Both the position numbers and the translations under genes were made by a program. A DNA stretch of 64,000 bases from Paramoeba atlantica (lineage: Eukaryota > Protista > Discosea). Positions 1-64,000 of the stretch are shown here, in pieces. The stretch spans positions 1 to 64,000 of the forward strand of contig CDRNVI010000157.1 of the NCBI GenBank assembly GCA_977017575.1, in the 5' to 3' direction. Under the pieces are notes generated by a model that had not been told where the DNA came from, did no database searches, and was given only the letters and a program-made list of their open reading frames with translations. How positions within the stretch are numbered: the stretch's first letter is position 1; each line of letters starts with the position of its first letter.

Positions 1-573
1 CCCCATGGGACCCCCCCATTTTTTTCAATTTTTTTTTTCTGTTTTGGTCCACCGGAGCCCCCTTTTATATTTTTTTCTTCTATTATATTACTGTGTTTCT
101 CTTTATATTTTCACTGCTTTTGTTCACTTTTTTTTCAATAATCGAGTGTAGAGCAGTAGTTTTACAACCACCGCAATTTCTTTGCGGTGGTTGTAAAACC
201 ACCATGACCCCCCCCTGGACCCCCCCCCCTGGACCCCCCCCCTGGACCCCCCCCCTGGACCCCCCCCCTGGACCCCCCCCCCCCTGACCCCCCCCTGGAC
301 CCCCCCCCTGGACCCCCCCATGGACCCCCCCCCTGGACCCCCCCCCTGGACCCCCCCCTGGACCCCCCCCCCTGGACCCCCCCCCCCCTGGACCCCCCCC
401 ATGGACCCCCCATTTTTTTCAATTTTTTTTTTTCAGTTTTGGTCCACCGGAGCCCCCTTTTATATTTTTTTTCTTCTATTATATTACTGTGTTTCTCTTT
501 ATATTTTCACTGTTTTTGTTCACTTTTTTTTCAATAATCGAGTGTAGAGCAGTAGTTTTACAACCACCGCAAT
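1..573 (-). mobile_element. Two tandem terminal fragments of the hairpin-ended non-autonomous family (complete copy at 62446-63352)
   Basis: 1-178 and 400-573 are near-identical and are the reverse complement of 62446-62620 (ATTGCGGTGGTTGTAAAACTAC...). A local palindrome TTTTACAACCACCGCAA-tttct-TTGCGGTGGTTGTAAAA lies at 160-198. Confidence 0.85.
205..410. repeat. G/C-rich VNTR, about 16 units of (C)6-10TGGA, i.e. TCCA(G)n on the minus strand
   Basis: Direct reading. The same VNTR has about 3, 5 and 4 units in the copies at ~18250-18292, 40443-40507 and 62610-62665. Confidence 0.95.
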
Positions 574-959
574 TTCTTCATTATACAGGGGTGGGTAAGA
601 AAATATGGAGGGGTCATTACTGTTCATCCATTGTACAGGTTACACTACTCAAAGTCCTCTCACGCATTTGTTTGATCAACTCTAAGCCCTCTATGGGTAT
701 GTAGGATGTTAAATCGCCAGAAAAGTAAGTGCCAAGAGGTCCATGGTTCATTTAATCTACCGGATTTTTCACAAATTTTATGTTTGTCCCTACGCCACAC
801 GTCGGGCACCCGGCAGCTTTTGTGTATACCGTTACCACCCCCTTAGTTATCCAAGTACGCTACTTATCCAAAAAATCGGCTTATGCAAAAATATTTGTAC
901 AGCTGCCAAGTACAGTTGCACTGCTACTACCGCAGTGCCCGGCTGGGCTACAGGTGATG

Positions 960-1992
960 GCGCCCGCACATTGATAGTGCATATAGCACACTGATAAAGA
1001 ATATAGCACATTGATAATGCATACTAAGCGGCACATTGATGATGCGTATAGCACACTGATAATGCATATAGCACATTGATAATGCATACAATCCATTGAT
1101 AGCTCATACGAGTTTTTTATTTGACCTTCAGAATTCTTCCCGATTCAGTGAACTGTCGGTCCCGGTATGGAGACTGGGAATGCGACCTACATTTTTAAAA
1201 TTGAAGGGACGAAGCACAGTGGCTTTTTTCTCAGCATTGTAGATGGAAAAGCCGGGTGGCATCCTTCGCAAGCTGTCTTGCAAAAGGTCGAATCTCGTTG
1301 CGCAGGAAATTATCCAAGCACTGCAAGGTTATCATGTTCGTACTTTGACCTACGAAAACGGCTCCGAATTTGCGAAGCACGAAGCAGTGAATGGAGCGTT
1401 AGGCTGTTTATCTTCTTTTGCAAGCTTTAGTTTACCTTCTTTTGCAAGCCCTACGCAAGTTGGGAAAAGGGCGGGGTAGAACTTTTCAATGGTCTGGTGC
1501 GCCATTTCTATCCGAAGTGGGTTGTTTTCACTGACATTTATCAAGCCACTCTGGACTCGGTGTGTGATTCCATTAACCAACGACCCAAGGAAATTCTCCA
1601 GAACAGCAGCCCAAAGGAGCTTGACGAAAAAACTCGAGGTAACATTGCTCCAAAGGTACGTAACGGGTTATTCGTAGACACGTCGGAAGAATCAGAAAGA
1701 AAAGAGCAGAAAAGATCAGCATTCTTGATTGCTTTTTTTGGGCTATTCTTCGTTATTTCCAACAACGCGATGATCGTAATAATCGTCCAAGATATTAGAC
1801 CTCTGATCAATAACCACCTGCAAAAAACGCGTCCACAGCTCCGCTTCATTTCTTTTCTCTCCTCGTGTCTGAGATTTCTGTGGTTAGACTCAGTGGCAAA
1901 GACTTGCATTATCAATGTGCTGTATACATTATAAATGTGCTATAGGCATTATCAGTGTGCAGTAACTATGCATTGTCAATGTGTGAGTGGCG
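960..1992 (+). mobile_element. IS30-like element relic bracketed by inverted arrays of a ~21-bp repeat
   Basis: About 6 copies of GCACATTGATAATGCATATA at 966-1095 and reverse-complement copies at 1905-1983 flank an IS30-type catalytic core. Confidence 0.6.
1130..1625 (+). pseudogene. IS30-family transposase catalytic core, frameshifted
   Basis: Joining frames gives PDSVNCRSRYGDWECD..GTKHSGFFLSIVD..RTLTYENGSEFAKHE..NFNGLVRHFYPK..SINQRPKEIL. This matches the IS30 motifs GHWEGD / TxDNGSEF / ENxNGLxRxYxPK / NxRPRK. Confidence 0.8.
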
Positions 1993-2300
1993 ATTCTTTT
2001 CTGGCTTGGTTGAAAGAGAATTTGCTAGACCACAACACTTATCCACCACGGAAGACGCTGCTCGTAGTCGATCGTTTCAAAACGCAGCGCATCGTTTCGA
2101 GGAAGTTCTCTCTTTCCGTCACGGACTTGAAGTGGGCTGTCTGTTTGTTCCTTCCGGTTGCACTTCCCTTGTTCAAATTATGGATGTGTCAGTCAACTGG
2201 CAGTTCAAGCACCAGGATCGCGAGAACTTTTCAGCGTGGCGTGGACTGCATAGCGAGCTTCGCCAACCAGCAAACGGAAAAAGATTACTCGCTTCGTAGT
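1985..2300 (+). pseudogene. pogo/DDE_1 transposase fragment
   Basis: GDSFLAWLK..YPPRKTLLVVD..LFVPSGCTSLVQIMDVSVN across a frameshift. Homologous to the fragment at 40822-41370. Confidence 0.8.
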
Positions 2301-2739
2301 TCATGCACTACGTGCTGAAGACATTTACTCTGTTTCGTGCTGAAGACACTTACTCTGAAGCTTTTTTTTGGATAAGTCAGCTAAGTCAGATAAGATTTTT
2401 GGATAAGTCAGCCCTTTGTGTAGTTTTTTCGATAAGTACGCTACCCAAAAAACCCGATTCTGGATCTAAAATGTCAGATAACTAAGGGGGGGTCACGGTC
2501 TACATACAGTTGATTCAGTAAGCCTTCATCCAAAACTGCTCTTTCGCACCCTTTAAATGTGAAAAAAAATTCCACGCCCAAAAATAAACATCCTTGGAAA
2601 TTACCCTAACGGCCCTATAAATATTTTTTATGATTCAAAAACGATAGAAAACACAGGAACACAGTAATATAGTAGAAGATTATATTATTGTTGTCAGACT
2701 CACATCAGGAGCCTACTTTATAAAAACGATCGAATCACT

Positions 2740-3567
2740 TCACTCAAGAGATATTTTCGTGCCCATCCATATTTTCGCAAGATTGGCATGCACCGCTACA
2801 GGAAGTTTTTCCACTCTTACGCTTCCGCTCAATAACTTGTTTCCATGCAAATAGATAAGTTTCATCCGATGTGGGAGGCTATGCAGGTCTACGCTTCCTT
2901 CAAAGTTATTGTGATCTAAGAAAAACCACTGGAGATTCGGAGGAAGCTCAGTCAATGTCAAGGGTCCTGAAAAGTAGTTGTGTCCTAGCTTCAACTCGAT
3001 TAGGTCCGGAGGCAAATTTATAAGACTCAGGCTGCCTGATAGATAATTGTGGGAAAAATTGACTACCCCTATTCTTCGAGGGAGGGATGTCAAGTCCAAA
3101 GAGCCACTTAGAGCATTATCGTCGAGCCTTAAGCAGTGAAGGCAACTTCCTGGGGAAAAACTCTCTAAATTCACAGTTCCTGATATGCCATTACCGCTTG
3201 CGCAGAACCTCATAGCGGTTGCAGGAATATGTTTGAGGTCCACTGAGCCTTCTAGATCTTCATAGGACCAAAGTATATTTTCAACGTCTCCACTTTCATC
3301 GCAGTGAATTCCACGCCACGCACACGCGGGTGTCTCCGAGGTCCATCGTTTTGGTTTCCTCTTTAGTCCGCGTACCATTTTTTCCAAAGCATATTCTTGA
3401 GGCAATGTGGCACCGCTGACTTTACCCCTCCGCGTGGCGCTTGCCATGGGTGTTGGATGAGCGTTCGGAAGAGATGATTCCTCCCGAGATAATTCCTTCG
3501 GGCTACTTATTTTGTGGCGTTGCGACGGCCCCGTTTCCGTATCTGACAAGCGTACAGAGAGGATCAT
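2740..3567 (-). CDS. LRR protein (WxGVxC N-cap plus ~6 LRRs), no signal peptide or TM
   Basis: ORF track 2740..3699; likely ATG at 3567 (MILSVRLSD). Contains KVSGATLPQEY, CAWRGIHC and LxxLxLxxNxLSG repeats. Pyrimidine-rich sequence lies upstream. Confidence 0.9.
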   Translation of the reverse strand: MILSVRLSDTETGPSQRHKISSPKELSREESSLPNAHPTPMASATRRGKVSGATLPQEYALEKMVRGLKRKPKRWTSETPACAWRGIHCDESGDVENILWSYEDLEGSVDLKHIPATAMRFCASGNGISGTVNLESFSPGSCLHCLRLDDNALSGSLDLTSLPRRIGVVNFSHNYLSGSLSLINLPPDLIELKLGHNYFSGPLTLTELPPNLQWFFLDHNNFEGSVDLHSLPHRMKLIYLHGNKLLSGSVRVEKLPVAVHANLAKIWMGTKISLE

Positions 3568-3837
3568 TGAGAAAATACCAAAGTAGTGTCCAGTAGAAGA
3601 AAGGAGTGTAAACAACAGGGAAAAATGGAGTGTAAACAATGGGGAAACAAACATAGCTTGGGCCAAAAAAAAATTGGTATTGAAAGTGCTCTTGCACACA
3701 TGGATCCTGTCAACATCTAAAATTTACAGGTGATTTGCTTTTACTGGTTTTTTGTTAGAACCCCAGGCACGGGGTTCACTCTATTTACCTTTTCACTCAG
3801 ATCTTTATGCACCGACTTTAGTACGCAAATTGTTTTC

Positions 3838-4740
3838 TCAAGGAAAAGGATCCAAACTCACACCTGGGGGCGTGGCTCCGTCATATTCATCTTTGGGACC
3901 CCAATCACTGAAGCTGTTGCCGGTGAGGTACAAGTTACAACGAAAATCCGACACGAAACGTCGTTTCACAAGTTGATGCTGGCGCAAGGGGCTAAGATCA
4001 AGGTACCCAGAAAAACGATTGTGTGACAAGTTCATGAAGAAAATAGATGAAGGAATATCCGCTGGGAACACCAAAGTTCCACTCAGTTTATTCCGCGCGA
4101 GGTTAAATACCCCCATGTTCCGCGGCAGTGCTCGGAGATCGATAGGACCTGTAAAGTCATTCGATGATAGATCAAGGGTTCGGAGCCCTCGCGGGAGTGC
4201 CGAAAGTATTATACTGCCCGTAAGTTTATTTTCACGCAATCCTAACACTTTCAAGCACTCTGCCGACATAGTCGATAGATCAAGATTTCCAGAGAAGCGA
4301 TTTCTTTCGAGTTTCAACGTCTCCAACTTTGGCGGAAGATTCTGAAGTGATAAAGTACCCGACATTGAGGTGCCGGACAGGCAAAAATGTTGTATACGCG
4401 CCGGCAAGTAGTCAAGATTTATTTCACCCCACAGATTGGGATAACTCCTCAGCCCCACGCTGGTAAGTGTTGAAGGTAGAGCACCCCAACTAAGATTTCC
4501 TTCCAGTTGAGGAATTCCTTTGCTACTGGTGATGCTTACTATATTCTGATCTGCATTGCAGGAAACGCCTTTCCATGTGCATGGAGAAACTTTCTTCATA
4601 CCCCCGAACAATCTTCTTTTTTCTGTAATCCATGTACGATCTCGCACTGTTGCTCCCCTTAGAAATTCTTCGAGCACACGTTCCTGTGGTAATAACTCCC
4701 GACGTACTCTTCCACAGCGAAGGTCCGATCCGTCGTCCAT
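3838..4740 (-). CDS. LRR protein (300 aa)
   Basis: GRVRRELLPQE, CTWKGVSC cap, then ~7 repeats such as LPPKLETLKLERNRFSG. Confidence 0.9.
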   Translation of the reverse strand: MDDGSDLRCGRVRRELLPQERVLEEFLRGATVRDRTWITEKRRLFGGMKKVSPCTWKGVSCNADQNIVSITSSKGIPQLEGNLSWGALPSTLTSVGLRSYPNLWGEINLDYLPARIQHFCLSGTSMSGTLSLQNLPPKLETLKLERNRFSGNLDLSTMSAECLKVLGLRENKLTGSIILSALPRGLRTLDLSSNDFTGPIDLRALPRNMGVFNLARNKLSGTLVFPADIPSSIFFMNLSHNRFSGYLDLSPLRQHQLVKRRFVSDFRCNLYLTGNSFSDWGPKDEYDGATPPGVSLDPFP

Positions 4741-5072
4741 AACTCACTAATTCAAAACAGAACAAAGTATTGAATTCCTACTTTGATCTTTTCTAGTTAG
4801 AACAAAAACGAATACAAAGACAAGCGCAGAGGACTCTACAACGAATAGACTCTAAAGAAAGTTCAACTGTACTGCGAAGAAATACTCTTGTGCTAGTGAT
4901 AACATGCATGGGATGATGCTGAAAGCACTAGTGATATACCGTGACCCCCACTTTAATGTAGATACAATTTCGTGTTTTGCCTCTATTAAAGGGGGCGATG
5001 AAATGAGAATCCGAATCACGAAAAAAAATCTGCGCCGCTTCGCGGGGCCTCTTTTTCTAATTCAATAAAATA

Positions 5073-5948
5073 CTGTACCCCCCCTAGTTATCTGTCTTTT
5101 CGGCCCTTCGAATATTATTTTACGTCGACTACCGCCCCTAGTTATCTGTCGCCTTTCTAAACAAAATGAAAAACGTATAAAATGAGAAGCAAAAATTCAC
5201 TTTTTTTCTGTTCTGCTTTTAGGGTAATGGTTTTGCGTGGCGTTCTACGGTAAAAATTAGAAAACAGGAGTCGGAGCTCGTTATCCCCTCCATCATCTAA
5301 GATTAGATATTTATGAGTTTCAATGGGTACGCGTCTCAAATTTTCAATGATAATATAAAGAAATTTAAAGATCGTCTATGTGAACATTTGAAAACGGACT
5401 AGTGCCAATGGACTAGTCATTGGACCAATACCAATGTGTTGTCCGCAGCAAGGTCCTGGTGTAAACAGTTGTGCAATTCACATGGTAAATAATATGTATT
5501 ATGTATGTAAATAATATGTATGTATAATATGTATATCCGTGATATAGACATTATTTCCTGTCGTGACCTTTGTGAAAATTGGAGTCCGATAGCTCACGAT
5601 GTTTTACTTTAACCCATGGATGTAACATAATTAATGTTTTAACTCTATAAAATGTGCGTGAATTATTCTCTGGGCTTCTTTTAACCTGTAGACGCATATC
5701 TTCAGCTTGTAGTACCCCATTGGGGTAGAAAGGAATCTTCCTAGGCAATAAAGATACCGTTTCTGTAACATTTCATTCCTTCGCTTTTTTTGGCGACGGA
5801 CCCCCCTAGTTATGTGTCGCACTTTGACCCCCCTAGTTATCTGTCGCACCCTTACCACCCCCCTAGTTATCTGTCGCACCCTTACCACCCCCCTAGTTAT
5901 CTGTCACCTTTTCCCGAAAAGTAGCGACAGATAACTAGGGGGGTACAG
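5073..5948. mobile_element. MITE (876 bp), pogo-type TIR, TA TSD
   Basis: TA|CTGTACCCCCCCTAGTTATCTGTC ... GACAGATAACTAGGGGGGTACAG|TA. Internal direct copies of CCCCCTAGTTATCTGTC occur at 5135 and 5800-5905. Confidence 0.9.
5750..5768 (+). other. Spliced-leader-like motif AAAGATACCGTTTCTGTAA
   Basis: Identical 19-mer at 16818-16836 and (reverse complement) 52180-52198. Resembles the kinetoplastid SL core GATACAGTTTCTGTAC. Confidence 0.5.
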
Positions 5949-6025
5949 TACATCCCACCTATATGAAGTAGAGAGGGAAAAAGATCGCTCGCACGCGCGA
6001 TGTACGCGTTCCAGAGCTGCTGCTT

Positions 6026-6049
6026 TAACGATAAAGACACAGTTTCTGT
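6026..6049 (+). other. Spliced-leader-like motif TAACGATAAAGACACAGTTTCTGT
   Basis: Contains both the TAACG and ACAGTTTCTGT parts of the kinetoplastid SL. Followed by degenerate TTGTTGGATACTTTTGT repeats resembling the sequence after the 23579 copy. Confidence 0.5.
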
Positions 6050-8162
6050 CGGATACTTTTGTAACTATTGTTGGATACTTTTGTACTACTTTTGTTGGAT
6101 ACTTTTGTATACTCTTCTTGGCGAGTTTGAATGCCTCCGACGACTCGACCGATGACACGTAACACTCAGAACAATTCAACTAAGAATTTTTCCGATCAAG
6201 ACTCATTTCAAAGAACTCTCGATGACAACCAATTGGAGGCGACGTGTACTCAAATTACTGAGAAGATAGGTGATCAAGATCGACGAGTCGTAATACGAGC
6301 AAAATGGATTCGTCCGCAAAACCCTGCCGATCGCATTATTTCCTGCGCCACTAAACCAACTGTACGGATATTATTCGCAGTTTTTTATTATTCGCAATAC
6401 ACTTATTATTCGCAAATACACTTATTATTCGCATAATTTTTGGTTTTTGGATTTTTTGTCTTTTTTATATCCGATTGAAGTGTCACAAGCTCACGATATG
6501 CGTTGGCTTAATGCAGGAGGAACCGTCAATTATATGCAAAAAAATGAGTCTTGTACGAGTAAGGTGAAGAGAGGGATGAAATTCTTCACGGAGTGCGTGA
6601 ACGGAAAGTTGAAAGTAAACGGCGGGTCTAGATTTCGACTTATTTTGGCAGACATCCGACTCTTTTGTGAATCTGTGGTGATGCAATAAGCAAAGGTGGT
6701 GCAATAAGCAAATGTGGAGGAAGTTATTAAAAGAGAGATGTAGTCATATAACGAGAAGCACGATGAATTCGAGAATAATTTTAGGAAAAAAAAAATTTTT
6801 TGCGCAATTTAGATACTAATTGTCCCATTCTTTTGACTGGAAGTGTGTGACCAAGCGCCGTAGAAAAGGGAGGAGGCGCAAGGCCAAAAGCAGAAGGCGG
6901 AGCGTTCTGACTTTTTGCCGCAGCAATGACGACTTCCTCTCGTGGGAAGCTGTAAGCATACCTAGGGAACGCTTTTCCTTACATTTCTTTCGCATGAATG
7001 CACCGAATGCGAATAATAAGGCAGTATGGAGCGTTTACCCGTCAAAAGTATACTTTCCCACATCCTATGTTAAAGTACATTGAAGTCGAAGTTTTAGAAG
7101 TCATTCAACCTCGGAAAGATCCACAAAATTCGGCATCTGAGTCTTGCCCGTTTCCAGAACTTCAAGAAGGCCGAGATTTGGAGAGCGATGTAAACCTTCC
7201 CACTCCACAAGTCGAATGTGCCCCTTTGACCCCCCTTCCGAATGCGCCCCTTCCGTCCCCCTTGCGCCCTCCTTTCCCCCCTTCCCTTGCCGCCTTTCTT
7301 GCCGCCCTCCTCGCCCGACCTCCTCGTCTGCGCTCCTCGCCTCGTAGTCAGGGCGTCCGATTCACGTCGGATGATGGGACTTCGCGATCCCAGTCTCCCG
7401 AGCTAAGGCCGGCGCTCGCAAAACAAAGCGCTAAATAACGAGGCCCGTTTAGGGCACTGGTCGTCCCTTTGGGATCGCTGGTGAATGAGTGCGTCCTCAC
7501 TCTACTTGTGATGGTACATACCCCTACATAACCCCGATATACTATGATAACTCTTCGTCTTTCACTTCAAAGATAGACACTCAACAGAAGATTTTTGCAT
7601 AACATGGAGACATTGAGGAACATTGAGGTGTTCCGCGTTCCATGGAACCACAACGTATGTATTTTGGCATGAACCTGACCAAAAAAAATGAATGACAAAA
7701 ATATGCCGCTTCGCTACAGGATGGGCTGTTCAAAAGCAACGCTAATATTATTAGCGTTTGATTCATCACTCTTCCGTGATTAAGCACTTTCCGATATGTT
7801 GTCCAGCCACGTTCGCGATTTCGAGCGCAGAGATGAAAATAGAGTTTTGCCTTGCTGTGCCCCGGGTGCGAGAGGGTGCGAGACAGACATGCTTGAACAC
7901 TGTATTCGAATCGATTGAGAGCTTCCAGCAATAATGACAGAAGAGGTCGCTTTCCTGTGGAGCCTTTTTAAGGAGTGGATGCATGATGCGGCTCGTCGAG
8001 GAGGAATTGAAGCGGAAGACCCACACCAAATAAGTATAGGGCAGCAACTGTTAGATAAATTGCGAATAAGACAAGGCGTTTATCGTGGAGCGGATTTTAC
8101 GTACGTTCGAACGCGATATGAAAATCAGCGTAGTGATGATGCTCTCGGGAACACCTTACTTA

Positions 8163-9701
8163 CAGGGGTGCGGGTCTAAGGGTGGGAGGCGTCTAAAATG
8201 CGTAGAAGTTGTCCAATTTTGGAAAATAATAGCGCATTGGATAGCTCTCACAGAGTTGTATGTTTTAGGCGCATTAAAATCCTGTGATTTTAACGTACAT
8301 ATTTTTTGATACCACATTTCGCTTTTTTCCCTCGCAGGAAATACACTTTTTACTAGAAAATGCCCCAAAAGAGCGCTCGCTCGAGGACTTCCCGTGGAGT
8401 ACTGAGCGATAGATCGTATTCTTCCCCCGCCCCCGTCAAAGAGAGTCACCGCATGCTTTTGGTGGCGGAATACGAGCGCACAGGATCGTACTCCGCTACG
8501 GCGCAGCACTTTGGTGTTCATGAGAACACTGTAAAACGTTGGGTTGAACGTTTTACCCTTACAGGTGACGTGTTAACGGCATCCCGAGAGCGTGTCTCGA
8601 CGGTGGTTACCCCTGCGTTCCTGGATGTGGCTCTCAAGCTTGTCGACGAGGGGTATCGCGACCTTGTTTACGGCGTAGAGAGCTGGAGCGATCTTCTGCG
8701 AGAGATCCGTAGCCAAGGATTCACCTGCAGTCGACGGACCCTAGTCGACACATTGAAGAAGCAAGGCGTTGTGCTCCGCACTCTTCGGCGACGACCATCA
8801 CTCACACTCGAACACAAGGAGAAACGGTTGCAATTTTGTAAGGCGATGCTCGAGAAGAGCGACGCTCAACTCCTTCATTTTGTTTATTGTGACGAAAAGA
8901 AGTTTACTTACGGTCGTGGGCGTTCCGGGCGAACTTACCTTTGTCGGAGGACGGACCCCCATAAGGAACAACGAGGCGAGCTAGAATCATGGTACGGCGG
9001 AAATGGGATTATGGTTTGGATGGGTGTGAGCCTCAAACACGGCTTCCATCTCCACATTTTCCCTCCTCGAAATTCAGAAGGCCAGAAACTCACCGTTACG
9101 GGTGAAATTTTTGATCAGGCTATGAAAAAGCCACGGGGCTTTCTTCAATATTTAAAGCGACATCCAGCGGCCACGATTGCCATGGACAACTGCCCGGCCC
9201 ACAACAAGGCGCGTGCCATGTTCCGTGATACAGGAATTTCCGTTCTTCCCTGGCCTGCAAAATCTTCAGACCTGAATCCGATCGAAAATTTGTGGTCTGT
9301 GATGGACACAGACAAAAATCTTCTTCGACCCCGAAATCGACAGCAACTGGAAGCCGCCACTGAGGGGTCTTTCCTTAAATTGAAACAGACCCACTCTGCA
9401 ACGGTTCAGAAAACGTTGAAGAGTTTCAGGAAGCGTTGTGAAATTGTTATTAGTCGGAACGGGGGGCACTGTGGTTACTAATTGTCTTTTGCAATCCAAA
9501 TTACAGAAATTATTGACATCACTAAAGTATTGCAATATGTGTTTTTGACCCTTACATGAAAGGGGGGTACCCCCCAAACCCCGGATGCTACCTATCCTAA
9601 AACATACAACTCTGTGAGAGCTATCCAATGCGCTATTATTTTCCAAAATTGGACAACTTTTACGAATTTTAGACCCCCCCACCTTTAGATTCGCACCCCT
9701 G
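8163..9701 (+). mobile_element. Intact Tc1/IS630-like transposon (1539 bp)
   Basis: ~105-bp TIRs starting CAGGGGTGCG, TA on both sides, and a single intact transposase ORF. Confidence 0.95.
8360..9481 (+). CDS. Tc1-like transposase, DD32E
   Basis: HTH (YSATAQHFGVHENTVKRWV) and catalytic motifs YCDEKKF, AMDNCPAH and SDLNPIENLW. 32 residues between the second D and the E by my count. Confidence 0.95.
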   Translation: MPQKSARSRTSRGVLSDRSYSSPAPVKESHRMLLVAEYERTGSYSATAQHFGVHENTVKRWVERFTLTGDVLTASRERVSTVVTPAFLDVALKLVDEGYRDLVYGVESWSDLLREIRSQGFTCSRRTLVDTLKKQGVVLRTLRRRPSLTLEHKEKRLQFCKAMLEKSDAQLLHFVYCDEKKFTYGRGRSGRTYLCRRTDPHKEQRGELESWYGGNGIMVWMGVSLKHGFHLHIFPPRNSEGQKLTVTGEIFDQAMKKPRGFLQYLKRHPAATIAMDNCPAHNKARAMFRDTGISVLPWPAKSSDLNPIENLWSVMDTDKNLLRPRNRQQLEAATEGSFLKLKQTHSATVQKTLKSFRKRCEIVISRNGGHCGY

Positions 9702-10573
9702 TATAGTTTACGGTGAGAATTGGTCAAATAAATTACTTATTTTTGTTATACCCTTTTGTAGTTGGTGATGGCCGAGGGGCATTGTACCTATTGTTAATAA
9801 TTCAACTGAATTGATATACACTCCCCAGATGTAACCCCGTGTGTATATACGATTATAACGGATTTTCGTATGGCTGGTTATTAATTCAAGACTTTGTTTC
9901 ATTTGTGATTCGCAACAGCTAAAGTTTTCATGCCAGTAATCGACGGACCATCGACCCGCACGTTACGTTCGTCGCGTAGTTCTTCACCGGTGCAACCGCT
10001 CGCGGCTACCGAGCCGTTAATACAGGAGGACAAACATTATGGGCTCTGTGATTGGAGAAAAGCTACTAACCAAAGATGGGGATAACCCGTCGATTGACGT
10101 CCAGGCGAAATTACGGCGTAAAGACCAAGGAAATTTGGAAAAACAAACGCTGTATGGTAAAATATGGAAGCAAGGGTTCGATTTGTGGGGCATATGGGAG
10201 GACAAGCCGTCGAAAGAATATCCTTTCCCCCATCCCGAGTTAGACTATTTCGAGGTCAACGTTATGGAGCAGAAGAGAGTACCCCGTTTGTTGCCTTCAG
10301 AAGAAGGCCGGTCAGACGCCATGACTATACAAGGTCCGCCGGAGCAAGGCGGGGGAGGCATGCCAGATCTCATGGGAGGGAGGTCTATACCATCTGGGGC
10401 ACTGACATTCGTCTCTAACAATCCAGATGGCACCGGTAGCGCACTACTAGATCTAAATGCTCTGGGTCCGTAATAGCCTATTACGTTTGGACCATGGATC
10501 AACGCAGTTGATGACGGCGGTTTCCGCATTTGTGATCTCATCCGTGAACTTCGTGATGCCCCAGAGTATGGCC

Positions 10574-11011
10574 TTAGGATGCGCGTTTGCAGCATGGGTG
10601 TCCCCAGGTCACTTTGCTTTTGCAGTTATGTTTACAAGGTGTGCTACGTTGTGACGGCCTCATAGTTCCCGCCGTCGACTTTTTCATATCTTGATTTACA
10701 CTTTCTGGTGGGTTACTTCGCATAGAGGTTTGCGGATCTAACGTTTCTTGGAATATGAGGTGGCGTTTACAACAAGGGTGTTCACATTGCGCTTTGTCTA
10801 TGTACCGATGTTTACATTCCGGGGCGGTTTGTTGTGCATCAGGGGGTGTAGGCGCGGCATGGGGTACAGTTGTGGGTGGAAGCGGTGGCTCGAAAAGTCC
10901 TTTCTTGCAACAGGGATGCCAGCAGATATATCTGTCCTTACACTTATGTTTGCACGGAGCTAGCGGTGGTGTTGTTGTGTTGCTGGTAGGAGGATCGCTA
11001 CTTTTTGTCAC
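10574..11011 (-). CDS. Small ORF (or gene remnant) with three Cys/His clusters CxHxCx5CxHPCC
   Basis: CKHKCKDRYICWHPCC, CKHRYIDKAQCEHPCC and CKHNCKSKVTWGHPCC separated by Pro/Thr-rich linkers. No ATG start (GTG in the track). Confidence 0.5.
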   Translation of the reverse strand: MTKSSDPPTSNTTTPPLAPCKHKCKDRYICWHPCCKKGLFEPPLPPTTVPHAAPTPPDAQQTAPECKHRYIDKAQCEHPCCKRHLIFQETLDPQTSMRSNPPESVNQDMKKSTAGTMRPSQRSTPCKHNCKSKVTWGHPCCKRAS

Positions 11012-14000
11012 ACCCTGGATGGAATTTGTAGTAATTTACTACATGAGTAATTGGTGTAGTAAAATACTACATTTGAATTGAACATTACTACATCTTCTGC
11101 CGTAGTATGATGTGACGTATAAACCCCTCGACACGAATAAAACCCCTCTAAAATCAGTAGGATAAGTTCGTAGGGTAGAAAGTAGGGTAGAAAATCAGTA
11201 GGGTAGTTTGTGGGGTCGCGTGCAATAGCGGTTTGAGTGGCAGATTTTCCTGCTCTGTCTGTGGGGACGCCATTCGGGTACAACTTGGATTTTCGGCTAG
11301 TCACGTTGCTTGGTCTCTTAGAAGAGTCCTGCGACGCCCGGTGAGTATCCTGCCCTTTCTGGTAGAAGAAAAGCATGTGGTGATTAAAAGGGAGGAAAAT
11401 TTGAAAATTTCAACAAGGTGCAGGAGAGAAGAAACCATAGTCTGATAAATGCGTCAGACTCGGAAAACTTCTCTCCAGATGAATCTGATCAAGAAATTAC
11501 ACTCATCATGAAGCTTTGAACATTGCGGGACCGGAAATTGAAGCGGAAACATTGCGGGTCTCGGAGCTCGCGTCACTGTTTCATCACCATATGTTTCGGC
11601 TTTCACATGCAGTGGGTCACTACCCTATTTTGGCTTTCATGTACTTCCTTGGATGTTCCATAAGCACTGACACCTGCAGAACGTTGAACAGAATCAATCT
11701 GCCCTTTTCGGTTAGATTGAAGCAGATATGAAGGCTGTGAGGGAAGGGGTCGCGTGTTTCAGCATTGAATTGTTTTAAATGCACGGATTACAGGGCCCGC
11801 GGAAACTTTTAAACCTTCGAAAAAGCACTTTTAAAGCGCTTTCAATTTTAGTTTGGAGCTTTTAAAAGCTTTTTTTCAAGATAATTATTTTACCGCTAAT
11901 TCTTATTCTATAACGAGTGACAGCAACTTGACCCAAGGAACTTTCTGTTTAGAATATTTTGGACGTACCTCTGACCCCGATGGTGGAGCATCCCCCGACA
12001 CAGGAACCTACATTTACAAGGCTTGTCCGGAAGGGGAAAGAAAGACATTCATGATTGCACGAGGCATGTCGTCTTCCTATCAAGCGGCACTGCAGTATCT
12101 TAAAAAGCATTCCATAAAATTTGAAGTGTGGCGTGAAGAAAGACATGCCGAGAGAAGACAAAATCCGACACTCCACGTAAGCACGCAAGCGCAAGACGTT
12201 GTGGATTGGAAAGTACTCTATTCCACGTGCCGCTTTTGAAGATCCAATATTTCGGAACAAAAATTGTCGTGGATTATCCCCATGCCCATGTTTCTTATGC
12301 AGTCACATTTGGGAATTTTTCTGAAAAAGGAATTCATATGCTTTTTCATATTGCTTTTTTGTCTTGATTTTTTATTGTAAAAATGCAATAAATTGTAGCA
12401 TGTCAAAGATTCAGCGGATTTATTATTATTTTCACGCTTTTAAGACTAAATAGCTTTGCCTTAACACCCTTAAATGTGTTCTTCACAAAGACTTCCCATA
12501 TTATCGATATTACATTTCAAAGCTATATTACTTCTTTAGGCCAAATTTCTACGACAACGTTTCACGTGTAAGTATGGCTCACATTTTCATTCGGCATTCC
12601 ACGGATGCACACACTACATGCTCATTTACATAAGTGCATCCGCAGGGTAAAGGTCTACACATGTGCTCGAAAGCTCGAAAACTAAAAAAAGCTCGAAAAA
12701 CACTTTTAAAGCACCTTCCATAGCTGAAATAATAATATTTGTAATAATAAGAGTGTTGAAATCTATGAAAGGCAAAACCTGGCAAAACCCGCATATTCCT
12801 CATTGACGTGGCGAAGAAATGTACTTCGTCAAAATTAGTGAATAACATACTTGGTCATCATCCTGCGCTGCAAAACAATTTTTGCGCCACAAAAAACGAA
12901 AATTTTGAAAAACTCGAAATAAACCCCCAGAAAGGGTAGCCGAGGTCTTGGCGCACATTTTCCCCCTGGTATCAACAGGACGGGGCCGTCAAGTTCGGTT
13001 TTTTCTGAAAAGAAAATTGAAAAAAAAGTCAACTTGGCGAAAAACATGGCTTAAAAAATAGTTTTTCAAAACCAAATTACTTACTTGTATAGTAGTTTGA
13101 GAGTTTGGGACCTGTACTATCTTTCTATGACGTTTTTTTCACAAGATACCCCTTCTTTAAGTCGTGACACATCTCCCAAGATGATGCCCACCAAAATAGG
13201 TGTCCTGGCAAAACCCGGAAAAACTTAACAGGTTTCAACCCTCTTATAATTCCTATGTCTTTCATAAGTAATTATAAATGCAACTTCGACCGATTCGATC
13301 AATATTTTTTAGGAAAAAAATACTCACTACTTTCCTGACACTACTTAATCGACCTCATGTGTACTGCCACTGCAAGCCAGTGACAACTTGTGCAAGCCAC
13401 AATGGCCATTTTTCTAGTGGACTTTACTTCGGTTGTTGTTAGATCATCAAAAAGGTGAGTTGAGAAAAAACTTCTCTGCTTTCGCTTCATTTTCGAAATG
13501 AGTGAAAGTGACCGAGATCACGCTCTGGATGAAACTCTTAAGTTCAATGAACTCGTTTTTGAGCACGAATGCGTTCTACGTCAAACAATTATAGGCGCTC
13601 TAGAAACTCACTTTGGCAAAGTGATCAACAATATACGTTCCGAAGAATCACTAAAACATACATGCCTCATGAGCTTGATAACCTTACTGACGTAGGATTA
13701 GAACGATTATCTATTTGAAGCGCTTATTTGTGAAATTTTGATGGCAGGTATCTAAGATAACAACTTGTACTCTCCTCCAGGTTCACCAGTTTTACATCCA
13801 TAAGTAATTACTGTCACCCCCCCTTTATACTTCCGTTTTTATGAAACCGAAAAATTAGTACCCCCCCTTTATACTTCCGCCCAAGAAAAAGCTTTTTTTT
13901 GAACATTTTTTTTTCATGTTTTCGTAAAAAAATTGGAGATGCATAGAGATATTGCTATATAAAAAATTATTTGCGATATTTTTTAACATGCCATTACTCA

Positions 14001-15375
14001 CACAGTGGGTTAAGCTTCGTCCCCCTCTTCCTCGCGTTGGACTCCCCAACGAACTAACAGTTTCGAGCCCCGAGCCGGCGACTTTGCCATTGTCCGTCGG
14101 TTCACCTCAGGGAAGGAAGAACCTCACGATGCAGGAGAAGTTGAAGGAGAAGTTGTGTGTCACTCCAGTAATAGTGCACAACAACTTAGTGACAAATACG
14201 GCATTTCGTCGCGAAGCATCCGATCCATCCGAAAAAATGGTGCCGGATTTTACCAGAAAAAGGTAAATCTAGGCGGCCGTAGTCGCAAGCGTGAAAGGGG
14301 TTTCAACAAGGACAGGCATGTCGAAATGGAAAAGATAAATGAAATCCTCCTTGGCGAACTCGATGGCATGCGACCGATCACGAAACATACCGTTCTACAT
14401 TTGATGGAGGAACGTGGTGTTTTTCGATCTGACCTGTATGAGAAGGCGAAAGAGGAAACGTACCATCGATTCAAGTACGTTTTCGGATGGACGAATAGAA
14501 AGTTTGGAAAAGCTCAATGTATTTCCCCCAAAGACATCGATAATCGAATCAAGGTGTGGGCAAAAAAATTTTACGTGCAGCACACGGTTCGAAAATATAA
14601 TTATGTGTTGTTCGGGGACGAACTTCGCTCTCTATTGACGGGCCAACCACAGGTGTGAGCGTTGCTCCCATTGGTGCTCTGAACGTGCGAGTGAAGGGCA
14701 CCAATGAGAAAGAAAATGTAACTGTTTTTCTGGCTGGGATATATGATGTGTGTGCGAAAAAGGCGCTCCCGCTACCTCCAATAGTCATTTTTCAATCTTC
14801 GACGAAGGAAGAAAATTCCCGCATATTAAAGGACCTCAAGAGCGTTGAAAATAATTTTGGGAAAATTTACGTTCGCGTAACCGAGTCCGGTTGAATGCAA
14901 GAGGAAATTTTCTCCAAAATTCTATCAACCTACATAGCGCTCTCCCGACACCTTTAACCCTACTTCTTGATGAAGATTCTGAAGAAGACAGTACACCAGA
15001 CGACTGGAAGCGCTTTCGCCGTGGTAACGTAATGATTTCTTCTCTCGTTTTGGACACCTTCTGCACAAGGGTTTTGGAATTGTATTTGTCCGAATCCAAA
15101 GAGTCTAACATTGTCTACTGGAACATCTGGGTGACACAGAATATGTTAGCTAGAGGGATACTTCCGAAAAATGTAAATCATGCTACTCGCATTTATGCTT
15201 CTCTCCGCTATGAGTATCGCTATGTACTCATAGAAGTCGGGGGCCACATTATCGCCGTACATGACAGTCAGCGCTTGCAAAGGCCCGCTGCTGCAAAGGC
15301 GAATGTAGATCGTTTTAAAAACTGTCTCATGAAGGTTCTGCTGGTAGATCGTCCCAATACGTACCAACTAGTATA

Positions 15376-16359
15376 CAGGGGGGGCCACGAAAACTGACAA
15401 GGTCCGCATTTTAGCGTCCTGAGGCCGTTTGAGCTGATTTTTGTTGCAAACGAGAGATCTCGTTCTGAATATCGTGTCTACGCTATTTAAAATACAAAAA
15501 CGTTCGCCGGAAAACATTTCCAATGAGTTACAAAAGTGAAATTTAAAGATTTTGCAAATTGAAAAACGGGTCTAAAATTCGTAATGTTTACGTACCGCGG
15601 CCCAAAAAGCACCCAGAAAGTAGGTCTTAATAGCCAGTATTCCCACCTCCACGCTCACGTAGTATAGCGAGGCGCGTGGGAAGACTCTTTAGCGTATTCA
15701 CATACGCCTCGTGACATTCGTTCAACAAATATTCCTTGGCCTTTGGAATAGCCGCTTGTAATTCTTTTCGATTCTGTGGACTACATGGATAAAGTACTTT
15801 ATCCACTCTCTTATGTACCCATTTAAACCCCGGACACCCGAATTGTGTGTCTCGCTCAGCATCAACAATAGCACAGAGCATGGCTCGGAACTCATCCGTA
15901 CCAACGCCGTTATCGCGCGAGTAGGGTGCACGTGCCACGTCACCTGACTCATCGAAACGCGCTTTGTACCGAGAGACAGAACTCTCTGAACAGTTCATCA
16001 TACGTGCCGTATCCGGAATAGATGTCCCACGGTGTCTTTCGTGTGCGCAGACAATGCGCACAGGATATGAACACTGTTCTGGTGATAGCTGGCGACGGTT
16101 TAGTCTATTCCTTTTGCCCATAGTAAGGTAAAAAGAAGAAAAAATAGCCTTTTTTACGTTTTTCGATACTTTTTGCAAAATATTTTGCCCAAAAATTCAA
16201 TATTTTGTAAATATATATTTTTTTGATTAGCAGAAATGGGCTCCAAATAGCGTAGACACGAGATTCAGAACGAGATCTCTCGTTTGCAACAAAAATCAGC
16301 TCAAACGGCCTCAGGACGCTAAAACGCGGACCTTGTCAGTTTTCGTGCCCCCCCCCCTG
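15376..16359 (-). mobile_element. Internally deleted Tc1-like element (984 bp)
   Basis: ~115-bp TIRs starting CAGGGGGGG with TA TSD. A related truncated copy lies at 44351-44870. Confidence 0.9.
15627..16121 (-). CDS. Open in-frame fusion of Tc1 HTH domain to transposase C-terminus (no DDE core)
   Basis: SIPDTARMMNCSESSVSRYKARF (HTH) is joined to PQNRKELQAAI..RERGGGNTGY. The catalytic motifs are absent. Confidence 0.55.
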   Translation of the reverse strand: MGKRNRLNRRQLSPEQCSYPVRIVCAHERHRGTSIPDTARMMNCSESSVSRYKARFDESGDVARAPYSRDNGVGTDEFRAMLCAIVDAERDTQFGCPGFKWVHKRVDKVLYPCSPQNRKELQAAIPKAKEYLLNECHEAYVNTLKSLPTRLAILRERGGGNTGY

Positions 16360-16817
16360 TATGTTGGTTGTCTACAACAGGAACCCGGCAATAAAGATTG
16401 TGCCCTGCATGTCATCAACAATCTAAATAATGCGTTGCGTGAGACGAAAAGCATTGTGATCACTCGCAAGCAAATTTCTAAAGAATGCTTTCCTCGAAAA
16501 CAATAGTTTTGTTAAAAACTTTAACAAAATATGTTAAAAGGATATTGCTCATGCGGTATGGTTTTATGCTTACCGCCCACGTGTTTTTCTTGTTTGTGCT
16601 AACATCTTTTTAATTCTCGAATATTCAGTTTATATTCTGTACTCGTTGCTCTTCAAAAAAAAACTTGTGCTCTCATAACTTCTCTACCATCTTATTTCTG
16701 CAATTAAGCTGTGCTCTTTATGTAGTGAACAAAATGTATTGTGCTGTTTTTGAAGTACGTTGCGCGAGGATTGGATATATTAAAGCGAAAGATCCATGGC
16801 ACTTTGTGCAAGTAAAT

Positions 16818-16836
16818 AAAGATACCGTTTCTGTAA
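16818..16836 (+). other. Spliced-leader-like motif AAAGATACCGTTTCTGTAA
   Basis: Identical to 5750-5768. Lies 240 bp inside the right TIR of the pogo-Ulp1 element. Confidence 0.5.
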
Positions 16837-17164
16837 ATGCGAGAATCCTTCCACTGCGAACATCTCAGCCCTCCGACTTTTTTGAGATTAGAAGATTGGG
16901 TTTGCTCTATACGACGAGCGCCGCGAAACAAAAAAATATTTTTTTTCGTCCATTTTTCAAAAAACAAAAATTCAGCCCCCCCCCCCTTTATACTTCCGAA
17001 AGTCAGGTTCCCCCCTTCAGTACTTCCAAAAGTACTGAAACCGGCGGAAGTATAAAGGGGGGGGGGGGGGTGACAGCATAACTATAATTATAATTATAAG
17101 TTCAAAAAACTTATAATTTATACTTATAATTACTTATGGAGGGGACAGTAATAATATATTAATA

Positions 17165-18799
17165 ATTGCGGTGGTTGTATAACTACCGCTGTACCCTCGA
17201 TTATTGAAAAAAAAGTGAACAAAAACAGTGAAAATATAAAGAGGAACACAGTAATAAACCCCCGCTCACGAATAAGTGACCCCCCCTTATTTTTAGCACA
17301 GGGGGGGCGTCGGTGGGTGATCATATCACTTTTTCGTTCAAAATTTCGAGATCTGTACGTTCCCGCTGTTTTTAGCTCATTTTAAAATTTAGTCAAAAAA
17401 CATAATTGGTTTTTCAACTTTTTTTCCCAAAAATGACCAAATCACCATATCGGCTCCCAAAAGGGGGGCTTAGGGATAGTGGTAAGGTTCTTTTGAAGAT
17501 GAGACAGGCAGAAGGTGTTCCGATAAAACAATTATCCCGTGATTTTAACGTCTCTAGAAGGATAATCAAAAAATATCTGAACGAAAAAAAATCTAGCGGG
17601 GAATACACTTTGAGTCCTGTGACCATCTATTACAAGTGAGACATCTACAATGACACATCTATTACAAGTGAGACGTACATAGAAACATTAAAACAGGTAG
17701 ATTTCCCCCCTAATAGTGTATTTCAACAGGATGGGGCAACGGCACATACTGCCCGTGCCTCCAAAGAGTATATTGAGAATTGAATGAGTGATGTTCTAAG
17801 AAACTGGCCCCCCAACTCGCTCGACCTTTCCCCCATAGAAAACGTCTGGTCTATGGTCCAAGAGGCGGTAGACGAACAAACCCCATCGGACAAACCTTCA
17901 CTTATCCGATGTGTACGTAAAGCATGGTCTTCTTTAACTCAAAAAGTGATCGACAAAACAGTATTAAGTTTTGATTCTCGACTTAAGGAGTGTATAAGAT
18001 TGAAGGGCGAAAAAGTGACAAAATGGTAATTCTTCTCTAAATTGTGCGTATTCGTTTCTTTTTGTCTCATTTCTGCACGCGCAAAGTCCTTGTGTTGAGA
18101 TCTGCAAAATGCAACAAAAAACAGCTCAAACGGACATTTGTACGAAAAAAAAGAGGGGGGTCACTTTTCGTGAGCGGGGGTTTATAATAGAAGAAAAATT
18201 TATAAAAGGGGGCTCCGGTGGTCCAAAATTAAAAAAATTGAAAAAAATGGGGGTCTAGGCGGGGGTCCATGGGGGGGGTCTAGGGGGGGGCATACCGCAC
18301 GAATTTTTTTTGAAAAAATTAGTTTTCGAAAAAAAAAACGCAGAAGCGGTAGCCCGGGTCTTGGGGCGTATTTTCCACCCCGCTACCCGGGGGTGACCCC
18401 CCCGCGTATCCTCAGGACGGATCCGCCAAGTTCGGATGTTTTCAGAAAAAAAAATTGCAAAAAATTTCAACTTGGCGAAAAAAATGACGAAAAAAATATT
18501 TTTTCAAAATCGTTTCCCCTATTGTATTTTGAGAGTTCAGTAGGGTTTGATTCATGCTTACGAGTGATTTCCCACACGAAAATGTCGGATTTAGTGCTCT
18601 GAGAGCAAAAATACGCAAAAATCACCCCATTTTTACCCGAAAATCGGCTGTTTTTGGCTAGTCTTTCTGTTTTCTTCAGCTTTCCAGGCCAAATCTTCTT
18701 TTTTAGGCTCTTCTTTAAACGTGGTGGTAGTTTTCAATGCGAAGAGCGCAGCGAGTGACTTCGAAGTTGAAAACTAACACCGCGTTTAACGAAGAGCCT
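17165..18799. mobile_element. Hairpin-ended non-autonomous element with a nested Tc1 derivative
   Basis: Colinear with 62446-63352 once 17257-18182 and one TA are removed. Confidence 0.85.
17257..18182 (+). mobile_element. Internally deleted Tc1-like element, family of 42867-44205
   Basis: TA|AACCCCCGCTCACG ... CGTGAGCGGGGGTT|TA. HTH (MTKSPYRLPKGG..) and C-terminal (QQDGATAH..DLSPIENVW) remnants are present. Confidence 0.9.
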
Positions 18800-19424
18800 A
18801 AAACCTATTAATAATTATTATTATTACCGAACTGAATTATTAATAATCCTGCAGCTATGGCACTTTCAACGATCTGAAAAAGCTTTCTTTTGAATTTTTA
18901 AAAAGTTTTCGCGGGCCCTGACGGATTAACAAAATTTCTTAAAATATAAGGAAAATTATCGCTGTACTAGTCATTATCATATTTTAAGCTTATGCAAGTT
19001 GACTATTACTGTATGGGAAAGAACAAAATATCGCGCGTTGGAATAATACAAGTTAAATTCAAGTGTGGGGAAAAAGTGTAGCTCTAATGGTCCTAAAAAG
19101 TATGAGACAAAACATGGAAAAAAAAACAGAAAATATCCGTATAAATATCAGAGTAGATGTTATTGCGCGCCCTGACAAAATAGTAACTGTAAAACATTCT
19201 CAGAAAAAAATATTCTCCGAACAATAATTTATTCCAATGAAAAGGATGATGAAGAAAAGGTGGCATGCGGAAGTTATGCAAGAGCAAAGTGGCCAATACA
19301 TGAGTGGCCGCCGTTCAAACGTTTGCATTACTAATTTTCTGAATATGTGAATACTATCATATATTAGTATGTAACTACTATTTATGAATAACACCATAAT
19401 ATATAAATTAACACTACACTGTAC

Positions 19425-20930
19425 GGAAACCTGTAAGCAGTGCATAACTGCTGTAATGGTTTTTATGACAATAATTATTAATTGCGGTGGTTGTATAACT
19501 ACCGCTCTACCCTCGATTATTGAAAAAAAAGTGACCAAAAAACGGTGAAAATATAAAGAGTCCTGCTACTCGTAGTTTTTGCAGAAACTACATGCAGCAC
19601 GAACGTCGGTAGTGGGATGCAATTTGCGAAGCCCACGGGGGTGGTATGGCGAGGGCCAGCGTGAGCGGGCCTGAGTCGTACGCGACGTCGTTAGTGGGAA
19701 GCAATTTGCGAAGCCTCGTTTAACAACAACCACCGCTTTTTAACGAAGCAGCTAGCACGCCGATATTTTAAGCTTATGGTGCTGACTATTACTGTATGGG
19801 AAAGAACAAATATCGCGCGTTGGAATAATACAAGTCAAATTTAAGTGTGGGGAAAATGTGTAGCTCTAATGGTCCTAAAAAGTATAAGGCAAAGCATGAA
19901 AAAAAACCAGAAAATATCCGTATACTAGAGTAGATGTTATTGCGCGCCCTGACAAAATAGTAACTGTACAACATTCTCAGAAACAAAATTCTCCGAACAC
20001 TATATTATTCACACTAACACTATAGTATATAAATTAGGCCGTCTAATTCTATAATATTTAACTCCCAATTTGAATTATATCCCAGCGCAACATCAACTAT
20101 TTATTTGTCAATTATTTTTTGTATGCTGAGGTTCGTCGTGTTTCCCATTACAGGTACTAACTCACCATCGTCCACGTATTCCACAAGCGGCCCGGCTCGG
20201 TCTGTGCCGTGTCATCTCACCATTGCTTACCGTAATCTTTGTTCGCGCTACAGTATAATACAGATTCTTTAACTCGTCTCTGATTTTTAGGAAGCCTTCA
20301 AGTTCTGCATTAAAAGCTAAGCTCATGTCACGCAAGTTTTCGTGCACGAAATCGAATTCAATATGACCAGACAATTTATTGTCACACATATTAAGATAGA
20401 CTAGAAAGGGTGGCAGGTGACGAAAATCTGGAGTGCCCGTGAACTGGTTGTTGGATATGTTAATGTCTTTCAATTTCGGAGGCAACTGATCAAAGGGAAA
20501 CTCACCCGATAGAGAATTGAACGTTAGCCGTAAAATTTCCAATTCGTACGGCAAATATTTTACATTGAACTGGCCTTGTAGTTTCTCGCTAGAGCCCATC
20601 ATGTGACCCCAGGTTATCCAAATCACGTCGCCCTTGTCGTTACATCTGACTCGATCCCATCTACATCCCGGGGTATCGGTGGACCACGAGCGTGGAGGGT
20701 TTTCTACGAGTCTCATCAAATCGTACTCCACAGGTAACGACACGGCACTGACTTTGGATGGACGAGATGTTCCAGTCACATTAGAACTGCTCGTTGAAAG
20801 CGTCGTGTCGGAAGAATTCGTTTCACTGTGGGCTTCCTTCCTTAACGGTTCCGTTACATCCGCCGAAAGCATAGAACAAAGCATAGCAATAATCAATGTT
20901 TTAAAAAGACTAACTTTGAAATAGTGTAAA
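19425..20930. repeat. ~1.5-kb segmental duplication (partner ~29325-30830) containing a short hairpin-ended element and an LRR gene
   Basis: Base-by-base near identity of the non-coding sequence and the LRR ORF. The 230-bp sub-block 19768-19997 also recurs at ~18985-19220. Confidence 0.9.
20162..20884 (-). CDS. LRR protein, paralogue of 30061-30777
   Basis: SKVSAVSLPVEY, CRWDRVRC cap and ~4 LRRs. Likely ATG at 20884 (MLCSML). Confidence 0.88.
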   Translation of the reverse strand: MLCSMLSADVTEPLRKEAHSETNSSDTTLSTSSSNVTGTSRPSKVSAVSLPVEYDLMRLVENPPRSWSTDTPGCRWDRVRCNDKGDVIWITWGHMMGSSEKLQGQFNVKYLPYELEILRLTFNSLSGEFPFDQLPPKLKDINISNNQFTGTPDFRHLPPFLVYLNMCDNKLSGHIEFDFVHENLRDMSLAFNAELEGFLKIRDELKNLYYTVARTKITVSNGEMTRHRPSRAACGIRGRW

Positions 20931-20976
20931 CAAGTTCCTGATCAAGCACGAGCCTAGCATTTTTACCAAATTCATA

Positions 20977-21126
20977 CTATCGCCCCCTATTCTAGCTTTG
21001 CCTGGTTTTCGGAAAAAGCAACGCTAGGAGGGGGTCAAAAAAATCGCCGCTTCGCGACAAGAGACAGTCTAAAAAGCAACGCTAATGAGGGGAGTACCGA
21101 GGCAACGCTAGGATAGGGGGGGATAG
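20977..21126. mobile_element. 150-bp MITE, TA TSD
   Basis: TA|CTATCGCCCCCTATTCTAGCTTTGCC ... GGCAACGCTAGGATAGGGGGGGATAG|TA. Confidence 0.7.
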
Positions 21127-23039
21127 TAAATAGTATGAATATTATACATGTAATTTCTAAAGGTAGAGAGCGTACGTTGCGTGTGTGTTTTTTAGTTTTG
21201 TTTTACATACGTATTATTTAGTACGTAAGTTAGTAGCGGGGATAAGATTAATGAATATGCAGAATCTACGAGCATTTTTAAACTATTAAATCATTTAATG
21301 GTTCAATTCATTCTTCACGGCTGGCGAATGTCGTACCAAACCTTTTGTAATGGTCTCACGTGCGGCAGAGTCGATTCCACGACTGTAGCTTTCTATAGTT
21401 GTATTCTGATTCAGTGTACACTTTCTCTGGTCGCGTCCCAACATCAGCCATGTTATCTTCGCTGGGTATGTCACCGAGCATTAGGCTAATGCTAAATACT
21501 AGAGCTATATACTAGTCTAGTATATAGCTAATTTAGCTTTCCTTTGAAACCCTCACACCCTTTTACTGTGTGATCCGGTGTATCTAACGGGGAATATCCT
21601 TTCACAAAAGAGTGGCACGCAGCCGTATTATTATTAGCTATTACAACAAATTGAAAATCATTGTCATGAGCGCAGCGAATAGCATTTGTTATTGCTGTGG
21701 CTTCCACTTATACATGTCCTTATGTACAAGGGGGACCAGCTAATGCTGGGGGTCTCAAATTTGTAAAACTTGGCCAATTTTGGAAATTATTAGCGCATTT
21801 GAGAGCTCTCACATCACCCTCCTGTGGAGCATATATCGTTTCCCGTGCTTTTACACACGACGCATTTTAGAGTAAAAATGCGTTTTCTCGACTTGCATTT
21901 TTTGCATTTTTTTCGCTTTTTTATGGGTTTTCTCCGGTTTTCCCCCTTTTATTCATCATTCATGCCTCAAAGACGAGTACCTTCACGTTCTTTTCCCGGG
22001 AATTTATCTGAGAGCCGTTGCTCACCCCCAGGGCATACAAAACTAACTCATAGAATGTTGTTAGTTGATGATTAGGAGAAAACGGGCTCGTTTTCCGAAA
22101 TTTCTCGTAATTTTAGTGTGCGTGAAGACACTGTCAAGAACGGCACAAGACGACGGGTGATGTTCAAAACGTACGAGAGAAGAGACCTCGCACCGTACAT
22201 ACAGATGCTTTGCTGCAAACAGCCTTGCAAGTTTACGAAAATCTTGACCATTCATGCCCATCCTGGAATTTCATTCTCAGAGATGTTCACAAGGCGGGGT
22301 TCCAGTGCTCGCAACCAGCTCTAAGGGAACATGACGTGACGACAACAACAACATGCTACATGGTCTTGCCGCCCGTACGTTCAGTAAAAAACCCTTTCTC
22401 TCGGCGAGGCATAAACTCAAACGTTTAGACTTCGCCAAAGAGTTGGTAACTTGGACTGAACAAGAGCTGTCTCACATCATTTGGTGTGATGAGAAGTTTT
22501 TTCGGTGCGGTTGCCGCGGGAATCGAATGTTTATTGGTCGCGAAAGCGACATCGACAAGTACTCGACCCCTGGAATGGACCGTTGGGTGGGGGGGGGGCA
22601 TTATGGTGTGGATGGGGATAAGTCTCAGGTATGGGGGGTTCATCCACATTTTCGAAGAAGATTCATCTCTGAAAGGGAATAATTTTTTTATTTTCTTAGG
22701 CGCCATCCTGCAGCTGTTGTCGTGATGGACAACGCGACTGTCCACAAAACAACACGTCCTCATTTTAAGGATAGCGGGATAAAAATGCTGGATTGGGGCC
22801 CAAATCTCCAGACGTGACACCTATTGAGAATTTATGGTCAATGATAGATGCCATAAAATGTAGAAAAGAGCCACTGAACCGTGAATTCTTAAAAGAATCC
22901 ATCCCAGCTTCTTAGAATGAGCTGCTTAATGAAGTCGGTTTCGTGGAACGCACTCTAAAGAGTGTGCCAAACAGAATGCGTATTGTTATAGAGAGGGAAG
23001 GGGGGCACTGTGGGTACTAGGTTTGTCATTGTTTTATCA

Positions 23040-23607
23040 TGCACTTATAGTGCAGAGATTTACTCACCATGTCCTTATCCCGCATACGACGGGTGGATCA
23101 TGTGAGGTTTCGTCCTCGCCGGAGGTGTGCGGGTGCGGAGAGCTGGCGTCCCAGGTGCAGAGAGCTCGGTTGTCATGTGCAGGTGCAGAGAGCCGGATGC
23201 GTAATCCCCATATTACAGTTTCGGGGGCAATCCGGGTGCAGAGAGCTGCGACAGAGCCGAGGTGCGGAGAGCTGGGCGACCGCCAGGTGCAGAGAACCGA
23301 GTCTCGTCGGCGGAGGACACGTCTAGTGGTCCTCAAGGGAGGCCACCGTGACGCATGGCCCTCTCGGAGAGGAAAAAGACAAGTCGAAAAAAGCCGAGAG
23401 GGGGAAGCATACTCACTCCAGGGGAGTGAGTCGGGGAGGGGTGAAGGGGTGAAAGCGCGTCCCCTGCTTCAGCGACAAGAGGGACAGTTCCGACCTTAGT
23501 GCCGGCCGGCAACGGGCATAAAAATACAGTAAGAGTATGCCCGTTGCCGGGGAAAGAAAGGATTAACTAAGGAAAAAGTACCAACAAGGTACAGAAACTG
23601 TATCTTT
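23040..23607 (-). other. Insert starting with an SL-like motif, then a 15-bp perfect hairpin and ~7 GGTGC(A/G)GAGAGC repeats
   Basis: SL-like motif at 23607-23579, hairpin at 23506-23550, and a 20-mer at 23472-23491 identical (reverse complement) to 28000-28019. Confidence 0.6.
23579..23607 (-). other. Best spliced-leader-like match: AAAGATACAGTTTCTGTACCTTGTTG|GTA
   Basis: 23 of 26 positions match the trypanosomatid SL 3' part plus donor as I recall it (GATACAGTTTCTGTACTATATTG|GTA). Confidence 0.6.
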
Positions 23608-23843
23608 CACTTTTTCGCAAATTTCTAGAAAAACTTGCAATTGACGTTGCCACCTACCGTTTTGAGCCACCTACCATTTTACAAAAAATGGCATTTATCC
23701 GGGAAACGATATATCCTTCACAGGAGGGTTGTGTAAAAGCTCTCGAATGCGCTATTAATTTCTAAAATTTACCAAACATTTGCAAATTTGAGACCCCCCC
23801 AGCATTAGCTGATCCCCCCTGTACATGTATTTACACATGTATA

Positions 23844-24300
23844 CAGGGGTGAAAACTTCCATCTGGGGGGGGGGTCTAAAATTTGCAAAAACTTTTCAAT
23901 TTCGGAAAATAATACTGCATTCGAGAGCTCTCGAAGAGTTGTATGTCTTTGCACTGGTGGCTTTTGACATATCAAATTAGAACTCCAAATACCGAATAGG
24001 ACAAAAAAACAAATTGTCACTTAAAGAAAAATAAAAAATCTCAGATATTTTTAGGAAACATTATTTTAAAACCCATGTTGCATCCACAATATGCACCCTT
24101 CTTTTCTACGATGATTCTACAACGTTTTCTGAAGTTTTTAAACTTATTATCGAACTTATCTTTGTCTTTTGCCTGAAGTTTATCGTAAAAAACATGAATC
24201 GTTCCACCCAGAGTTTCACAGTTCCCTAGTGGACCCAAACACTTTGGTAAGTCCGGGAATAAGACTGTGTTTTCTCGAAGTCGGACACAAGAAGTAATCT
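23844..24300 (-). mobile_element. Tc1-like deletion remnant
   Basis: TIR TA|CAGGGGTG resembles the 8163 TIR. The minus strand gives TVKLWVERF (HTH) and FRKRCRIIVEKKGAYCG (C-terminus). Confidence 0.65.
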
Positions 24301-24301
24301 T

Positions 24302-24354
24302 TGTACATACACATGTACATACACATGTACATACACATGTACATACACATGTAT
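24302..24354. repeat. (TACATACACATG)x4 minisatellite
   Basis: Direct reading. Confidence 0.95.
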
Positions 24355-24593
24355 ATAAATGTAATATCCATTTCACAGGGATACTCCCCAATTTTATCTT
24401 TTAAGACGTCTCCATTTTTCATTGGCCAGAAGCGTGTTTCCAGATTCCGTGAAAATGGGATTCTTTATCGCCACCACTATAATGCCTTTACATTTACCCA
24501 AGCGCGCCTATAGCACCAGGATCTATTCGAAAACCATCAAACAAATTAGCAATTTATTGTTAGCATTCTGGACTTTACGGAATCTGCTGCCGA

Positions 24594-25238
24594 TCAAGGG
24601 AAGGGAGATTCTGCAGGATCCCACACTTCAACACAAGAAGGGATCTCTCCCATAGGAAACGTTACTTTTGTGTTATAGAGCGTGAGTGTGTGTAAGCTGT
24701 GCGGAAGTTTCGAAAAATCAGGAACACCTTCAATAGGATTGTCATTCAAACGAATCGAACCCATGGTTCCTGGAAGACCAGCAAAATTTACACTGCCTTG
24801 TAGGTTGTTCTCGCTGAGGTCTAACACGCGCAGCGTAGGAGGAAGGTCATTCACTTCAATGGACCCGCTGATGCCCAGATCAATAAGCAGTAACTCTAAT
24901 AGAGCTCGTGGTAATAACGAAAAGCTAACGTATGGAATCACGCCTTTTTTGTACTTGTAGAGTCCGTCGAGGTCTCTATTGTAGGCGGAGCTCAAATTCA
25001 AGAGTAATAATGAATTCGGCAAACTAGACCACTGGAAGGCGCCAGAAAGTCCGAATCCTTTCCATTCTAGCCCTACTACATTATGCGTTTCATCACAAGT
25101 CACACCCTCCCAGTCACATGCAGGCGTGTGCGTGGACCATGATTTTCTAGGGTTCGGAATGTCCTTAATGAAAAGAGCAAGAGAGTACTCCTGTGGTAAA
25201 CCTGCACTACGAACTCGATGCGCCACACTTTCTGACAT
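24594..25238 (-). CDS. Short LRR protein
   Basis: RVRSAGLPQEY, CDWEGVTC cap and ~4 LRRs. Likely ATG at 25238. Confidence 0.88.
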   Translation of the reverse strand: MSESVAHRVRSAGLPQEYSLALFIKDIPNPRKSWSTHTPACDWEGVTCDETHNVVGLEWKGFGLSGAFQWSSLPNSLLLLNLSSAYNRDLDGLYKYKKGVIPYVSFSLLPRALLELLLIDLGISGSIEVNDLPPTLRVLDLSENNLQGSVNFAGLPGTMGSIRLNDNPIEGVPDFSKLPHSLHTLTLYNTKVTFPMGEIPSCVEVWDPAESPFP

Positions 25239-25611
25239 ACTGTAGTTGTAAAAGCGAAAATACAAGGGATATGCTTCAACAGCAAAAGAATTAAGTGTAT
25301 AGAATTAAGGTTTAAAAAGAATTTATAGGCACAGTAATCAGAGAGATCTTCAATGCGCTAATATTTTCCGAAATTTGGAAAATATTTCAAGCTTTAGACC
25401 CCAGCATTCGCTTTGAACTATGATAAAATGATCTGATCTACTTTCCCCAAAGAAATGTTTTTACCGTTTTTAAAATCTCGGCATAATTACTAGCCTAACT
25501 AGATGGAACTCTATCTTTTAATGCACAAATAGCCTAATCGTGAACAACTATTCAAAGAACTATTCAAAGATTTCAAATCATTTCGTCTATCTTTCATACG
25601 GTCTCACAACA

Positions 25612-26436
25612 CTACGGTGACACAAGTGCAATTTTCGTGTTTCTAATGTTAAGATTAAACCCAACCTTGTCGGGAAGCAAACGCTTTTCGATCTCGCCAT
25701 GCAGCATTACGTTATTTGACAAATCGAGCTGGTGCAATGTACTAGGAAGGCTTCTTACGTCAATTTTGCCGGAAAACCTATTTGTGTATAGTCGAAGGTG
25801 GCATAAGTTTGGGAGATCACGCAAACACACTTTTCCTGATAGCTGATTACGGTCGAGAGAGAGATATTGCAAGTCTGAAGGTAATTCGGTTAAGCAAATT
25901 TCACCGGTAAATCGGTTAGCAGAGAGGTCCAGATCGCGCATATTTGGAGGGAGAGCTGTTAAGTCCAATGGTCCACTAAGCTCATTGTCCCGAAGACCTA
26001 AAGAAACCAACTTGCAAGACAAAACGTTCAGTGGCACTTCGCCTGAAACTTTGGTAATAAAAACATGGAACCTGTGTACGGTCTTTGGGAGATAACCAAA
26101 ATTCAACGAGCCTGTGAGTTGTTTGTATGACTTATTTGAAAATCCGTTCCAATTTATAACCGTAGTCTCATTCGCTTTATTACAAATCACGCCGTCCCAC
26201 TCGCAAGCCGGGGTTGGTGTATTCCACGAGGGATGCGGATTTCCAACATTGCGAACAAGTTGTGCAAGTTCGTATTCTTGTGGGAGATTTGCCATGCTCA
26301 CTCTTCCTCCACGTGCTCCGCGTATGGGCGTTACTTGTGCAATTTCTTGACGTACAGCAGAGTTGACTAAAGGCATAATTTTTCGACGCTTCACGGGGGA
26401 CTCCAAAGTGTCGCGTAAACGTGCAGTCAGCAGCAT
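25612..26436 (-). CDS. LRR protein, subfamily shared with 39449 and 58186
   Basis: GRVSMANLPQEYEL, CEWDGVIC cap and ~6 LRRs. Likely ATG at 26436 (MLLTARLRD). Confidence 0.9.
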   Translation of the reverse strand: MLLTARLRDTLESPVKRRKIMPLVNSAVRQEIAQVTPIRGARGGRVSMANLPQEYELAQLVRNVGNPHPSWNTPTPACEWDGVICNKANETTVINWNGFSNKSYKQLTGSLNFGYLPKTVHRFHVFITKVSGEVPLNVLSCKLVSLGLRDNELSGPLDLTALPPNMRDLDLSANRFTGEICLTELPSDLQYLSLDRNQLSGKVCLRDLPNLCHLRLYTNRFSGKIDVRSLPSTLHQLDLSNNVMLHGEIEKRLLPDKVGFNLNIRNTKIALVSP

Positions 26437-26609
26437 ACAAAAACTAAAATAAATACAAAAAGAGTGAATGATGGTGCACTGCAAGCTTAACAAAGTGAGT
26501 CTTTTTAGTGCTTCTTGACGGGCGGTCGAACTAGTTAAGGGGTAATTTTTTAAACTACCACCGCAATAAAAGTGGTTTAAAAATAACATGAACAATTGTT
26601 TCTGCTCAT

Positions 26610-26731
26610 GGAGTTGCGAGAGGCCTCCATACCCCACAGCTACCACCTTCTGTAGCAGGGGTCGTGAGCGACCCCTGATAAATTGCGGGAAGGTGGTAGT
26701 TGTATTGGCGAATATGAGAGGCCGAAACGCA
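26610..26731. repeat. ~120-nt imperfect fold-back, partial second copy at 61572-61640
   Basis: CTACCACCTTC/GAAGGTGGTAG stem enclosing AGGGGTCG-tgag-CGACCCCT, with outer GGCCTC/GAGGCC pairing. Confidence 0.7.
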
Positions 26732-29324
26732 CGGAAGGGCCTGTCAGGCCAATGAACCCAGACCTTGTTTTTCTGTGCTAAAAAACTGAAAAATTATGGG
26801 AGAAGTTTAAAAAAATCCCAAATCAACTCCCAGGCCGTTTCGTGAGAGTTTGGGACCTGATATACGCGTAAAGGCCAAAATTCAACTGGAATCCGCAGAG
26901 GAAGGACGCAGAGGAAGGAGAAGAAAAAGGCAGAAGGCGGAGCCTTTTGTCTCTTTCCCGCGGTGACGACGACTTCCTCGCGTGGGAAGCTGTAAGAAGT
27001 ACTAGAGAGTGCTGTAAGGAGTAATGTAACCCAGGCTAAAGTGGGCGAGGGAGATACTAATGGCGCCTTTGGCAAAATACCACAAAATTGGAATGGTATC
27101 TCCCGGTTTGTAAAGCAATCTGATGTGTCAAAAAAATCGTTAACGAGAGATAATGTTCTACTTTTGTGGTGGTTTGCCAAAGGTACCTTTAGCATCTCCC
27201 TCGTGCACTTTAGCCTGACGAAACGTTTTATAGGCGAAAAAGTCCATTTATCAAAATTAATCACTGGGGGAAGCTGTCCACCCACAACATTGTCAGCAAC
27301 ATACTATGCTAACGATAACATAACGTCAACATATTGAAAACCTCCTGTCAATTTCTTCTTTAACATAATGTCAACACAAAATACACTTGTCATTTGACTT
27401 TTTGGCTTATAGAAAATATGGGTCATTGAAAAAATAAGGAATTAGCAACAATGTATTTCGTCAACTTGATCTCTGTCTCTATGCCTATGTTATTGAATCT
27501 GATCTCGAGGACAATACTGAGCACGGCGAGGACGAGGCATCTATTAACGTTCGAAAGGCACAAGAAGCCTTGGTTCAAGATATAGAGAATAAACTTGTGC
27601 AACTCCGCCGTGAACTCATGAAGCAAAATTATCTTTCTCCCAACTTGCAAAAGAAAGTTGATGAGGCCGCGCAAAGGATTATTGATTATAAGGAGCAGGT
27701 GGGAGAATTAAAATGATATCGCTCCCTATCTGGAAAAGATCTGTCTCGGTTGCTTGCCGGTGATGAATGAGACAGACAGTGATAATACTCCATGTACAAA
27801 ATGTAAGAAACTTCTATCCTTACGAGACGACAGAGGTCATTGGGGCATTTTTCCTGAATCGCAATTACGTCAGATTCGCTTTGCTGCCTCTATCGCGCGA
27901 CACAACTTGTTGTACTTTTTCTCCTAGCTCATCTTCTCTCTCCCGGAAACGGGCATATTTTCACAATCTCAATGCCCATTTCCGGATGGCGCTAGGAGAG
28001 GAACTGTCCCTCTTGTCGCAAAGTAGGGGTGCGCCTCCCTTCCCTTATCTCCCACCACCCCGCTCGGAACACGGTTCCGAGTCCCCATGCGCTGCAGGAC
28101 CCTACTACGGGACCACGCGGCGTGCCTTCACTATCCGGCGACACCGGTACTTCTGCGCGTAGAAGGCTTCCATATACCGAAAATCTCCCACACGGCGAGC
28201 AAACACGTTGTATGCGTGTTCTAGAGGATGTTCCGTGCGCCTCTCTTGCTCACCAGCCGTGGCGGATTCTCTGGGACCCCGATGCCCATGATACATCATG
28301 AATCATGACTCCATTTGTCAGCATGCATCCATGGCCCTGACCATGTTGTATCATGAACCATGGAAGTCATTTGTAGCATGTACGATGGGAATACCATCCG
28401 TGTCCCACGAATCCGTATGTCTTCCCTGGAGCATTGCGCTCACTGAACATCTGGGAACACCTTATCTCGATGAGGCCGTCTCTTTTCGCTTTCCTGGGGA
28501 GGATATCCCGCGCTTTTCCGTGTTGCCTCGGGAGGCGAAAAGGTCCAGCAAGGAACATTGATTGCGTTTACCCCTGCTCGACCTAATTATCTCTACAGGT
28601 ACTGCCCTGTATGAACAAACAACCTCTTGCGCCTACATATCGAATATTTTGCAGTCCAGACAACAAACTTCTTCCTCATGCAGAAACTTATTTCTTATCT
28701 CGCTTTGTTCTTCGGGGCCCTCCATAAATTTTTGGAGTCGAAGTGCCAGTGTGAGTGTGGAGGGCAAAATCGTGCCGTTGGATGGAGTCCTGAAGGAACA
28801 CATCTTGACTTCACTCGTCAGGACGTTGTTCTGGTACTAGGACTAACTTATCGATGCAATTCATGCATCGGTGTCGGTTGTCCTATGAGGATACTCTCTT
28901 GAGCCGATGGCCCCCGTGCGTGGTAAAATCTTGGCGAATCTTTAATCTAAAGCACTACATCATGGCAATCGATCTCTGCAACGAGTGGTGTGAGATGTAC
29001 ACAAGCAGTAATTTGACCTACTCTAGAATATCGTACGGTCCCCCCTACTTAAGAGTCCGCCGATTTTGGGCTTTTGGACTCTTAAGTAGGGGGGTCACAA
29101 TTTTCCGGACTCTTAAGTGGGGGGGTCAGCATTTTTTCACAAAATTTCAATATGACTTTACACAAGCGCGAACGTTTGTCGCCGCCGTGTAAGCGGTTGC
29201 GCTCAACTCGTTCCGACAGATGCCGACGAGCGGGTCCGGAACTTTCTCGAGATGATGAGTCTGATGAACGTCGATCGCAAAGGTTACTCTATCATCCTCA
29301 CGGCTAATGGCACCGGAGTTGTGT

Positions 29325-30830
29325 GGAAAACTGTAAGCAGTGCATAACTGCTGTAATGGTTTTTATGACAATAATTATTAATTGCGGTGGTTGTATAACT
29401 ACCGCTCTACCCTCGATTATTGAAAAAAAAGTGAACAAAAACGGTGAAAATATAAAGAGTCCTGCTACTCGTAGTTTTTGCAGAAACTACATGCAGCACG
29501 AACGTCGGTAGTGGGATGCAATTTGCGAAGCCCAAGGGGGTGGTATGGCGAGGGCCAGCGTGAGCGGGCCTGAGTCATACGCGACGTCGTTAGTGGGAAG
29601 CAATTTGCGAAGCCCCGTTTAACAACAACCACCGCTTTTTAACGAAGCAGCTAGCACGCCGATATTTTAAGCTTATGGTGCTGACTATTATTGTATGGGA
29701 AAGAACAAAATATCGCGCGTTGAAATAATACAAGTCAAATTTAAGTGTGGGGAAAAAGTGTAGCTCTAATGGTCCTAAAAAGTATGAGGCAAAGCATGAA
29801 AAAAAACCAGAAAATATCCGTATGTTAGAGTAGATGTTATTGCGCGCCCTGACAAAATAGTAACTGTACAACATTCTCAGAAACAAAATTCTCCGAACAC
29901 TATATTATTCACACTAACACTATAGTATATAAATTAGACCGTCTAATTCTATAATATTTAACTCCCAATTTGAATTATATCCCAGCGCAGCATCAACTAT
30001 TTATTTGTCAATTATTTTTTGTATGCTGAGGTTCGTCGTGTCTATTTCCCATTACAGGTATTAACTCACCATCGTCCACGTATTCCTCCTCGGTCTGTAG
30101 CGTGTCACCTTACCATTGCTTACCGTAATCTTTGTGTGCGCTACAGTATAATACAGATTTTTTAACTCGTCTCTGATTTTTAGGAAGCCTTCAAGTTCTG
30201 CATTAAAAGCTAAGCTCATGTTACGCAAGTTTTCGTGCACGAAATCGAATTCAATATGACCAGACAATTTATTGTCACACATATTAAGATAGACTAGAAA
30301 GGGTGGCAAGTGACGAAAATCTGGAGTGCCCGTGAACTTGTTGTTGGATATGGTAATGTCTTTCAATTTCGGAGGCAACTGATAGAAGGGAAACTCACCC
30401 GATAGAGAATTGGAGGCTAGTTGTAAAGTTTCCAATTCGCACGGCAAATAGTTTACATTGAACTGACCTTGTAGTTTCTCGCTAGGGCCCATCATGTGAC
30501 TCCAGATTATCCAAATCACGTCGCCCTTGTCGTTACATCTGACTCGATCCCATCTACATCCCGGGGTATCGGTGGACCATGACGGTGGAGGGTTTTCTAC
30601 GAGTCTCATCAAATCGTACTCCACGGGTAACGACACGGCACTGACTTTGGATGGACGAGATGTTCCAGTCACATTAGAACTGCTCGTTGAAGGCGTCGTC
30701 TCGGAAGAATTCGTTTCACTGTGGGCTTCCTTCCTTAACGGTTCCGTTACATCCGCCGAAGGCATAGAGCAAAGCATAGCAATAATCAATGTTTTAGAAA
30801 GACTAGCCTTGAAGTAATGTAAAGAAGTAC
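29325..30830. repeat. Partner of the 19425-20930 duplication
   Basis: Near-identical sequence. Confidence 0.9.
30061..30777 (-). CDS. LRR protein, paralogue of 20162-20884
   Basis: Same architecture. Likely ATG at 30777. Confidence 0.88.
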   Translation of the reverse strand: MLCSMPSADVTEPLRKEAHSETNSSETTPSTSSSNVTGTSRPSKVSAVSLPVEYDLMRLVENPPPSWSTDTPGCRWDRVRCNDKGDVIWIIWSHMMGPSEKLQGQFNVNYLPCELETLQLASNSLSGEFPFYQLPPKLKDITISNNKFTGTPDFRHLPPFLVYLNMCDNKLSGHIEFDFVHENLRNMSLAFNAELEGFLKIRDELKNLYYTVAHTKITVSNGKVTRYRPRRNTWTMVS

Positions 30831-32200
30831 AATTCCAGGTTGTGTTTCACGGGTAAAACAACTTTTTATGTGGGAAAAAAGGACCTTATCAAATATTATC
30901 TCGCCGCACCTCGTCACGGGCCCCACGTCAAAGGACGAAACAATTGGGGATCTTGCTAGACAGCACAAGGAAATTCGAGACAGGCATCCGAGATCCATCC
31001 ACTCTAGCTGGATCTCTCAATCACATAAATTCTCTGGTCAGTACATTGCCGACTATGGAAAGGAGCAGTAGTTCCGCAGCCTCAAGTTGAGATGTTTTGT
31101 CGTCCAAGTACTGTGACCCCCCCCTTTAATATGGACACTTTTTCGGCTTTTGTCCATAATAAAGGGGGGGGGGCGATGAAAGGGGTGTGAAAAAAAAATT
31201 GCCTTATTGGTAGCCAGGGGTTTATTATGTCCCAGCAATCCCCTTACGGAGGCATGTACATCGTGAGAGCGGAACCCCAATACACTCGATGGCCAACACA
31301 AATGTCAAACTCACGCTAAGCACATCCTCGATCCTACAAAAAATGACCAAGGAATAAAACTATGACGAGTGACCAGCTTGTCGCCTGAATCGGAACAAAA
31401 TGAAAACCCTGTATCGAAGGCATGCTCTAGGAAGCAATGCAGGAAGGCGTAGCTTTCCGATCGTTTGGAGAACACACGTAATCGAAACGCCCGTTCGCCA
31501 ACATTTTCTACCAATATTTATGCCCTCAGGTAATGGGCGTGTTCCGATCCAAACTAAGATTCATGAAGCATTGCAGGAAAATGTTTTTTGTCGGAACTTG
31601 CAGCACGAATTCTTCCTTCAAAGGTGGAGGTGGGAACTCATCCGGAATGATTCCTGTCGTGGCACGGTCGGCCGAATCGCTTTTTAGAGGTTTAACCGAT
31701 CCTGGTGCCTTCTGGCAAATATTGCCAAAAATGAGCAGGTTTAGAAGGTTAGAAAGATAGCTCTACTTCCCTCTTCACTCATTCTGCTTTTTGACTCCCA
31801 AAATCAACAGTTTTGGGATAAATAGCGTATCTGGACAAGTAAAGTATCGAAAAATCAATCTCTTTTCAAGGCTGACATACGTACCTTTCCTCAGACATAA
31901 ACGGACCTCGGGCAATAAATTTACGTACCTTTCCTCTGAGAATAAAGTTATGGGCTGCGGGTGAGGCCCAAAACGAGATCTCGCGGCAGCGGATTTGCCT
32001 CAGGAAGGTGGTTGGGCGGCGCCAAAACGAGATCATGCGAGATCACATGAGATCACACGAGATCATACCCGCAGCCCCTCGAATAATGAACGTATGAATC
32101 TATGACCCCAAGTTCAAATTCTCCTCCATAAATCTTCGCAATGCATTACACTCTTTCGTACACTCTTTCTTCTATATCCTACCCTGAGAGCATCGGCTAT

Positions 32201-33015
32201 TCAAATAAGCATGATATCCGGGGTCTGCGGTGGATCATACGAACTGAAACGGTTTGCCATCAACCGAAAAATCACAAAGCCATGCGGTAAATTCCCCCAT
32301 CGCACAACTCCGGAAAGTTCATTGCAGCTGAGATCCAAGCTGTACATAGTTTTCGGGAGCTTCGTTAAATCGATGGATCCGGAGAACGCGTTGCCACGAA
32401 GGAGCAAAGACTCCAGCGTGGGTGGGAGCGACGTAAGCACCAAAGGGCCCGTAAAGCCGCTCTCATTGGCCCAAACCATTTGAAGGGTACGTGGAAGTCG
32501 AGTGAGGTCGAATTCCCCGGCTAATAAATTGTTTGAAATGGAGAGCAGTTCGAGTTTTTGGGATAACGCCTCTAGTTCTATAGGACCTGAAAAATGGTTC
32601 TCGTCGAGCTTAAGTGTGGAGACACTCTCAGGAAGTGGATTCAGTCCTGTGGGAAGAGTACCAGAGAATTTACAGTGTTGCAACTCAAGACAAGTCAGAG
32701 CACGTGGCAGTGAGCCCCATGGAATCGTTCCGATCAGCTCCGTACCGTAAATAATACAAGTTTTGATCGTGTCGGGGAGAAGCTCCCAGCGCAGTTCCCC
32801 TTTATCCGTTGGGTAGCGAACTCAATATATCTTGGTCTTCCGTCTTCGTTTAATTTTACTCCTTCCCACTCGGTTAATGGGGTGGATTCCTTCCACGTAG
32901 AATGCGGATTCGTCACATGCTTTAAGAAACAAAGAAGTTGCACATGAGGGGGCAACAAGGTGTTCCTTACCTTAGCCCCGCGTGAGACGTCCGCGCAAAC
33001 AGTTCTCCGGAGCAT
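32201..33015 (-). pseudogene. LRR gene with a single frameshift near 32797-32800 (could be a sequencing error in a G4 run)
   Basis: MLRRTVCAD..GAKV..LLPP..TEWEGV..KG|ELRWELLPDTIKT..LPRALTCLELQHCKFSG.. is continuous after one 1-nt correction. Confidence 0.8.
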
Positions 33016-33175
33016 AAAAACGATAATCTGTAAACAACGTTCAGATTTTCTTAGATTTTACAGTGCACCAGTAGAGTAGTTAGGAGCTATTTCATGAAAT
33101 ATAGATTTCCTATAAACAAATGAGAGGTTGCGGTGGCGAGATTTCACTAGGTTTCACCTGCAGCCCCTCAAATTA

Positions 33176-33319
33176 CTGTGAACTTTTATACTTCCGCCGG
33201 TTTCAGACTTTTAGAACAACACGTTTAGGAGATTTTGAAGGGCGGAACCTGAACTTTTGAAATTTCTTTTATGGCTTATAAAGGGGTTTCACAGCCTGAA
33301 GTATAAAGGGGGGTATCAG
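33176..33319. mobile_element. 144-bp MITE related to the pogo-Ulp1 element TIR
   Basis: TA|CTGTGAACTTTTATACTTCCGCCGGTTTCAG ... GAAGTATAAAGGGGGGTATCAG|TA. Shares CTGAAACCGGCGGAAGTATA with 17035-17055. Confidence 0.7.
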
Positions 33320-36300
33320 TAACTTGTTTAGGGGGTCCATTCCGCCTGTCATTAATAATTATAATGATAATCCTGAAGAATGATAATTTCTTTGATATTA
33401 TTATTACAGTAAATTATTTCAGAATGCTCAGTTGTACGTTGACACAGAAAAAACGGCTTTTTTGTCGTTTTTCGTCACTATTCTCAGAATTAGTCTGTTG
33501 AACGTTGACAGGCACTTTTTTATGAGGTCAAATCCCAATTCTCATTTTTAAAAAAGAAAACGTTTCGCAAGGAAAACGTTAGCAGCGGAGCAGCTGGCCG
33601 CTTTCGGTGCACAAAAATGACCTCCAGAGATCTCCAACTGTCTCCTCGGTTTACGGAGTTGCCGCTCTATCAGTAGAACACCGCGGTCGAACAGCGCCAG
33701 TTTCCTTTTGTGCAATAGCGCTTTGTTTTCAGAAAAACAAAGTTTCATTACTCGTAGCCACCTGAATGGGACAACGATAAAATTGATCTCCTGTGATTCC
33801 CTGTGACCCCATCTATCTCCACCTACCTATACTCCCTCAGTAATGGAATCGATTTTGGACTATAAAGGACAAATCCTTGTTACTGGGGGGTGTATGCCAC
33901 CCACGGTATACGATACCCCCCCAGTAATAGACCCCCCCGCAACAGAGATTGGACGATTTTTCGGCTGACCCCCAGTAACAGAGATTTAGCTCGGGATGGT
34001 GGTGGGAGGGGGGAGGGGGTGTTGGGGCGGGTGAGGGTCGCTGGGCTGGGTGAGGGTGGTTGCGCGGGAGCGAATGGCGTAGTTGCGGGGTTGTCAGGGC
34101 AGAAAATTAACGAACTCGTGAGTAAAAAAGGTTTTCCCACCAAAAAAGCATACCCCCCCAGTAAAAGAGATTTGGCCATTTGGGTCCAAAATCGATTCTA
34201 TTACTGTGGGGGGATATATAGTATCCCCAGTGATCTCCACTTATCTCTCGCATACTCTCCAGTGAGTGAAGATGAAGCAGTGAGTTAATCATTGAGAGAA
34301 CGAAGGCGCTTTTTTTCAATTCTCATTTTTGAGTGTAAAATTGAATTGAACGTTGACACATGACCGAAGCTCCATTCTCATTTTTCAAGGTGCATTCTCA
34401 TTTTAGCCAGTTGTACGTTGACAGCCCAATTCTCATTTTTAGCGACTCTCAGAATAGTGACGTTTACTGTACCATTATCATTATTATTATTAATGACCTA
34501 GTGTAGCTTCTGTCTGCCACAGTCCGCTTGGAAGAAGGTCGTCCACCAAAGCTTGTAAATTTTTCAATGGAGCCCGATTCATCTAATGGGCGCTTCTTTT
34601 TCAATGATCGAGAAGTCATGGAAAAATAAATACGAAAATATGGCCCAAAACATGAAAATAAGTTGATCATTTTTTAGTTCAAAAAACGTACTTTTTAAGA
34701 CACAAAACCTTTTGTATGAAAATTCTGTATGAAAATAAGTTGATAATTTTTTAAGAGTTTTCACCACATAGAATGATAATTTTTTTAAGCTTATCATTAT
34801 TAATGACAGGGGGAGTATATTTTCCGTGCGGATATGTAGCTAGGGCGTTTAAGGGACAAAACATCAACATTCATCACGTCAATAGATTCAGGAATATTTT
34901 TTCGGTTCAATGTAGCTTGAAAACAAAAAAGTCTGTAAAAATGGGAGGAAGGCATTGGTACCAAAAGTTGGATTATTCTGGACCTTCGCAAATTCTTCAT
35001 TTTTAGTCGCTTCGTTCGAAACGCGTTCGAAAAGCGGCAGTTTTCAACACGAAGGCAGTGGTGGCTTCAAAGAGGGTTCAAAAAGGTCGGAAGCCCTTGG
35101 CGGCACACCTTAGTTATTTTTTACAGGTCAGTCACTATGATGTGGAGTAGAAATACACCCCTGTCCAGCTTCATTTACCCACCCTCCTTACAGGTCTTGT
35201 ATTTTGTTCGATTTTAGAAATATTTGATATGGGGCTGTTTTTCGACCCAATCGTCTCGAATCCGATGTCCTCTTCAATCGAGCGACCTTTTTTTCTTCCG
35301 AAACCTTAAAATTTTTGTCGAAACCCCCGATTTTGTTTTGCCCACCCTAAAAAAATCATTATTTTCAGTTTTTTCCTTAAGAGTTTTCAGTTTTCTCCTT
35401 TCAGTTTTTAGTTTTTTCCTTTAGCCAAGAGATAACTGACTTCCTCTTCTCCCGAATCAGCGTAATCCACCGGAAAGTCGAACCTTGCTCATAGCACGGT
35501 ACTAGGAACTATAATCCTTGTGTGCTTTAGCTAGAAGGAATAGACACGAAATATAAGACGCTATGTTTCAAACATCCTTTAACAGTAGAACATGTTGACA
35601 AATTAAGAAATTCATTCAAAAACTATCGCAAATGACTTCAATTTGTGGTAAAAAAGAAAGGTTATCATATTGGATATTGAATACGTATCTAGTGTCATTT
35701 TTGCGTTCTCTAAGCACGATTTTTTCCAAATGCATAAACTTTTTCCCGAAAGCATGAAAAAAATTACCGTATACCCCCCCCCCAGTAATAGACTGTGGGT
35801 GATGCACACCCGCAGCGCCTCACGTAATATTACTGTGGCTTCCGCTTTATTATGGACATTTTTTTCCGCTTTTGTCCATAATAAAGGAGGGGGGTGATGG
35901 AAAGGGTGTGAAAAAAAGAAGCGGCGCCATGTTTTCTCATACTACGGCAAAAAAAATCTAAACTGTAAAATGCATTGCCACGAGGGCGGGCGAGGATCTT
36001 TGCTTTTCTTTTTTTAAACATGCTCATTGTTCTTTGTTTTATCCAGTTCCTGGGCACAAAATTCTCTTGATGAGATCTGCAAAATGCAACAAAGTGGGGG
36101 GTCACATTTCGTGAGCCGGGGTTCATTAAGCTCGGTTCGTCCCCTTTTCTCGTTTGTGTGATGTGAAAGCTCGCGAAATTACCGCGCATCAAAACTTCTC
36201 CTCTCATGAGAAATTCATTTTTTTAATATTTTTTTGCTTATTTTTATTGAAAACGAGAGGTCTCGTTCCCCTAGCAACGAGCTTCGCCGCTATTTTTTAA

Positions 36301-37231
36301 TATTTTTTAATATTGGCCCACTTGTGGCCCTTGGCCGCGGAGTGTTTGTTTTTTAAAGTTGGTGTGGTATGATGATGCACAAAAATAAAGCAGATTTTTT
36401 TTTCGTTTTTTAAAATGATCTAAAAATGGTGGGAAAGTGTAGATCCCATGATTTTGAACGAGAAAGTGATATCCTAACCCCCTTAGACCCCTTCAAGAGG
36501 AAAATAAAGGGAATTGCTTAAAAAAGTTGAATTTTCACCGTTTCAAGAAAAAATCAATCAAAGTCAAATATTCCACCACGTGAAAAATTCAATGTTTGTT
36601 ATCTGTTTTTGCTCATTTTTGTTGCAAACCAAAGATCTCGTTCCCCTAGCGAAGAGCTGTGACGCCATTTTCATATTGCCCCCCTTCTCCCCCCCTGGCC
36701 GCTGAACATGTAATTTTTCTGCTAATATTAGTATGACTCTGTAAAAAAAATATTGAAAAAGTGTGGTTTTATTTTTTATTCGTGAAGAGGTCTAAAAACA
36801 GCGGGAACGTGCAGATCTCAAAATTTTACACGATAAGATGGTGCTATAACCTATCCACGTCGCGCTGTGCCAAAAATAAGGTGGGGTGCCTTATTGATGA
36901 AGGGGGGTTTATATTCATTATACCAAATGAGTCATTTCGCAGCTTAGGCACCACCACCAGTGCATCACACAAATGGGAAAAACGTAGGTGCCGCGAAGCG
37001 TCGCCGAAATTGTTTTGCCTTTCACTTTCGAATTCTTCCATATTCTGTCAATCACCACAGATGCGTTGCCCCCTTCTAAGTAGCGGGCTTTGCGAATTTT
37101 GGAGAAAAGTGAGGAGAAAAAGGCTGTGAGGCGAAGCGTACAGCATGCGTGACTTCTATTCCGAAAACAACCATCGCGCTTATCGAATCGATTTTTTTTA
37201 AATATTAATCTAGTAGTATAAATTAGTTAGT

Positions 37232-37960
37232 TTATTGATCTACGACTACAAGTTTGGTATTCGAAGAACATCTCAATAATTGAATACTTTTTTTTAATCG
37301 CGGGTGGAGCTTGCTTGCGACTATTGTACCTTCCAGAAGCGGATTTTTATCTAAAGTAAGGGTATCTAGCTTCTCCGGAAGGATTAATAAATCTATCATT
37401 CCTTCGAATTCGTTTCCAGACAAGTATAAAGCTTCCAGAGTGTCCGGGAGTGCCCCGAAATCTAATTTTCCAGTCAAGAAATTATCACTAACGTCAAGAT
37501 GTACCAGATCGACGGGCAACTGTGTAAGGCATATATCACCAGACAATTCGTTTGTTTCCATCCATGCGCCGGTAGAAAGCTTCGGGAGTCTTGTCAGATC
37601 CGGATTGCCTGTAAATTTGTTTCCTCCCAGAAAGAAATGCCTTAACTTTACTAATGGGAAAAGGTCACATGGGACGTTTTCCCCTGATATGCTGTTGTAT
37701 TCAATATCGAACGTCTCAACGGACATTAAAATACATGCAAACTTCATGGATCCACTCAACTTTTGACGGCTCCACCTTATTTCAGTAACTTTCTCCTCTG
37801 AATTACACTTGATGCCTTTCCATTTGCAAGCAGAAATGTCAGAATTCCAGCTCTCATGACGAGTGTGCAAACCACTAATGAGCCGCTCAAGATCCATTTC
37901 TTGTGGTAAATTCAATGCACCAACCTTCGACGGGAGCGTGGATGGCGCTTGGGAATCCAT
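37232..37960 (-). CDS. LRR protein, paralogue of 59502-60215
   Basis: SKVGALNLPQEM, CKWKGIKC cap and ~6 LRRs. Likely ATG at 37960 (MDSQ). Confidence 0.9.
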   Translation of the reverse strand: MDSQAPSTLPSKVGALNLPQEMDLERLISGLHTRHESWNSDISACKWKGIKCNSEEKVTEIRWSRQKLSGSMKFACILMSVETFDIEYNSISGENVPCDLFPLVKLRHFFLGGNKFTGNPDLTRLPKLSTGAWMETNELSGDICLTQLPVDLVHLDVSDNFLTGKLDFGALPDTLEALYLSGNEFEGMIDLLILPEKLDTLTLDKNPLLEGTIVASKLHPRLKKSIQLLRCSSNTKLVVVDQ

Positions 37961-38545
37961 TGCACATAAATTAGATAAAATATTCAAGGTATTAATTTGC
38001 TTTAATGGGTATTAAAGTTATGCAGGGGGAATCAGCTCATATGCAGGGGGGATCAGCTAATGCTGGGGAATCTAAATTTCGTAAAACTTGGCCTACAAAA
38101 TTAACGGGGTTCCGGTTTAGCATACCTGTGACCTGTACCATACCGGGGGGTATGGTATCGACCCAGGGCCGATAGCATACCCCCAACCCCTATGGCAACA
38201 TATGTTGTGTCAACAAAGGTCGTGTTAATCCCAGAAATTAACACGATTCTTTTTTGACACAACATAATTTCTTCCCTGTAATCAGACTTTCAAATGTACG
38301 CATTTGGGATTTTGTTGTTCCGTTTCTTAACGCGCAAACTCTTTGTGTTGAGATCTATAACATGCTACAAAAATTAGCTCAAACGAGCGAAGCATTGAGA
38401 TTTTGGAGGGAGTGCCTTATTTTGCTCAGGGGTTTATGTAAATTGTCCTATGTAAAGAATGGGGGATTACTGATACAAGCTCATAAAGTTGTTGAGGTTT
38501 ATGAAGCTGTGACAATCAAAGCTTGGGCAATATATTTTTTGTATC

Positions 38546-39106
38546 TTACTTCTGAATCCAATCAGCCGGAATGCCCCACCAAACAGTTTTAGGTTGAATG
38601 CCTTCCGGAATTGATCCTTGGAGATTTGTATTCCCCGTTATATCGAATCCAGTAATTTTTGAATCCTTCAGAAAAGAAAGATCAACAAAGCCAGTGAACT
38701 GATTTCGAGAGATGTTCAAAATTAGCATGGTAGGCGGCAGGTCCTCAAGGTGAAGCTCACCTGTAAACCTGTTGCCTTGGAGCCACATTCTTTCAAGTAC
38801 AGGAGGAAGCAACGCGAAACTTACGCACCCGCTCAATTGGTTGCCGCTCAGTTCGAGGTATGTTACAGAACGTGGTATCGAACCCCAGTGCAATGTACCG
38901 GACAGCCCTCGACCACTCCAAGCAATGCGGCTAACTTCACCCTGCTCACTACACGTCACACCAATCCACTCACATGCTGGTGTAGTCGTATTCCATGACT
39001 CATGCAGATGTTGAACATCACTAATAAACTTTGTGAGTTCGTATTCCGGAGGGAGAAACATGCCCCTGACCTTACCTACACGTGTTGTGCTCTTAGGAAT
39101 ATTCAT
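38546..39106 (-). CDS. Short LRR protein (186 aa)
   Basis: GKVRGMFLPPEY, CEWIGVTC cap and ~4 LRRs. Confidence 0.88.
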   Translation of the reverse strand: MNIPKSTTRVGKVRGMFLPPEYELTKFISDVQHLHESWNTTTPACEWIGVTCSEQGEVSRIAWSGRGLSGTLHWGSIPRSVTYLELSGNQLSGCVSFALLPPVLERMWLQGNRFTGELHLEDLPPTMLILNISRNQFTGFVDLSFLKDSKITGFDITGNTNLQGSIPEGIQPKTVWWGIPADWIQK

Positions 39107-39448
39107 GACTTTGTAAATCGAATGTAGCCGTAATAAAAATCGAACATAGCGTATAAAAACAAACTAATGGATCTCAACAGAGAGAATGCACAATGCATTG
39201 AATTATAAGGTTCGTACACTACCGGCTCCCGTTTAAGCACACCCGGGAAGACCCCTTTTAAGCGCACACTGAGCTAAGGTGTAGTTGTTTTTATGTAGGC
39301 GCACTTTTCAACAACAAAAAACGAGGTGCGCAAAAACGGGTGGGGACAGCAATTATCACCCGTTCTTTTGAAAGAATAACTCAGCATTTGAATACAACTT
39401 CTTTAGTACAACTACATTACAACTAGGTATGTACAACTTCACGCAACA

Positions 39449-40228
39449 CTACACCGTTAATAGTGTGATATTAGTGCCGAAAATCATGAATCCGAGGCGC
39501 AGGTTTTTAGGAAGATGGTGTTCCTCTATCTCGCCGCACAACTTAGCGTTCGATGACAAATCGAGGTCCTCTAACGTACCCGGAAGGCTTTTTAAATTAA
39601 CGTTTCCGGAAAATTTATTATCGTGAAGACGCAGAATATTCAGATTTGGGAGTGCACTGAAACAAAGTTCACCTGATAATTGATTCCTGTCAAGACAGAG
39701 ACTGGTTAACCCTAAGGGTAATTTAATTAAACAAACTTCTCCTGTAAATTGGTTACCTGAAAGCATCAAAGTCTTCAAATTCAGCGGGAGAGCGGTCAAG
39801 TCCAATGGCCCGCTAAATTTATTATTCCGAAGACTGAAAGTGCGCAAAGTGGAGGGAAGAGTACCCAGTGGTACTTCCCCAGAAAGTTGGTTATTATAGA
39901 CATAAAAGTTGTATAATGTTTTGGGAAGGTAATCAAACGTGAACGAACCTGTCAGTTTTTTCGTGATCCAATTTATGGCCAATATCTCATCATCTTTGTT
40001 ACAGGACACGCCATCCCACTCACAAGCCGGGGTTGATGTACTCCACGAGGGATGCGTATTTTCAATTTCATGTATAAGTCGCTTAAGACTATATTCTTGT
40101 GGAAGATTAGTTGTGCTCACTTTAGCTGCACGTCGCGTCATGCGTGGGTCTTCAATATCCGCAACAGAAACCGTGTGCAACATCAGAGAAAAACGTTTAA
40201 TTTCTTTATCTAGAAATTTCATGGACAT
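39449..40228 (-). CDS. LRR protein, subfamily of 25612 and 58186
   Basis: AKVSTTNLPQEY, CEWDGVSC cap and ~6 LRRs. Confidence 0.9.
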   Translation of the reverse strand: MSMKFLDKEIKRFSLMLHTVSVADIEDPRMTRRAAKVSTTNLPQEYSLKRLIHEIENTHPSWSTSTPACEWDGVSCNKDDEILAINWITKKLTGSFTFDYLPKTLYNFYVYNNQLSGEVPLGTLPSTLRTFSLRNNKFSGPLDLTALPLNLKTLMLSGNQFTGEVCLIKLPLGLTSLCLDRNQLSGELCFSALPNLNILRLHDNKFSGNVNLKSLPGTLEDLDLSSNAKLCGEIEEHHLPKNLRLGFMIFGTNITLLTV

Positions 40229-40284
40229 TTTACTTTTGATGCATTGAAATTCGAAGGTGTTCTCTCCCTCTCATTAATTTTTAG

Positions 40285-40760
40285 TGCGGTGGTTGTATAA
40301 CTACCGCTCTACCCCCGATTATTGAAAAAAAAATGAACAAAAACAGTGAAAATATAAAGAGAAACACACAAATATAATAGAAGAAAAAAATATAAGAGTG
40401 GGCTCCGGTGGTCCAAAACTGAAAAAAAAAATGAAAAAAATGGGGGGTCCAGGGGGGGGTCCAGGGGGGGTCCAGGGGGGGGTCCAGGGGGGGTCCAGGG
40501 GGGGGGCATACGTCGCGAAATATTTTTTCGAATTTTTTACTTTTCAAAATCGAGCGCAGGGAAGTGGTAGAGTATGCCGCGGCGATATTTTTCGACCCCC
40601 GCCCATGGGGGTACCCCCCCTGGTACGCGCAGGAGGGGTCTGACAAGGTCAAAAATTCCGAAATTTTTGGGGTGACCAAAAACAAATTGACCCAAAAAAA
40701 GTAAAAATATTATTTTTCAAGAACCCTAAAACGTGTTTTAGGAGTTTGGAACCCCAGCTA
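40285..40760. mobile_element. Truncated copy of the hairpin-ended family
   Basis: GCGGTGGTTGTATAACTACCGC end, the conserved AT-rich block and a 5-unit GGTCCAGGGGGG array. Confidence 0.8.
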
Positions 40761-40789
40761 CCATTCTACGACATTTGTTTCGTCATATT

Positions 40790-41900
40790 CGCCTCCTATC
40801 CCTACTGGTACACAACACCTGTTGCCTGGGAGCCTAACATATGAATTTCGTGGAACCAAGCGCGTCAAGATATGTACAACTGGAAAAGAGCGTAACATCA
40901 CAACTTGTTGGATGTGGTGTCGTTCTTCGAAAAATTGTGATGACACCTGGTCGCACCTGATGAACCCACCTCACCTGATTTGGAGCACGCAATCAGAAGT
41001 TGGACCCATTGCACAAGAAACCAAGCGAGCCAGCGTGAAATATAAATGTACCAGCACTACGTCGAAATCTGGTTGGACGACTGGCGTAACATTTTTACAG
41101 TGGGCCAAATTTGAGTTTTGCGACCGATCAAAGTACCCACCTTACAAGACTTTGTTTGTCCTAGATCTTTACGCAGCACATCGCACTAAGGAACTTCTTC
41201 TATACTTGAAGGAAATGCATATCGATATTTTGTTTATTCCTGGCGGATGTACCCCATTAGTACAACTTATGGACACAAGCGTTAACAAAACTTTTAAGAA
41301 AAACTATATGGACAAGTGCAGCACGCAAGTGCAGCACAAAAACTATATGGCGTGCAGCACGCAGCTTTAAGGGACCGGAACGCATGCTAATTACTACGTT
41401 GTATGCTTCATTAAAGATCAGAAACTGTTTTATTAAAAATGATAGCTGTATTATAATAAAGCAGAATAAATCTAAAGTGTATTTTCTGTTTATATTGTTT
41501 TTCCCTTGTAAACAACATTTGTATTCATATACAATGTATTTAATCTATTGGTACGTGGGCTCATGTTATCTCTATCGTTCACGGTATATTCGGAAAGCTG
41601 CTCAAACGATAGTTACCGTTTCTGTAAAAATCCCAACTTCCTCTGAAAGTTGGGCACAAAACCGAAATGGGGAAGTAAGGTCGGGACCTCCTCGTGGTCT
41701 TCCCTGGCACTGCCATCTCGCTGATGGCACTGAAGCCGACCTAATAAGTTCGAAAAAGGGTTTTTTCATTTATACGGATGTATACAAAAATGTGTCATAC
41801 AATTCCTCTTGATGCTACGTGACTTGTCCTACCACGCGACTTATCCGCCTTTTCCGCTTTTTTGGCCTTTTCGTCGGGACAAGTGAGGGGGGGGTGACGG
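40790..41900 (+). mobile_element. 5'-truncated pogo/DDE_1 element (DD35D)
   Basis: SGWTTGVTFLQW..FVLDLYAAH..FIPGGCTPLVQLMD at 40822-41370. Right TIR ..GAGGGGGGGGTGACGG|TA ends at 41900. Confidence 0.8.
41605..41627 (+). other. Spliced-leader-like motif variant AACGATAGTTACCGTTTCTGTAA
   Basis: Shares TACCGTTTCTGTAA with the 5750/16818/52180 copies. Lies ~270 bp inside the right TIR. Confidence 0.4.
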
Positions 41901-42866
41901 TACGCGGGGGGGTCACCCCCGGGTAGGGGGGTAGAAAATGCGCGCCAACACCCCGGCTACCCCTTCTGAGGGTTTTTTTCGAAAAATAGTTTTTTTTACA
42001 AAAATTCGTGCGGTATGCGCCCCATAGACCCCCCCATGGACCGGTCATTTTTTTCAATTTTTTTTTCAATTTTGGACCACCGGAGCCCCCTTTTATATTT
42101 TTTTCTTCTAAGTAATAAACCCCCAGAAGGGGTAGCCGAGGCATTGGCGCACATTTTCCACCCCTGTACTCGGGGACGACTCCCCCTGGTATCAACAGGC
42201 CGGGGCCACCAAGTTCGGTTTTTTCTGAAAAAAACTCAACTTGGCGAAAAATACAGCTTAAAAAATCGTTCTTCAAAATAGTTACACCTATTGCATTTTG
42301 AGAGTTTGGGTCCTATCCTAGCTTTCTAGACCGTTGTTTTCACAAGATATCCCTTCTTGAAGCCGTGACATGCCTCCCAAAATGACGCCCCAAAAAATCG
42401 GTGTCCTGGCAAAACTCGGCAAAACTTAACAGGTTTCAACCCTCTAAGTTTCGATTTTGTTTTTGCCTTCTACTTCAAGTAACTAGGCTCCTGTGATGCC
42501 GAAAATCAAGGATGGCGATATGCTCATGGAGTGGTGGTTTCTTTGCCACTCGGAAAACATGTTTTGATTGTGTATGAGGTATCAGAAGGCAAACGAACCC
42601 TACGGTTTCAAGCAGATAAAAAAGTCCGCCGAACAATCCCACTCTGTCCTAATGGAATATGTACAATGTAAGGCATTGGAGATGTAAAGGCATGGAGACT
42701 GGAAATAGGCGGTGGGCAATTCGTCTCACAAAGAAGCATATATTGCCTTCAAAGACATTAGAAAGTTACATGAGCAACATATCGGGAGCAAACGCGCGCT
42801 TGCCCAAACACATGTAGTCGAACCTGTCGTGATTGTCGAACCTGCTTAATTATAATTATAATTATA

Positions 42867-44205
42867 AACCCCGCGTCATGGAAAGTGATCCCCCACTTTT
42901 TTTTCGTACAAATGTCCGTTTGAGCTGATTTTTGTTGCGTTTTGCAGATCTCAACACAAGGACTTTGCGCGTGAAGAAATGAAACAAAAAGAAGCGAATG
43001 CGTATATTTTATTGAGGAATTACCATTTTTTCACTTTTTCGCCTTTCAATCTTATACACTCCTTAAGGCGTGAGTCAAAGCTTAAGACCGTTTTGTCGAT
43101 CACATTTTGAGACAAGCGAGACCACGCTTTGCGTACACATCGGATGAGTGAAGGCTTATCCGATGGGGTCTGTTCGTCCACCGCCCCTTGGACCATAGAC
43201 CAGACGTTTTCTATTGGGGAAAGATCTGGTGAGTTGGGGGGCCAATTTTTCAGAAGTTCACTCATTGCGCTTTCAATGTACTCCTTTGAGGCACGAGCAG
43301 TGTGAGCCGTTGCCCCATCTTGCTGAAAAATACGATTAGGGGGAAAATCTACCTCTTTTAATGTTTCTATGTACGTCTCACTTGTAATAGATGTGTCATT
43401 TTGTAGAATTACCGAGTACCTCCACCCCACCCCTACAGCACCCCAAACTTGGCATCTTGGTGCCCAACGTACTTTTTGACGCGGGGCTGCTTTTTGACCG
43501 CGCCTTTCCCACATTTTTCTTCTGCCATCATTCGTATCAAATATTTTTTCGTCTGTAAAGATGACACGGGAAATATCCATATTGTAATTCAACGCAAATT
43601 GAACTCTTTTTACTTTTCGTCGTTCGGTAAGCCCTTGGCATAGCGGTCGAGCGGCATAACTGTAATCCAGGGATGATAAGTCTCTCTGTACAGTTCTTTT
43701 TGAAACTTGTATATTCTTTTTCTTCAATTGGGCTGCTATGCGCCTTGATGAATTGAGTCTCGGTACTCCAGCGGGGTCAAGAGGGGTTATATCTTCTCAA
43801 TTTTCGTTTTACGAGTTTTCATTATTTTTTTTCGCTCAGGACTCAAAGTGTATACTGGGGTAGTTTTTTTTTCGTTCAAATATTTTTTAACTATCCTTCT
43901 AGAAACGTTGAAATCACGGGCTATCTCTTTTATTGATACTCCTTGTCCGTGCCTCATCTTTAAAAGAACCTTTCCACTAGAAGTCAGCCCCCCTCTTGGG
44001 AGTCGATATGGTGATTTTGGCATTTTTGAAAAAAGGTTGAAAAAATTAAATTTTTTTTTTACTGAATTTTAAAGTTTTAAAATGAGCTAAAAACAGCGGG
44101 AACGTACAGATCTCAAAATTTTGAACGACAACGTGGTATGATAACCCCCCCACGACCCCCTGTGCTAAAAATAAGGGGGGGGTCACTTATTGGTGACGCG
44201 GGGTT
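42867..44205 (-). mobile_element. Full-length Tc1/IS630-like element (1339 bp), DD35E, one frameshift
   Basis: TA|AACCCCGCGTCA TIRs. ORFs 43787..44023 (HTH) and 43020..43727 (FTDEKIF, QQDGATAH, DLSPIENVW) join with a 1-nt shift near 43795. Confidence 0.9.
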
Positions 44206-44212
44206 TATTATA

Positions 44213-45109
44213 ATTGAGGGTCTGCGGGTCGTGGCACACGAGACCGCGCGAGACCGCGGTTTGGTTTTGGCATGGAGAGACAAAAAAATGCTAGTTTTTG
44301 GATGGAGAGTAGAGCATAATTTGAATAAAAAAGAACTTTCACTTCATATACAGGGGGGGCCACGAAAACTGACTAGCTTCGCATTTTAGCCTCGTGAGGC
44401 CGTTTGAGCTAATTTTTGTTGCAAACGAGAGATCTCGTTCTGAATATCGTGTCTACGCTATTTAGAATACAAAAACTGAAGAAAGCAAGCCTTTCCCATG
44501 GGTCGAAAAACTGAAATTTTTGAGACTTTGCAAATTGAAAAAAGAGCGCAAAATAGCAATTTTTGGCCTTTCGCGGTAGAAACTAAGTCTTAATATCCAG
44601 TATTCCCACCTCCACGCTCACGTAGAGTAGCGAGGCGTGTGGGAAGACTCTGTAACGTGTTCACATACGCCTCGTGACACTCTGCCAACAAGTAGTCCTT
44701 CGCCTTAGGAATAGCAGCTTGCAATTCCGTTCGATTTTTCGGACGAAGATGGGTGTGGATGTACTTATCCATCATAAATGCGTGGAAACACGCATCGGGT
44801 ACTTGCTCAAGGAACACATAAATTATGTGCCCTACGAACCTAGGAAACCGCGGAAGCGAAAGAAGTAAATTGGTTTAGTTTTATTGATCTTTTAATATCA
44901 GTCTTGGTCTGTGTTCAACCTCGCTCTATTTATTCCAATTGAAATTGCGTAGACGAAATTGCGATTGAAATTGCTTAGACGTATACTATAAACGAAAACT
45001 ATTTGACAATCTCTAAAATATCATTATACCCTTTTACGAATATGAGACCGCGCGAGACCGCGCCGAGACCGTGCGAGACCGCGGTTAACGTCACCCGCAG
45101 CCCCTCAAT
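44213..45109. mobile_element. MITE with ATTGAGGG(G/T)CTGCGGG TIRs containing a truncated Tc1 piece (44351-44870)
   Basis: TA flanks and GAGACCGC subterminal repeats. Smaller relatives lie at ~31952-32080 and ~33121-33170. Confidence 0.75.
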
Positions 45110-46208
45110 TATATTGTAACTTTTATATGTAACTGACAGAATTACGTCGACTATCTTTAGATCAACTACAGTACTAGGATTCGTACATCTTTCTAGTTTT
45201 TACTTGAAATAGGATTCGTACGTCTTTCTAGTTTTTACTTGAAATTGTATGCACACAATCGGACACCTTCCGGTCGGCCACCTGCCGAATATTGTGTCAG
45301 TCCGTAAGAAAGAGAAATTTGTTCCGTTTAGATTCATTTTTTCCCGAAGAAGGCCGCAAATTTGAGCTTTTTAAGTACCACTTTTTGCTTATACGGCTAA
45401 AGAGCGTACATTATCACGCCTTCCTAAACACGCTAGGAACCGGTCCTAAGACGGCGTCGTCCTCATGTACATGAGCGACGAAGTGTGAGGGAGAAGGAAG
45501 TAGAGGTACGTGTGAGGGAGAAAGGATATGCCTTTTTCTTTGCTTTTTGTTATTATATGCTTTTAATTTAATTTAATTTAGTACATGTGAGGGAGAACCA
45601 GAGGGAAGAGGGGTGCTTTAACTAATAATCCACTTGATTTTCATTTCATTAATTATTTTTGCAAATTGTATTTACAATGTTTATTGTCGTATCGTACTTG
45701 TAATTTGGGGGTTGGGATTATTACTATACTATTAATTTTCAGTGATACTTGGATGAGCAGCTTTCATGCGTTTTGGCTTCTAGTATCACTGATCCCCTAC
45801 AGCCGGTCAAGCTGTAGGGTTGCAACTTGTATCTCGTGCATCGTCTGGCATACAATCTTGGAACTGTACGATGACCGTTCAGGTCAATCGGCCCTTCGAT
45901 CCCCTATTGACCGTAGGGTTTGAGAACAGTTCGAGTATCACTGATCCGCCAGTAGGGCGTTTGAAGGGTGCATCGATGGAGGTATGTGCTTGACAGAGAC
46001 CAGAGTAGTGATTCTAGCCCTTTTTCAACTGAATAAGGCAGTCAATCCATGTACACGTACAATGACAAAATGTACATGAAGGAACCAAGCTGTTTCGTCG
46101 GAAAACAAAAGGAAAAAAGGAGAAAAGGTACGCTACGGCACTTGCATGCCTGGCACTGTGCTTGGGAACCGGTTCCTCGGTGCTTAGGAAGGCGTGATAA
46201 TGAGGTCG

Positions 46209-47133
46209 TTGCCCCACTGGCCAGAATACCTGTCCAGTAAGGTCAACGACCCATTATCTCAGCGCACGAAACGCGCCAATGCTTGCCTGGCACCGTGACT
46301 GCATGCAGAAAAAAAACTAACTTTTTACACTACCTTTGACGTAGTGAAGCTTTTTGTGACTCGGCTGTGTGTCATGAACCGACGCTTTTGGGGCTCAGCG
46401 TCTCAGTGACGATTTCCACTACTTGTTGCGCAGTGAGGTCTTTCGGACTTCGTTGTTTCCCGGATTTTATGATCCGAGACCTTTATGGCTCAGCGTCTGA
46501 GTGACGCGTTTTCACTACGTGTTGCGTAGTGGGAGGTTTTACACTCTGTTGTTCTTCTGGATTTTATGATTCGAAGCCTTTGCGGCTCAGCGTCTGAGTG
46601 ACGCTTTCCACTACGTGGTGTGTAGTGAGGTCCTTTGGACTCTTTTGCTTTACGGATATTTTGGTCCGTGGAATTTATGATATTTGTTCGGCTGCCATTG
46701 ACTTTAGATTACCCACAGCACACAGAAAAAAAAACATAGCATTAGTATGTTTTTTGAATTAATAAGAACTTTTGAATAAGTTGCATAAGAATAATAGACT
46801 GTTTTGTCGGATGTAATACATGCATATATCGCCAAAAATAAGGTACGCATAACATAATATACCTTTTAAAGAGAAGATCATTTTCATCTGTATTTAATTT
46901 TCGCGACTACAAACCAGCCTTCTCGACGCACTTCGGTGCTGCCGGGAAGATCACTCGCTTGTAGGTGCGGCCCCATGGCTAATTTACTATTGCCAAATGG
47001 GATGAACCTGGTGTCAGTGACTTCATTTTTTTTCTGCATGCAGTCACGGTGCCAGGCAAGCATTGGCGCGTTTCGTGCGCTGAGATAATGGGTCGCTGAC
47101 CTTACTGGACAGGTATCCTGGCCAGTGGGGCAA
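46209..47133. mobile_element. Non-coding element with ~108-bp near-perfect TIRs and three ~97-bp internal tandem repeats
   Basis: 46209-46316 is the reverse complement of 47026-47133. Repeats lie at ~46376-46680. No clear TSD. Confidence 0.8.
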
Positions 47134-47420
47134 AGAGAGCAGCGTCACACGGGATACTCTCGAAGGCGAATTCCATTGCTTGATTGGCGATTCAGGACGG
47201 CAAGTCCAAGAAGTTTACCGGAAGGCTAGTAGAATTTCTAAAAGTACAAGTACATCCGTTTGTTTCGTCAGGCCATCAATCGTATTCATTTTTCAGACTC
47301 TTCACGTGATGACTTGAAAGCTGCAGATTGCTCCGTGGTGGGAGGATAGAAATCATGTATTAAAAACACTGACTTCAAAAGAAAGGAAAAGTTATTGAAG
47401 TACTAAAAATCATAAGAAAC

Positions 47421-48214
47421 TTGGACCTAGTGGGAAGCACGTGGTTGTGCACAAAGCACTGCAGAAGAAGGTACAGCTCTATGGGGCCCTTGTTGCCGGG
47501 TAGAAGCCAACGAAGCGCGAAGCAGACCCTGATTTACATTGTGTTGTACGCCCGGGGTGGCCGCTACGCATCATCAGTAGAGGAGACAGAGCTGAGCGAG
47601 CGAACCGTTATTAAATTGCGCTAATGGTTGGACTCCATTATGGCTACAGCTCATGTGCGTCGACGAATTAGACTGCGCGCGCGAGTAAACTCTACGCAAT
47701 GCGACGAGACTTTTTTTTCTGTCCGAAAGAGGGGCGGATGTCATACCGCAAGGCGGGTTCGCCAAGCCGAGAGCCAAACAGTGCAGACAATAGCGGTTAC
47801 GACTAGAGATAATAAATTGACTGAGATCCTCATGGAACCTGCGGAGAATCGTACGGCCGATACCCTCATCCCGAATATCACGGAATTGGCTTCAGGAAGT
47901 CGTACCAAAATATGGACAGATGGAGCTCGACATAACTTTTCCTTTCGAGGTAAATACAAGTGGGAGAACGTGAACACAAACGACAGTGGGTTACAGCTCA
48001 AGGAGTTCGCACGAACACTGTAGAATGCGCTAATTCCATGGTTAACAAGCGTTTAAAGCGTGAAGGCAACGTTCTAGGTCACAAATCTGGAAACAGGGGG
48101 GACAGAATCCAAGCATTCACAGAGATTTGTACAAGAAGCTTGAAGCGAAATGGGGGCGATATATTGCTCCAATTATTGCAAAATATGGAGTATTGTATTT
48201 GCGTCCATTTGTAA
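47421..48214 (+). pseudogene. Merlin/IS1595-like transposase relic
   Basis: WLCTKHCRRRYS, ETELSERTV, QCDETFF, IWTDG, VNHKRQWV..TNTVE. One stop and one frameshift. Confidence 0.85.
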
Positions 48215-49143
48215 GAAGTTGTAAGCAAGTTGAAAGGCTCAAAGTTGATGAAGTATGAAAAAATTTTAGAAAAAAAGAAAAAGTGCGGAATTTGGTTCAG
48301 TTTAACCAAGAAATCTTAGGTCGTGTGATAATATATAAGAAAAGAAAGGCACCACAAAGCCCCCTTTACCCACGCCGCCCACCGTCCTGCTCCCCTGAGG
48401 CCGCTCTCAGCATCTGAGCGTTGCCGCGTTGGATGGCGACGCCAGTGGCCGTAATCTCAAGCGGGTAGAGGACCATCCCTCTCTCGTTTGCCATCTCCCC
48501 GTATCAGAAATGAATCGAACTCTATTTCTTAATATATTTTTTCAAAATCAAAGAATTTTTTCCTTTACTCTATTTATACCTATGGATTATTTTGTGAACG
48601 TGGATGGATGTCTTTCGAAGAAGTTTCTTATAGAAAAGCGCAAACGGTTGATTTCTACGTTGAAAGCAGATGGTGAGAAAATACAAACTTTATTTAGCAA
48701 TTTATGGGAAGATTATCTCCGTTCAACACGGACTGTCATGTTTAATGCAGGAGAAAGTATGATAGAGGGGATACAATGATACATGGCCAATGCTTTATCG
48801 AACAAAGAGAAGCGTTTTGCTCATTGCAGTACAGCGTATATGCCACTGCATTGTTTGCTAAGGGGGCTGAAGGAGTTCCTGTCTTCTGGGATAAGCACAA
48901 CAGTCGACTTATGTGGTTTTGCGATGCCAATGGGGCCATTCAATGGCATAAACCCACAAAACAATTTCAAATTTTGAGTCCTGATAGCGCAGAGTTAGGT
49001 AACGAAGAAGAATCGGACTCCAGCGAAGAGGGGTCGACCCTGTCGTTAAAAAAACAGTTATCAGTTTCAATTAAACCGGTTTCAATCAAAACAGTTTCAA
49101 TTAACCGGTACCTTCGCAAAATAATTTGTATAAATTATAAATA

Positions 49144-49462
49144 CTGTGACCCCCCCCTTTATACTTCGCCCATTTTGAGCAGTAACGAAGTATAAAGGGG
49201 GGTCTGAAATTTTGTCCCCGCTGCAAAAAAAATAGCGCGCCGCTTCGCGGCGCAGCTCATCCAGTTTTCCTGTCTTTCCTTTTATATCACCTTCCATTTC
49301 TAGAAGGGAAGGCTTAGAATGTTCTTGTTTTTTTTTAAACTTTTAAAAAAACTACAAAAAATTAAAAAAAAATCGTCCCCCCTTCGGGGGGGCGCACAAA
49401 AAACGAAGTACAAAGTATAAAGGGGGGGTCTGACCAGCGAAGTATAAAGGGGGGGGTCACAG
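49144..49462. mobile_element. 319-bp MITE, TA TSD
   Basis: TA|CTGTGACCCCCCCCTTTATACTTCG ... CGAAGTATAAAGGGGGGGGTCACAG|TA, with extra internal TIR copies. Confidence 0.9.
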
Positions 49463-49529
49463 TATAAATATAAATGCAAAAGTTTTATAATTTATATTTA
49501 TAAAAATTAATTAGCGGGGGTGTAATTGG

Positions 49530-50333
49530 GCGAAGGGGGACAGACGGAGTGCAACTTTAGTTGCGTCAATTTCATTGGACGGTAATCTTCTTGTTCCATT
49601 TATTATATGGAATAGAAAAGAGTCACACCACGGGGCCAAGGTGCAAACTTGTACTCAAGGGGTTCAGTACCAGACAGAAAACCACTACGTTTCAACCAAT
49701 GCTCTTTTGGAATATATTGATCGTGTTGTTCAGCCTTACTACATTAAAGTCACTGAAGAGCTGAAAATTAGCGGGAAACCCTTAATTCTTCTCTTAGATT
49801 GCTGCAGTGTACATGTTTCTCGCACGACCAACGAACAGATAATTTCTCAGTGTTGCTCAGGGGGGAAGTATTTTTGGTTGCGATTGGTTTATGTTCCAGC
49901 GGGGTGCACTTCGCTTTATCAACCTTGTGATGTTGGGTTTTTTAATCGACTGAAACCAAAGATCGTGAAGCATCGCACGATGTTAATACTGCAGTATTCC
50001 AGACAGCAACGCCAAAAAAGAGAACGCATAGGCACTTCTAAGGCCTTGGGCGCTAAAATTGCGAAAGGGCAACTATTAGAATGTGTCGAGAAGGCATACA
50101 AGGATATGGATGATCCGCTTTCCAAAAACGCAACCACATCTGCACGGGCTAAATGCGGAATCACGACCGAAACTCTTAAAGATTTAACAAATTCTTTCGA
50201 AGCCCAGACTCGTCGACGTGATATATTTTCCTATGTGGTGGAAGATGCAGATCAGTCAGAGCATGAGGATGCTCTGACTATGCCTGAAGAACTTGACTCA
50301 CAGCTTCAGATAGGTATTGGTATTCGTTTATAG
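49530..50333 (+). pseudogene. pogo/DDE_1 transposase C-terminal half
   Basis: ATLVASISLDG..LILLLDCCSVH..YVPAGCTSLYQPCDVGFF. The HTH and first D are missing. Confidence 0.85.
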
Positions 50334-52050
50334 TACATTACCTCTATGTGATTTCTTTTGGTCTAAAAAAAACTGTTAGAAAAAAAACGTTTGCAAACTT
50401 TTTTGCATACATACTGTACGTACTATGACCTCGGAGAGTCAATTAAATCAAGTAAACAGCATTGCGGACAAGGAAATGGATGCGAAACGCAAACGATACG
50501 ACTGGGGTTAGCTCAACATGTTAGCTGTCACGCGTTAGCTGAACGTGTTAGCTAAGAGTTGTTAGCTCAACTCTACGCGTAAGGAGCCTGATAAACGCTC
50601 AATCACCATTGAATCACCATTGAACCACCTTCCTTCGTCGGTGACCAAAGAAGACATAACAAAATATTACTCTCTGTATGGGACTATTGATTTTTTAACA
50701 ATCGCATCGAAGAAAAGCGCGCATCCAGCGTTTACTGTAAGGAAATAAAGAACAGAAACTAGAATTTCGCATGAAGTGTGTGAGAATACGTTTTGAAGTG
50801 CAAGTTAGCTTTGAATTTTTCCCAGTATAGTTTACAGATAATACCTGAGCCCACGGCCACAAAGGTTGTCTTCCGATCTCTTAGGAACAGAGAAATAGGT
50901 CCTCACCTATTTGGAGAACCATATTTATAGCGCTCTGCCGATTAAAATCACCAATGTCCCGCCAGATATGGTGCTTCACTTATTGTCTCTTATACCGGAG
51001 GGAACATGCACCCTTAAAACGCATAAACCTCGGACCCTTGTATACATGCAAAAGGTATTATAATGTAATGCATATTTTAGCCTGATGACGCATCATGTAA
51101 AATATTTACGTGGATAATAAAATACTTCTGCCCTTCTTTCACCATGTTTCAAACACCTAGAATTTCTAGGTAGGTTAATACGTTTCTTAGAAGAAAAAGA
51201 AACGTATGACTTCGGAAGACCGCAAACTGATCGGAGTTCTCCACAATCAATAAAATTTTCCCAAGCATTGTTGTGTTGCTGTTGTCTTGTTGCAGTTATC
51301 CAAGCCAACATGGAATTGCCTCAAAGTTGAAAGCAAATGCCTAAAACAATCGTGCATTGCGGGCCAGGAGGGTCGCTCCCAAACCATTGTTTCAGACAGA
51401 GGTCGTTTTCAAATCGATTCCCACTCTCTATATTTTAAACTATTCAATGTAGCTCTATAATGTTTTTCTTTTGTTCATAGCAACGTATTGGGCTATTTGG
51501 AATGTGTTTTTCACCGTTTCAGCATTCGTACGGTAGCGCTGCTACCATGGTAGCAATAATGTGTCCCTCCGCCGGTTTACTCCACATTGCTCAATACATA
51601 TTTTTACTTGCACTTATTACTAAGGAAAATAACATAGCAACGCTACACGTTTGCGAACGTTACATGTCTATGTATATCGGTATCCTCAATCAGGAGTCCC
51701 AAACGCAGTTTTTGAGAAAGAACATGGCTTTCCACCACTCCGCATAGCTTGAAATTCTTGGACAAATTAAGGTCTTCTAGTGTATTTGGGAGGCTTCTTA
51801 GAGTTAGAGTAGTTTGAAAAATTTACTACAATGTATCAATATTTCAAATTCGTCAAATAATTCAAATAACATAGTAAAGAATCGTAATTATAATGTTGAA
51901 CAAAACTTTTAAATCGAGGTGGTGCGTCAGGGAAAAGAGAAGGTGGTTTTAACGCAGAGCGCCAGGGTGTTATGGCGTTAGTTCATAGGGATTTGCTGGC
52001 GTTGCAGAACGGTATGTTTCATATTTCGTAAAATTGTGTCTTTGATATAA

Positions 52051-54382
52051 CATACCCTGGACGGTAATAGGTGGTAATTACCACATGCGTGGTAATAGGT
52101 GGTAATTACCACTTTTCTATTACCCAATTACCATGACAGAACGTGGGCTGAAATTTACATTCAGGAAAAAACCATATGTTTACAGAAACGGTATCTTTAG
52201 CTTTAGAGATCGCTTGCCTCTTTTCTCCATAATGCCCCCTTATGCTGTACTTTGACAAGTCTTGTAACAAGCAACACCTACAGGTATTGTATGGAATGCG
52301 ATGCAGTGACAAATAGCAAGTACTAATTTAAAAATTTACATGTATGAGTTTACAAAAGAAAAACAATAAGAAAATTATAGACTGACGGAAAAAAAACTAG
52401 GTAAACCTACATGTATTTATTATTTATGTATTTATTATGTATGTATGTATTATTATGTATGTATTTATTATGTGGTTATTGAATGTATTGAATACAACTT
52501 TGCTAAATATAATGTGTACGCTTCGACAAATTATTATCACGATCATAACATGACACGCCATCATGCTCGTCTGAAAAATCGAATTTCAAATATAAATAAA
52601 CTATGAATCGAACAAACAAAAAAGGGATAACTATCAGGGATATTTTAATTCATATGCTCAGCTCTGATTCGCTCGTATCTGTATCACTAGGCGAACCATC
52701 TAAATCTGGTACTGTTTCGACCCTGCTGGGACCAACATAATCCAATTTATTTAAATTACCGCGAATAAACATCTGCGTGGCGATTACATCGCTGTCCAGA
52801 GAAGCCTGACGTGGGTTGTATTTCCATCCCATTATGGAAAGAAGAGAATCGCACGCGGTGACTATGGGTGGGACCCACAAATAGTGCTGAGCGGCACAAA
52901 AAATTGAAGGAAACTGGACGGTGCCAACGTCTTCCCACCACTTCTACACCGAGGTATGCAACAAAGGTTTCCAGTGAAAAATTTTGCAACATACATGTGT
53001 ATATACGAACTCCACTCTTCCTCTGTAATGTGAAAAAGAGGTTGACCGCTTTGAAAAAGGTCGTTAGCAACTTCGACAGTGATAATTGGCCGTTCTTCCA
53101 CGCGGATACGTCGACTTGACAATATATGTTTCGGAGAAAAACTCATTACACCTTTCCAATAATACATGTAGGCTTTGTTTTCAAGTCGTTGTTTGTGCTT
53201 CTTCAGTGATTCCAATAGCGTTGTATTGCCATCCGTATTCTCTCCTTCTGCTATTAATCCCTGTATTATGGGGTAGGGAATTAAGGCCATTGGTTCATCT
53301 GGCATGTCAGACAATTGTTTTAGTGAATTATGAACAATATTCAAAATGTGTTAATATTTCATGCGCTTGGTTCATGAGCTCTTGAGTATCATGATCCCTT
53401 ATAATTTCGGCACATTTCTTGACTGATTCAGATGCACATCCCGAGTTGACTTCATCGGCAACAAAACGTACGATCGTTGGTAAATTTTCTTCGATGTACT
53501 TCAAACTTTCAAAATGTCCAATGCACCATCTTGTAGCCCCTCCCAATTTAGGGGCTGGAATTTTGTTCATACGTTTGGCGTGCTCAAGTGCTTCCAGAAC
53601 TAGCGGACCCTTTTCGACTAATTCAAGATGCTTTTCGTGGAGAGAGTCAGTTCCACGCAACGTCAAAAGCAGCGATCCCACGGGCTGCAAAGAAAGCGAA
53701 GAAAGTTTCTCTAGGGAACGGCAACAAAAAGGATGCAGATCCCTGACGATGATCCATTTCCTTAAAGCACAATTTCGAAGAAGTACTGTTAGTATTCTTG
53801 AAATCACACAAGACATAATAAAAATAACAGGATAAATCTCCGAATTTAAGCGGGTCCTCAACGTTCCCAGACTGAACTTTCTTCGTATTGTTTGAAATAT
53901 CAGTGACCTGTCTCAGTGTGGTCAAGCTTAATTGGCTTGGTCCATCAGCCACCCGCCGATTAACAGCATCGCGCTGTTCGTTGCTAATACGACGCGCTGC
54001 TCGCTTCCGAGACCTTGGAGTATTATCTGCCTCTTCTATGGTCATATCAGGATAGTAACTTGATTAATGAACAGTCTAAAGTAACTAACAGTTATGACTT
54101 TGATTAAAAGTATACGAGCGTGGGAAAAAGTATGGGGAATAGTAAGAAGTTGGATAAAAGGTACGAACGCCCTTACGTAGGTCCCAGAGGCACAATAACA
54201 TCGTATTTTGCGCCACAAGAAAGCAGAAACTCTGTATTAGTAGCGAAAAAAGCCCCCTGTATCACTTAGAACACAATTAGATAGGATAACGTAGGACTTT
54301 TTAGAAGTCACTCTGTAGACTAAAATATGTGGTAATAGGAGGTAATAGGAGGTAATTACCTCCTATTACCGTCCAGGGTATG
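52051..54382 (-). mobile_element. hAT-type element relic (2.3 kb)
   Basis: TIR CATACCCTGGACGGTAATAGG(T/A)GGTAATTACC. ATATAA is duplicated at 52045-52050 and 54383-54388. The fragmented ORF at ~52650-54045 has ATRW and a dimerisation-domain-like PPIVTACDSLLSIMG..R..L..IATQMFIRGN. Confidence 0.75.
52180..52198 (-). other. Spliced-leader-like motif AAAGATACCGTTTCTGTAA
   Basis: Identical to 5750 and 16818. In transposase sense, ~130 bp from the 3' TIR of the hAT relic. Confidence 0.5.
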
Positions 54383-54779
54383 ATATAATGAACACACACT
54401 GTTTTTCTTGAAAAGAAGTGACGGAACGGAGACGTGAACGTGTCTTCCAACACTTCGGATATGTGCTCCAATGGGCTTGGCAGAGTGAATTTGGCGGGAC
54501 GCATTACGTTGCGCCAACAGACACTTCTCTGCATATACTTCTGCCTATACTTCTGCGCGTACTTCTCTGCGCATACATGGATGGTTCCGTCAGCTCTTTG
54601 CACAACATAGCATTCGCAAATACTCTTATGTCTTCTTTGGAGATGAAACTGCAGTACTTGTGGATGGCGAAATACGTGTTAGTACGCTTGCGCAATTTGG
54701 AACGAAAACTACGAAAATTGCTGAAAACAACGGGCAAGAAACCGTAACTATTCTCTTGGCAGGATTACTTATAGGATTA

Positions 54780-56768
54780 CACCCCCGCCAAAAAGTATTG
54801 TCCACAAAAATGGCCGACACAAAAAGTATTGTATTTATTAGTATCGACCATTTTTTTGAGTTTTGACCAGAATTTTAGTTTTTTTCTCGAATTTTCCAGA
54901 AATTTACATAATGAGTTCTGATATACGCGGCCACTTGATCGTGGAGAGCGTCGTTTCAGAGCTTATCCAAGACGCAACTTCATCTCGAGGGCAGCTGAGT
55001 GATGATCACCGCGAATGGTTGTTCGCGCAGACCCGTGGAAACTTCAACCGCGACAACGTGAAGGTTACGTTCGAGAAAAAATTCAAGCGCAACGTTTCTG
55101 CCTCAACAATAAGTTTCTACAAAGGCTTGGACTCATTAAATAAAGTTGGAAATCGAGGTCGTGTCCCTATGCTTTCTCCATCTGAAAATGAACTTTTACT
55201 CAGTGCTTTTCTAAAGCTTCGAGAAACTGGAACTGCCGTACGTGCATCTTTAGTGGCGGGCGCCGCGCGTGGCATCAAAGAAAAGAGCACCCCAGGCTCT
55301 ACTACAATCGACGGTGGAAGGCTGAAATTTTCTGTCTCGTGGGCTAAGGAATGGATGCAGCAGAATGGAATACGTATTCTTCATGCTACTACTGATCGAA
55401 CGGTCACCCCAAAGCAGGTAGTGGACTCATCGGTTGGTTTTTTTTCTGACCTAGAAAAGTACAAAGGGCAAGTTTCTAAACCGTTTACATACAATGCTGA
55501 TGAATTTTTTGTCTGTCTCTCTCTTTCGGACAACGGTAGTTCTCAGAAATGGACTTGGGAAAGAATTCAAAAAGGAGAAAACCGAACTGTTGCGGTACGT
55601 TCTGATCGTGAGGGGTTCACTTGCACTGTTCTAACTAATGCTTCCGGTGATGTAAAGCTCATGCAATTCATCCACAAGGGCACTCAAAAGAAATTTGTTA
55701 ACGTAGGAGACGACCCTCGAGTGCTCCAATGTTCTCGTAAGGAGACGCACTTTCAAAGCCAGGAAACGTGGAAAGAATTTATGGACAAATTCATAGGTAT
55801 TTTGCAGGATGACCGAGAGTCGTCTAATCAATACAATGCCAAGGCTCTTTTAATCATTGATGAAGCTTCCCAGCACTCAAAAACAACGGAATGGCTCACT
55901 GAAAAAAATTGTGGTGTTCTCTTTATCCCTCCAAAAATGACGCACGTTTACCAACCTGCAGACCAATTTGTCATTTCCGGACTAAAGCAAAGAGCAAAGG
56001 CTCTGTACAATGACTATGTGTCTCGTCTGTTCGCCCGTAATTCTATTGATACTGCTGTCAAAAAGGCGACCGCCGTGTCGAAGCGTGTTTGTCGTGAAAA
56101 CAAGGTACTTTTTATTATCCAGGCAATGAATGAACTCCGTGCGCGTCAAGTAACTGCATCTTGGGATGTGACGGAAATTCCTCGTGTCCTCTTTGGAGAA
56201 ATTTGTACTCGCACGACGCGATTGGGTTCCTTCAAATCTCTGCTAGAGTCCTCTGATGCAAGCGAAATTGTTGTTACCGTATCTGAAAGCGAAGAAGAAA
56301 ACAATTCCCCAAACCTCAATGAAGGAACCTCAGTCGAAAAGAAACGCGGAAGGCCGCGGAAGCTTTCTGCGCAGGAAATTGAGGCACGCAGGGAAGCCAT
56401 CGAAAAATCAGAAGCCCGCCGTAAAGAGACACTTGGAATGTCGCGGAAGGCTAAGGCAAGATTTGAACAGGCTCGGAATATGGTTCCTCTCTCTCACTAC
56501 TTTAGCGTTGAGCAGTCAAAATCATTAAATTACTAATTCCATGGTGCTATTTTCATTGTGCTAATTTGTGCTATTTCTATGGTGCTAATTTCCATTCGAC
56601 CTGTTTTTGTGCTTCACTATACGTTTACAAGGATCCCATATGATAAAGTCCAACTTTTTGGAAGCCAGTAGCAACTCGTGGAAATCGACAAAAAGTATTG
56701 TATTTATTAGTATCGACCAAATATTCGTGGTCGATACTAATAAATTACAATACTTTTTGGCGGGGGTG
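54780..56768 (+). mobile_element. Intact pogo-like transposon (1989 bp)
   Basis: TA|CACCCCCGCCAAAAAGTATTGT ... ACAATACTTTTTGGCGGGGGTG|TA. The subterminal ~30-bp repeat AAAAAGTATTGTATTTATTAGTATCGACCA occurs at both ends. Confidence 0.95.
54911..56536 (+). CDS. pogo/DDE_1 transposase (541 aa), DD33D, C-terminal AT-hook
   Basis: CENP-B-type HTH (RGRVPML..KFSVSW), YNADE, LIIDEASQH, YQPADQ and KKRGRPRK. Confidence 0.93.
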   Translation: MSSDIRGHLIVESVVSELIQDATSSRGQLSDDHREWLFAQTRGNFNRDNVKVTFEKKFKRNVSASTISFYKGLDSLNKVGNRGRVPMLSPSENELLLSAFLKLRETGTAVRASLVAGAARGIKEKSTPGSTTIDGGRLKFSVSWAKEWMQQNGIRILHATTDRTVTPKQVVDSSVGFFSDLEKYKGQVSKPFTYNADEFFVCLSLSDNGSSQKWTWERIQKGENRTVAVRSDREGFTCTVLTNASGDVKLMQFIHKGTQKKFVNVGDDPRVLQCSRKETHFQSQETWKEFMDKFIGILQDDRESSNQYNAKALLIIDEASQHSKTTEWLTEKNCGVLFIPPKMTHVYQPADQFVISGLKQRAKALYNDYVSRLFARNSIDTAVKKATAVSKRVCRENKVLFIIQAMNELRARQVTASWDVTEIPRVLFGEICTRTTRLGSFKSLLESSDASEIVVTVSESEEENNSPNLNEGTSVEKKRGRPRKLSAQEIEARREAIEKSEARRKETLGMSRKAKARFEQARNMVPLSHYFSVEQSKSLNY

Positions 56769-58185
56769 TATTTATGTTTATTCCAAATACGTGCCACTAC
56801 CACCCGCGATTGTCTTCGAATGTCAAGTTGTGCTCCAATTGTCAAGTCAATTGTGTCCAATCGTCAAGTTGTGCTTCCACTGGATTATCGAATGCAGTTA
56901 TAGTCTTTGTATCGTCGTTATTAGGATGGGTCAAAAAGGACATTTTTTCTGAAACACATTCTGTCAAATTCTACAACGGTAGATGGGAATTTTTAAGGAC
57001 TCCTGATTACCTACCGCTATCGTAGTCGATGATTTTACAGCTCATCAGTGATTTACCGACGAATTGAGATATGCACGGCGTTCCAGGTGGGTGCACTTAT
57101 TTGATTCAACTGCATGATCTGTGCATTAGTCTACACTTCAAAGATGTTAAAAGCATCTTCTCAGTGCGTGGTGCTCTAATGCTCAGATACACCACCCCCT
57201 CCCCTTATTTACTATTTAGTACTTTGCCCCCCCTATTTAGAGTTTAATTTCAAATCTTCGTAAAGATTGGCGCCGCGAAGCGGTGCCTATTTTTCTTTTA
57301 CTGTAATATTGAGTACCGGGGGATAACGATTGTGGGTTTCACGTCGTAAACAAGTTGTATTGTCAACTGTTTTGCGGTAAGCGGAAGCATCAGTACTCGT
57401 AAACAACTTCTTGAGGGCTGGGAACCTTGTCTACGAGCAGAAAGAATCTCCAATGAAAAGATGTAAGAGCTACTAGACATGTTGGTAACCATAAATACAA
57501 TTTTATTGATTCGTACTTGTTTTCGTGTACTTGGGCTCTTGTGCGTGCATTCAGTTGACTTTATTTTTCCCTTGTAAATATTATTCCTCTTCAATCATTT
57601 TTCCCCTTCTTTTTTTCAATTTTTACCAGTTTTTCACGTATTTTTCATTCATATTCCGCTCCCCTACTTTAAGTCCCATACTTTAAGTTTTAATTAGTGT
57701 TTAATTTTGCTCAATTCTACTAAACACCTGTAGTTATTTATACTTGTAGTTATTTTGCCCCATTTCAAATGGTATGACCGCAACCCCATATTGTCTCTTA
57801 AATGCCCATCCCGTAATAACACCAGGGACTCTAACAGCGTCAGATACCCACTTTTTTTTGCTTATGATGCCCCTAGTTGTCTGTCACCTTTTTTCTTCAC
57901 CTTTTGCCAAAAAGGTCTTGAAACGATGCTTGTACTTTTTCAGTTTGAAAGTGAGCGGTCCTCGGCAGAATGGAATCTTCACAGGCGATAATGATGTCGT
58001 TTTTGTAACTTTTGCTTTTTCTAGTTTTTGGTAACAGAACCCCCTAGGTGAGGGTGTCCTCTTCGTACCCACACATTCTCCTACCCGTACATTCTCCTTT
58101 CATCTTGCCACTAGGGGTGACAGATTATCAGAAGATAGGAGGTAGTCTAGTTTTTATATTGGTGTCGGTCTTTAAAAAGACTACA

Positions 58186-59022
58186 CTATGTTGTTAACAG
58201 TGTAATGTTGGTGTTCTCTATCACAAACTCATCGCGCAGAATTTTGGGAAGAAGACTCTCTTTTATCTTTCCGGATAGGTTTACGTTGTGTGACAGATCA
58301 ATATGTTCTAGTGTATGGGGAAGGCGTCTCACATTAAGCTCCCCAGAAAAATTGTTGCCGTCAAGTCGGACAAATGATAATTTAGAAAGTTCGCTGAAAC
58401 AAAGCTCTCCGAATAACTGGTTCCCATCGAGACAAACACTTGTCAATGTTAACGGCAATTTCTTTAAGCATATTTCACCAGTAAATCGGTTACGAGAAAG
58501 CGTTAGAGTTTCCAATTTAGGAGGGAGAGCTGTCAAGTCCAATGTTCCGCTCAACTGATTCTCACGTAGACTCAACGTACGCAAATGGGACGGGAAAGTG
58601 TTAAGAGGCACTTTTCCTGAAAGCTTGTTCTCGCACACGTAAAGGGTGTATAGCGTTTTGGGTAAATAACCAAAATTCAACGAACCTGTTAGCTTTACAC
58701 GTATCATAGAGAGTGATAATTGTACATTTATCATAGACCAACTAATAGACGTTACCTCATTCGCTTCGTTACAACACACGCCATACCACTTACAAGCAGG
58801 GAGAGATACATTCCACGAGGGATGCCGATATTCAAGATTGTGTACAAGTTCTGCAAGTTCATATTCTTGTGGGAGATTCTTCATGCTTACTTTTCCTAGA
58901 CGTACTCCGTGCACGGACTTTGGTATTTCTTGAACTAAAGCAGAATCAGAAGTATGATTCGTCTTGCGACGCTTCGAGAGCGGTTCCAACGTGTCACGCA
59001 AGAATACTGCAGTAAACATCAT
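58186..59022 (-). CDS. LRR protein, subfamily of 25612 and 39449
   Basis: GKVSMKNLPQEYEL, CKWYGVCC cap and ~6 LRRs. Likely ATG at 59022. Confidence 0.9.
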   Translation of the reverse strand: MMFTAVFLRDTLEPLSKRRKTNHTSDSALVQEIPKSVHGVRLGKVSMKNLPQEYELAELVHNLEYRHPSWNVSLPACKWYGVCCNEANEVTSISWSMINVQLSLSMIRVKLTGSLNFGYLPKTLYTLYVCENKLSGKVPLNTFPSHLRTLSLRENQLSGTLDLTALPPKLETLTLSRNRFTGEICLKKLPLTLTSVCLDGNQLFGELCFSELSKLSFVRLDGNNFSGELNVRRLPHTLEHIDLSHNVNLSGKIKESLLPKILRDEFVIENTNITLLTT

Positions 59023-59501
59023 TGAAAACGTAAATTGAATAAATAACAAAAGAAAATGATCGAACGCTAATTCATCAAAACAGTTATACTGGACCCCCTT
59101 AGTTATCTGACATTACTTTTCGTGAAAAGATGACAAACATACTCATAAATTATATTGAGATATATAAATTATATTGAGTGAGTTAGGTGGTTACTTCTAT
59201 TCAGTAAGTTAAGTACGTTTTAAGTTCAACCTATGAATTTCAAGAACATTTATAGAACGATAAGCAGCAAATCCAATGACTGCAGCGAATATTATTTATT
59301 ACAAAACATTTTCAGAAACAAACAGCTTCAAAGTAATCTTAACTCCATGCTTCATGCATGTATTTTCTCATTGCTTCATACATGTACTTTCTCTACCATG
59401 ATCAAAAAAAGGAAACTGAAAATCAAAAATGAGAATGAAAATTTAAATTTTAATTTTCTGGATTTTCATTTTTGACCTGGGAAGTAGTGCTTCCTAAATC
59501 A

Positions 59502-60215
59502 TTATCTTAATATCACGAGCTTGGTATTCGATACATCAATGCGTTTCTTTAACCGCGGATGGAGCTCACTCGCAACTACTGTACCTTCCAGAAGCGCATT
59601 GTTATCTAATGCAAGGGCATCTAGATTCTCTGGAAGGAGCGATAGGTCCACCATTCCTTCGAATTCGTTTCCAGACAAGTACAAGGATTCAAGAGTGCGC
59701 GGGAGTGCTCCCAAATCTAATTTTCCTGTTAAGAAATTATCACTAACGTCAAGATGTACCAGATCGACGGGCAATTGTGTAAGGCATATATCACCAGACA
59801 ATTCGTTTCTTTCCATCCATACGGCATCCGAGAGCTTCGGCAGTCTGGTAAGATCCGGATTGCCTGTAAATTTGTTCACACCTAGATAGAAAGCAGACAA
59901 ATTTACTAATGGGAAAAGGTCACATGGGAGGAGTTCCCCAGATATACTGTTGCGTTCAATATTGAGTTCCACAATGGACATTGGAAGGTATGCAAACTTC
60001 ATGGATCCACTCAATTTTTGACGGTTCCACCTTATTTCAGTAACTTTCTCCTCTGAATTGCACTTGATGCCTTTCCATTTGCAAGCGGAAATGTCTGAAC
60101 TCCAGCTCTCATGACGTGAGTGCAAACCACTAATGAGCCGCTCAAGATCCATTTCTTGCGGTACATTTACTGCACGAACTTTCGATGGGCGCGTGGATGG
60201 CGCTTGAGAATCCAT
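59502..60215 (-). CDS. LRR protein, paralogue of 37232-37960
   Basis: Same N-cap and repeat count. Confidence 0.9.
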   Translation of the reverse strand: MDSQAPSTRPSKVRAVNVPQEMDLERLISGLHSRHESWSSDISACKWKGIKCNSEEKVTEIRWNRQKLSGSMKFAYLPMSIVELNIERNSISGELLPCDLFPLVNLSAFYLGVNKFTGNPDLTRLPKLSDAVWMERNELSGDICLTQLPVDLVHLDVSDNFLTGKLDLGALPRTLESLYLSGNEFEGMVDLSLLPENLDALALDNNALLEGTVVASELHPRLKKRIDVSNTKLVILR

Positions 60216-61418
60216 TGCACGTAAGTTAGATAAAATGCTAAGGGTAGTTTTTGGCAGTATAAACCAACTTCGAACGAAATTTGTTCTCTTTCGTTTTACA
60301 ACGGAATAGATTCTTTATTATTTTTGTGATTCTAGGAATAGCAAATTATGGAGTAAAGGTGAGGTACGTCTATTGTTGGCAATCATATATTGTTGACATT
60401 TGATCAATCTTGATTTTTTTTACCCAAAGCCATGTATGATGAATAAACTCCTGGAATCTGCTAAGGTCAAAATTGAAGAATGATTTCTCAAGTTATGGTG
60501 TCTCACGCAGCAAACTGCATATTTCAGGAAAACTTGGTATAACACTATCCGTAGCACCACTATCCGGGGTGTGACCGGGGAAAAAAGTGTACCTTTGTGC
60601 TCGAAAGCCCGAAAGATAAAATCGCTTTAAATTAAGTGTAATAGAAAAAAATCACACTCGAAGTTGGTACTAAGTGATCTACAGTACATGTATCTACAGT
60701 ACATGTATTCGCTCGTGAGTTACATGTAACTCACATGTATCCGCTTGTGACCGTTTTTTTCGACTTTTTCGAGTTTTTTCGAGTGAGTCATAAAAGTAGT
60801 CTAAGTTGTTTTGATTGCCAACAATAGATGATTTTATTGCCGTTCCATCTATTGTTGATTAAGGGGGATATTGTATCATCTATTGTTGGCAATCGGCTAT
60901 TGTTGGCCAAAAAAAGTTGCCAACAATAGACGAGCCCCCCCTTTATGTACTCCCCCTCTCATTAATTTTTATAAATGGATTTCGAGTCATAAAAATTCGT
61001 TTTATGCGCTCTCATTAATTTTTATAAATCAAACAAATTCAACTATTCTTTTTAAATTTTATTTCGAAGCAAACAAAAATCACTCTTTTGTTCTACTGAA
61101 AATGAATTACTTCATGGGCGTAGATGGTCGTCCTTCACAGCGGTTTCTTTCAGAGAAGAGAAAGTGGTTGATTTCTGTGGTGGACAATAACGGTAGGAAA
61201 ATTACGATAAATATATCGTTTTCGTGCATGTATGGGCGTTCTCATCGCAACATGCTTGGAGTACCAAGGATGTTTCAAATAAGCCATGAAAAGTATCATG
61301 ATAATATCGTTTTTGTAAAGAAGCAACTTTCTCTAAAAGTCGGATGCAAACTCGATACCGAGAAGTAAGGTCAGAACCTCCTCGTAGTCTTCCCTGGAAT
61401 TACCATCTCACCCCATCA

Positions 61419-61487
61419 GCACATTTATAATGCATATTAAGGCACATTTATAATGCATATAGCACATTCATAATGCATATTGCACAA
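61419..61487. repeat. Three copies of GCACATT(T/C)ATAATGCATAT, same family as 966-1095
   Basis: Direct reading. Confidence 0.8.
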
Positions 61488-61640
61488 AAAAATTCCAACA
61501 GGCGAACTAACCGAAAAATTCATTTAGCCAGGGATGCAAAGGGGTTTCACCTTTGCTCCCGGTGAGGCCCCGGAGTTGCGAGAGGCCTCCATACCCCACA
61601 ACTACCACCTTCCCCCCTATTTAGCGGGGGTCGCGTGAGC

Positions 61641-61900
61641 ATTGAACAATCGGTTCAATGTGAAATCCAGTCTTAACATCCCAGACGGGAGAGCAGTAAG
61701 GTCCGGCGTCCCCGTGAGTTCATTTTGGTAAATCCTAAGCTCTTCAACGTGGAGCGGAAATGCAGTAAGGCATACCTCAAGGAAAACTGATTTCGGGTGA
61801 GATTTACTATTTTCAGTGTTCTGGGAAGCGATTCCAATTCTACGGGGGCGAAAACGTGGTTGTTTTCTAAGATCTAGGTGTGTAGTTTAGGGATCAATGC
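61641..61900 (-). pseudogene. Decayed LRR gene fragment
   Basis: ELESLPRTLKIVNLTRNQFS|EVCLTAFPLHVEELRIYQNELTGTPDLTALPSGM, with a stop and a frameshift. Confidence 0.75.
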
Positions 61901-62445
61901 ATGCAAAGGTAATTTTTGTTGTACGTTATTGAAATTTAAGTCAAGCAATTGTAGACTACAGGGAAAGTAAGAAAAATCTAATTTCCCATGCAGATTCAGT
62001 TCGTCCCAATCAAAAGACTAATCTATTTTGCATATATGATGGTGTGCATCATATTTGACACCATGCCAAGTACACTAGTGCTGCGACAGGCTCCAGGACG
62101 AATGCTAACATTCGACGTTTTCTAAGACTTTCTCTAATTTGTAGTCTTGTGGAAGAACAGCATGACTTACTTTAGCGGGCCGAGACCTGCTAATCATTCC
62201 CAAGGAATCTGTCAAAGAAAGTTAGCCTTATTTGAAAGATCGTTGAGTTCTATACAGCTTATAGTAGAGTTGGGAAATTATAGTCTGATTCGCGTTTGGC
62301 GAGTGTGCGAACAGAAAATAGCTGCTCAAAGGTACTCCTGTAAAAGACTTTGACTTTGTAAAATAGTTAGTAAAAAAAACTAGCAACTAAATTCGGTCAC
62401 TTTGAAGGCTACAGCATAAATACGCTACTTCTCCCTCTATCGCTA

Positions 62446-63352
62446 ATTGCGGTGGTTGTAAAACTACCGCTCTACACTCGATTATTGAAAAAAAAGTGAA
62501 CAAAAACAGTGAAAATATAAAGGGGAACACAGTAATATAATAGAAGAAAAAAATATAAAAGGGGGCTCCGGTGGTCCAAAACTGAAAAAAAAAATTGAAA
62601 AAAATGGGGGGTCCATGGGGGGGTCCAGGGGGGGGGTCCAGGGGGGGGGTCCAGGGGGGGGGGGCATGGTCGAGCAAATTTTTTCGAAAAAATTAGTTTT
62701 CAAAAAAAAACCGCAGAAAGGGTAGCCGGGGTCTTGGCGCGCATTTTCCACCCCCCTACCCGGGGGTGACCCCCCCGCGTATCCGCAGGACGGGTCCGCC
62801 AAGTTCGGATTTTTTCGGAAAAAAATTTTTGAAAAAAATTTCAACTTGGCGAAAAAAATGACAAAAAAAATATTTTTCCAAAATCGTTTCCCCTATTGTA
62901 TTTTGATAGTTTGGGACCTACACTAGCTTTCTACGCAGTTGTTTTCGCAAGGTATCACTTCTTCGAACCGTGGTGCGCCCCTCGAAATGACCCATTTTTG
63001 ACTAAAAAAGGTGAAAAAGTATTTTTCGGACCTAAAGGGGCATTTTTGTGTCGAAAGAATGGTATGGTTGGAGTCGCATTCTCTACCCAATACGTTCGGT
63101 AGGCTTTCATTCATGCCTGCGAGTGATTTCCCACGCGCAAATGTCGGATTTAGTGCTCTGAGAGCAAAAATATGCGAAAATGACCCCATTTGTACCCGAA
63201 ATTCGGCTATTTTTGGCTATAATCTTTCCGTTTTCCATGCTAAATTTTCTTTTTTAGGCTCTTCGTTAAACGCGGCGGTAGTTTTCAACGCGAAGCGCGC
63301 AGCATGAGTGACTTCTAAGTTGAAAGCAACCACCGCGTTTAACGAAGAGCCT
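62446..63352. mobile_element. Complete copy of the hairpin-ended non-autonomous element (~0.9 kb)
   Basis: Left end ATTGCGGTGGTTGTAAAACTACCGC is self-complementary. The right end has a ~33-bp inverted repeat (63256-63289 / 63319-63352). Central G-rich VNTR, no ORF. Confidence 0.85.
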
Positions 63353-63466
63353 AAAAAAGAAAATTTTAATAATCATCTAAAAAAATATTATTGTGCATGG
63401 TGAAAACTCTAAATTATCGAAAACTCTAAATTGTCAGCCTGTTTTCACGTAGGCAATATTTTCTAA

Positions 63467-63810
63467 AATTTTCTTGAGGCGAAAGCGACTTTTTCGCCAA
63501 AAGCAATCTATTTAAGCAAAGATAAAGAATAAATAACAAAAGTAAATAAATAAGGTTCTAAGATGTTTTTAAAGACCATTAACAATGATAATGATATTGA
63601 GACTCAGAAAATTATTATCATTCTTGAAGTTTATGGCAATTTTCTTGAGACGAAAGCGACTTTTTCGCCAAAAGCAATCTATTTTTAAACAAAGATAAAG
63701 AATAAATGACAAAGGTAAATAAATAAAGTTCTAAGATGTTTTTAAAGACCATTAACAATGATAATGATAATGATAATCAGAAAATTATTATCGTTCTCGA
63801 AGTTTATGGC
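63467..63810. repeat. Tandem duplication, 2 x ~172 bp, AT-rich
   Basis: 63467-63637 is near-identical to 63638-63810. Confidence 0.9.
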
Positions 63811-63906
63811 ATTGAAGTTTATGACATAGATCTCTTGAACGGAGGCTTGTATCTGCCGGGAAATGTTGTGTAAGATCATCAACAATCGTTTACAATAGTA
63901 GCAATA

Positions 63907-64000
63907 TTAATAACCCCACCCAAGGTTCATCAAGTTTTCTATATCACATCGACTTAACGGGCCATTGCTAACAATGATTTGAGTTCCGTTAACGTCATAA
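63907..64000 (-). CDS. Probable 3' end of another LRR gene entering from the right edge
   Basis: YDVNGTQIIVSNGPLSR..GWGY* resembles YTVARTKITVSNG at the C-terminus of the 20162/30061 proteins. Confidence 0.4.
   Translation of the reverse strand, partial: YDVNGTQIIVSNGPLSRCDIENLMNLGWGY

Follow-up and report, generated by a model that had tools for sequence, protein, structure and literature searches.

A same-strand array of small leucine-rich repeat genes, most likely from a Perkinsela-type kinetoplastid, whose copies diverge fastest at the concave face

We analysed a window of 64,000 nt (the whole stretch of DNA under study) and found 11 intact small leucine-rich repeat (LRR) genes, each intronless, along with one frameshifted copy and two relics. 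Searching the whole window by tblastn and HMM gave 13 LRR regions, made up of 12 near-full ORFs and the relics at 51673-51819 and 61686-62212, and all 13 lie on the minus strand, with none on the plus strand. With the frameshifted copy counted, this agrees with the 12 near-full-length genes plus fragments listed earlier from the letters of the DNA (the sequence-only reading). The features are:

2740..3567, minus: LRR gene g2740, 275 aa from the conserved Met, 7 repeat units (ORF, Pfam LRRNT_2, repeat register, start choice)
3838..4740, minus: LRR gene g3838, 300 aa, 6-7 units, longer C-terminal tail (ORF, Pfam, register)
20162..20884, minus: LRR gene g20162, 240 aa, S/T-rich leader, 4 units (ORF, Pfam, register)
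24594..25238, minus: LRR gene g24594, 214 aa (ORF, Pfam, register)
25612..26436, minus: LRR gene g25612, 274 aa, NLS-like RDTLESPVKRRK in leader (ORF, Pfam, register, start choice)
30061..30777, minus: LRR gene g30061, 238 aa (ORF, duplication comparison)
32201..33057, minus: frameshifted LRR gene, overlapping ORFs 32201-32821 and 32734-33057, in-frame cap absent (tblastn/HMM, register)
37232..37960, minus: LRR gene g37232, 242 aa, paralogue of g59502 (ORF, Pfam, pair comparison)
38546..39106, minus: LRR gene g38546, 186 aa, 4 units (ORF, Pfam, transcript-contig match)
39449..40183, minus: LRR gene g39449, 244 aa from the conserved Met, 7 units (ORF, Pfam, register, start choice)
51673..51819, minus: LRR gene relic, C-terminal 49 codons (tblastn/HMM)
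58186..59022, minus: LRR gene g58186, 278 aa, leader RDTLEPLSKRRK (ORF, Pfam, register, start choice)
59502..60215, minus: LRR gene g59502, 237 aa, AF2 model with pLDDT 90.9 (ORF, Pfam, AF2, structure search)
59194..60256, minus: extent of the mature g59502 mRNA, 41-nt 5' UTR, CDS and 308-nt 3' UTR (transcript contig L007)
61686..62212, minus: degenerate relic of an LRR gene, 149 aa aligning with g39449 at 35% identity (tblastn/HMM)

A 1.5-kb segmental duplication holds g20162 in one copy (19425-20935) and g30061 in the other (29325-30828), with a divergent tract in g30061 across the cap and N-terminal repeats. The copy at 32201-33057 is a probable pseudogene, as a frameshift splits its ORF. 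The duplication and the frameshifted and relic copies are signs of birth and death, and gene-conversion tracts between paralogues account for part of the patchy divergence.

Apart from the LRR genes, the only recognisable coding content is transposases. The transposon-dense compartment proposed from sequence thus holds for this window, but elsewhere members sit singly among genes for eIF5B, RFC and eIF3a. The proposed co-orientation is likewise seen throughout the window but is nothing special, as 43 of 43 family ORFs in seven loci share one orientation with the rest of their locus, housekeeping genes included. The loci used for comparison come from an alternative, indel-rich assembly, which shows 64 gaps per 15.6 kb when aligned with the window. 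In a kinetoplastid host this is ordinary polycistronic organisation and needs no special explanation; the same-strand array is as expected for a polycistronic unit, and would be transcribed as one.

Spliced leader (SL) sequence was found at the 5' end of two family mRNAs. One is the g59502 mRNA, for which contig L007 shows 99.34% identity over 1063 nt and has the SL's last 7 nt at its start. The other, L008, starts with the same 14 nt as a kinetoplastid-type SL relic (...CAGTTTCTGTACCTTGTTG, followed by GT) inside the window, and its first AUG thereafter is the conserved Met. Over 38605-38985, g38546 shows a 100% match to contigs of a run only guessed to be RNA. Transcript support therefore exists for at least two of the 11 intact genes, clear for g59502 and weaker for g38546. 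The paralogous repertoire described earlier consists of real genes, and they are not the untranscribed set that was named as speaking against it.

The SL relic and the SL on family mRNA also bear out the earlier placement in a protist. At ≥90% identity, family proteins fall into clusters together with MMETSP transcripts (P0061/P0090, P0011/P0057/P0058); further clusters of the family are expressly labelled Paramoeba aestuarina MMETSP0161, and the closest Atlas clusters bear the labels Euglenozoa and Discosea. A housekeeping protein put to the same purpose matched nothing but itself. As a kinetoplastid-type SL here goes together with ≥90% clusters with P. aestuarina-type transcripts, a Perkinsela-like endosymbiont is suggested as the bearer; most likely the genes belong to a Perkinsela-type kinetoplastid living in a Paramoeba, probably P. 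aestuarina.

Each protein is predicted to have a short, disordered leader and, after it, an LRR solenoid with a plant-type cap. In the aligned family, R.[GS]KV....LPxE[YM] is followed by the LRRNT_2 cap W....C.W.G[VI].C (core CxWxG[VI]xC), by 4-8 repeats of strictly 23 residues and, at the C-terminus, by the strand NTKIxL. The alignment agrees with the plan of leader, KV..LPxE, WxGVxC cap and LRRs given earlier, with the repeat count now at 4-8. The unit reads L1xxL4xL6xxN9xF11[ST]12G13x[LVI]D16L17xxL20P21xx (79 units), and in the AF2 model of g59502 the concave strands are unit positions 3-5 and the second strand positions 10-14. We considered KV..LPxE as a separate signal and rejected this, as it lies at helix 20-27 of the model, where the LRRNT_2 helix begins. 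The closest solved structures are the plant LRR-receptor ectodomains PSKR1, SRF6 and SERK1 (TM up to 0.78-0.80), with E down to 1e-53 in profile searches against such ectodomains. The fold search also matched A0A0L1KPV3 and A0A0L1KP48, presumably Perkinsela proteins, going by the accession series.

Pfam gave LRRNT_2 and LRR_1/4/8 for the window proteins and no other domain, and Kyte-Doolittle hydropathy from the conserved Met gave no signal-peptide-like or TM-like stretch in them, as the sequence-only reading had stated for signal peptide, TM and effector domain. Among 63 small representatives of the family (50% clusters), hydropathy marks four as signal-peptide-like and one as TM-like. The conserved leader is M-hydrophobic-[SA]D..EP(P).KRRK, with the nuclear-localisation-like KRRK in a subset of the family. 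KRRK and the lack of a classical secretion signal (hydropathy) are pointers on location. The two-cysteine plant-type cap is normally extracellular, an odd fit with a cytosolic protein.

The window genes match a published family, of which the sequence-only reading was unaware. Perkinsela sp. CCAP 1560/4 has at least 462 "leucine-rich proteins", many expressed, whose significance was called unclear (Tanifuji et al. 2017, Sci Rep 7:11688, Supplementary Note 1.4; PMC5601477); the family was thus noted in 2017 and left unexplained. It includes clusters of near-identical copies beside very divergent members, with RNA-seq support (PMC5601477). Both sets comprise small LRR-only genes, by the hundreds, in a kinetoplastid endosymbiont of Paramoeba, a probable one in the case of the window; the sequences in the paper have the 23-residue unit LP..L..L.L..N.F.G..DL as well, and decayed SL genes and strand polarity are shared. 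Unlike the published genome, the window has DNA transposons, and its SL 3' end, CCTTGTTG against CTTAATTG in the published CCAP 1560/4 SL primer, points to a different species. The architecture, structure, leader motif and selection analysis given here go beyond the 2017 account (PMC5601477).

Concave-face codons evolve fastest between copies. The identical loop runs and variable beta-strands quoted earlier for g37232 and g59502 (81% aa identity, dS 0.38) are present exactly as given, and differing codons number 16/35 at concave, 6/49 at convex-exposed and 11/77 at scaffold positions (concave versus convex, Fisher p=0.0009), while synonymous differences are scattered along the gene. Changes fell on both lineages, and some concave sites carry 3-4 different residues among four subfamily members. 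Pooled over three independent pairs, ω was 0.96 at concave (95% CI 0.60-1.57), 0.20 at convex exposed (0.09-0.34) and 0.11 at scaffold positions (0.05-0.18); over six pairs concave versus convex gave OR 2.07, p=0.0014. Elevated dN/dS at the beta-strand sites, whose absence was to count against the sequence-only reading, is therefore present. Long-term entropy is equal on the two faces (concave 3.53 bits, convex 3.45 bits), hence the difference is not simple structural constraint. However, in no comparison does concave ω confidently exceed 1, and when g59502 or g37232 is set against L010, at similar dS, it comes to 0.48-0.50. Relaxed constraint therefore fits equally well. Of the diversifying repertoire proposed earlier, the concentration of replacements on the concave face stands; strict positive selection is unsupported, and gene conversion contributes.

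In plant R genes, receptor-like proteins (RLPs) and lamprey VLRs, replacements concentrate at the concave xxLxLxx positions, and the genes form clustered arrays whose members duplicate and exchange sequence. The window genes share these traits, but differ in lacking concave ω above 1 with confidence, in having no NB-ARC, TIR or kinase signalling domain (Pfam) and in that somatic assembly has no support in this analysis. Plant LRR receptors and LRR-only proteins (PSKR1 4z61, SERK1, SRF6, MIK2, PGIP) give the best structural and profile matches and share the LRRNT_2 cap with W...CxWxGVxC and the N.[LF][ST]G second strand, PGIP and SERK-size members being similarly small; yet identity is only 20-28%, the unit has 23 residues with an LP signature against a plant consensus of 24, and signal peptide, TM segment and kinase are absent. 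YopM and SspH2/IpaH of bacteria also have a short LP-containing unit, and YopM is LRR-only, but their units have 20-22 residues and they carry a type III secretion signal, SspH2 also an E3 ligase domain; this is generic LRR likeness rather than demonstrated homology. Among microsporidia, Spraguea lophii has an LRR family of 97 ORFs, and that of Trachipleistophora hominis is also expanded (PMC3749934). As here, a reduced intracellular eukaryote has no larger lineage-specific expansion than its LRR family, with many fragments and only some members expressed, and the T. hominis family lacks secretion signals; the sequences are unrelated, and most S. lophii members (37/52) have signal peptides (PMC3749934). 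Leishmania PSA and Bodo saltans bodonin are likewise kinetoplastid LRR multigene families, but carry a signal peptide and GPI anchor or TM domains (PMC4728078, PMC2621209). A B. saltans fosmid holds two adjacent small "LRR kinase-like" genes of 948 and 483 bp with plant receptor kinases as best hits (PMC4728078, PMC2621209), a likeness to the window family by description only.

The array might have arisen by neutral birth and death, that is, by passive duplication in a repeat-rich, recombining region, with unconstrained concave residues drifting and weak selection or recent origin keeping the fold; the repertoire would then show no adaptive diversification. Concave ω indistinguishable from 1, or below it in other pairs, suits this, as do the broken copies (4/15 in the window), transposases as the only companions, and whole-gene ω of 0.8-1.1 in the youngest allelic or duplicate comparisons, untranslated upstream sequence included. 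We still find it unlikely as a full account, as scaffold and convex ω indicate sustained purifying selection on most of the protein, mRNAs are processed with intact ORFs, Perkinsela, Papus and Rhabdomonas all retain the family, and convex positions, equally free in the long term, are conserved in young pairs, which makes the early changes face-specific.

That same face-specific divergence would suit effectors exported by a non-classical route, perhaps via the conserved and truly translated leader, which would bind proteins of the amoeba cytosol, the KRRK-bearing subset acting in the host nucleus, in parallel with bacterial LRR effectors and microsporidian expansions such as that of S. lophii. 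The massive size that the family has reached in so reduced an endosymbiont (462 of 5,252 predicted Perkinsela sp. proteins) and profile similarity to the LRR domains of YopM (E=1.6e-28) and SspH2 (E=3.7e-19) point the same way, although the latter is generic. We regard this reading as rather improbable: hydropathy shows no signal peptide, and relatives in free-living Papus and Rhabdomonas, with the plant-like small LRR genes of free-living B. saltans, indicate that the family predates the endosymbiosis. A mis-modelled N-terminus could also hide surface or secreted adhesins of PSA/bodonin type, as a plant-type LRR with a cysteine cap is usual in extracellular proteins, and g2740 and g25612 would gain hydrophobic N-termini if read from their longer upstream ORFs. 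This is very improbable, and the mRNA 5' ends already largely rule it out (SL directly before the conserved Met in L008, 41-nt 5' UTR in L007); the hydropathy scan of window proteins found no TM segment or GPI-like tail, and bodonin queries gave no Perkinsela hits, the leucine-rich proteins being without similarity to bodonins (Tanifuji et al. 2017, PMC5601477).

We lean slightly towards a large family of LRR-only proteins, small and soluble, that serves a Perkinsela-type kinetoplastid as a binding repertoire. Each protein would be a stand-alone module holding a partner on its concave beta-sheet, and might act in recognition or host interaction as proposed from sequence; local and segmental duplication would create the repertoire, loss through frameshifts and relics would prune it, and short conversion tracts between paralogues would reshuffle it. 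Replacement may be tolerated or favoured mainly at five concave positions per repeat, with purifying selection keeping the fold; neutral relaxation would account equally well for the ω data. We give about an even chance to the proteins acting inside the kinetoplastid, in cytosol or nucleus, and think their export to the amoeba doubtful.

LRR-coding regions in the 64-kb window were searched for by tblastn with twelve ORFs and with an HMM built from them. The search gave 13 regions spanning 2,743-62,212, all of them on the minus strand, while the plus strand had none; counted as loci, the window has 15, and about 50 family ORFs were found over 10 loci. Eleven of the window genes are intact from the conserved Met to the stop, and about 15% of the window is LRR coding sequence. 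Three further regions are split or relic:

32201-33057, minus strand, LRR gene split by a frameshift (tblastn and HMM)
51673-51819, minus strand, LRR relic (tblastn)
61686-62212, minus strand, LRR relic (tblastn)

The common plan was derived from an alignment and from a census of 79 repeat units with their registers. A family protein runs from a leader through R.[GS]KV....LPxE[YM].L..[LF] and W....C.W.G[VI].C to 4-8 repeats, with an NTKIxL strand after the last repeat. The first of these motifs is the first helix of an LRRNT_2 cap, and KV..LPxE, which had been listed as a motif of its own, is rejected as such since it belongs to this helix. Six of 10 family proteins passed the curated cut-off for LRRNT_2, and 52 of the 63 small proteins that represent 50%-identity clusters have the cap Cys motif. 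Over the 79 units the repeat follows a strict 23-residue pattern, L1xxL4xL6xxN9xF11[ST]12G13x[LVI]15D16L17xxL20P21xx. On the LRR ORFs of the window Pfam found only LRRNT_2 and LRR_1/4/6/8, plus faint FNIP matches. Larger relatives elsewhere in the genome are still LRR-only (531 aa with 16 repeats; a 1,355-aa ORF with far more), and across the family the repeat number goes from 4 to more than 40 and the architectures from 166 to 1355 aa, with no signalling or effector domain in Pfam. The 1,355-aa ORF lies on a comparison locus outside the window (L005:14954-19018, plus strand); it has dozens of repeats, and its LRRNT_2 spans residues 334-367.

An AlphaFold2 model of g59502 (59502-60215), with a 28-sequence alignment as input, reached a mean pLDDT of 90.9, with residues 1-14 disordered and a helix at 20-27. 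In every repeat the main beta-strand occupies unit positions 3-5 and a second strand 10-14, as in plant-type LRRs; this strand placement validates the assignment of positions 2, 3, 5, 7 and 8 to the concave face. Among solved structures the closest are ectodomains of plant receptors, namely PSKR1 (4z61, TM 0.78), SRF6 (0.76/0.80) and SERK1/BIR3, and profile matches include MIK2, HSL1, FLS2 and BRI1 (E 1e-49 to 1e-53), YopM (1.6e-28) and SspH2 (3.7e-19). The family shares the N-terminal cap helix and W...CxWxGVxC with the plant-specific type of LRR (PF08263 with PF00560/PF13855), whereas the plant unit is the 24-residue LxxLxxLxLxxNxLSGxIPxxLGx and the unit here has 23 residues and ends L20 P21 x x.

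Two transcript-length family contigs, L007 and L008, come from JGI sample 3300017035. The 5' end of L008 is TCTGTACCTTGTTG, the last 14 nt of a spliced leader (SL), and the first AUG, 34 nt on, is the conserved Met. L007 starts with CTTGTTG, matches window 60256-59194 from its sixth base (99.34% over 1,063 nt), and gives g59502 a 41-nt 5' UTR, the predicted CDS and a 308-nt 3' UTR. The start codons used here are thus supported by mRNA. At the g59502 SL junction (window 60250-60262, L007:1-10) the mRNA joins the SL end CTTGTTG to CCAAAAACT; the genome there reads TATACTG and CCAAAA on the two sides of the junction, and an AG acceptor is absent in the window haplotype. In g38546, 38605-38985 was matched at 100% by contigs of a probable RNA run (2015), with two neighbouring genes uncovered. 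When read runs were compared with the window, transcript-like contigs came only from this run and only at g38546, and no SL-bearing loose end was listed among the contigs on the window. At least two window genes (g59502 and g38546) therefore have transcript support, and MMETSP transcripts exist for family paralogues.

Starting from these Mets, hydropathy found no signal-peptide-like or TM-like segment in the window proteins; among the 63 small cluster representatives four have a signal-peptide-like and one a TM-like segment. Signal peptides gained from upstream Mets are rejected by the mRNA 5' ends of L008 and L007. Together with the LRR-only Pfam result this bears out the sequence-only reading, which had described small LRR proteins without signal peptide, TM or effector domain. 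What the proteins do carry is a conserved leader of Met, 3-12 mostly hydrophobic residues and [SA]D, to which a subset adds ..EP(P).KRRK. The addition resembles a classical monopartite NLS with an acidic-proline motif before it, and is degenerate in other members. The KRRK type is found in g25612 and g58186 in the window; in wider sampling it was seen in 6 of 30 proteins and, in a second set, in 9 of 63. Examples of leaders with the NLS-like motif are:

26400-26436, window, leader with NLS-like motif
58986-59022, window, leader with NLS-like motif
P0011, P0119 and P0194, family proteins, leader with NLS-like motif

The family was compared on these features with other LRR systems. Plant-type LRRs are extracellular and have a signal peptide, unlike the family as judged by hydropathy from the mRNA-supported start. 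For secreted or injected effectors such as YopM, IpaH/SspH and microsporidian LRRs, a recognisable export signal and delivery into the host would be expected; here hydropathy showed no classical signal peptide, and the conserved leader is of another kind. Leishmania PSA and Bodo saltans bodonin combine a signal peptide with a GPI anchor or a multi-pass TM, while hydropathy found no TM-like segment in the window proteins.

The genome that encodes the family carries a relic SL gene unit at 23030-23609, the core of which (~23575-23612, minus strand) reads ...GATACAGTTTCTGTACCTTGTTG followed across the boundary by GTAC. Kinetoplastid and diplonemid spliced leaders share CAGTTTCTGTAC as their conserved core, and Perkinsela is a kinetoplastid endosymbiont carried by Paramoeba. 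A copy of the relic, 97% identical, is present in ENA locus L001 (19850-20348). An Rfam scan of the window gave no family at gathering score, leaving the relic unrecognised, and a full-text literature search with the SL 3' sequence gave no paper. The published Perkinsela SL primer ends in ...CAGTTTCTGTACTTAATTG, related but non-identical to the SL here, which points to a different Perkinsela-like lineage; Perkinsela CCAP 1560/4 itself is rejected as host genome as its SL 3' end differs. SL trans-splicing and strand polarity indicate that the family is encoded in the nuclear genome of a Perkinsela-type kinetoplastid. As for the species, we infer that the lineage is probably the endosymbiont of P. 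aestuarina. Several family clusters are labelled Paramoeba aestuarina MMETSP0161, the closest Atlas clusters carry the labels Euglenozoa and Discosea, and more distant relatives occur in the free-living prokinetoplastid Papus ankaliazontas and the euglenid Rhabdomonas costata. A placement search with a GCD14-like housekeeping protein (locus L004) matched only the query itself, and eIF5B, used as query against the Atlas, gave no informative taxonomic signal. Bodo saltans was rejected as source, with G+C of 50.9% against ~42% here, no named matches and different transposable elements; those reported for B. saltans are all retroelements (ingi, SLACS/CZAR, VIPER) plus TATE, and the Tc1/mariner or pogo-type transposases of the window are not among them.

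The same organism is also in ENA as an alternative, indel-rich assembly, ERZ24900291, whose family proteins share clusters of at least 90% identity with MMETSP transcripts. Its locus L002 corresponds to window 15.6-31.2 kb at 99.2% identity, and over these 15.6 kb the alignment opens 64 gaps; SRP54 at L003:7300-8830 (plus strand) is broken by several frameshifts. The assembly hence resembles a draft or haplotig of this organism with many indels, and a broken gene in it should not be taken for a pseudogene.

A family of this kind has been described before. In the genome of Perkinsela sp. CCAP 1560/4, 462 of 5,252 predicted proteins (~9%) were reported as leucine-rich, with hundreds more found by tBLASTn, and their significance was called unclear (Tanifuji 2017, Supplementary Note 1.4, PMC5601477). 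Some form highly similar clusters and others are barely alike, many have RNA-seq support, and they are not bodonin-related, BLAST with bodonin queries being negative (PMC5601477). Compared by eye, the published sequences (supplementary file 11) show consecutive 23-residue LP-starting units with N.F.G..DL, the same unit as here, and the decayed SL genes and strand polarity of that supplement also match the present genome. In the literature searched we found no other paper on the family; main texts on Perkinsela and LRR held nothing relevant, and searches for LRR with spliced leader or Neobodo gave plant papers only. In public data the family forms 199 50%-identity clusters at E<=1e-30, not all of them from the present organism. 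Existence, copy number and expression of the family were thus published in 2017 for a sister lineage. New here are the structural class and plan of the proteins, the absence of a signal peptide as verified by mRNA, the leader with its NLS-like subset, the concave-face bias and the conversion tracts.

For the concave-face bias, synonymous and non-synonymous changes were counted by the Nei-Gojobori method in three structural classes of repeat codons, with codon bootstraps.

ω by structural class in paralogue pairs (intervals in brackets)
g37232/g59502: dS 0.38; concave 0.84 (CI 0.44-1.60); convex exposed 0.17; scaffold 0.21
Independent pair on L005: dS 0.70; concave 0.96; convex exposed 0.20; scaffold 0.07
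Three independent pairs pooled: concave 0.96 (0.60-1.57); convex exposed 0.20 (0.09-0.34); scaffold 0.11 (0.05-0.18)

In g37232/g59502, the pair singled out by the sequence-only reading, codons differ at 16/35 concave, 6/49 convex and 11/77 scaffold positions (Fisher, concave against convex, p=0.0009), and in the L005 pair at 17/25 concave and 7/35 convex positions. Over six independent pairs the odds ratio of concave against convex is 2.07 (p=0.0014), to be read with the older pairs saturated and the comparison loci taken from an error-prone assembly. Over all repeat units the two faces are equally variable (entropy 3.53 bits concave, 3.45 bits convex), so the slower convex change in young pairs is not a fixed structural constraint. 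When g37232/g59502 was polarised with two outparalogues, concave changes numbered 5 and 7 on the two lineages, and at some concave sites the four sequences compared show three or four different residues. A single decaying copy is rejected as the source of the differences, since the concave changes fall on both lineages.

These data show face-specific acceleration at concave codons. The earlier claim that the genes vary at the predicted binding face holds for the replacement excess of concave over convex positions, but ω is clearly above 1 in no structural class and the excess is weaker in some pairs. Against L010, a third subfamily member at similar dS, ω was 0.48-0.50 for concave and 0.34-0.37 for convex codons; in the youngest pair concave ω was 1.46, a value confounded by a conversion tract. 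Relaxed constraint and episodic positive selection both fit the concave data and are not separated by them. Plant R genes and VLRs share the replacement excess at the concave face over other exposed positions, whereas such repertoires are marked by coupling to a signalling or effector domain or by somatic diversification, and the family is LRR-only.

Sequence exchange adds to this variation. The genes g20162 and g30061 belong to a segmental duplication of 1.5 kb. Its 3' flank shows just 1.8% difference, while from the cap through the first repeats pS is 0.12 and pN 0.05-0.08, both significantly above the flank. Import from a diverged paralogue explains this tract better than point mutation, and its 'hypervariable patch' is downgraded as a case of point-mutation positive selection, given synonymous divergence of 0.12 in the tract against 0.018 in the 3' flank. 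L007 differs from g59502 at seven positions only, all in codons 33-52 and within 60 nt (L007:143-202, window 60119-60060), and six of the seven have the state of g37232. Either the sequenced strain carries a conversion tract here, or the transcript assembly is a chimera, in which case g37232 would be transcribed too. We take these cases as evidence that gene conversion shuffles tracts between family copies.

On the best-supported explanation, a Perkinsela-like endosymbiont has a large family of soluble LRR binding modules that evolves by birth and death and would diversify by duplication, conversion and concave-face replacement. Between young paralogues the fold is kept, and the differences lie mainly at the predicted binding face. 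Pure neutral turnover, in which the copies would merely drift, is a serious rival although we consider it unlikely; relaxed constraint at the concave face would suit it, and the family would even then be a clear example of a reduced genome with a large, fast-turning gene family. The mRNA 5' ends and purifying selection on the fold all but exclude a surface adhesin or an artefact.

Where such modules would act is a separate matter. An internal role in the kinetoplastid, cytosolic or nuclear, has about an even chance. Export to the amoeba is the improbable option. Somewhat more doubtful still is the full proposal of a host-directed repertoire of a eukaryote inside a eukaryote, with the leader M-hydrophobic-[SA]D..EP(P).KRRK as a new export or targeting signal and concave variation tracking host targets; the LRR modules would then leave the naked endosymbiont for the amoeba cytosol, and the KRRK subset would go on to the amoeba nucleus. 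Equally novel would be an LRR-based recognition system internal to the kinetoplastid and directed at its abundant mobile elements or at viruses. Perkinsela/Paramoeba is the only well-studied permanent non-photosynthetic eukaryote-in-eukaryote case, and amoebic gill disease of farmed salmon is caused by a Paramoeba species. The kind of family is itself no surprise, but a second species now adds a plant-type solenoid with a cap and 23-residue units, a start verified by mRNA, a leader, a face bias and conversion. This turns a curious feature of unclear significance into testable questions on location, partners and concave-codon selection, of use for work on the Perkinsela/Paramoeba symbiosis and on repeat-protein repertoires.

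The genomic setting had been read as a co-oriented repertoire in a transposon-dense compartment. Co-orientation is real, as 43 of 43 family ORFs point the same way within their own locus (seven loci, the window and six from ENA), but it is nothing special: ENA-locus members are on the same strand as SRP54, a thioredoxin-domain protein, an RF-1-domain protein, GCD14 and an Rtt106-like protein, which indicates an ordinary polycistronic layout. The closest outparalogue of g59502 stands alone among eIF5B, Hop2-like, RFC and eIF3a genes. This array is at L009:1851-20157 (plus strand), with P0061, which has an MMETSP transcript, as its single family member. The transposon-rich setting is hence a property of the window and not of the family, which is not confined to repeat-rich regions.

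In the window the remaining recognisable ORFs are transposases on both strands, and Pfam gave no match for twenty further ORFs of at least 120 aa. Tc1/mariner (DDE_3) and pogo-like (DDE_1) transposase ORFs are located at:

8360-9481, plus strand
43020-43727, minus strand
40822-41370
49575-50333
54863-56536, plus strand

Of the transposase ORFs at least two are long and look intact; for Perkinsela the published account mentions retroelements only. Another 15% of the window is sequence repeated inside it or at other loci of the same organism. Runs X1, X3 and X4, all of unknown kind, contain the DNA of the window, and in these the contig word depth at 40244-40700 exceeds that of neighbouring genes by a factor of ~100 to over 1,000 (in X1, 51,697 against ~40). 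This very high-copy repeat lies directly upstream of g39449 and holds a (CCCCCCCTGGA)n-like microsatellite and T-rich tracts.

Follow-up and report, generated by a model that had tools for sequence, protein, structure and literature searches.

An altered copy of the spliced-leader exon core in the 3' regions of many DNA transposon families

Block-bearing elements in the window

The window is a 64,000-nt stretch of Paramoeba atlantica contig CDRNVI010000157.1 (assembly GCA_977017575.1). An exact 19-mer resembling a spliced-leader (SL) sequence occurs in it at three sites, against 0.01 matches expected from shuffles. The relevant features are as follows.

5072-5948 (+): host MITE, family B; TA-flanked, with termini CTGTACCCCCC
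5750-5768 (+): SL-like block, exact 19-mer, in this pogo-type MITE of family B; 180 nt to the right end of the MITE
16818-16836 (+): SL-like block, exact 19-mer, in the family F element 13811-17076; right end 240 nt away
23589-23607 (-): relic of the true SL type, not a transposon block; heads an SL-derived SINE at ~23030-23609
41594-41627 (+): pogo family H module, extended SL-like form; preceded upstream by a DDE_1 remnant in the same orientation
41632-41654 (+): 8-bp hairpin in the interval between block and ribozyme; z = -2.9 for the 83-nt stretch
41669-41744 (+): candidate HDV-like self-cleaving ribozyme; predicted cut just 5' of G41669, 41 nt past the block
41877-41903 (+): 3' terminal inverted repeat of element H; element end at 41903, block 276 nt inside
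52051-54382 (-): host element C'; perfect 21-nt TIRs, 6-bp target duplication TTATAT, GGTAATTACC subterminal repeats
52180-52198 (-): SL-like block, exact 19-mer, in element C'; 129 nt to its end
57989-58007 (+): decayed block with 4 mismatches, in a B-like fragment
61300-61430 (+): decayed H/N-type module (block, hairpin, decayed ribozyme)

The earlier note, made from the sequence alone, had reported the three exact sites, a variant at 41605 and a decayed copy near 61301, and had placed the block 130-270 bp inside one TIR; the measured distances of 180, 240, 129 and 276 nt agree with that estimate. The exact sites were confirmed, the decayed copy is real (61300), and a second was found at 57989. 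The variant exists with 2 mismatches but starts at 41609; in this family H copy, the core 13-mer is intact and the preceding 6 nt are variable.

Two of the host assignments in that note did not hold. Element C', described as a hAT relic, carries a 6-bp rather than an 8-bp target duplication, and no transposase was recognised in it, its ORFs giving no Pfam match. For the element at 13811-17076, described as pogo-Ulp1, Pfam confirmed neither an Ulp1 nor a DDE domain. Elsewhere, TA-flanked TIRs (families B, A, and K) and transposase domains (DDE_1 in H, I, J, and B; DDE_3 with HTH_Tnp_Tc3_2 in K) identify hosts of the Tc1/mariner/pogo type. The family B MITE has one inverted terminal copy and four direct subterminal copies of a 21-nt repeat between the block and its 3' end. 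The match at 23589(-) has A at the first and C at the second diagnostic position and is true SL sequence; we considered whether the SINE that it heads splits a transposon block, and it does not interrupt one.

In families H and N, an HDV-like ribozyme candidate lies on the sense strand 41 nt downstream of the block. In a manual fold, the sequence at 41669-41744 forms a nested double pseudoknot with all helices (P1 of 7 bp with G.U at the cut, P1.1, P2 of 7 bp, P3 of 3 bp, L3 UCCUCGU, and P4 of 7 bp), and MFE folding recovers the nested part. C follows P4 directly, and J4/2 differs among H, N, and O. A descriptor scan returned 5 copies. Scored against RF00094, this stretch reaches 22.5 bits (E = 0.37), short of the 50 bits set as gathering score; an RF00094 scan of the genome returned nothing at E <= 10, and Rfam at gathering thresholds gave no match across the window. 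The candidate is confined to one clade (H/N/O) and is also found apart from the block.

Genome-wide copies and their relation to the true spliced leader

The core of the block is the 13-base ACCGTTTCTGTAA, usually with ATAAAGAT directly 5' of it. In whole-genome counts, which duplicate or allelic contig pairs in the assembly inflate, the core has 121 exact copies versus 3 for its reversed control, and the full 19-mer has 55, a larger set than the earlier note had claimed. We read 75 of the 121 core copies in genomic context: all 75 lie in the 3' regions of mobile elements, which comprise at least 18 families or subfamilies of pogo, Tc1, a third TIR type, and MITEs, with flanks otherwise unalignable.

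The true SL of this kinetoplastid-type protist was identified in tandem SL RNA gene arrays on other contigs, where 40 junctions in total carry the canonical GTATGAGAAGC start of the intron. Its exon contains the block but for two differences, A21C and C31A, which are fixed in every family and place C for A and A for C within the invariant SL core ACAGTTTCTGTAC; the SL kinship suspected earlier is thereby borne out. The block aligns with SL nt 11-31 and, in some families, with nt 1-31 as an extended form of ~40 nt. The SL 3' end CCTTGTTG, its last 8 nt, is missing from all 75 copies read: Sequences diverge right after TGTAA, and TTG with the GTATGAGAAGC intron start does not follow the block. 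Lacking these 8 nt and the GT donor, the block cannot serve as a leader donor. Its copies are dispersed and single per transposon, not in tandem arrays like SL RNA genes, and no variant SL RNA gene with A21C and C31A was found among the 75. We take the 19-mer to be the unvarying centre of a transposon hallmark that goes back to the organism's own SL exon.

The earlier note had proposed that elements repeatedly captured SL-capped cDNA. This genome is rich in retro-copied SL sequences, but independent captures by different transposons are contradicted by the same two non-SL bases in all families, by the constant loss of the SL 3' end, by the invariance of strand and position, and by the lack of an SL-to-acceptor junction in the block of any family; we give this origin almost no weight.

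The same note had asked whether the motif belongs to a longer dispersed repeat placed at random relative to transposon ends. A longer unit does exist, since the ~40-nt module with the block as its core recurs in many Tc1/pogo families, but its placement is non-random. The SL-like 5' part is absent from the core-only families B, C, E, and F, and a Tc1 relative with 75% nt identity in the ORF retains only a degenerate module with the core missing. In the extended module, a putative hairpin pairs in 87.5% of cells versus at most 43% in slid controls; compensatory changes are absent, and cells that disrupt the pairing outnumber those that preserve it.

Because the extended module aligns from the first base of the SL, with the same AACT start, and in family D runs 38 nt up to a possible GT, it could be read as an outward SL-gene-like start site or mini SL RNA gene that begins a short capped RNA or drives transcription across the 3' end. 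The Pr77 sequence of trypanosomatid retroelements, at once a promoter bound by SL-gene factors and an HDV-like ribozyme (PMC3383444, PMC8190864), would offer a parallel. We nevertheless consider this very improbable: No conserved donor follows the block, SL promoter-like conservation upstream is limited to GGAAA, the core-only families do without the SL-like 5' part, and the sequence downstream holds nothing useful to the element.

Placement, conservation, and possible action of the block

Each element carries one block, 120-290 bp inside its 3' end, on the transposase sense strand and at the inner border of a 3' terminal or subterminal repeat block, a non-random placement. The earlier note's observation that the block lies downstream of the transposase and in its sense was confirmed for four pogo families (H, I, J, and B) and for Tc1 family K, where DDE_1 or DDE_3 remnants precede the block on the same strand. 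Distance to the element end is tight within families (121-138 nt in K, 129-134 in C, 133-146 in G, ~150 in A, 150-180 in B, 218-254 in F, and 276 in H), whereas the distance from ORF end to block varies from ~130 to 600 nt. A coding role was considered and rejected: A ...YRFCK reading after a stop occurs in some families, no ORF of more than ~100 aa ends there, and family H breaks the frame.

Conservation exceeds that of the flanks. In the 3' regions of three window elements, the block is the sole common word, and the 5' regions hold no comparable one. Family B gives a measure: The exact 19-mer survives in 10 of 17 copies (expected <1) whose identity to the one in the window is 78-85%. The description of the hosts as unrelated stands in part: Flanks are unalignable between families, but A, B, F, and H are alike in terminal design (TA + CTGTnACCCCCC).

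That shared design makes common descent plausible and, with it, a neutral relic, in which an ancient transposon acquired a fragment of SL gene or cDNA that its descendants inherited, apparent conservation reflecting young families and hitch-hiking beside required terminal repeats. Within-family copies are indeed young, counts are inflated by the contig pairs, and the core is lost in the related Tc1 family. Neutrality is nonetheless improbable given 13-21 nt identical between families while both flanks are unalignable, the intact 19 nt in diverged B copies, and the presence of the block in a family with other TIRs and a 6-bp target duplication.

The best reading of the block is a selected shared cis element, which may act on RNA or on DNA. 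The earlier note had suggested a shared cis-signal, and conservation and position fit such a putative function; a trans-splice acceptor (polypyrimidine-AG) directly after the block lacks statistical support, with pyrimidine richness at P ~0.05 and the combined criterion not significant.

Our tentative preference, at a probability of roughly 35%, is for a selected element read on the sense transcript as a leader mimic at the 3' boundary of transposon RNA. The sequence, copy number, position, and orientation of the block, its kinship with the SL, its conservation beyond that of the flanks, and the ribozyme fold are observed; that it acts as RNA, what it binds, any part in forming the 3' end, and how it spread are inferred. 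The block would mimic the leader on the sense transcript and bind a putative host SL-binding protein or RNP; once bound, it would mark or stabilise the RNA 3' boundary within long polycistronic transcripts. In clade H/N/O, it may work beside the candidate HDV-like ribozyme, predicted to cut the RNA 41 nt downstream. Spread was probably by descent within Tc1/pogo and by recombination at the common block. Several findings speak against action on RNA: MITEs keep the block, spacing is tight relative to the element end and variable relative to the ORF end, rearrangement breakpoints lie at the block edges, the acceptor is not significant, the module hairpin lacks compensatory changes, the ribozyme is sub-threshold in Rfam, limited to a single clade and separable from the block, and the Tc1 relative does without the core.

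A broader version, which we regard as unlikely, would make the block part of a portable RNA-boundary cassette. Here an SL mimic, sometimes with a hairpin and sometimes with an HDV-like ribozyme, would recruit SL-binding machinery, set the 3' end of transposon RNA, insulate host transcripts, and be exchanged across superfamilies by recombination at the mimic.

Alternatively, the block may be a DNA-level site, bound as duplex by a host architectural factor in transpososome assembly or by an SL-gene-recognising enzyme (an endonuclease or recombinase of SL-targeting retroelements), serving transposition or recombination and not RNA. MITEs need no transposase mRNA yet keep the block exactly, so a DNA-level requirement fits them as well or better; non-coding MITEs retain it across subfamilies 15-20% apart, and the spacing to the DNA end (mostly 120-180 bp) holds regardless of ORF position. 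In five comparisons of related copies, homology breakpoints fall at block edges, mostly within 6 nt of them (C/C' -6, D3/D2 -5, B2c/B2b -5, B/B2b 0, and B2d/B2b +15), which points to a DNA-level event; template switching at the only identity that the families share could produce such breakpoints passively. The 5' border of the block lies at SL nt 11, which is also where the SL relic of SL-headed SINEs has its border and where CRE/SLACS-type elements have their fixed insertion point in SL genes (PMC12278014); a retroelement-like ORF fragment is joined exactly there in family C. An anchor search with the 3' end of that fragment returned the same four composites and otherwise only unrelated contexts, adding no SL-type junctions. 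The kinetoplastid SL exon has no known DNA-binding role, A21C and C31A weaken the SL palindrome that a dimeric DNA binder would favour, and the adjoining ribozyme of one clade suggests a region read as sense RNA. We hold a DNA-level site to be a serious possibility, though a somewhat doubtful one.

Across species, a metagenome scan for a block that tracks each host's SL yielded only chance matches in bacterial-looking coding DNA, and transposase relatives led to a further assembly of this organism or a very close one, or to contigs too short for a 3' region.

Related systems and significance

Kinetoplastid DNA transposons are almost undescribed, Merlin alone having been reported, from Bodo saltans and Perkinsela (PMC8101967, PMC12278014). 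A mimic of the host leader at one fixed place in many families would offer a handle on how cut-and-paste elements are expressed and tolerated in promoter-less polycistronic units. It also bears on an old puzzle, the strong conservation of the SL core and the identity of the factor that binds it. With its two tolerated changes and no need of the SL 3' end, the block is a naturally occurring minimal variant on which binding and mutation could be studied.

The nearest parallel is Pr77, the hallmark of trypanosomatid L1Tc/ingi, SIDER, and DIRE retroelements (PMC3383444, PMC4035085, PMC8190864). Like the block, it is a short sequence common to different kinetoplastid mobile-element families and linked with an HDV-like ribozyme; it is associated with Pol II/SL-gene factors of the host and helps elements cope with polycistronic transcription. 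Pr77, however, is the first 77 nt of a retroelement, starts with CCCTGG (primers in PMC3185411), and is itself ribozyme and promoter. The block differs in sequence and position, being SL-exon-derived, at the 3' end of DNA transposons, and separable from the ribozyme.

To the kinetoplastid SL exon (PMC3795323), the block is near-identical over a length of 21-31 nt, most of the conserved core included, but it carries two fixed substitutions in the otherwise invariant ACAGTTTCTGTAC and has no last 8 nt, GT donor, intron, or array. CRE, SLACS, CZAR, and the local SL-headed retroposons involve the same SL stretch, and the block shares its 5' border with the relics, at the CRE-type insertion point. 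Those are retroelements that lie in or start with true SL sequence, whereas the block is an altered internal copy in cut-and-paste elements.

The PBS of LTR retroelements is likewise 18-19 nt long, identical across unrelated families, and matched to one host RNA. It is tRNA-complementary and primes reverse transcription, whereas the block runs in the sense of the SL and its DNA transposon hosts require no primer. In Trypanosoma brucei, a conserved 16-mer of the VSG 3' UTR, for which pairing with the SL exon has been proposed (bioRxiv 10.64898/2026.10.18.760011), resembles the block as a short conserved kinetoplastid 3' UTR element linked to the SL and to 3' end formation. The 16-mer is an SL-complementary element of host genes, its model itself a proposal, whereas the block is a copy of the SL and only weakly complementary to it.

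Copies of the block in the window and across the assembly

Searching the window with up to three mismatches recovered the 19-mer block, the spliced-leader-like sequence that the earlier note had placed at 5750, 16818 and 52180 (minus), as exact matches at all three positions; the chance expectation for matches to the 19-mer, from shuffles, is 0.01. The reported variant exists, with two mismatches, and starts at 41609(+), not at 41605, and the decayed copy placed near 61301 lies at 61300, with another decayed copy of the transposon version at 57989. Alignment of 620 nt around the window copies yielded no alignable sequence beyond the block. A further two-mismatch match, at 23589(−), carries both true-leader bases and heads a SINE derived from the spliced leader (SL), followed by GTAC and a long hairpin; it is of another kind than the transposon block. 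A decayed, nearly full-length SL copy, beginning near the first bases of the SL, also occupies 6020–6060, ~70 nt beyond the right terminus of the MITE of family B.

In the assembly (45.7 Mb, 248 contigs), the exact 19-mer occurs 55 times and its 13-base core, ACCGTTTCTGTAA, has 121 exact copies versus 3 for the reversed control. Flanks were read for 75 of the 121 core copies; all 75 lie in repeats, which sorted by their flanks into 18 or more families or subfamilies (designated by letters, with subdivisions such as B2b). Some contigs form duplicate or allelic pairs (e.g., C4/C9 and C14/C23), so independent insertions are fewer than these raw counts. Near-identical locus pairs on different contigs are frequent assembly-wide (C19/C43 and C21/C33 in addition to those two pairs), suggesting either that haplotypes were left uncollapsed or that segments were recently duplicated.

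Relation to the organism's spliced leader

The exon–intron junction, CTGTACCTTGTTG followed by GTATGAGAAGC, occurs at 40 places in the assembly, and the sites bearing it are the SL RNA genes:

Contigs C97, C107 and C3 (sequences L035 and L036): true SL RNA gene arrays; the 40 junctions include two arrays (12 and 9 units) that repeat every ~2.56 kb and one that repeats every 1454 bp

The SL exon, AACTTTAACGATAAAGATACAGTTTCTGTACCTTGTTG, starts with the euglenozoan AAC and contains the conserved core listed in PMC3795323; its final 8 nt, CCTTGTTG, are unlike the CT(A/T)TATTG of the listed euglenozoan leaders. The true core followed by GGTA occurs ~825 times genome-wide, mostly heading SINE-like retroposons.

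The block equals exon nt 11–31 (ATAAAGATAC.GTTTCTGTA.) except for A→C at nt 21 and C→A at nt 31, so the possibility, raised in the earlier note, that the organism's SL is unrelated falls away. Families A, D, G, H, I, J, K, M and O share an upstream-extended module of ~40 nt (consensus GGAAAGCTACTCAAACGATAAAGATACCGTTTCTGTAAA) whose alignment with the SL begins at SL base 1; only the 19–21-nt block is common to families B, C, E and F, and only the 13-mer to subfamily B2. Independent captures of SL-capped cDNA, one of the two origins first proposed, are excluded because the last 8 nt of the SL and a conserved GT 3′ of the block are present in no family and the two substitutions are common to the families; repeated capture ranks last among the readings, as highly improbable.

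Placement and conservation in the host elements

Two window hosts illustrate the terminal types:

5072–5948, block on the plus strand: family-B MITE, TA-flanked, termini CTGTACCCCCC
52051–54382, block on the minus strand: element C′, perfect 21-nt TIRs (CATACCCTGGACGG...) of another type, 6-bp target duplication TTATAT, subterminal repeats GGTAATTACC

The terminal design of family B recurs in A, F and H with different binding repeats. DDE_1 (pogo-type) remnants occur in families H, I, J and B, and family K, whose terminus CAGTGCTCGC adjoins TA, encodes a DDE_3/Tc3-type transposase. Element C′, which family G resembles, has no recognisable transposase, and its ORFs gave no Pfam hit. The family-F element at 13811–17076 contains a nested element (15378–16355), which has TIRs of 111 nt, 97% complementary, and a minus-strand ORF of the helix-turn-helix type.

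In every case where a transposase was seen, the block lies downstream of it and on the same strand, as the earlier note had stated. Between the block and the element end lie 121–138 nt in K, 129–134 in C, 133–146 in G, ~150 in A, 150–180 in B, 218–254 in F and 276 in H, family N being the exception at ~750 nt; the spacing between ORF end and block ranges from ~130 to 600 nt. Apart from the block, no word of at least 9 bases is common to the 3′ regions of three window elements, and their 5′ regions hold no comparable common word. One family-E element (L014, C16:421824–424842) stands ~190 nt past the stop codon of a gene for an Alg9-like mannosyltransferase and is oriented opposite to it, so the sense of the block does not always match that of the adjacent host gene.

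A BLAST query of 349 bases from the family-B 3′ region, only 19 of them from the block, found ~35 copies spanning it. When the 17 of these at 78–85% identity to the query were scored against the genome-wide 19-mer and core lists, 10 held the exact 19-mer, with ~0.5 expected at such divergence. The upstream 12-mer as sole anchor gave 25 related sites, with the core intact in 16, single-base variants in 7 and an insertion variant in 3. The block is best explained as a selected cis element; a neutral relic is an unlikely account, and a role as a start site less likely still. The block is not universal, since a related Tc1 family, found in a second assembly from this organism or one very close to it, has a degenerate module from which the core is absent. 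In that family (L095, 3800–4000; 75% ORF identity to K), the C-run terminus is preceded only by GCTCAAACGGACACTTGTACG, a truncated version of the module that lacks the core. A coding role for the block was rejected, and a pyrimidine tract plus AG 3′ of it was not significant. The extended module contains an inverted repeat in which 87.5% of cells pair, with no compensatory changes.

A candidate ribozyme and breakpoints beside the block

In the 371 nt surrounding the block copy of family H, Rfam models run at a permissive threshold matched HDV_ribozyme at 41667–41733 (22.5 bits, E = 0.37, under the gathering score), and all expected helices could be written out from the sequence:

41669–41744: candidate HDV-like ribozyme, 76 nt
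~61355–61430: decayed copy of the candidate

P1 has 7 bp with a G.U pair at the predicted cut, P1.1 2 bp, P2 7 bp, P3 3 bp with L3 UCCUCGU, and P4 7 bp with C immediately after; MFE folding recovered the nested part. A strict descriptor found five copies among the sequences read. The only differences in the N-family copies keep pairing through G.U, and the O-family copy is degraded. In kinetoplastid retroelements, HDV-like ribozymes form part of the Pr77 hallmark (PMC3185411, PMC4035085); we found no literature report of such ribozymes in DNA transposons. The candidate fold is situated within pogo-type DNA transposons and MITEs. An A-type MITE copy (L004, minus strand) has the candidate ribozyme and no SL-like block upstream, so the two modules are separable.

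Our favoured reading, held tentatively at a probability of about 0.35, is that the block would act as a selected cis element on sense RNA, because the SL works as a signal at the RNA level, the block keeps one strand orientation with respect to the transposase, and the candidate ribozyme adjoins it in one clade. Action at the level of DNA has almost the same likelihood, if equally tentative, because MITEs keep the block, it lies at a tight distance from the end of the DNA and breakpoints fall at its edges. In related copies with one common flank, homology breaks off a few bases or less from the block:

Position of the homology break relative to the core
C versus C′: −6
D3 versus D2: −5
B2c versus B2b: −5
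B versus B2b: 0
B2d versus B2b: +15, 2 nt past the core

These breakpoints possibly reflect template switching or recombination at the sole identity common to the families, or possibly a site-specific event at the SL-like site. In a composite found in L005, L008, L023 and at C49:194227, a GC-rich retroelement-like ORF fragment with its 3′ UTR runs precisely up to the 5′ edge of the block, and the 130-nt 3′ end of family C follows; the final 33 nt of that UTR recur elsewhere with other downstream sequence, e.g., at 44867–44899 in the window. The border of the SL relic on SINEs is likewise the 5′ border of the block.
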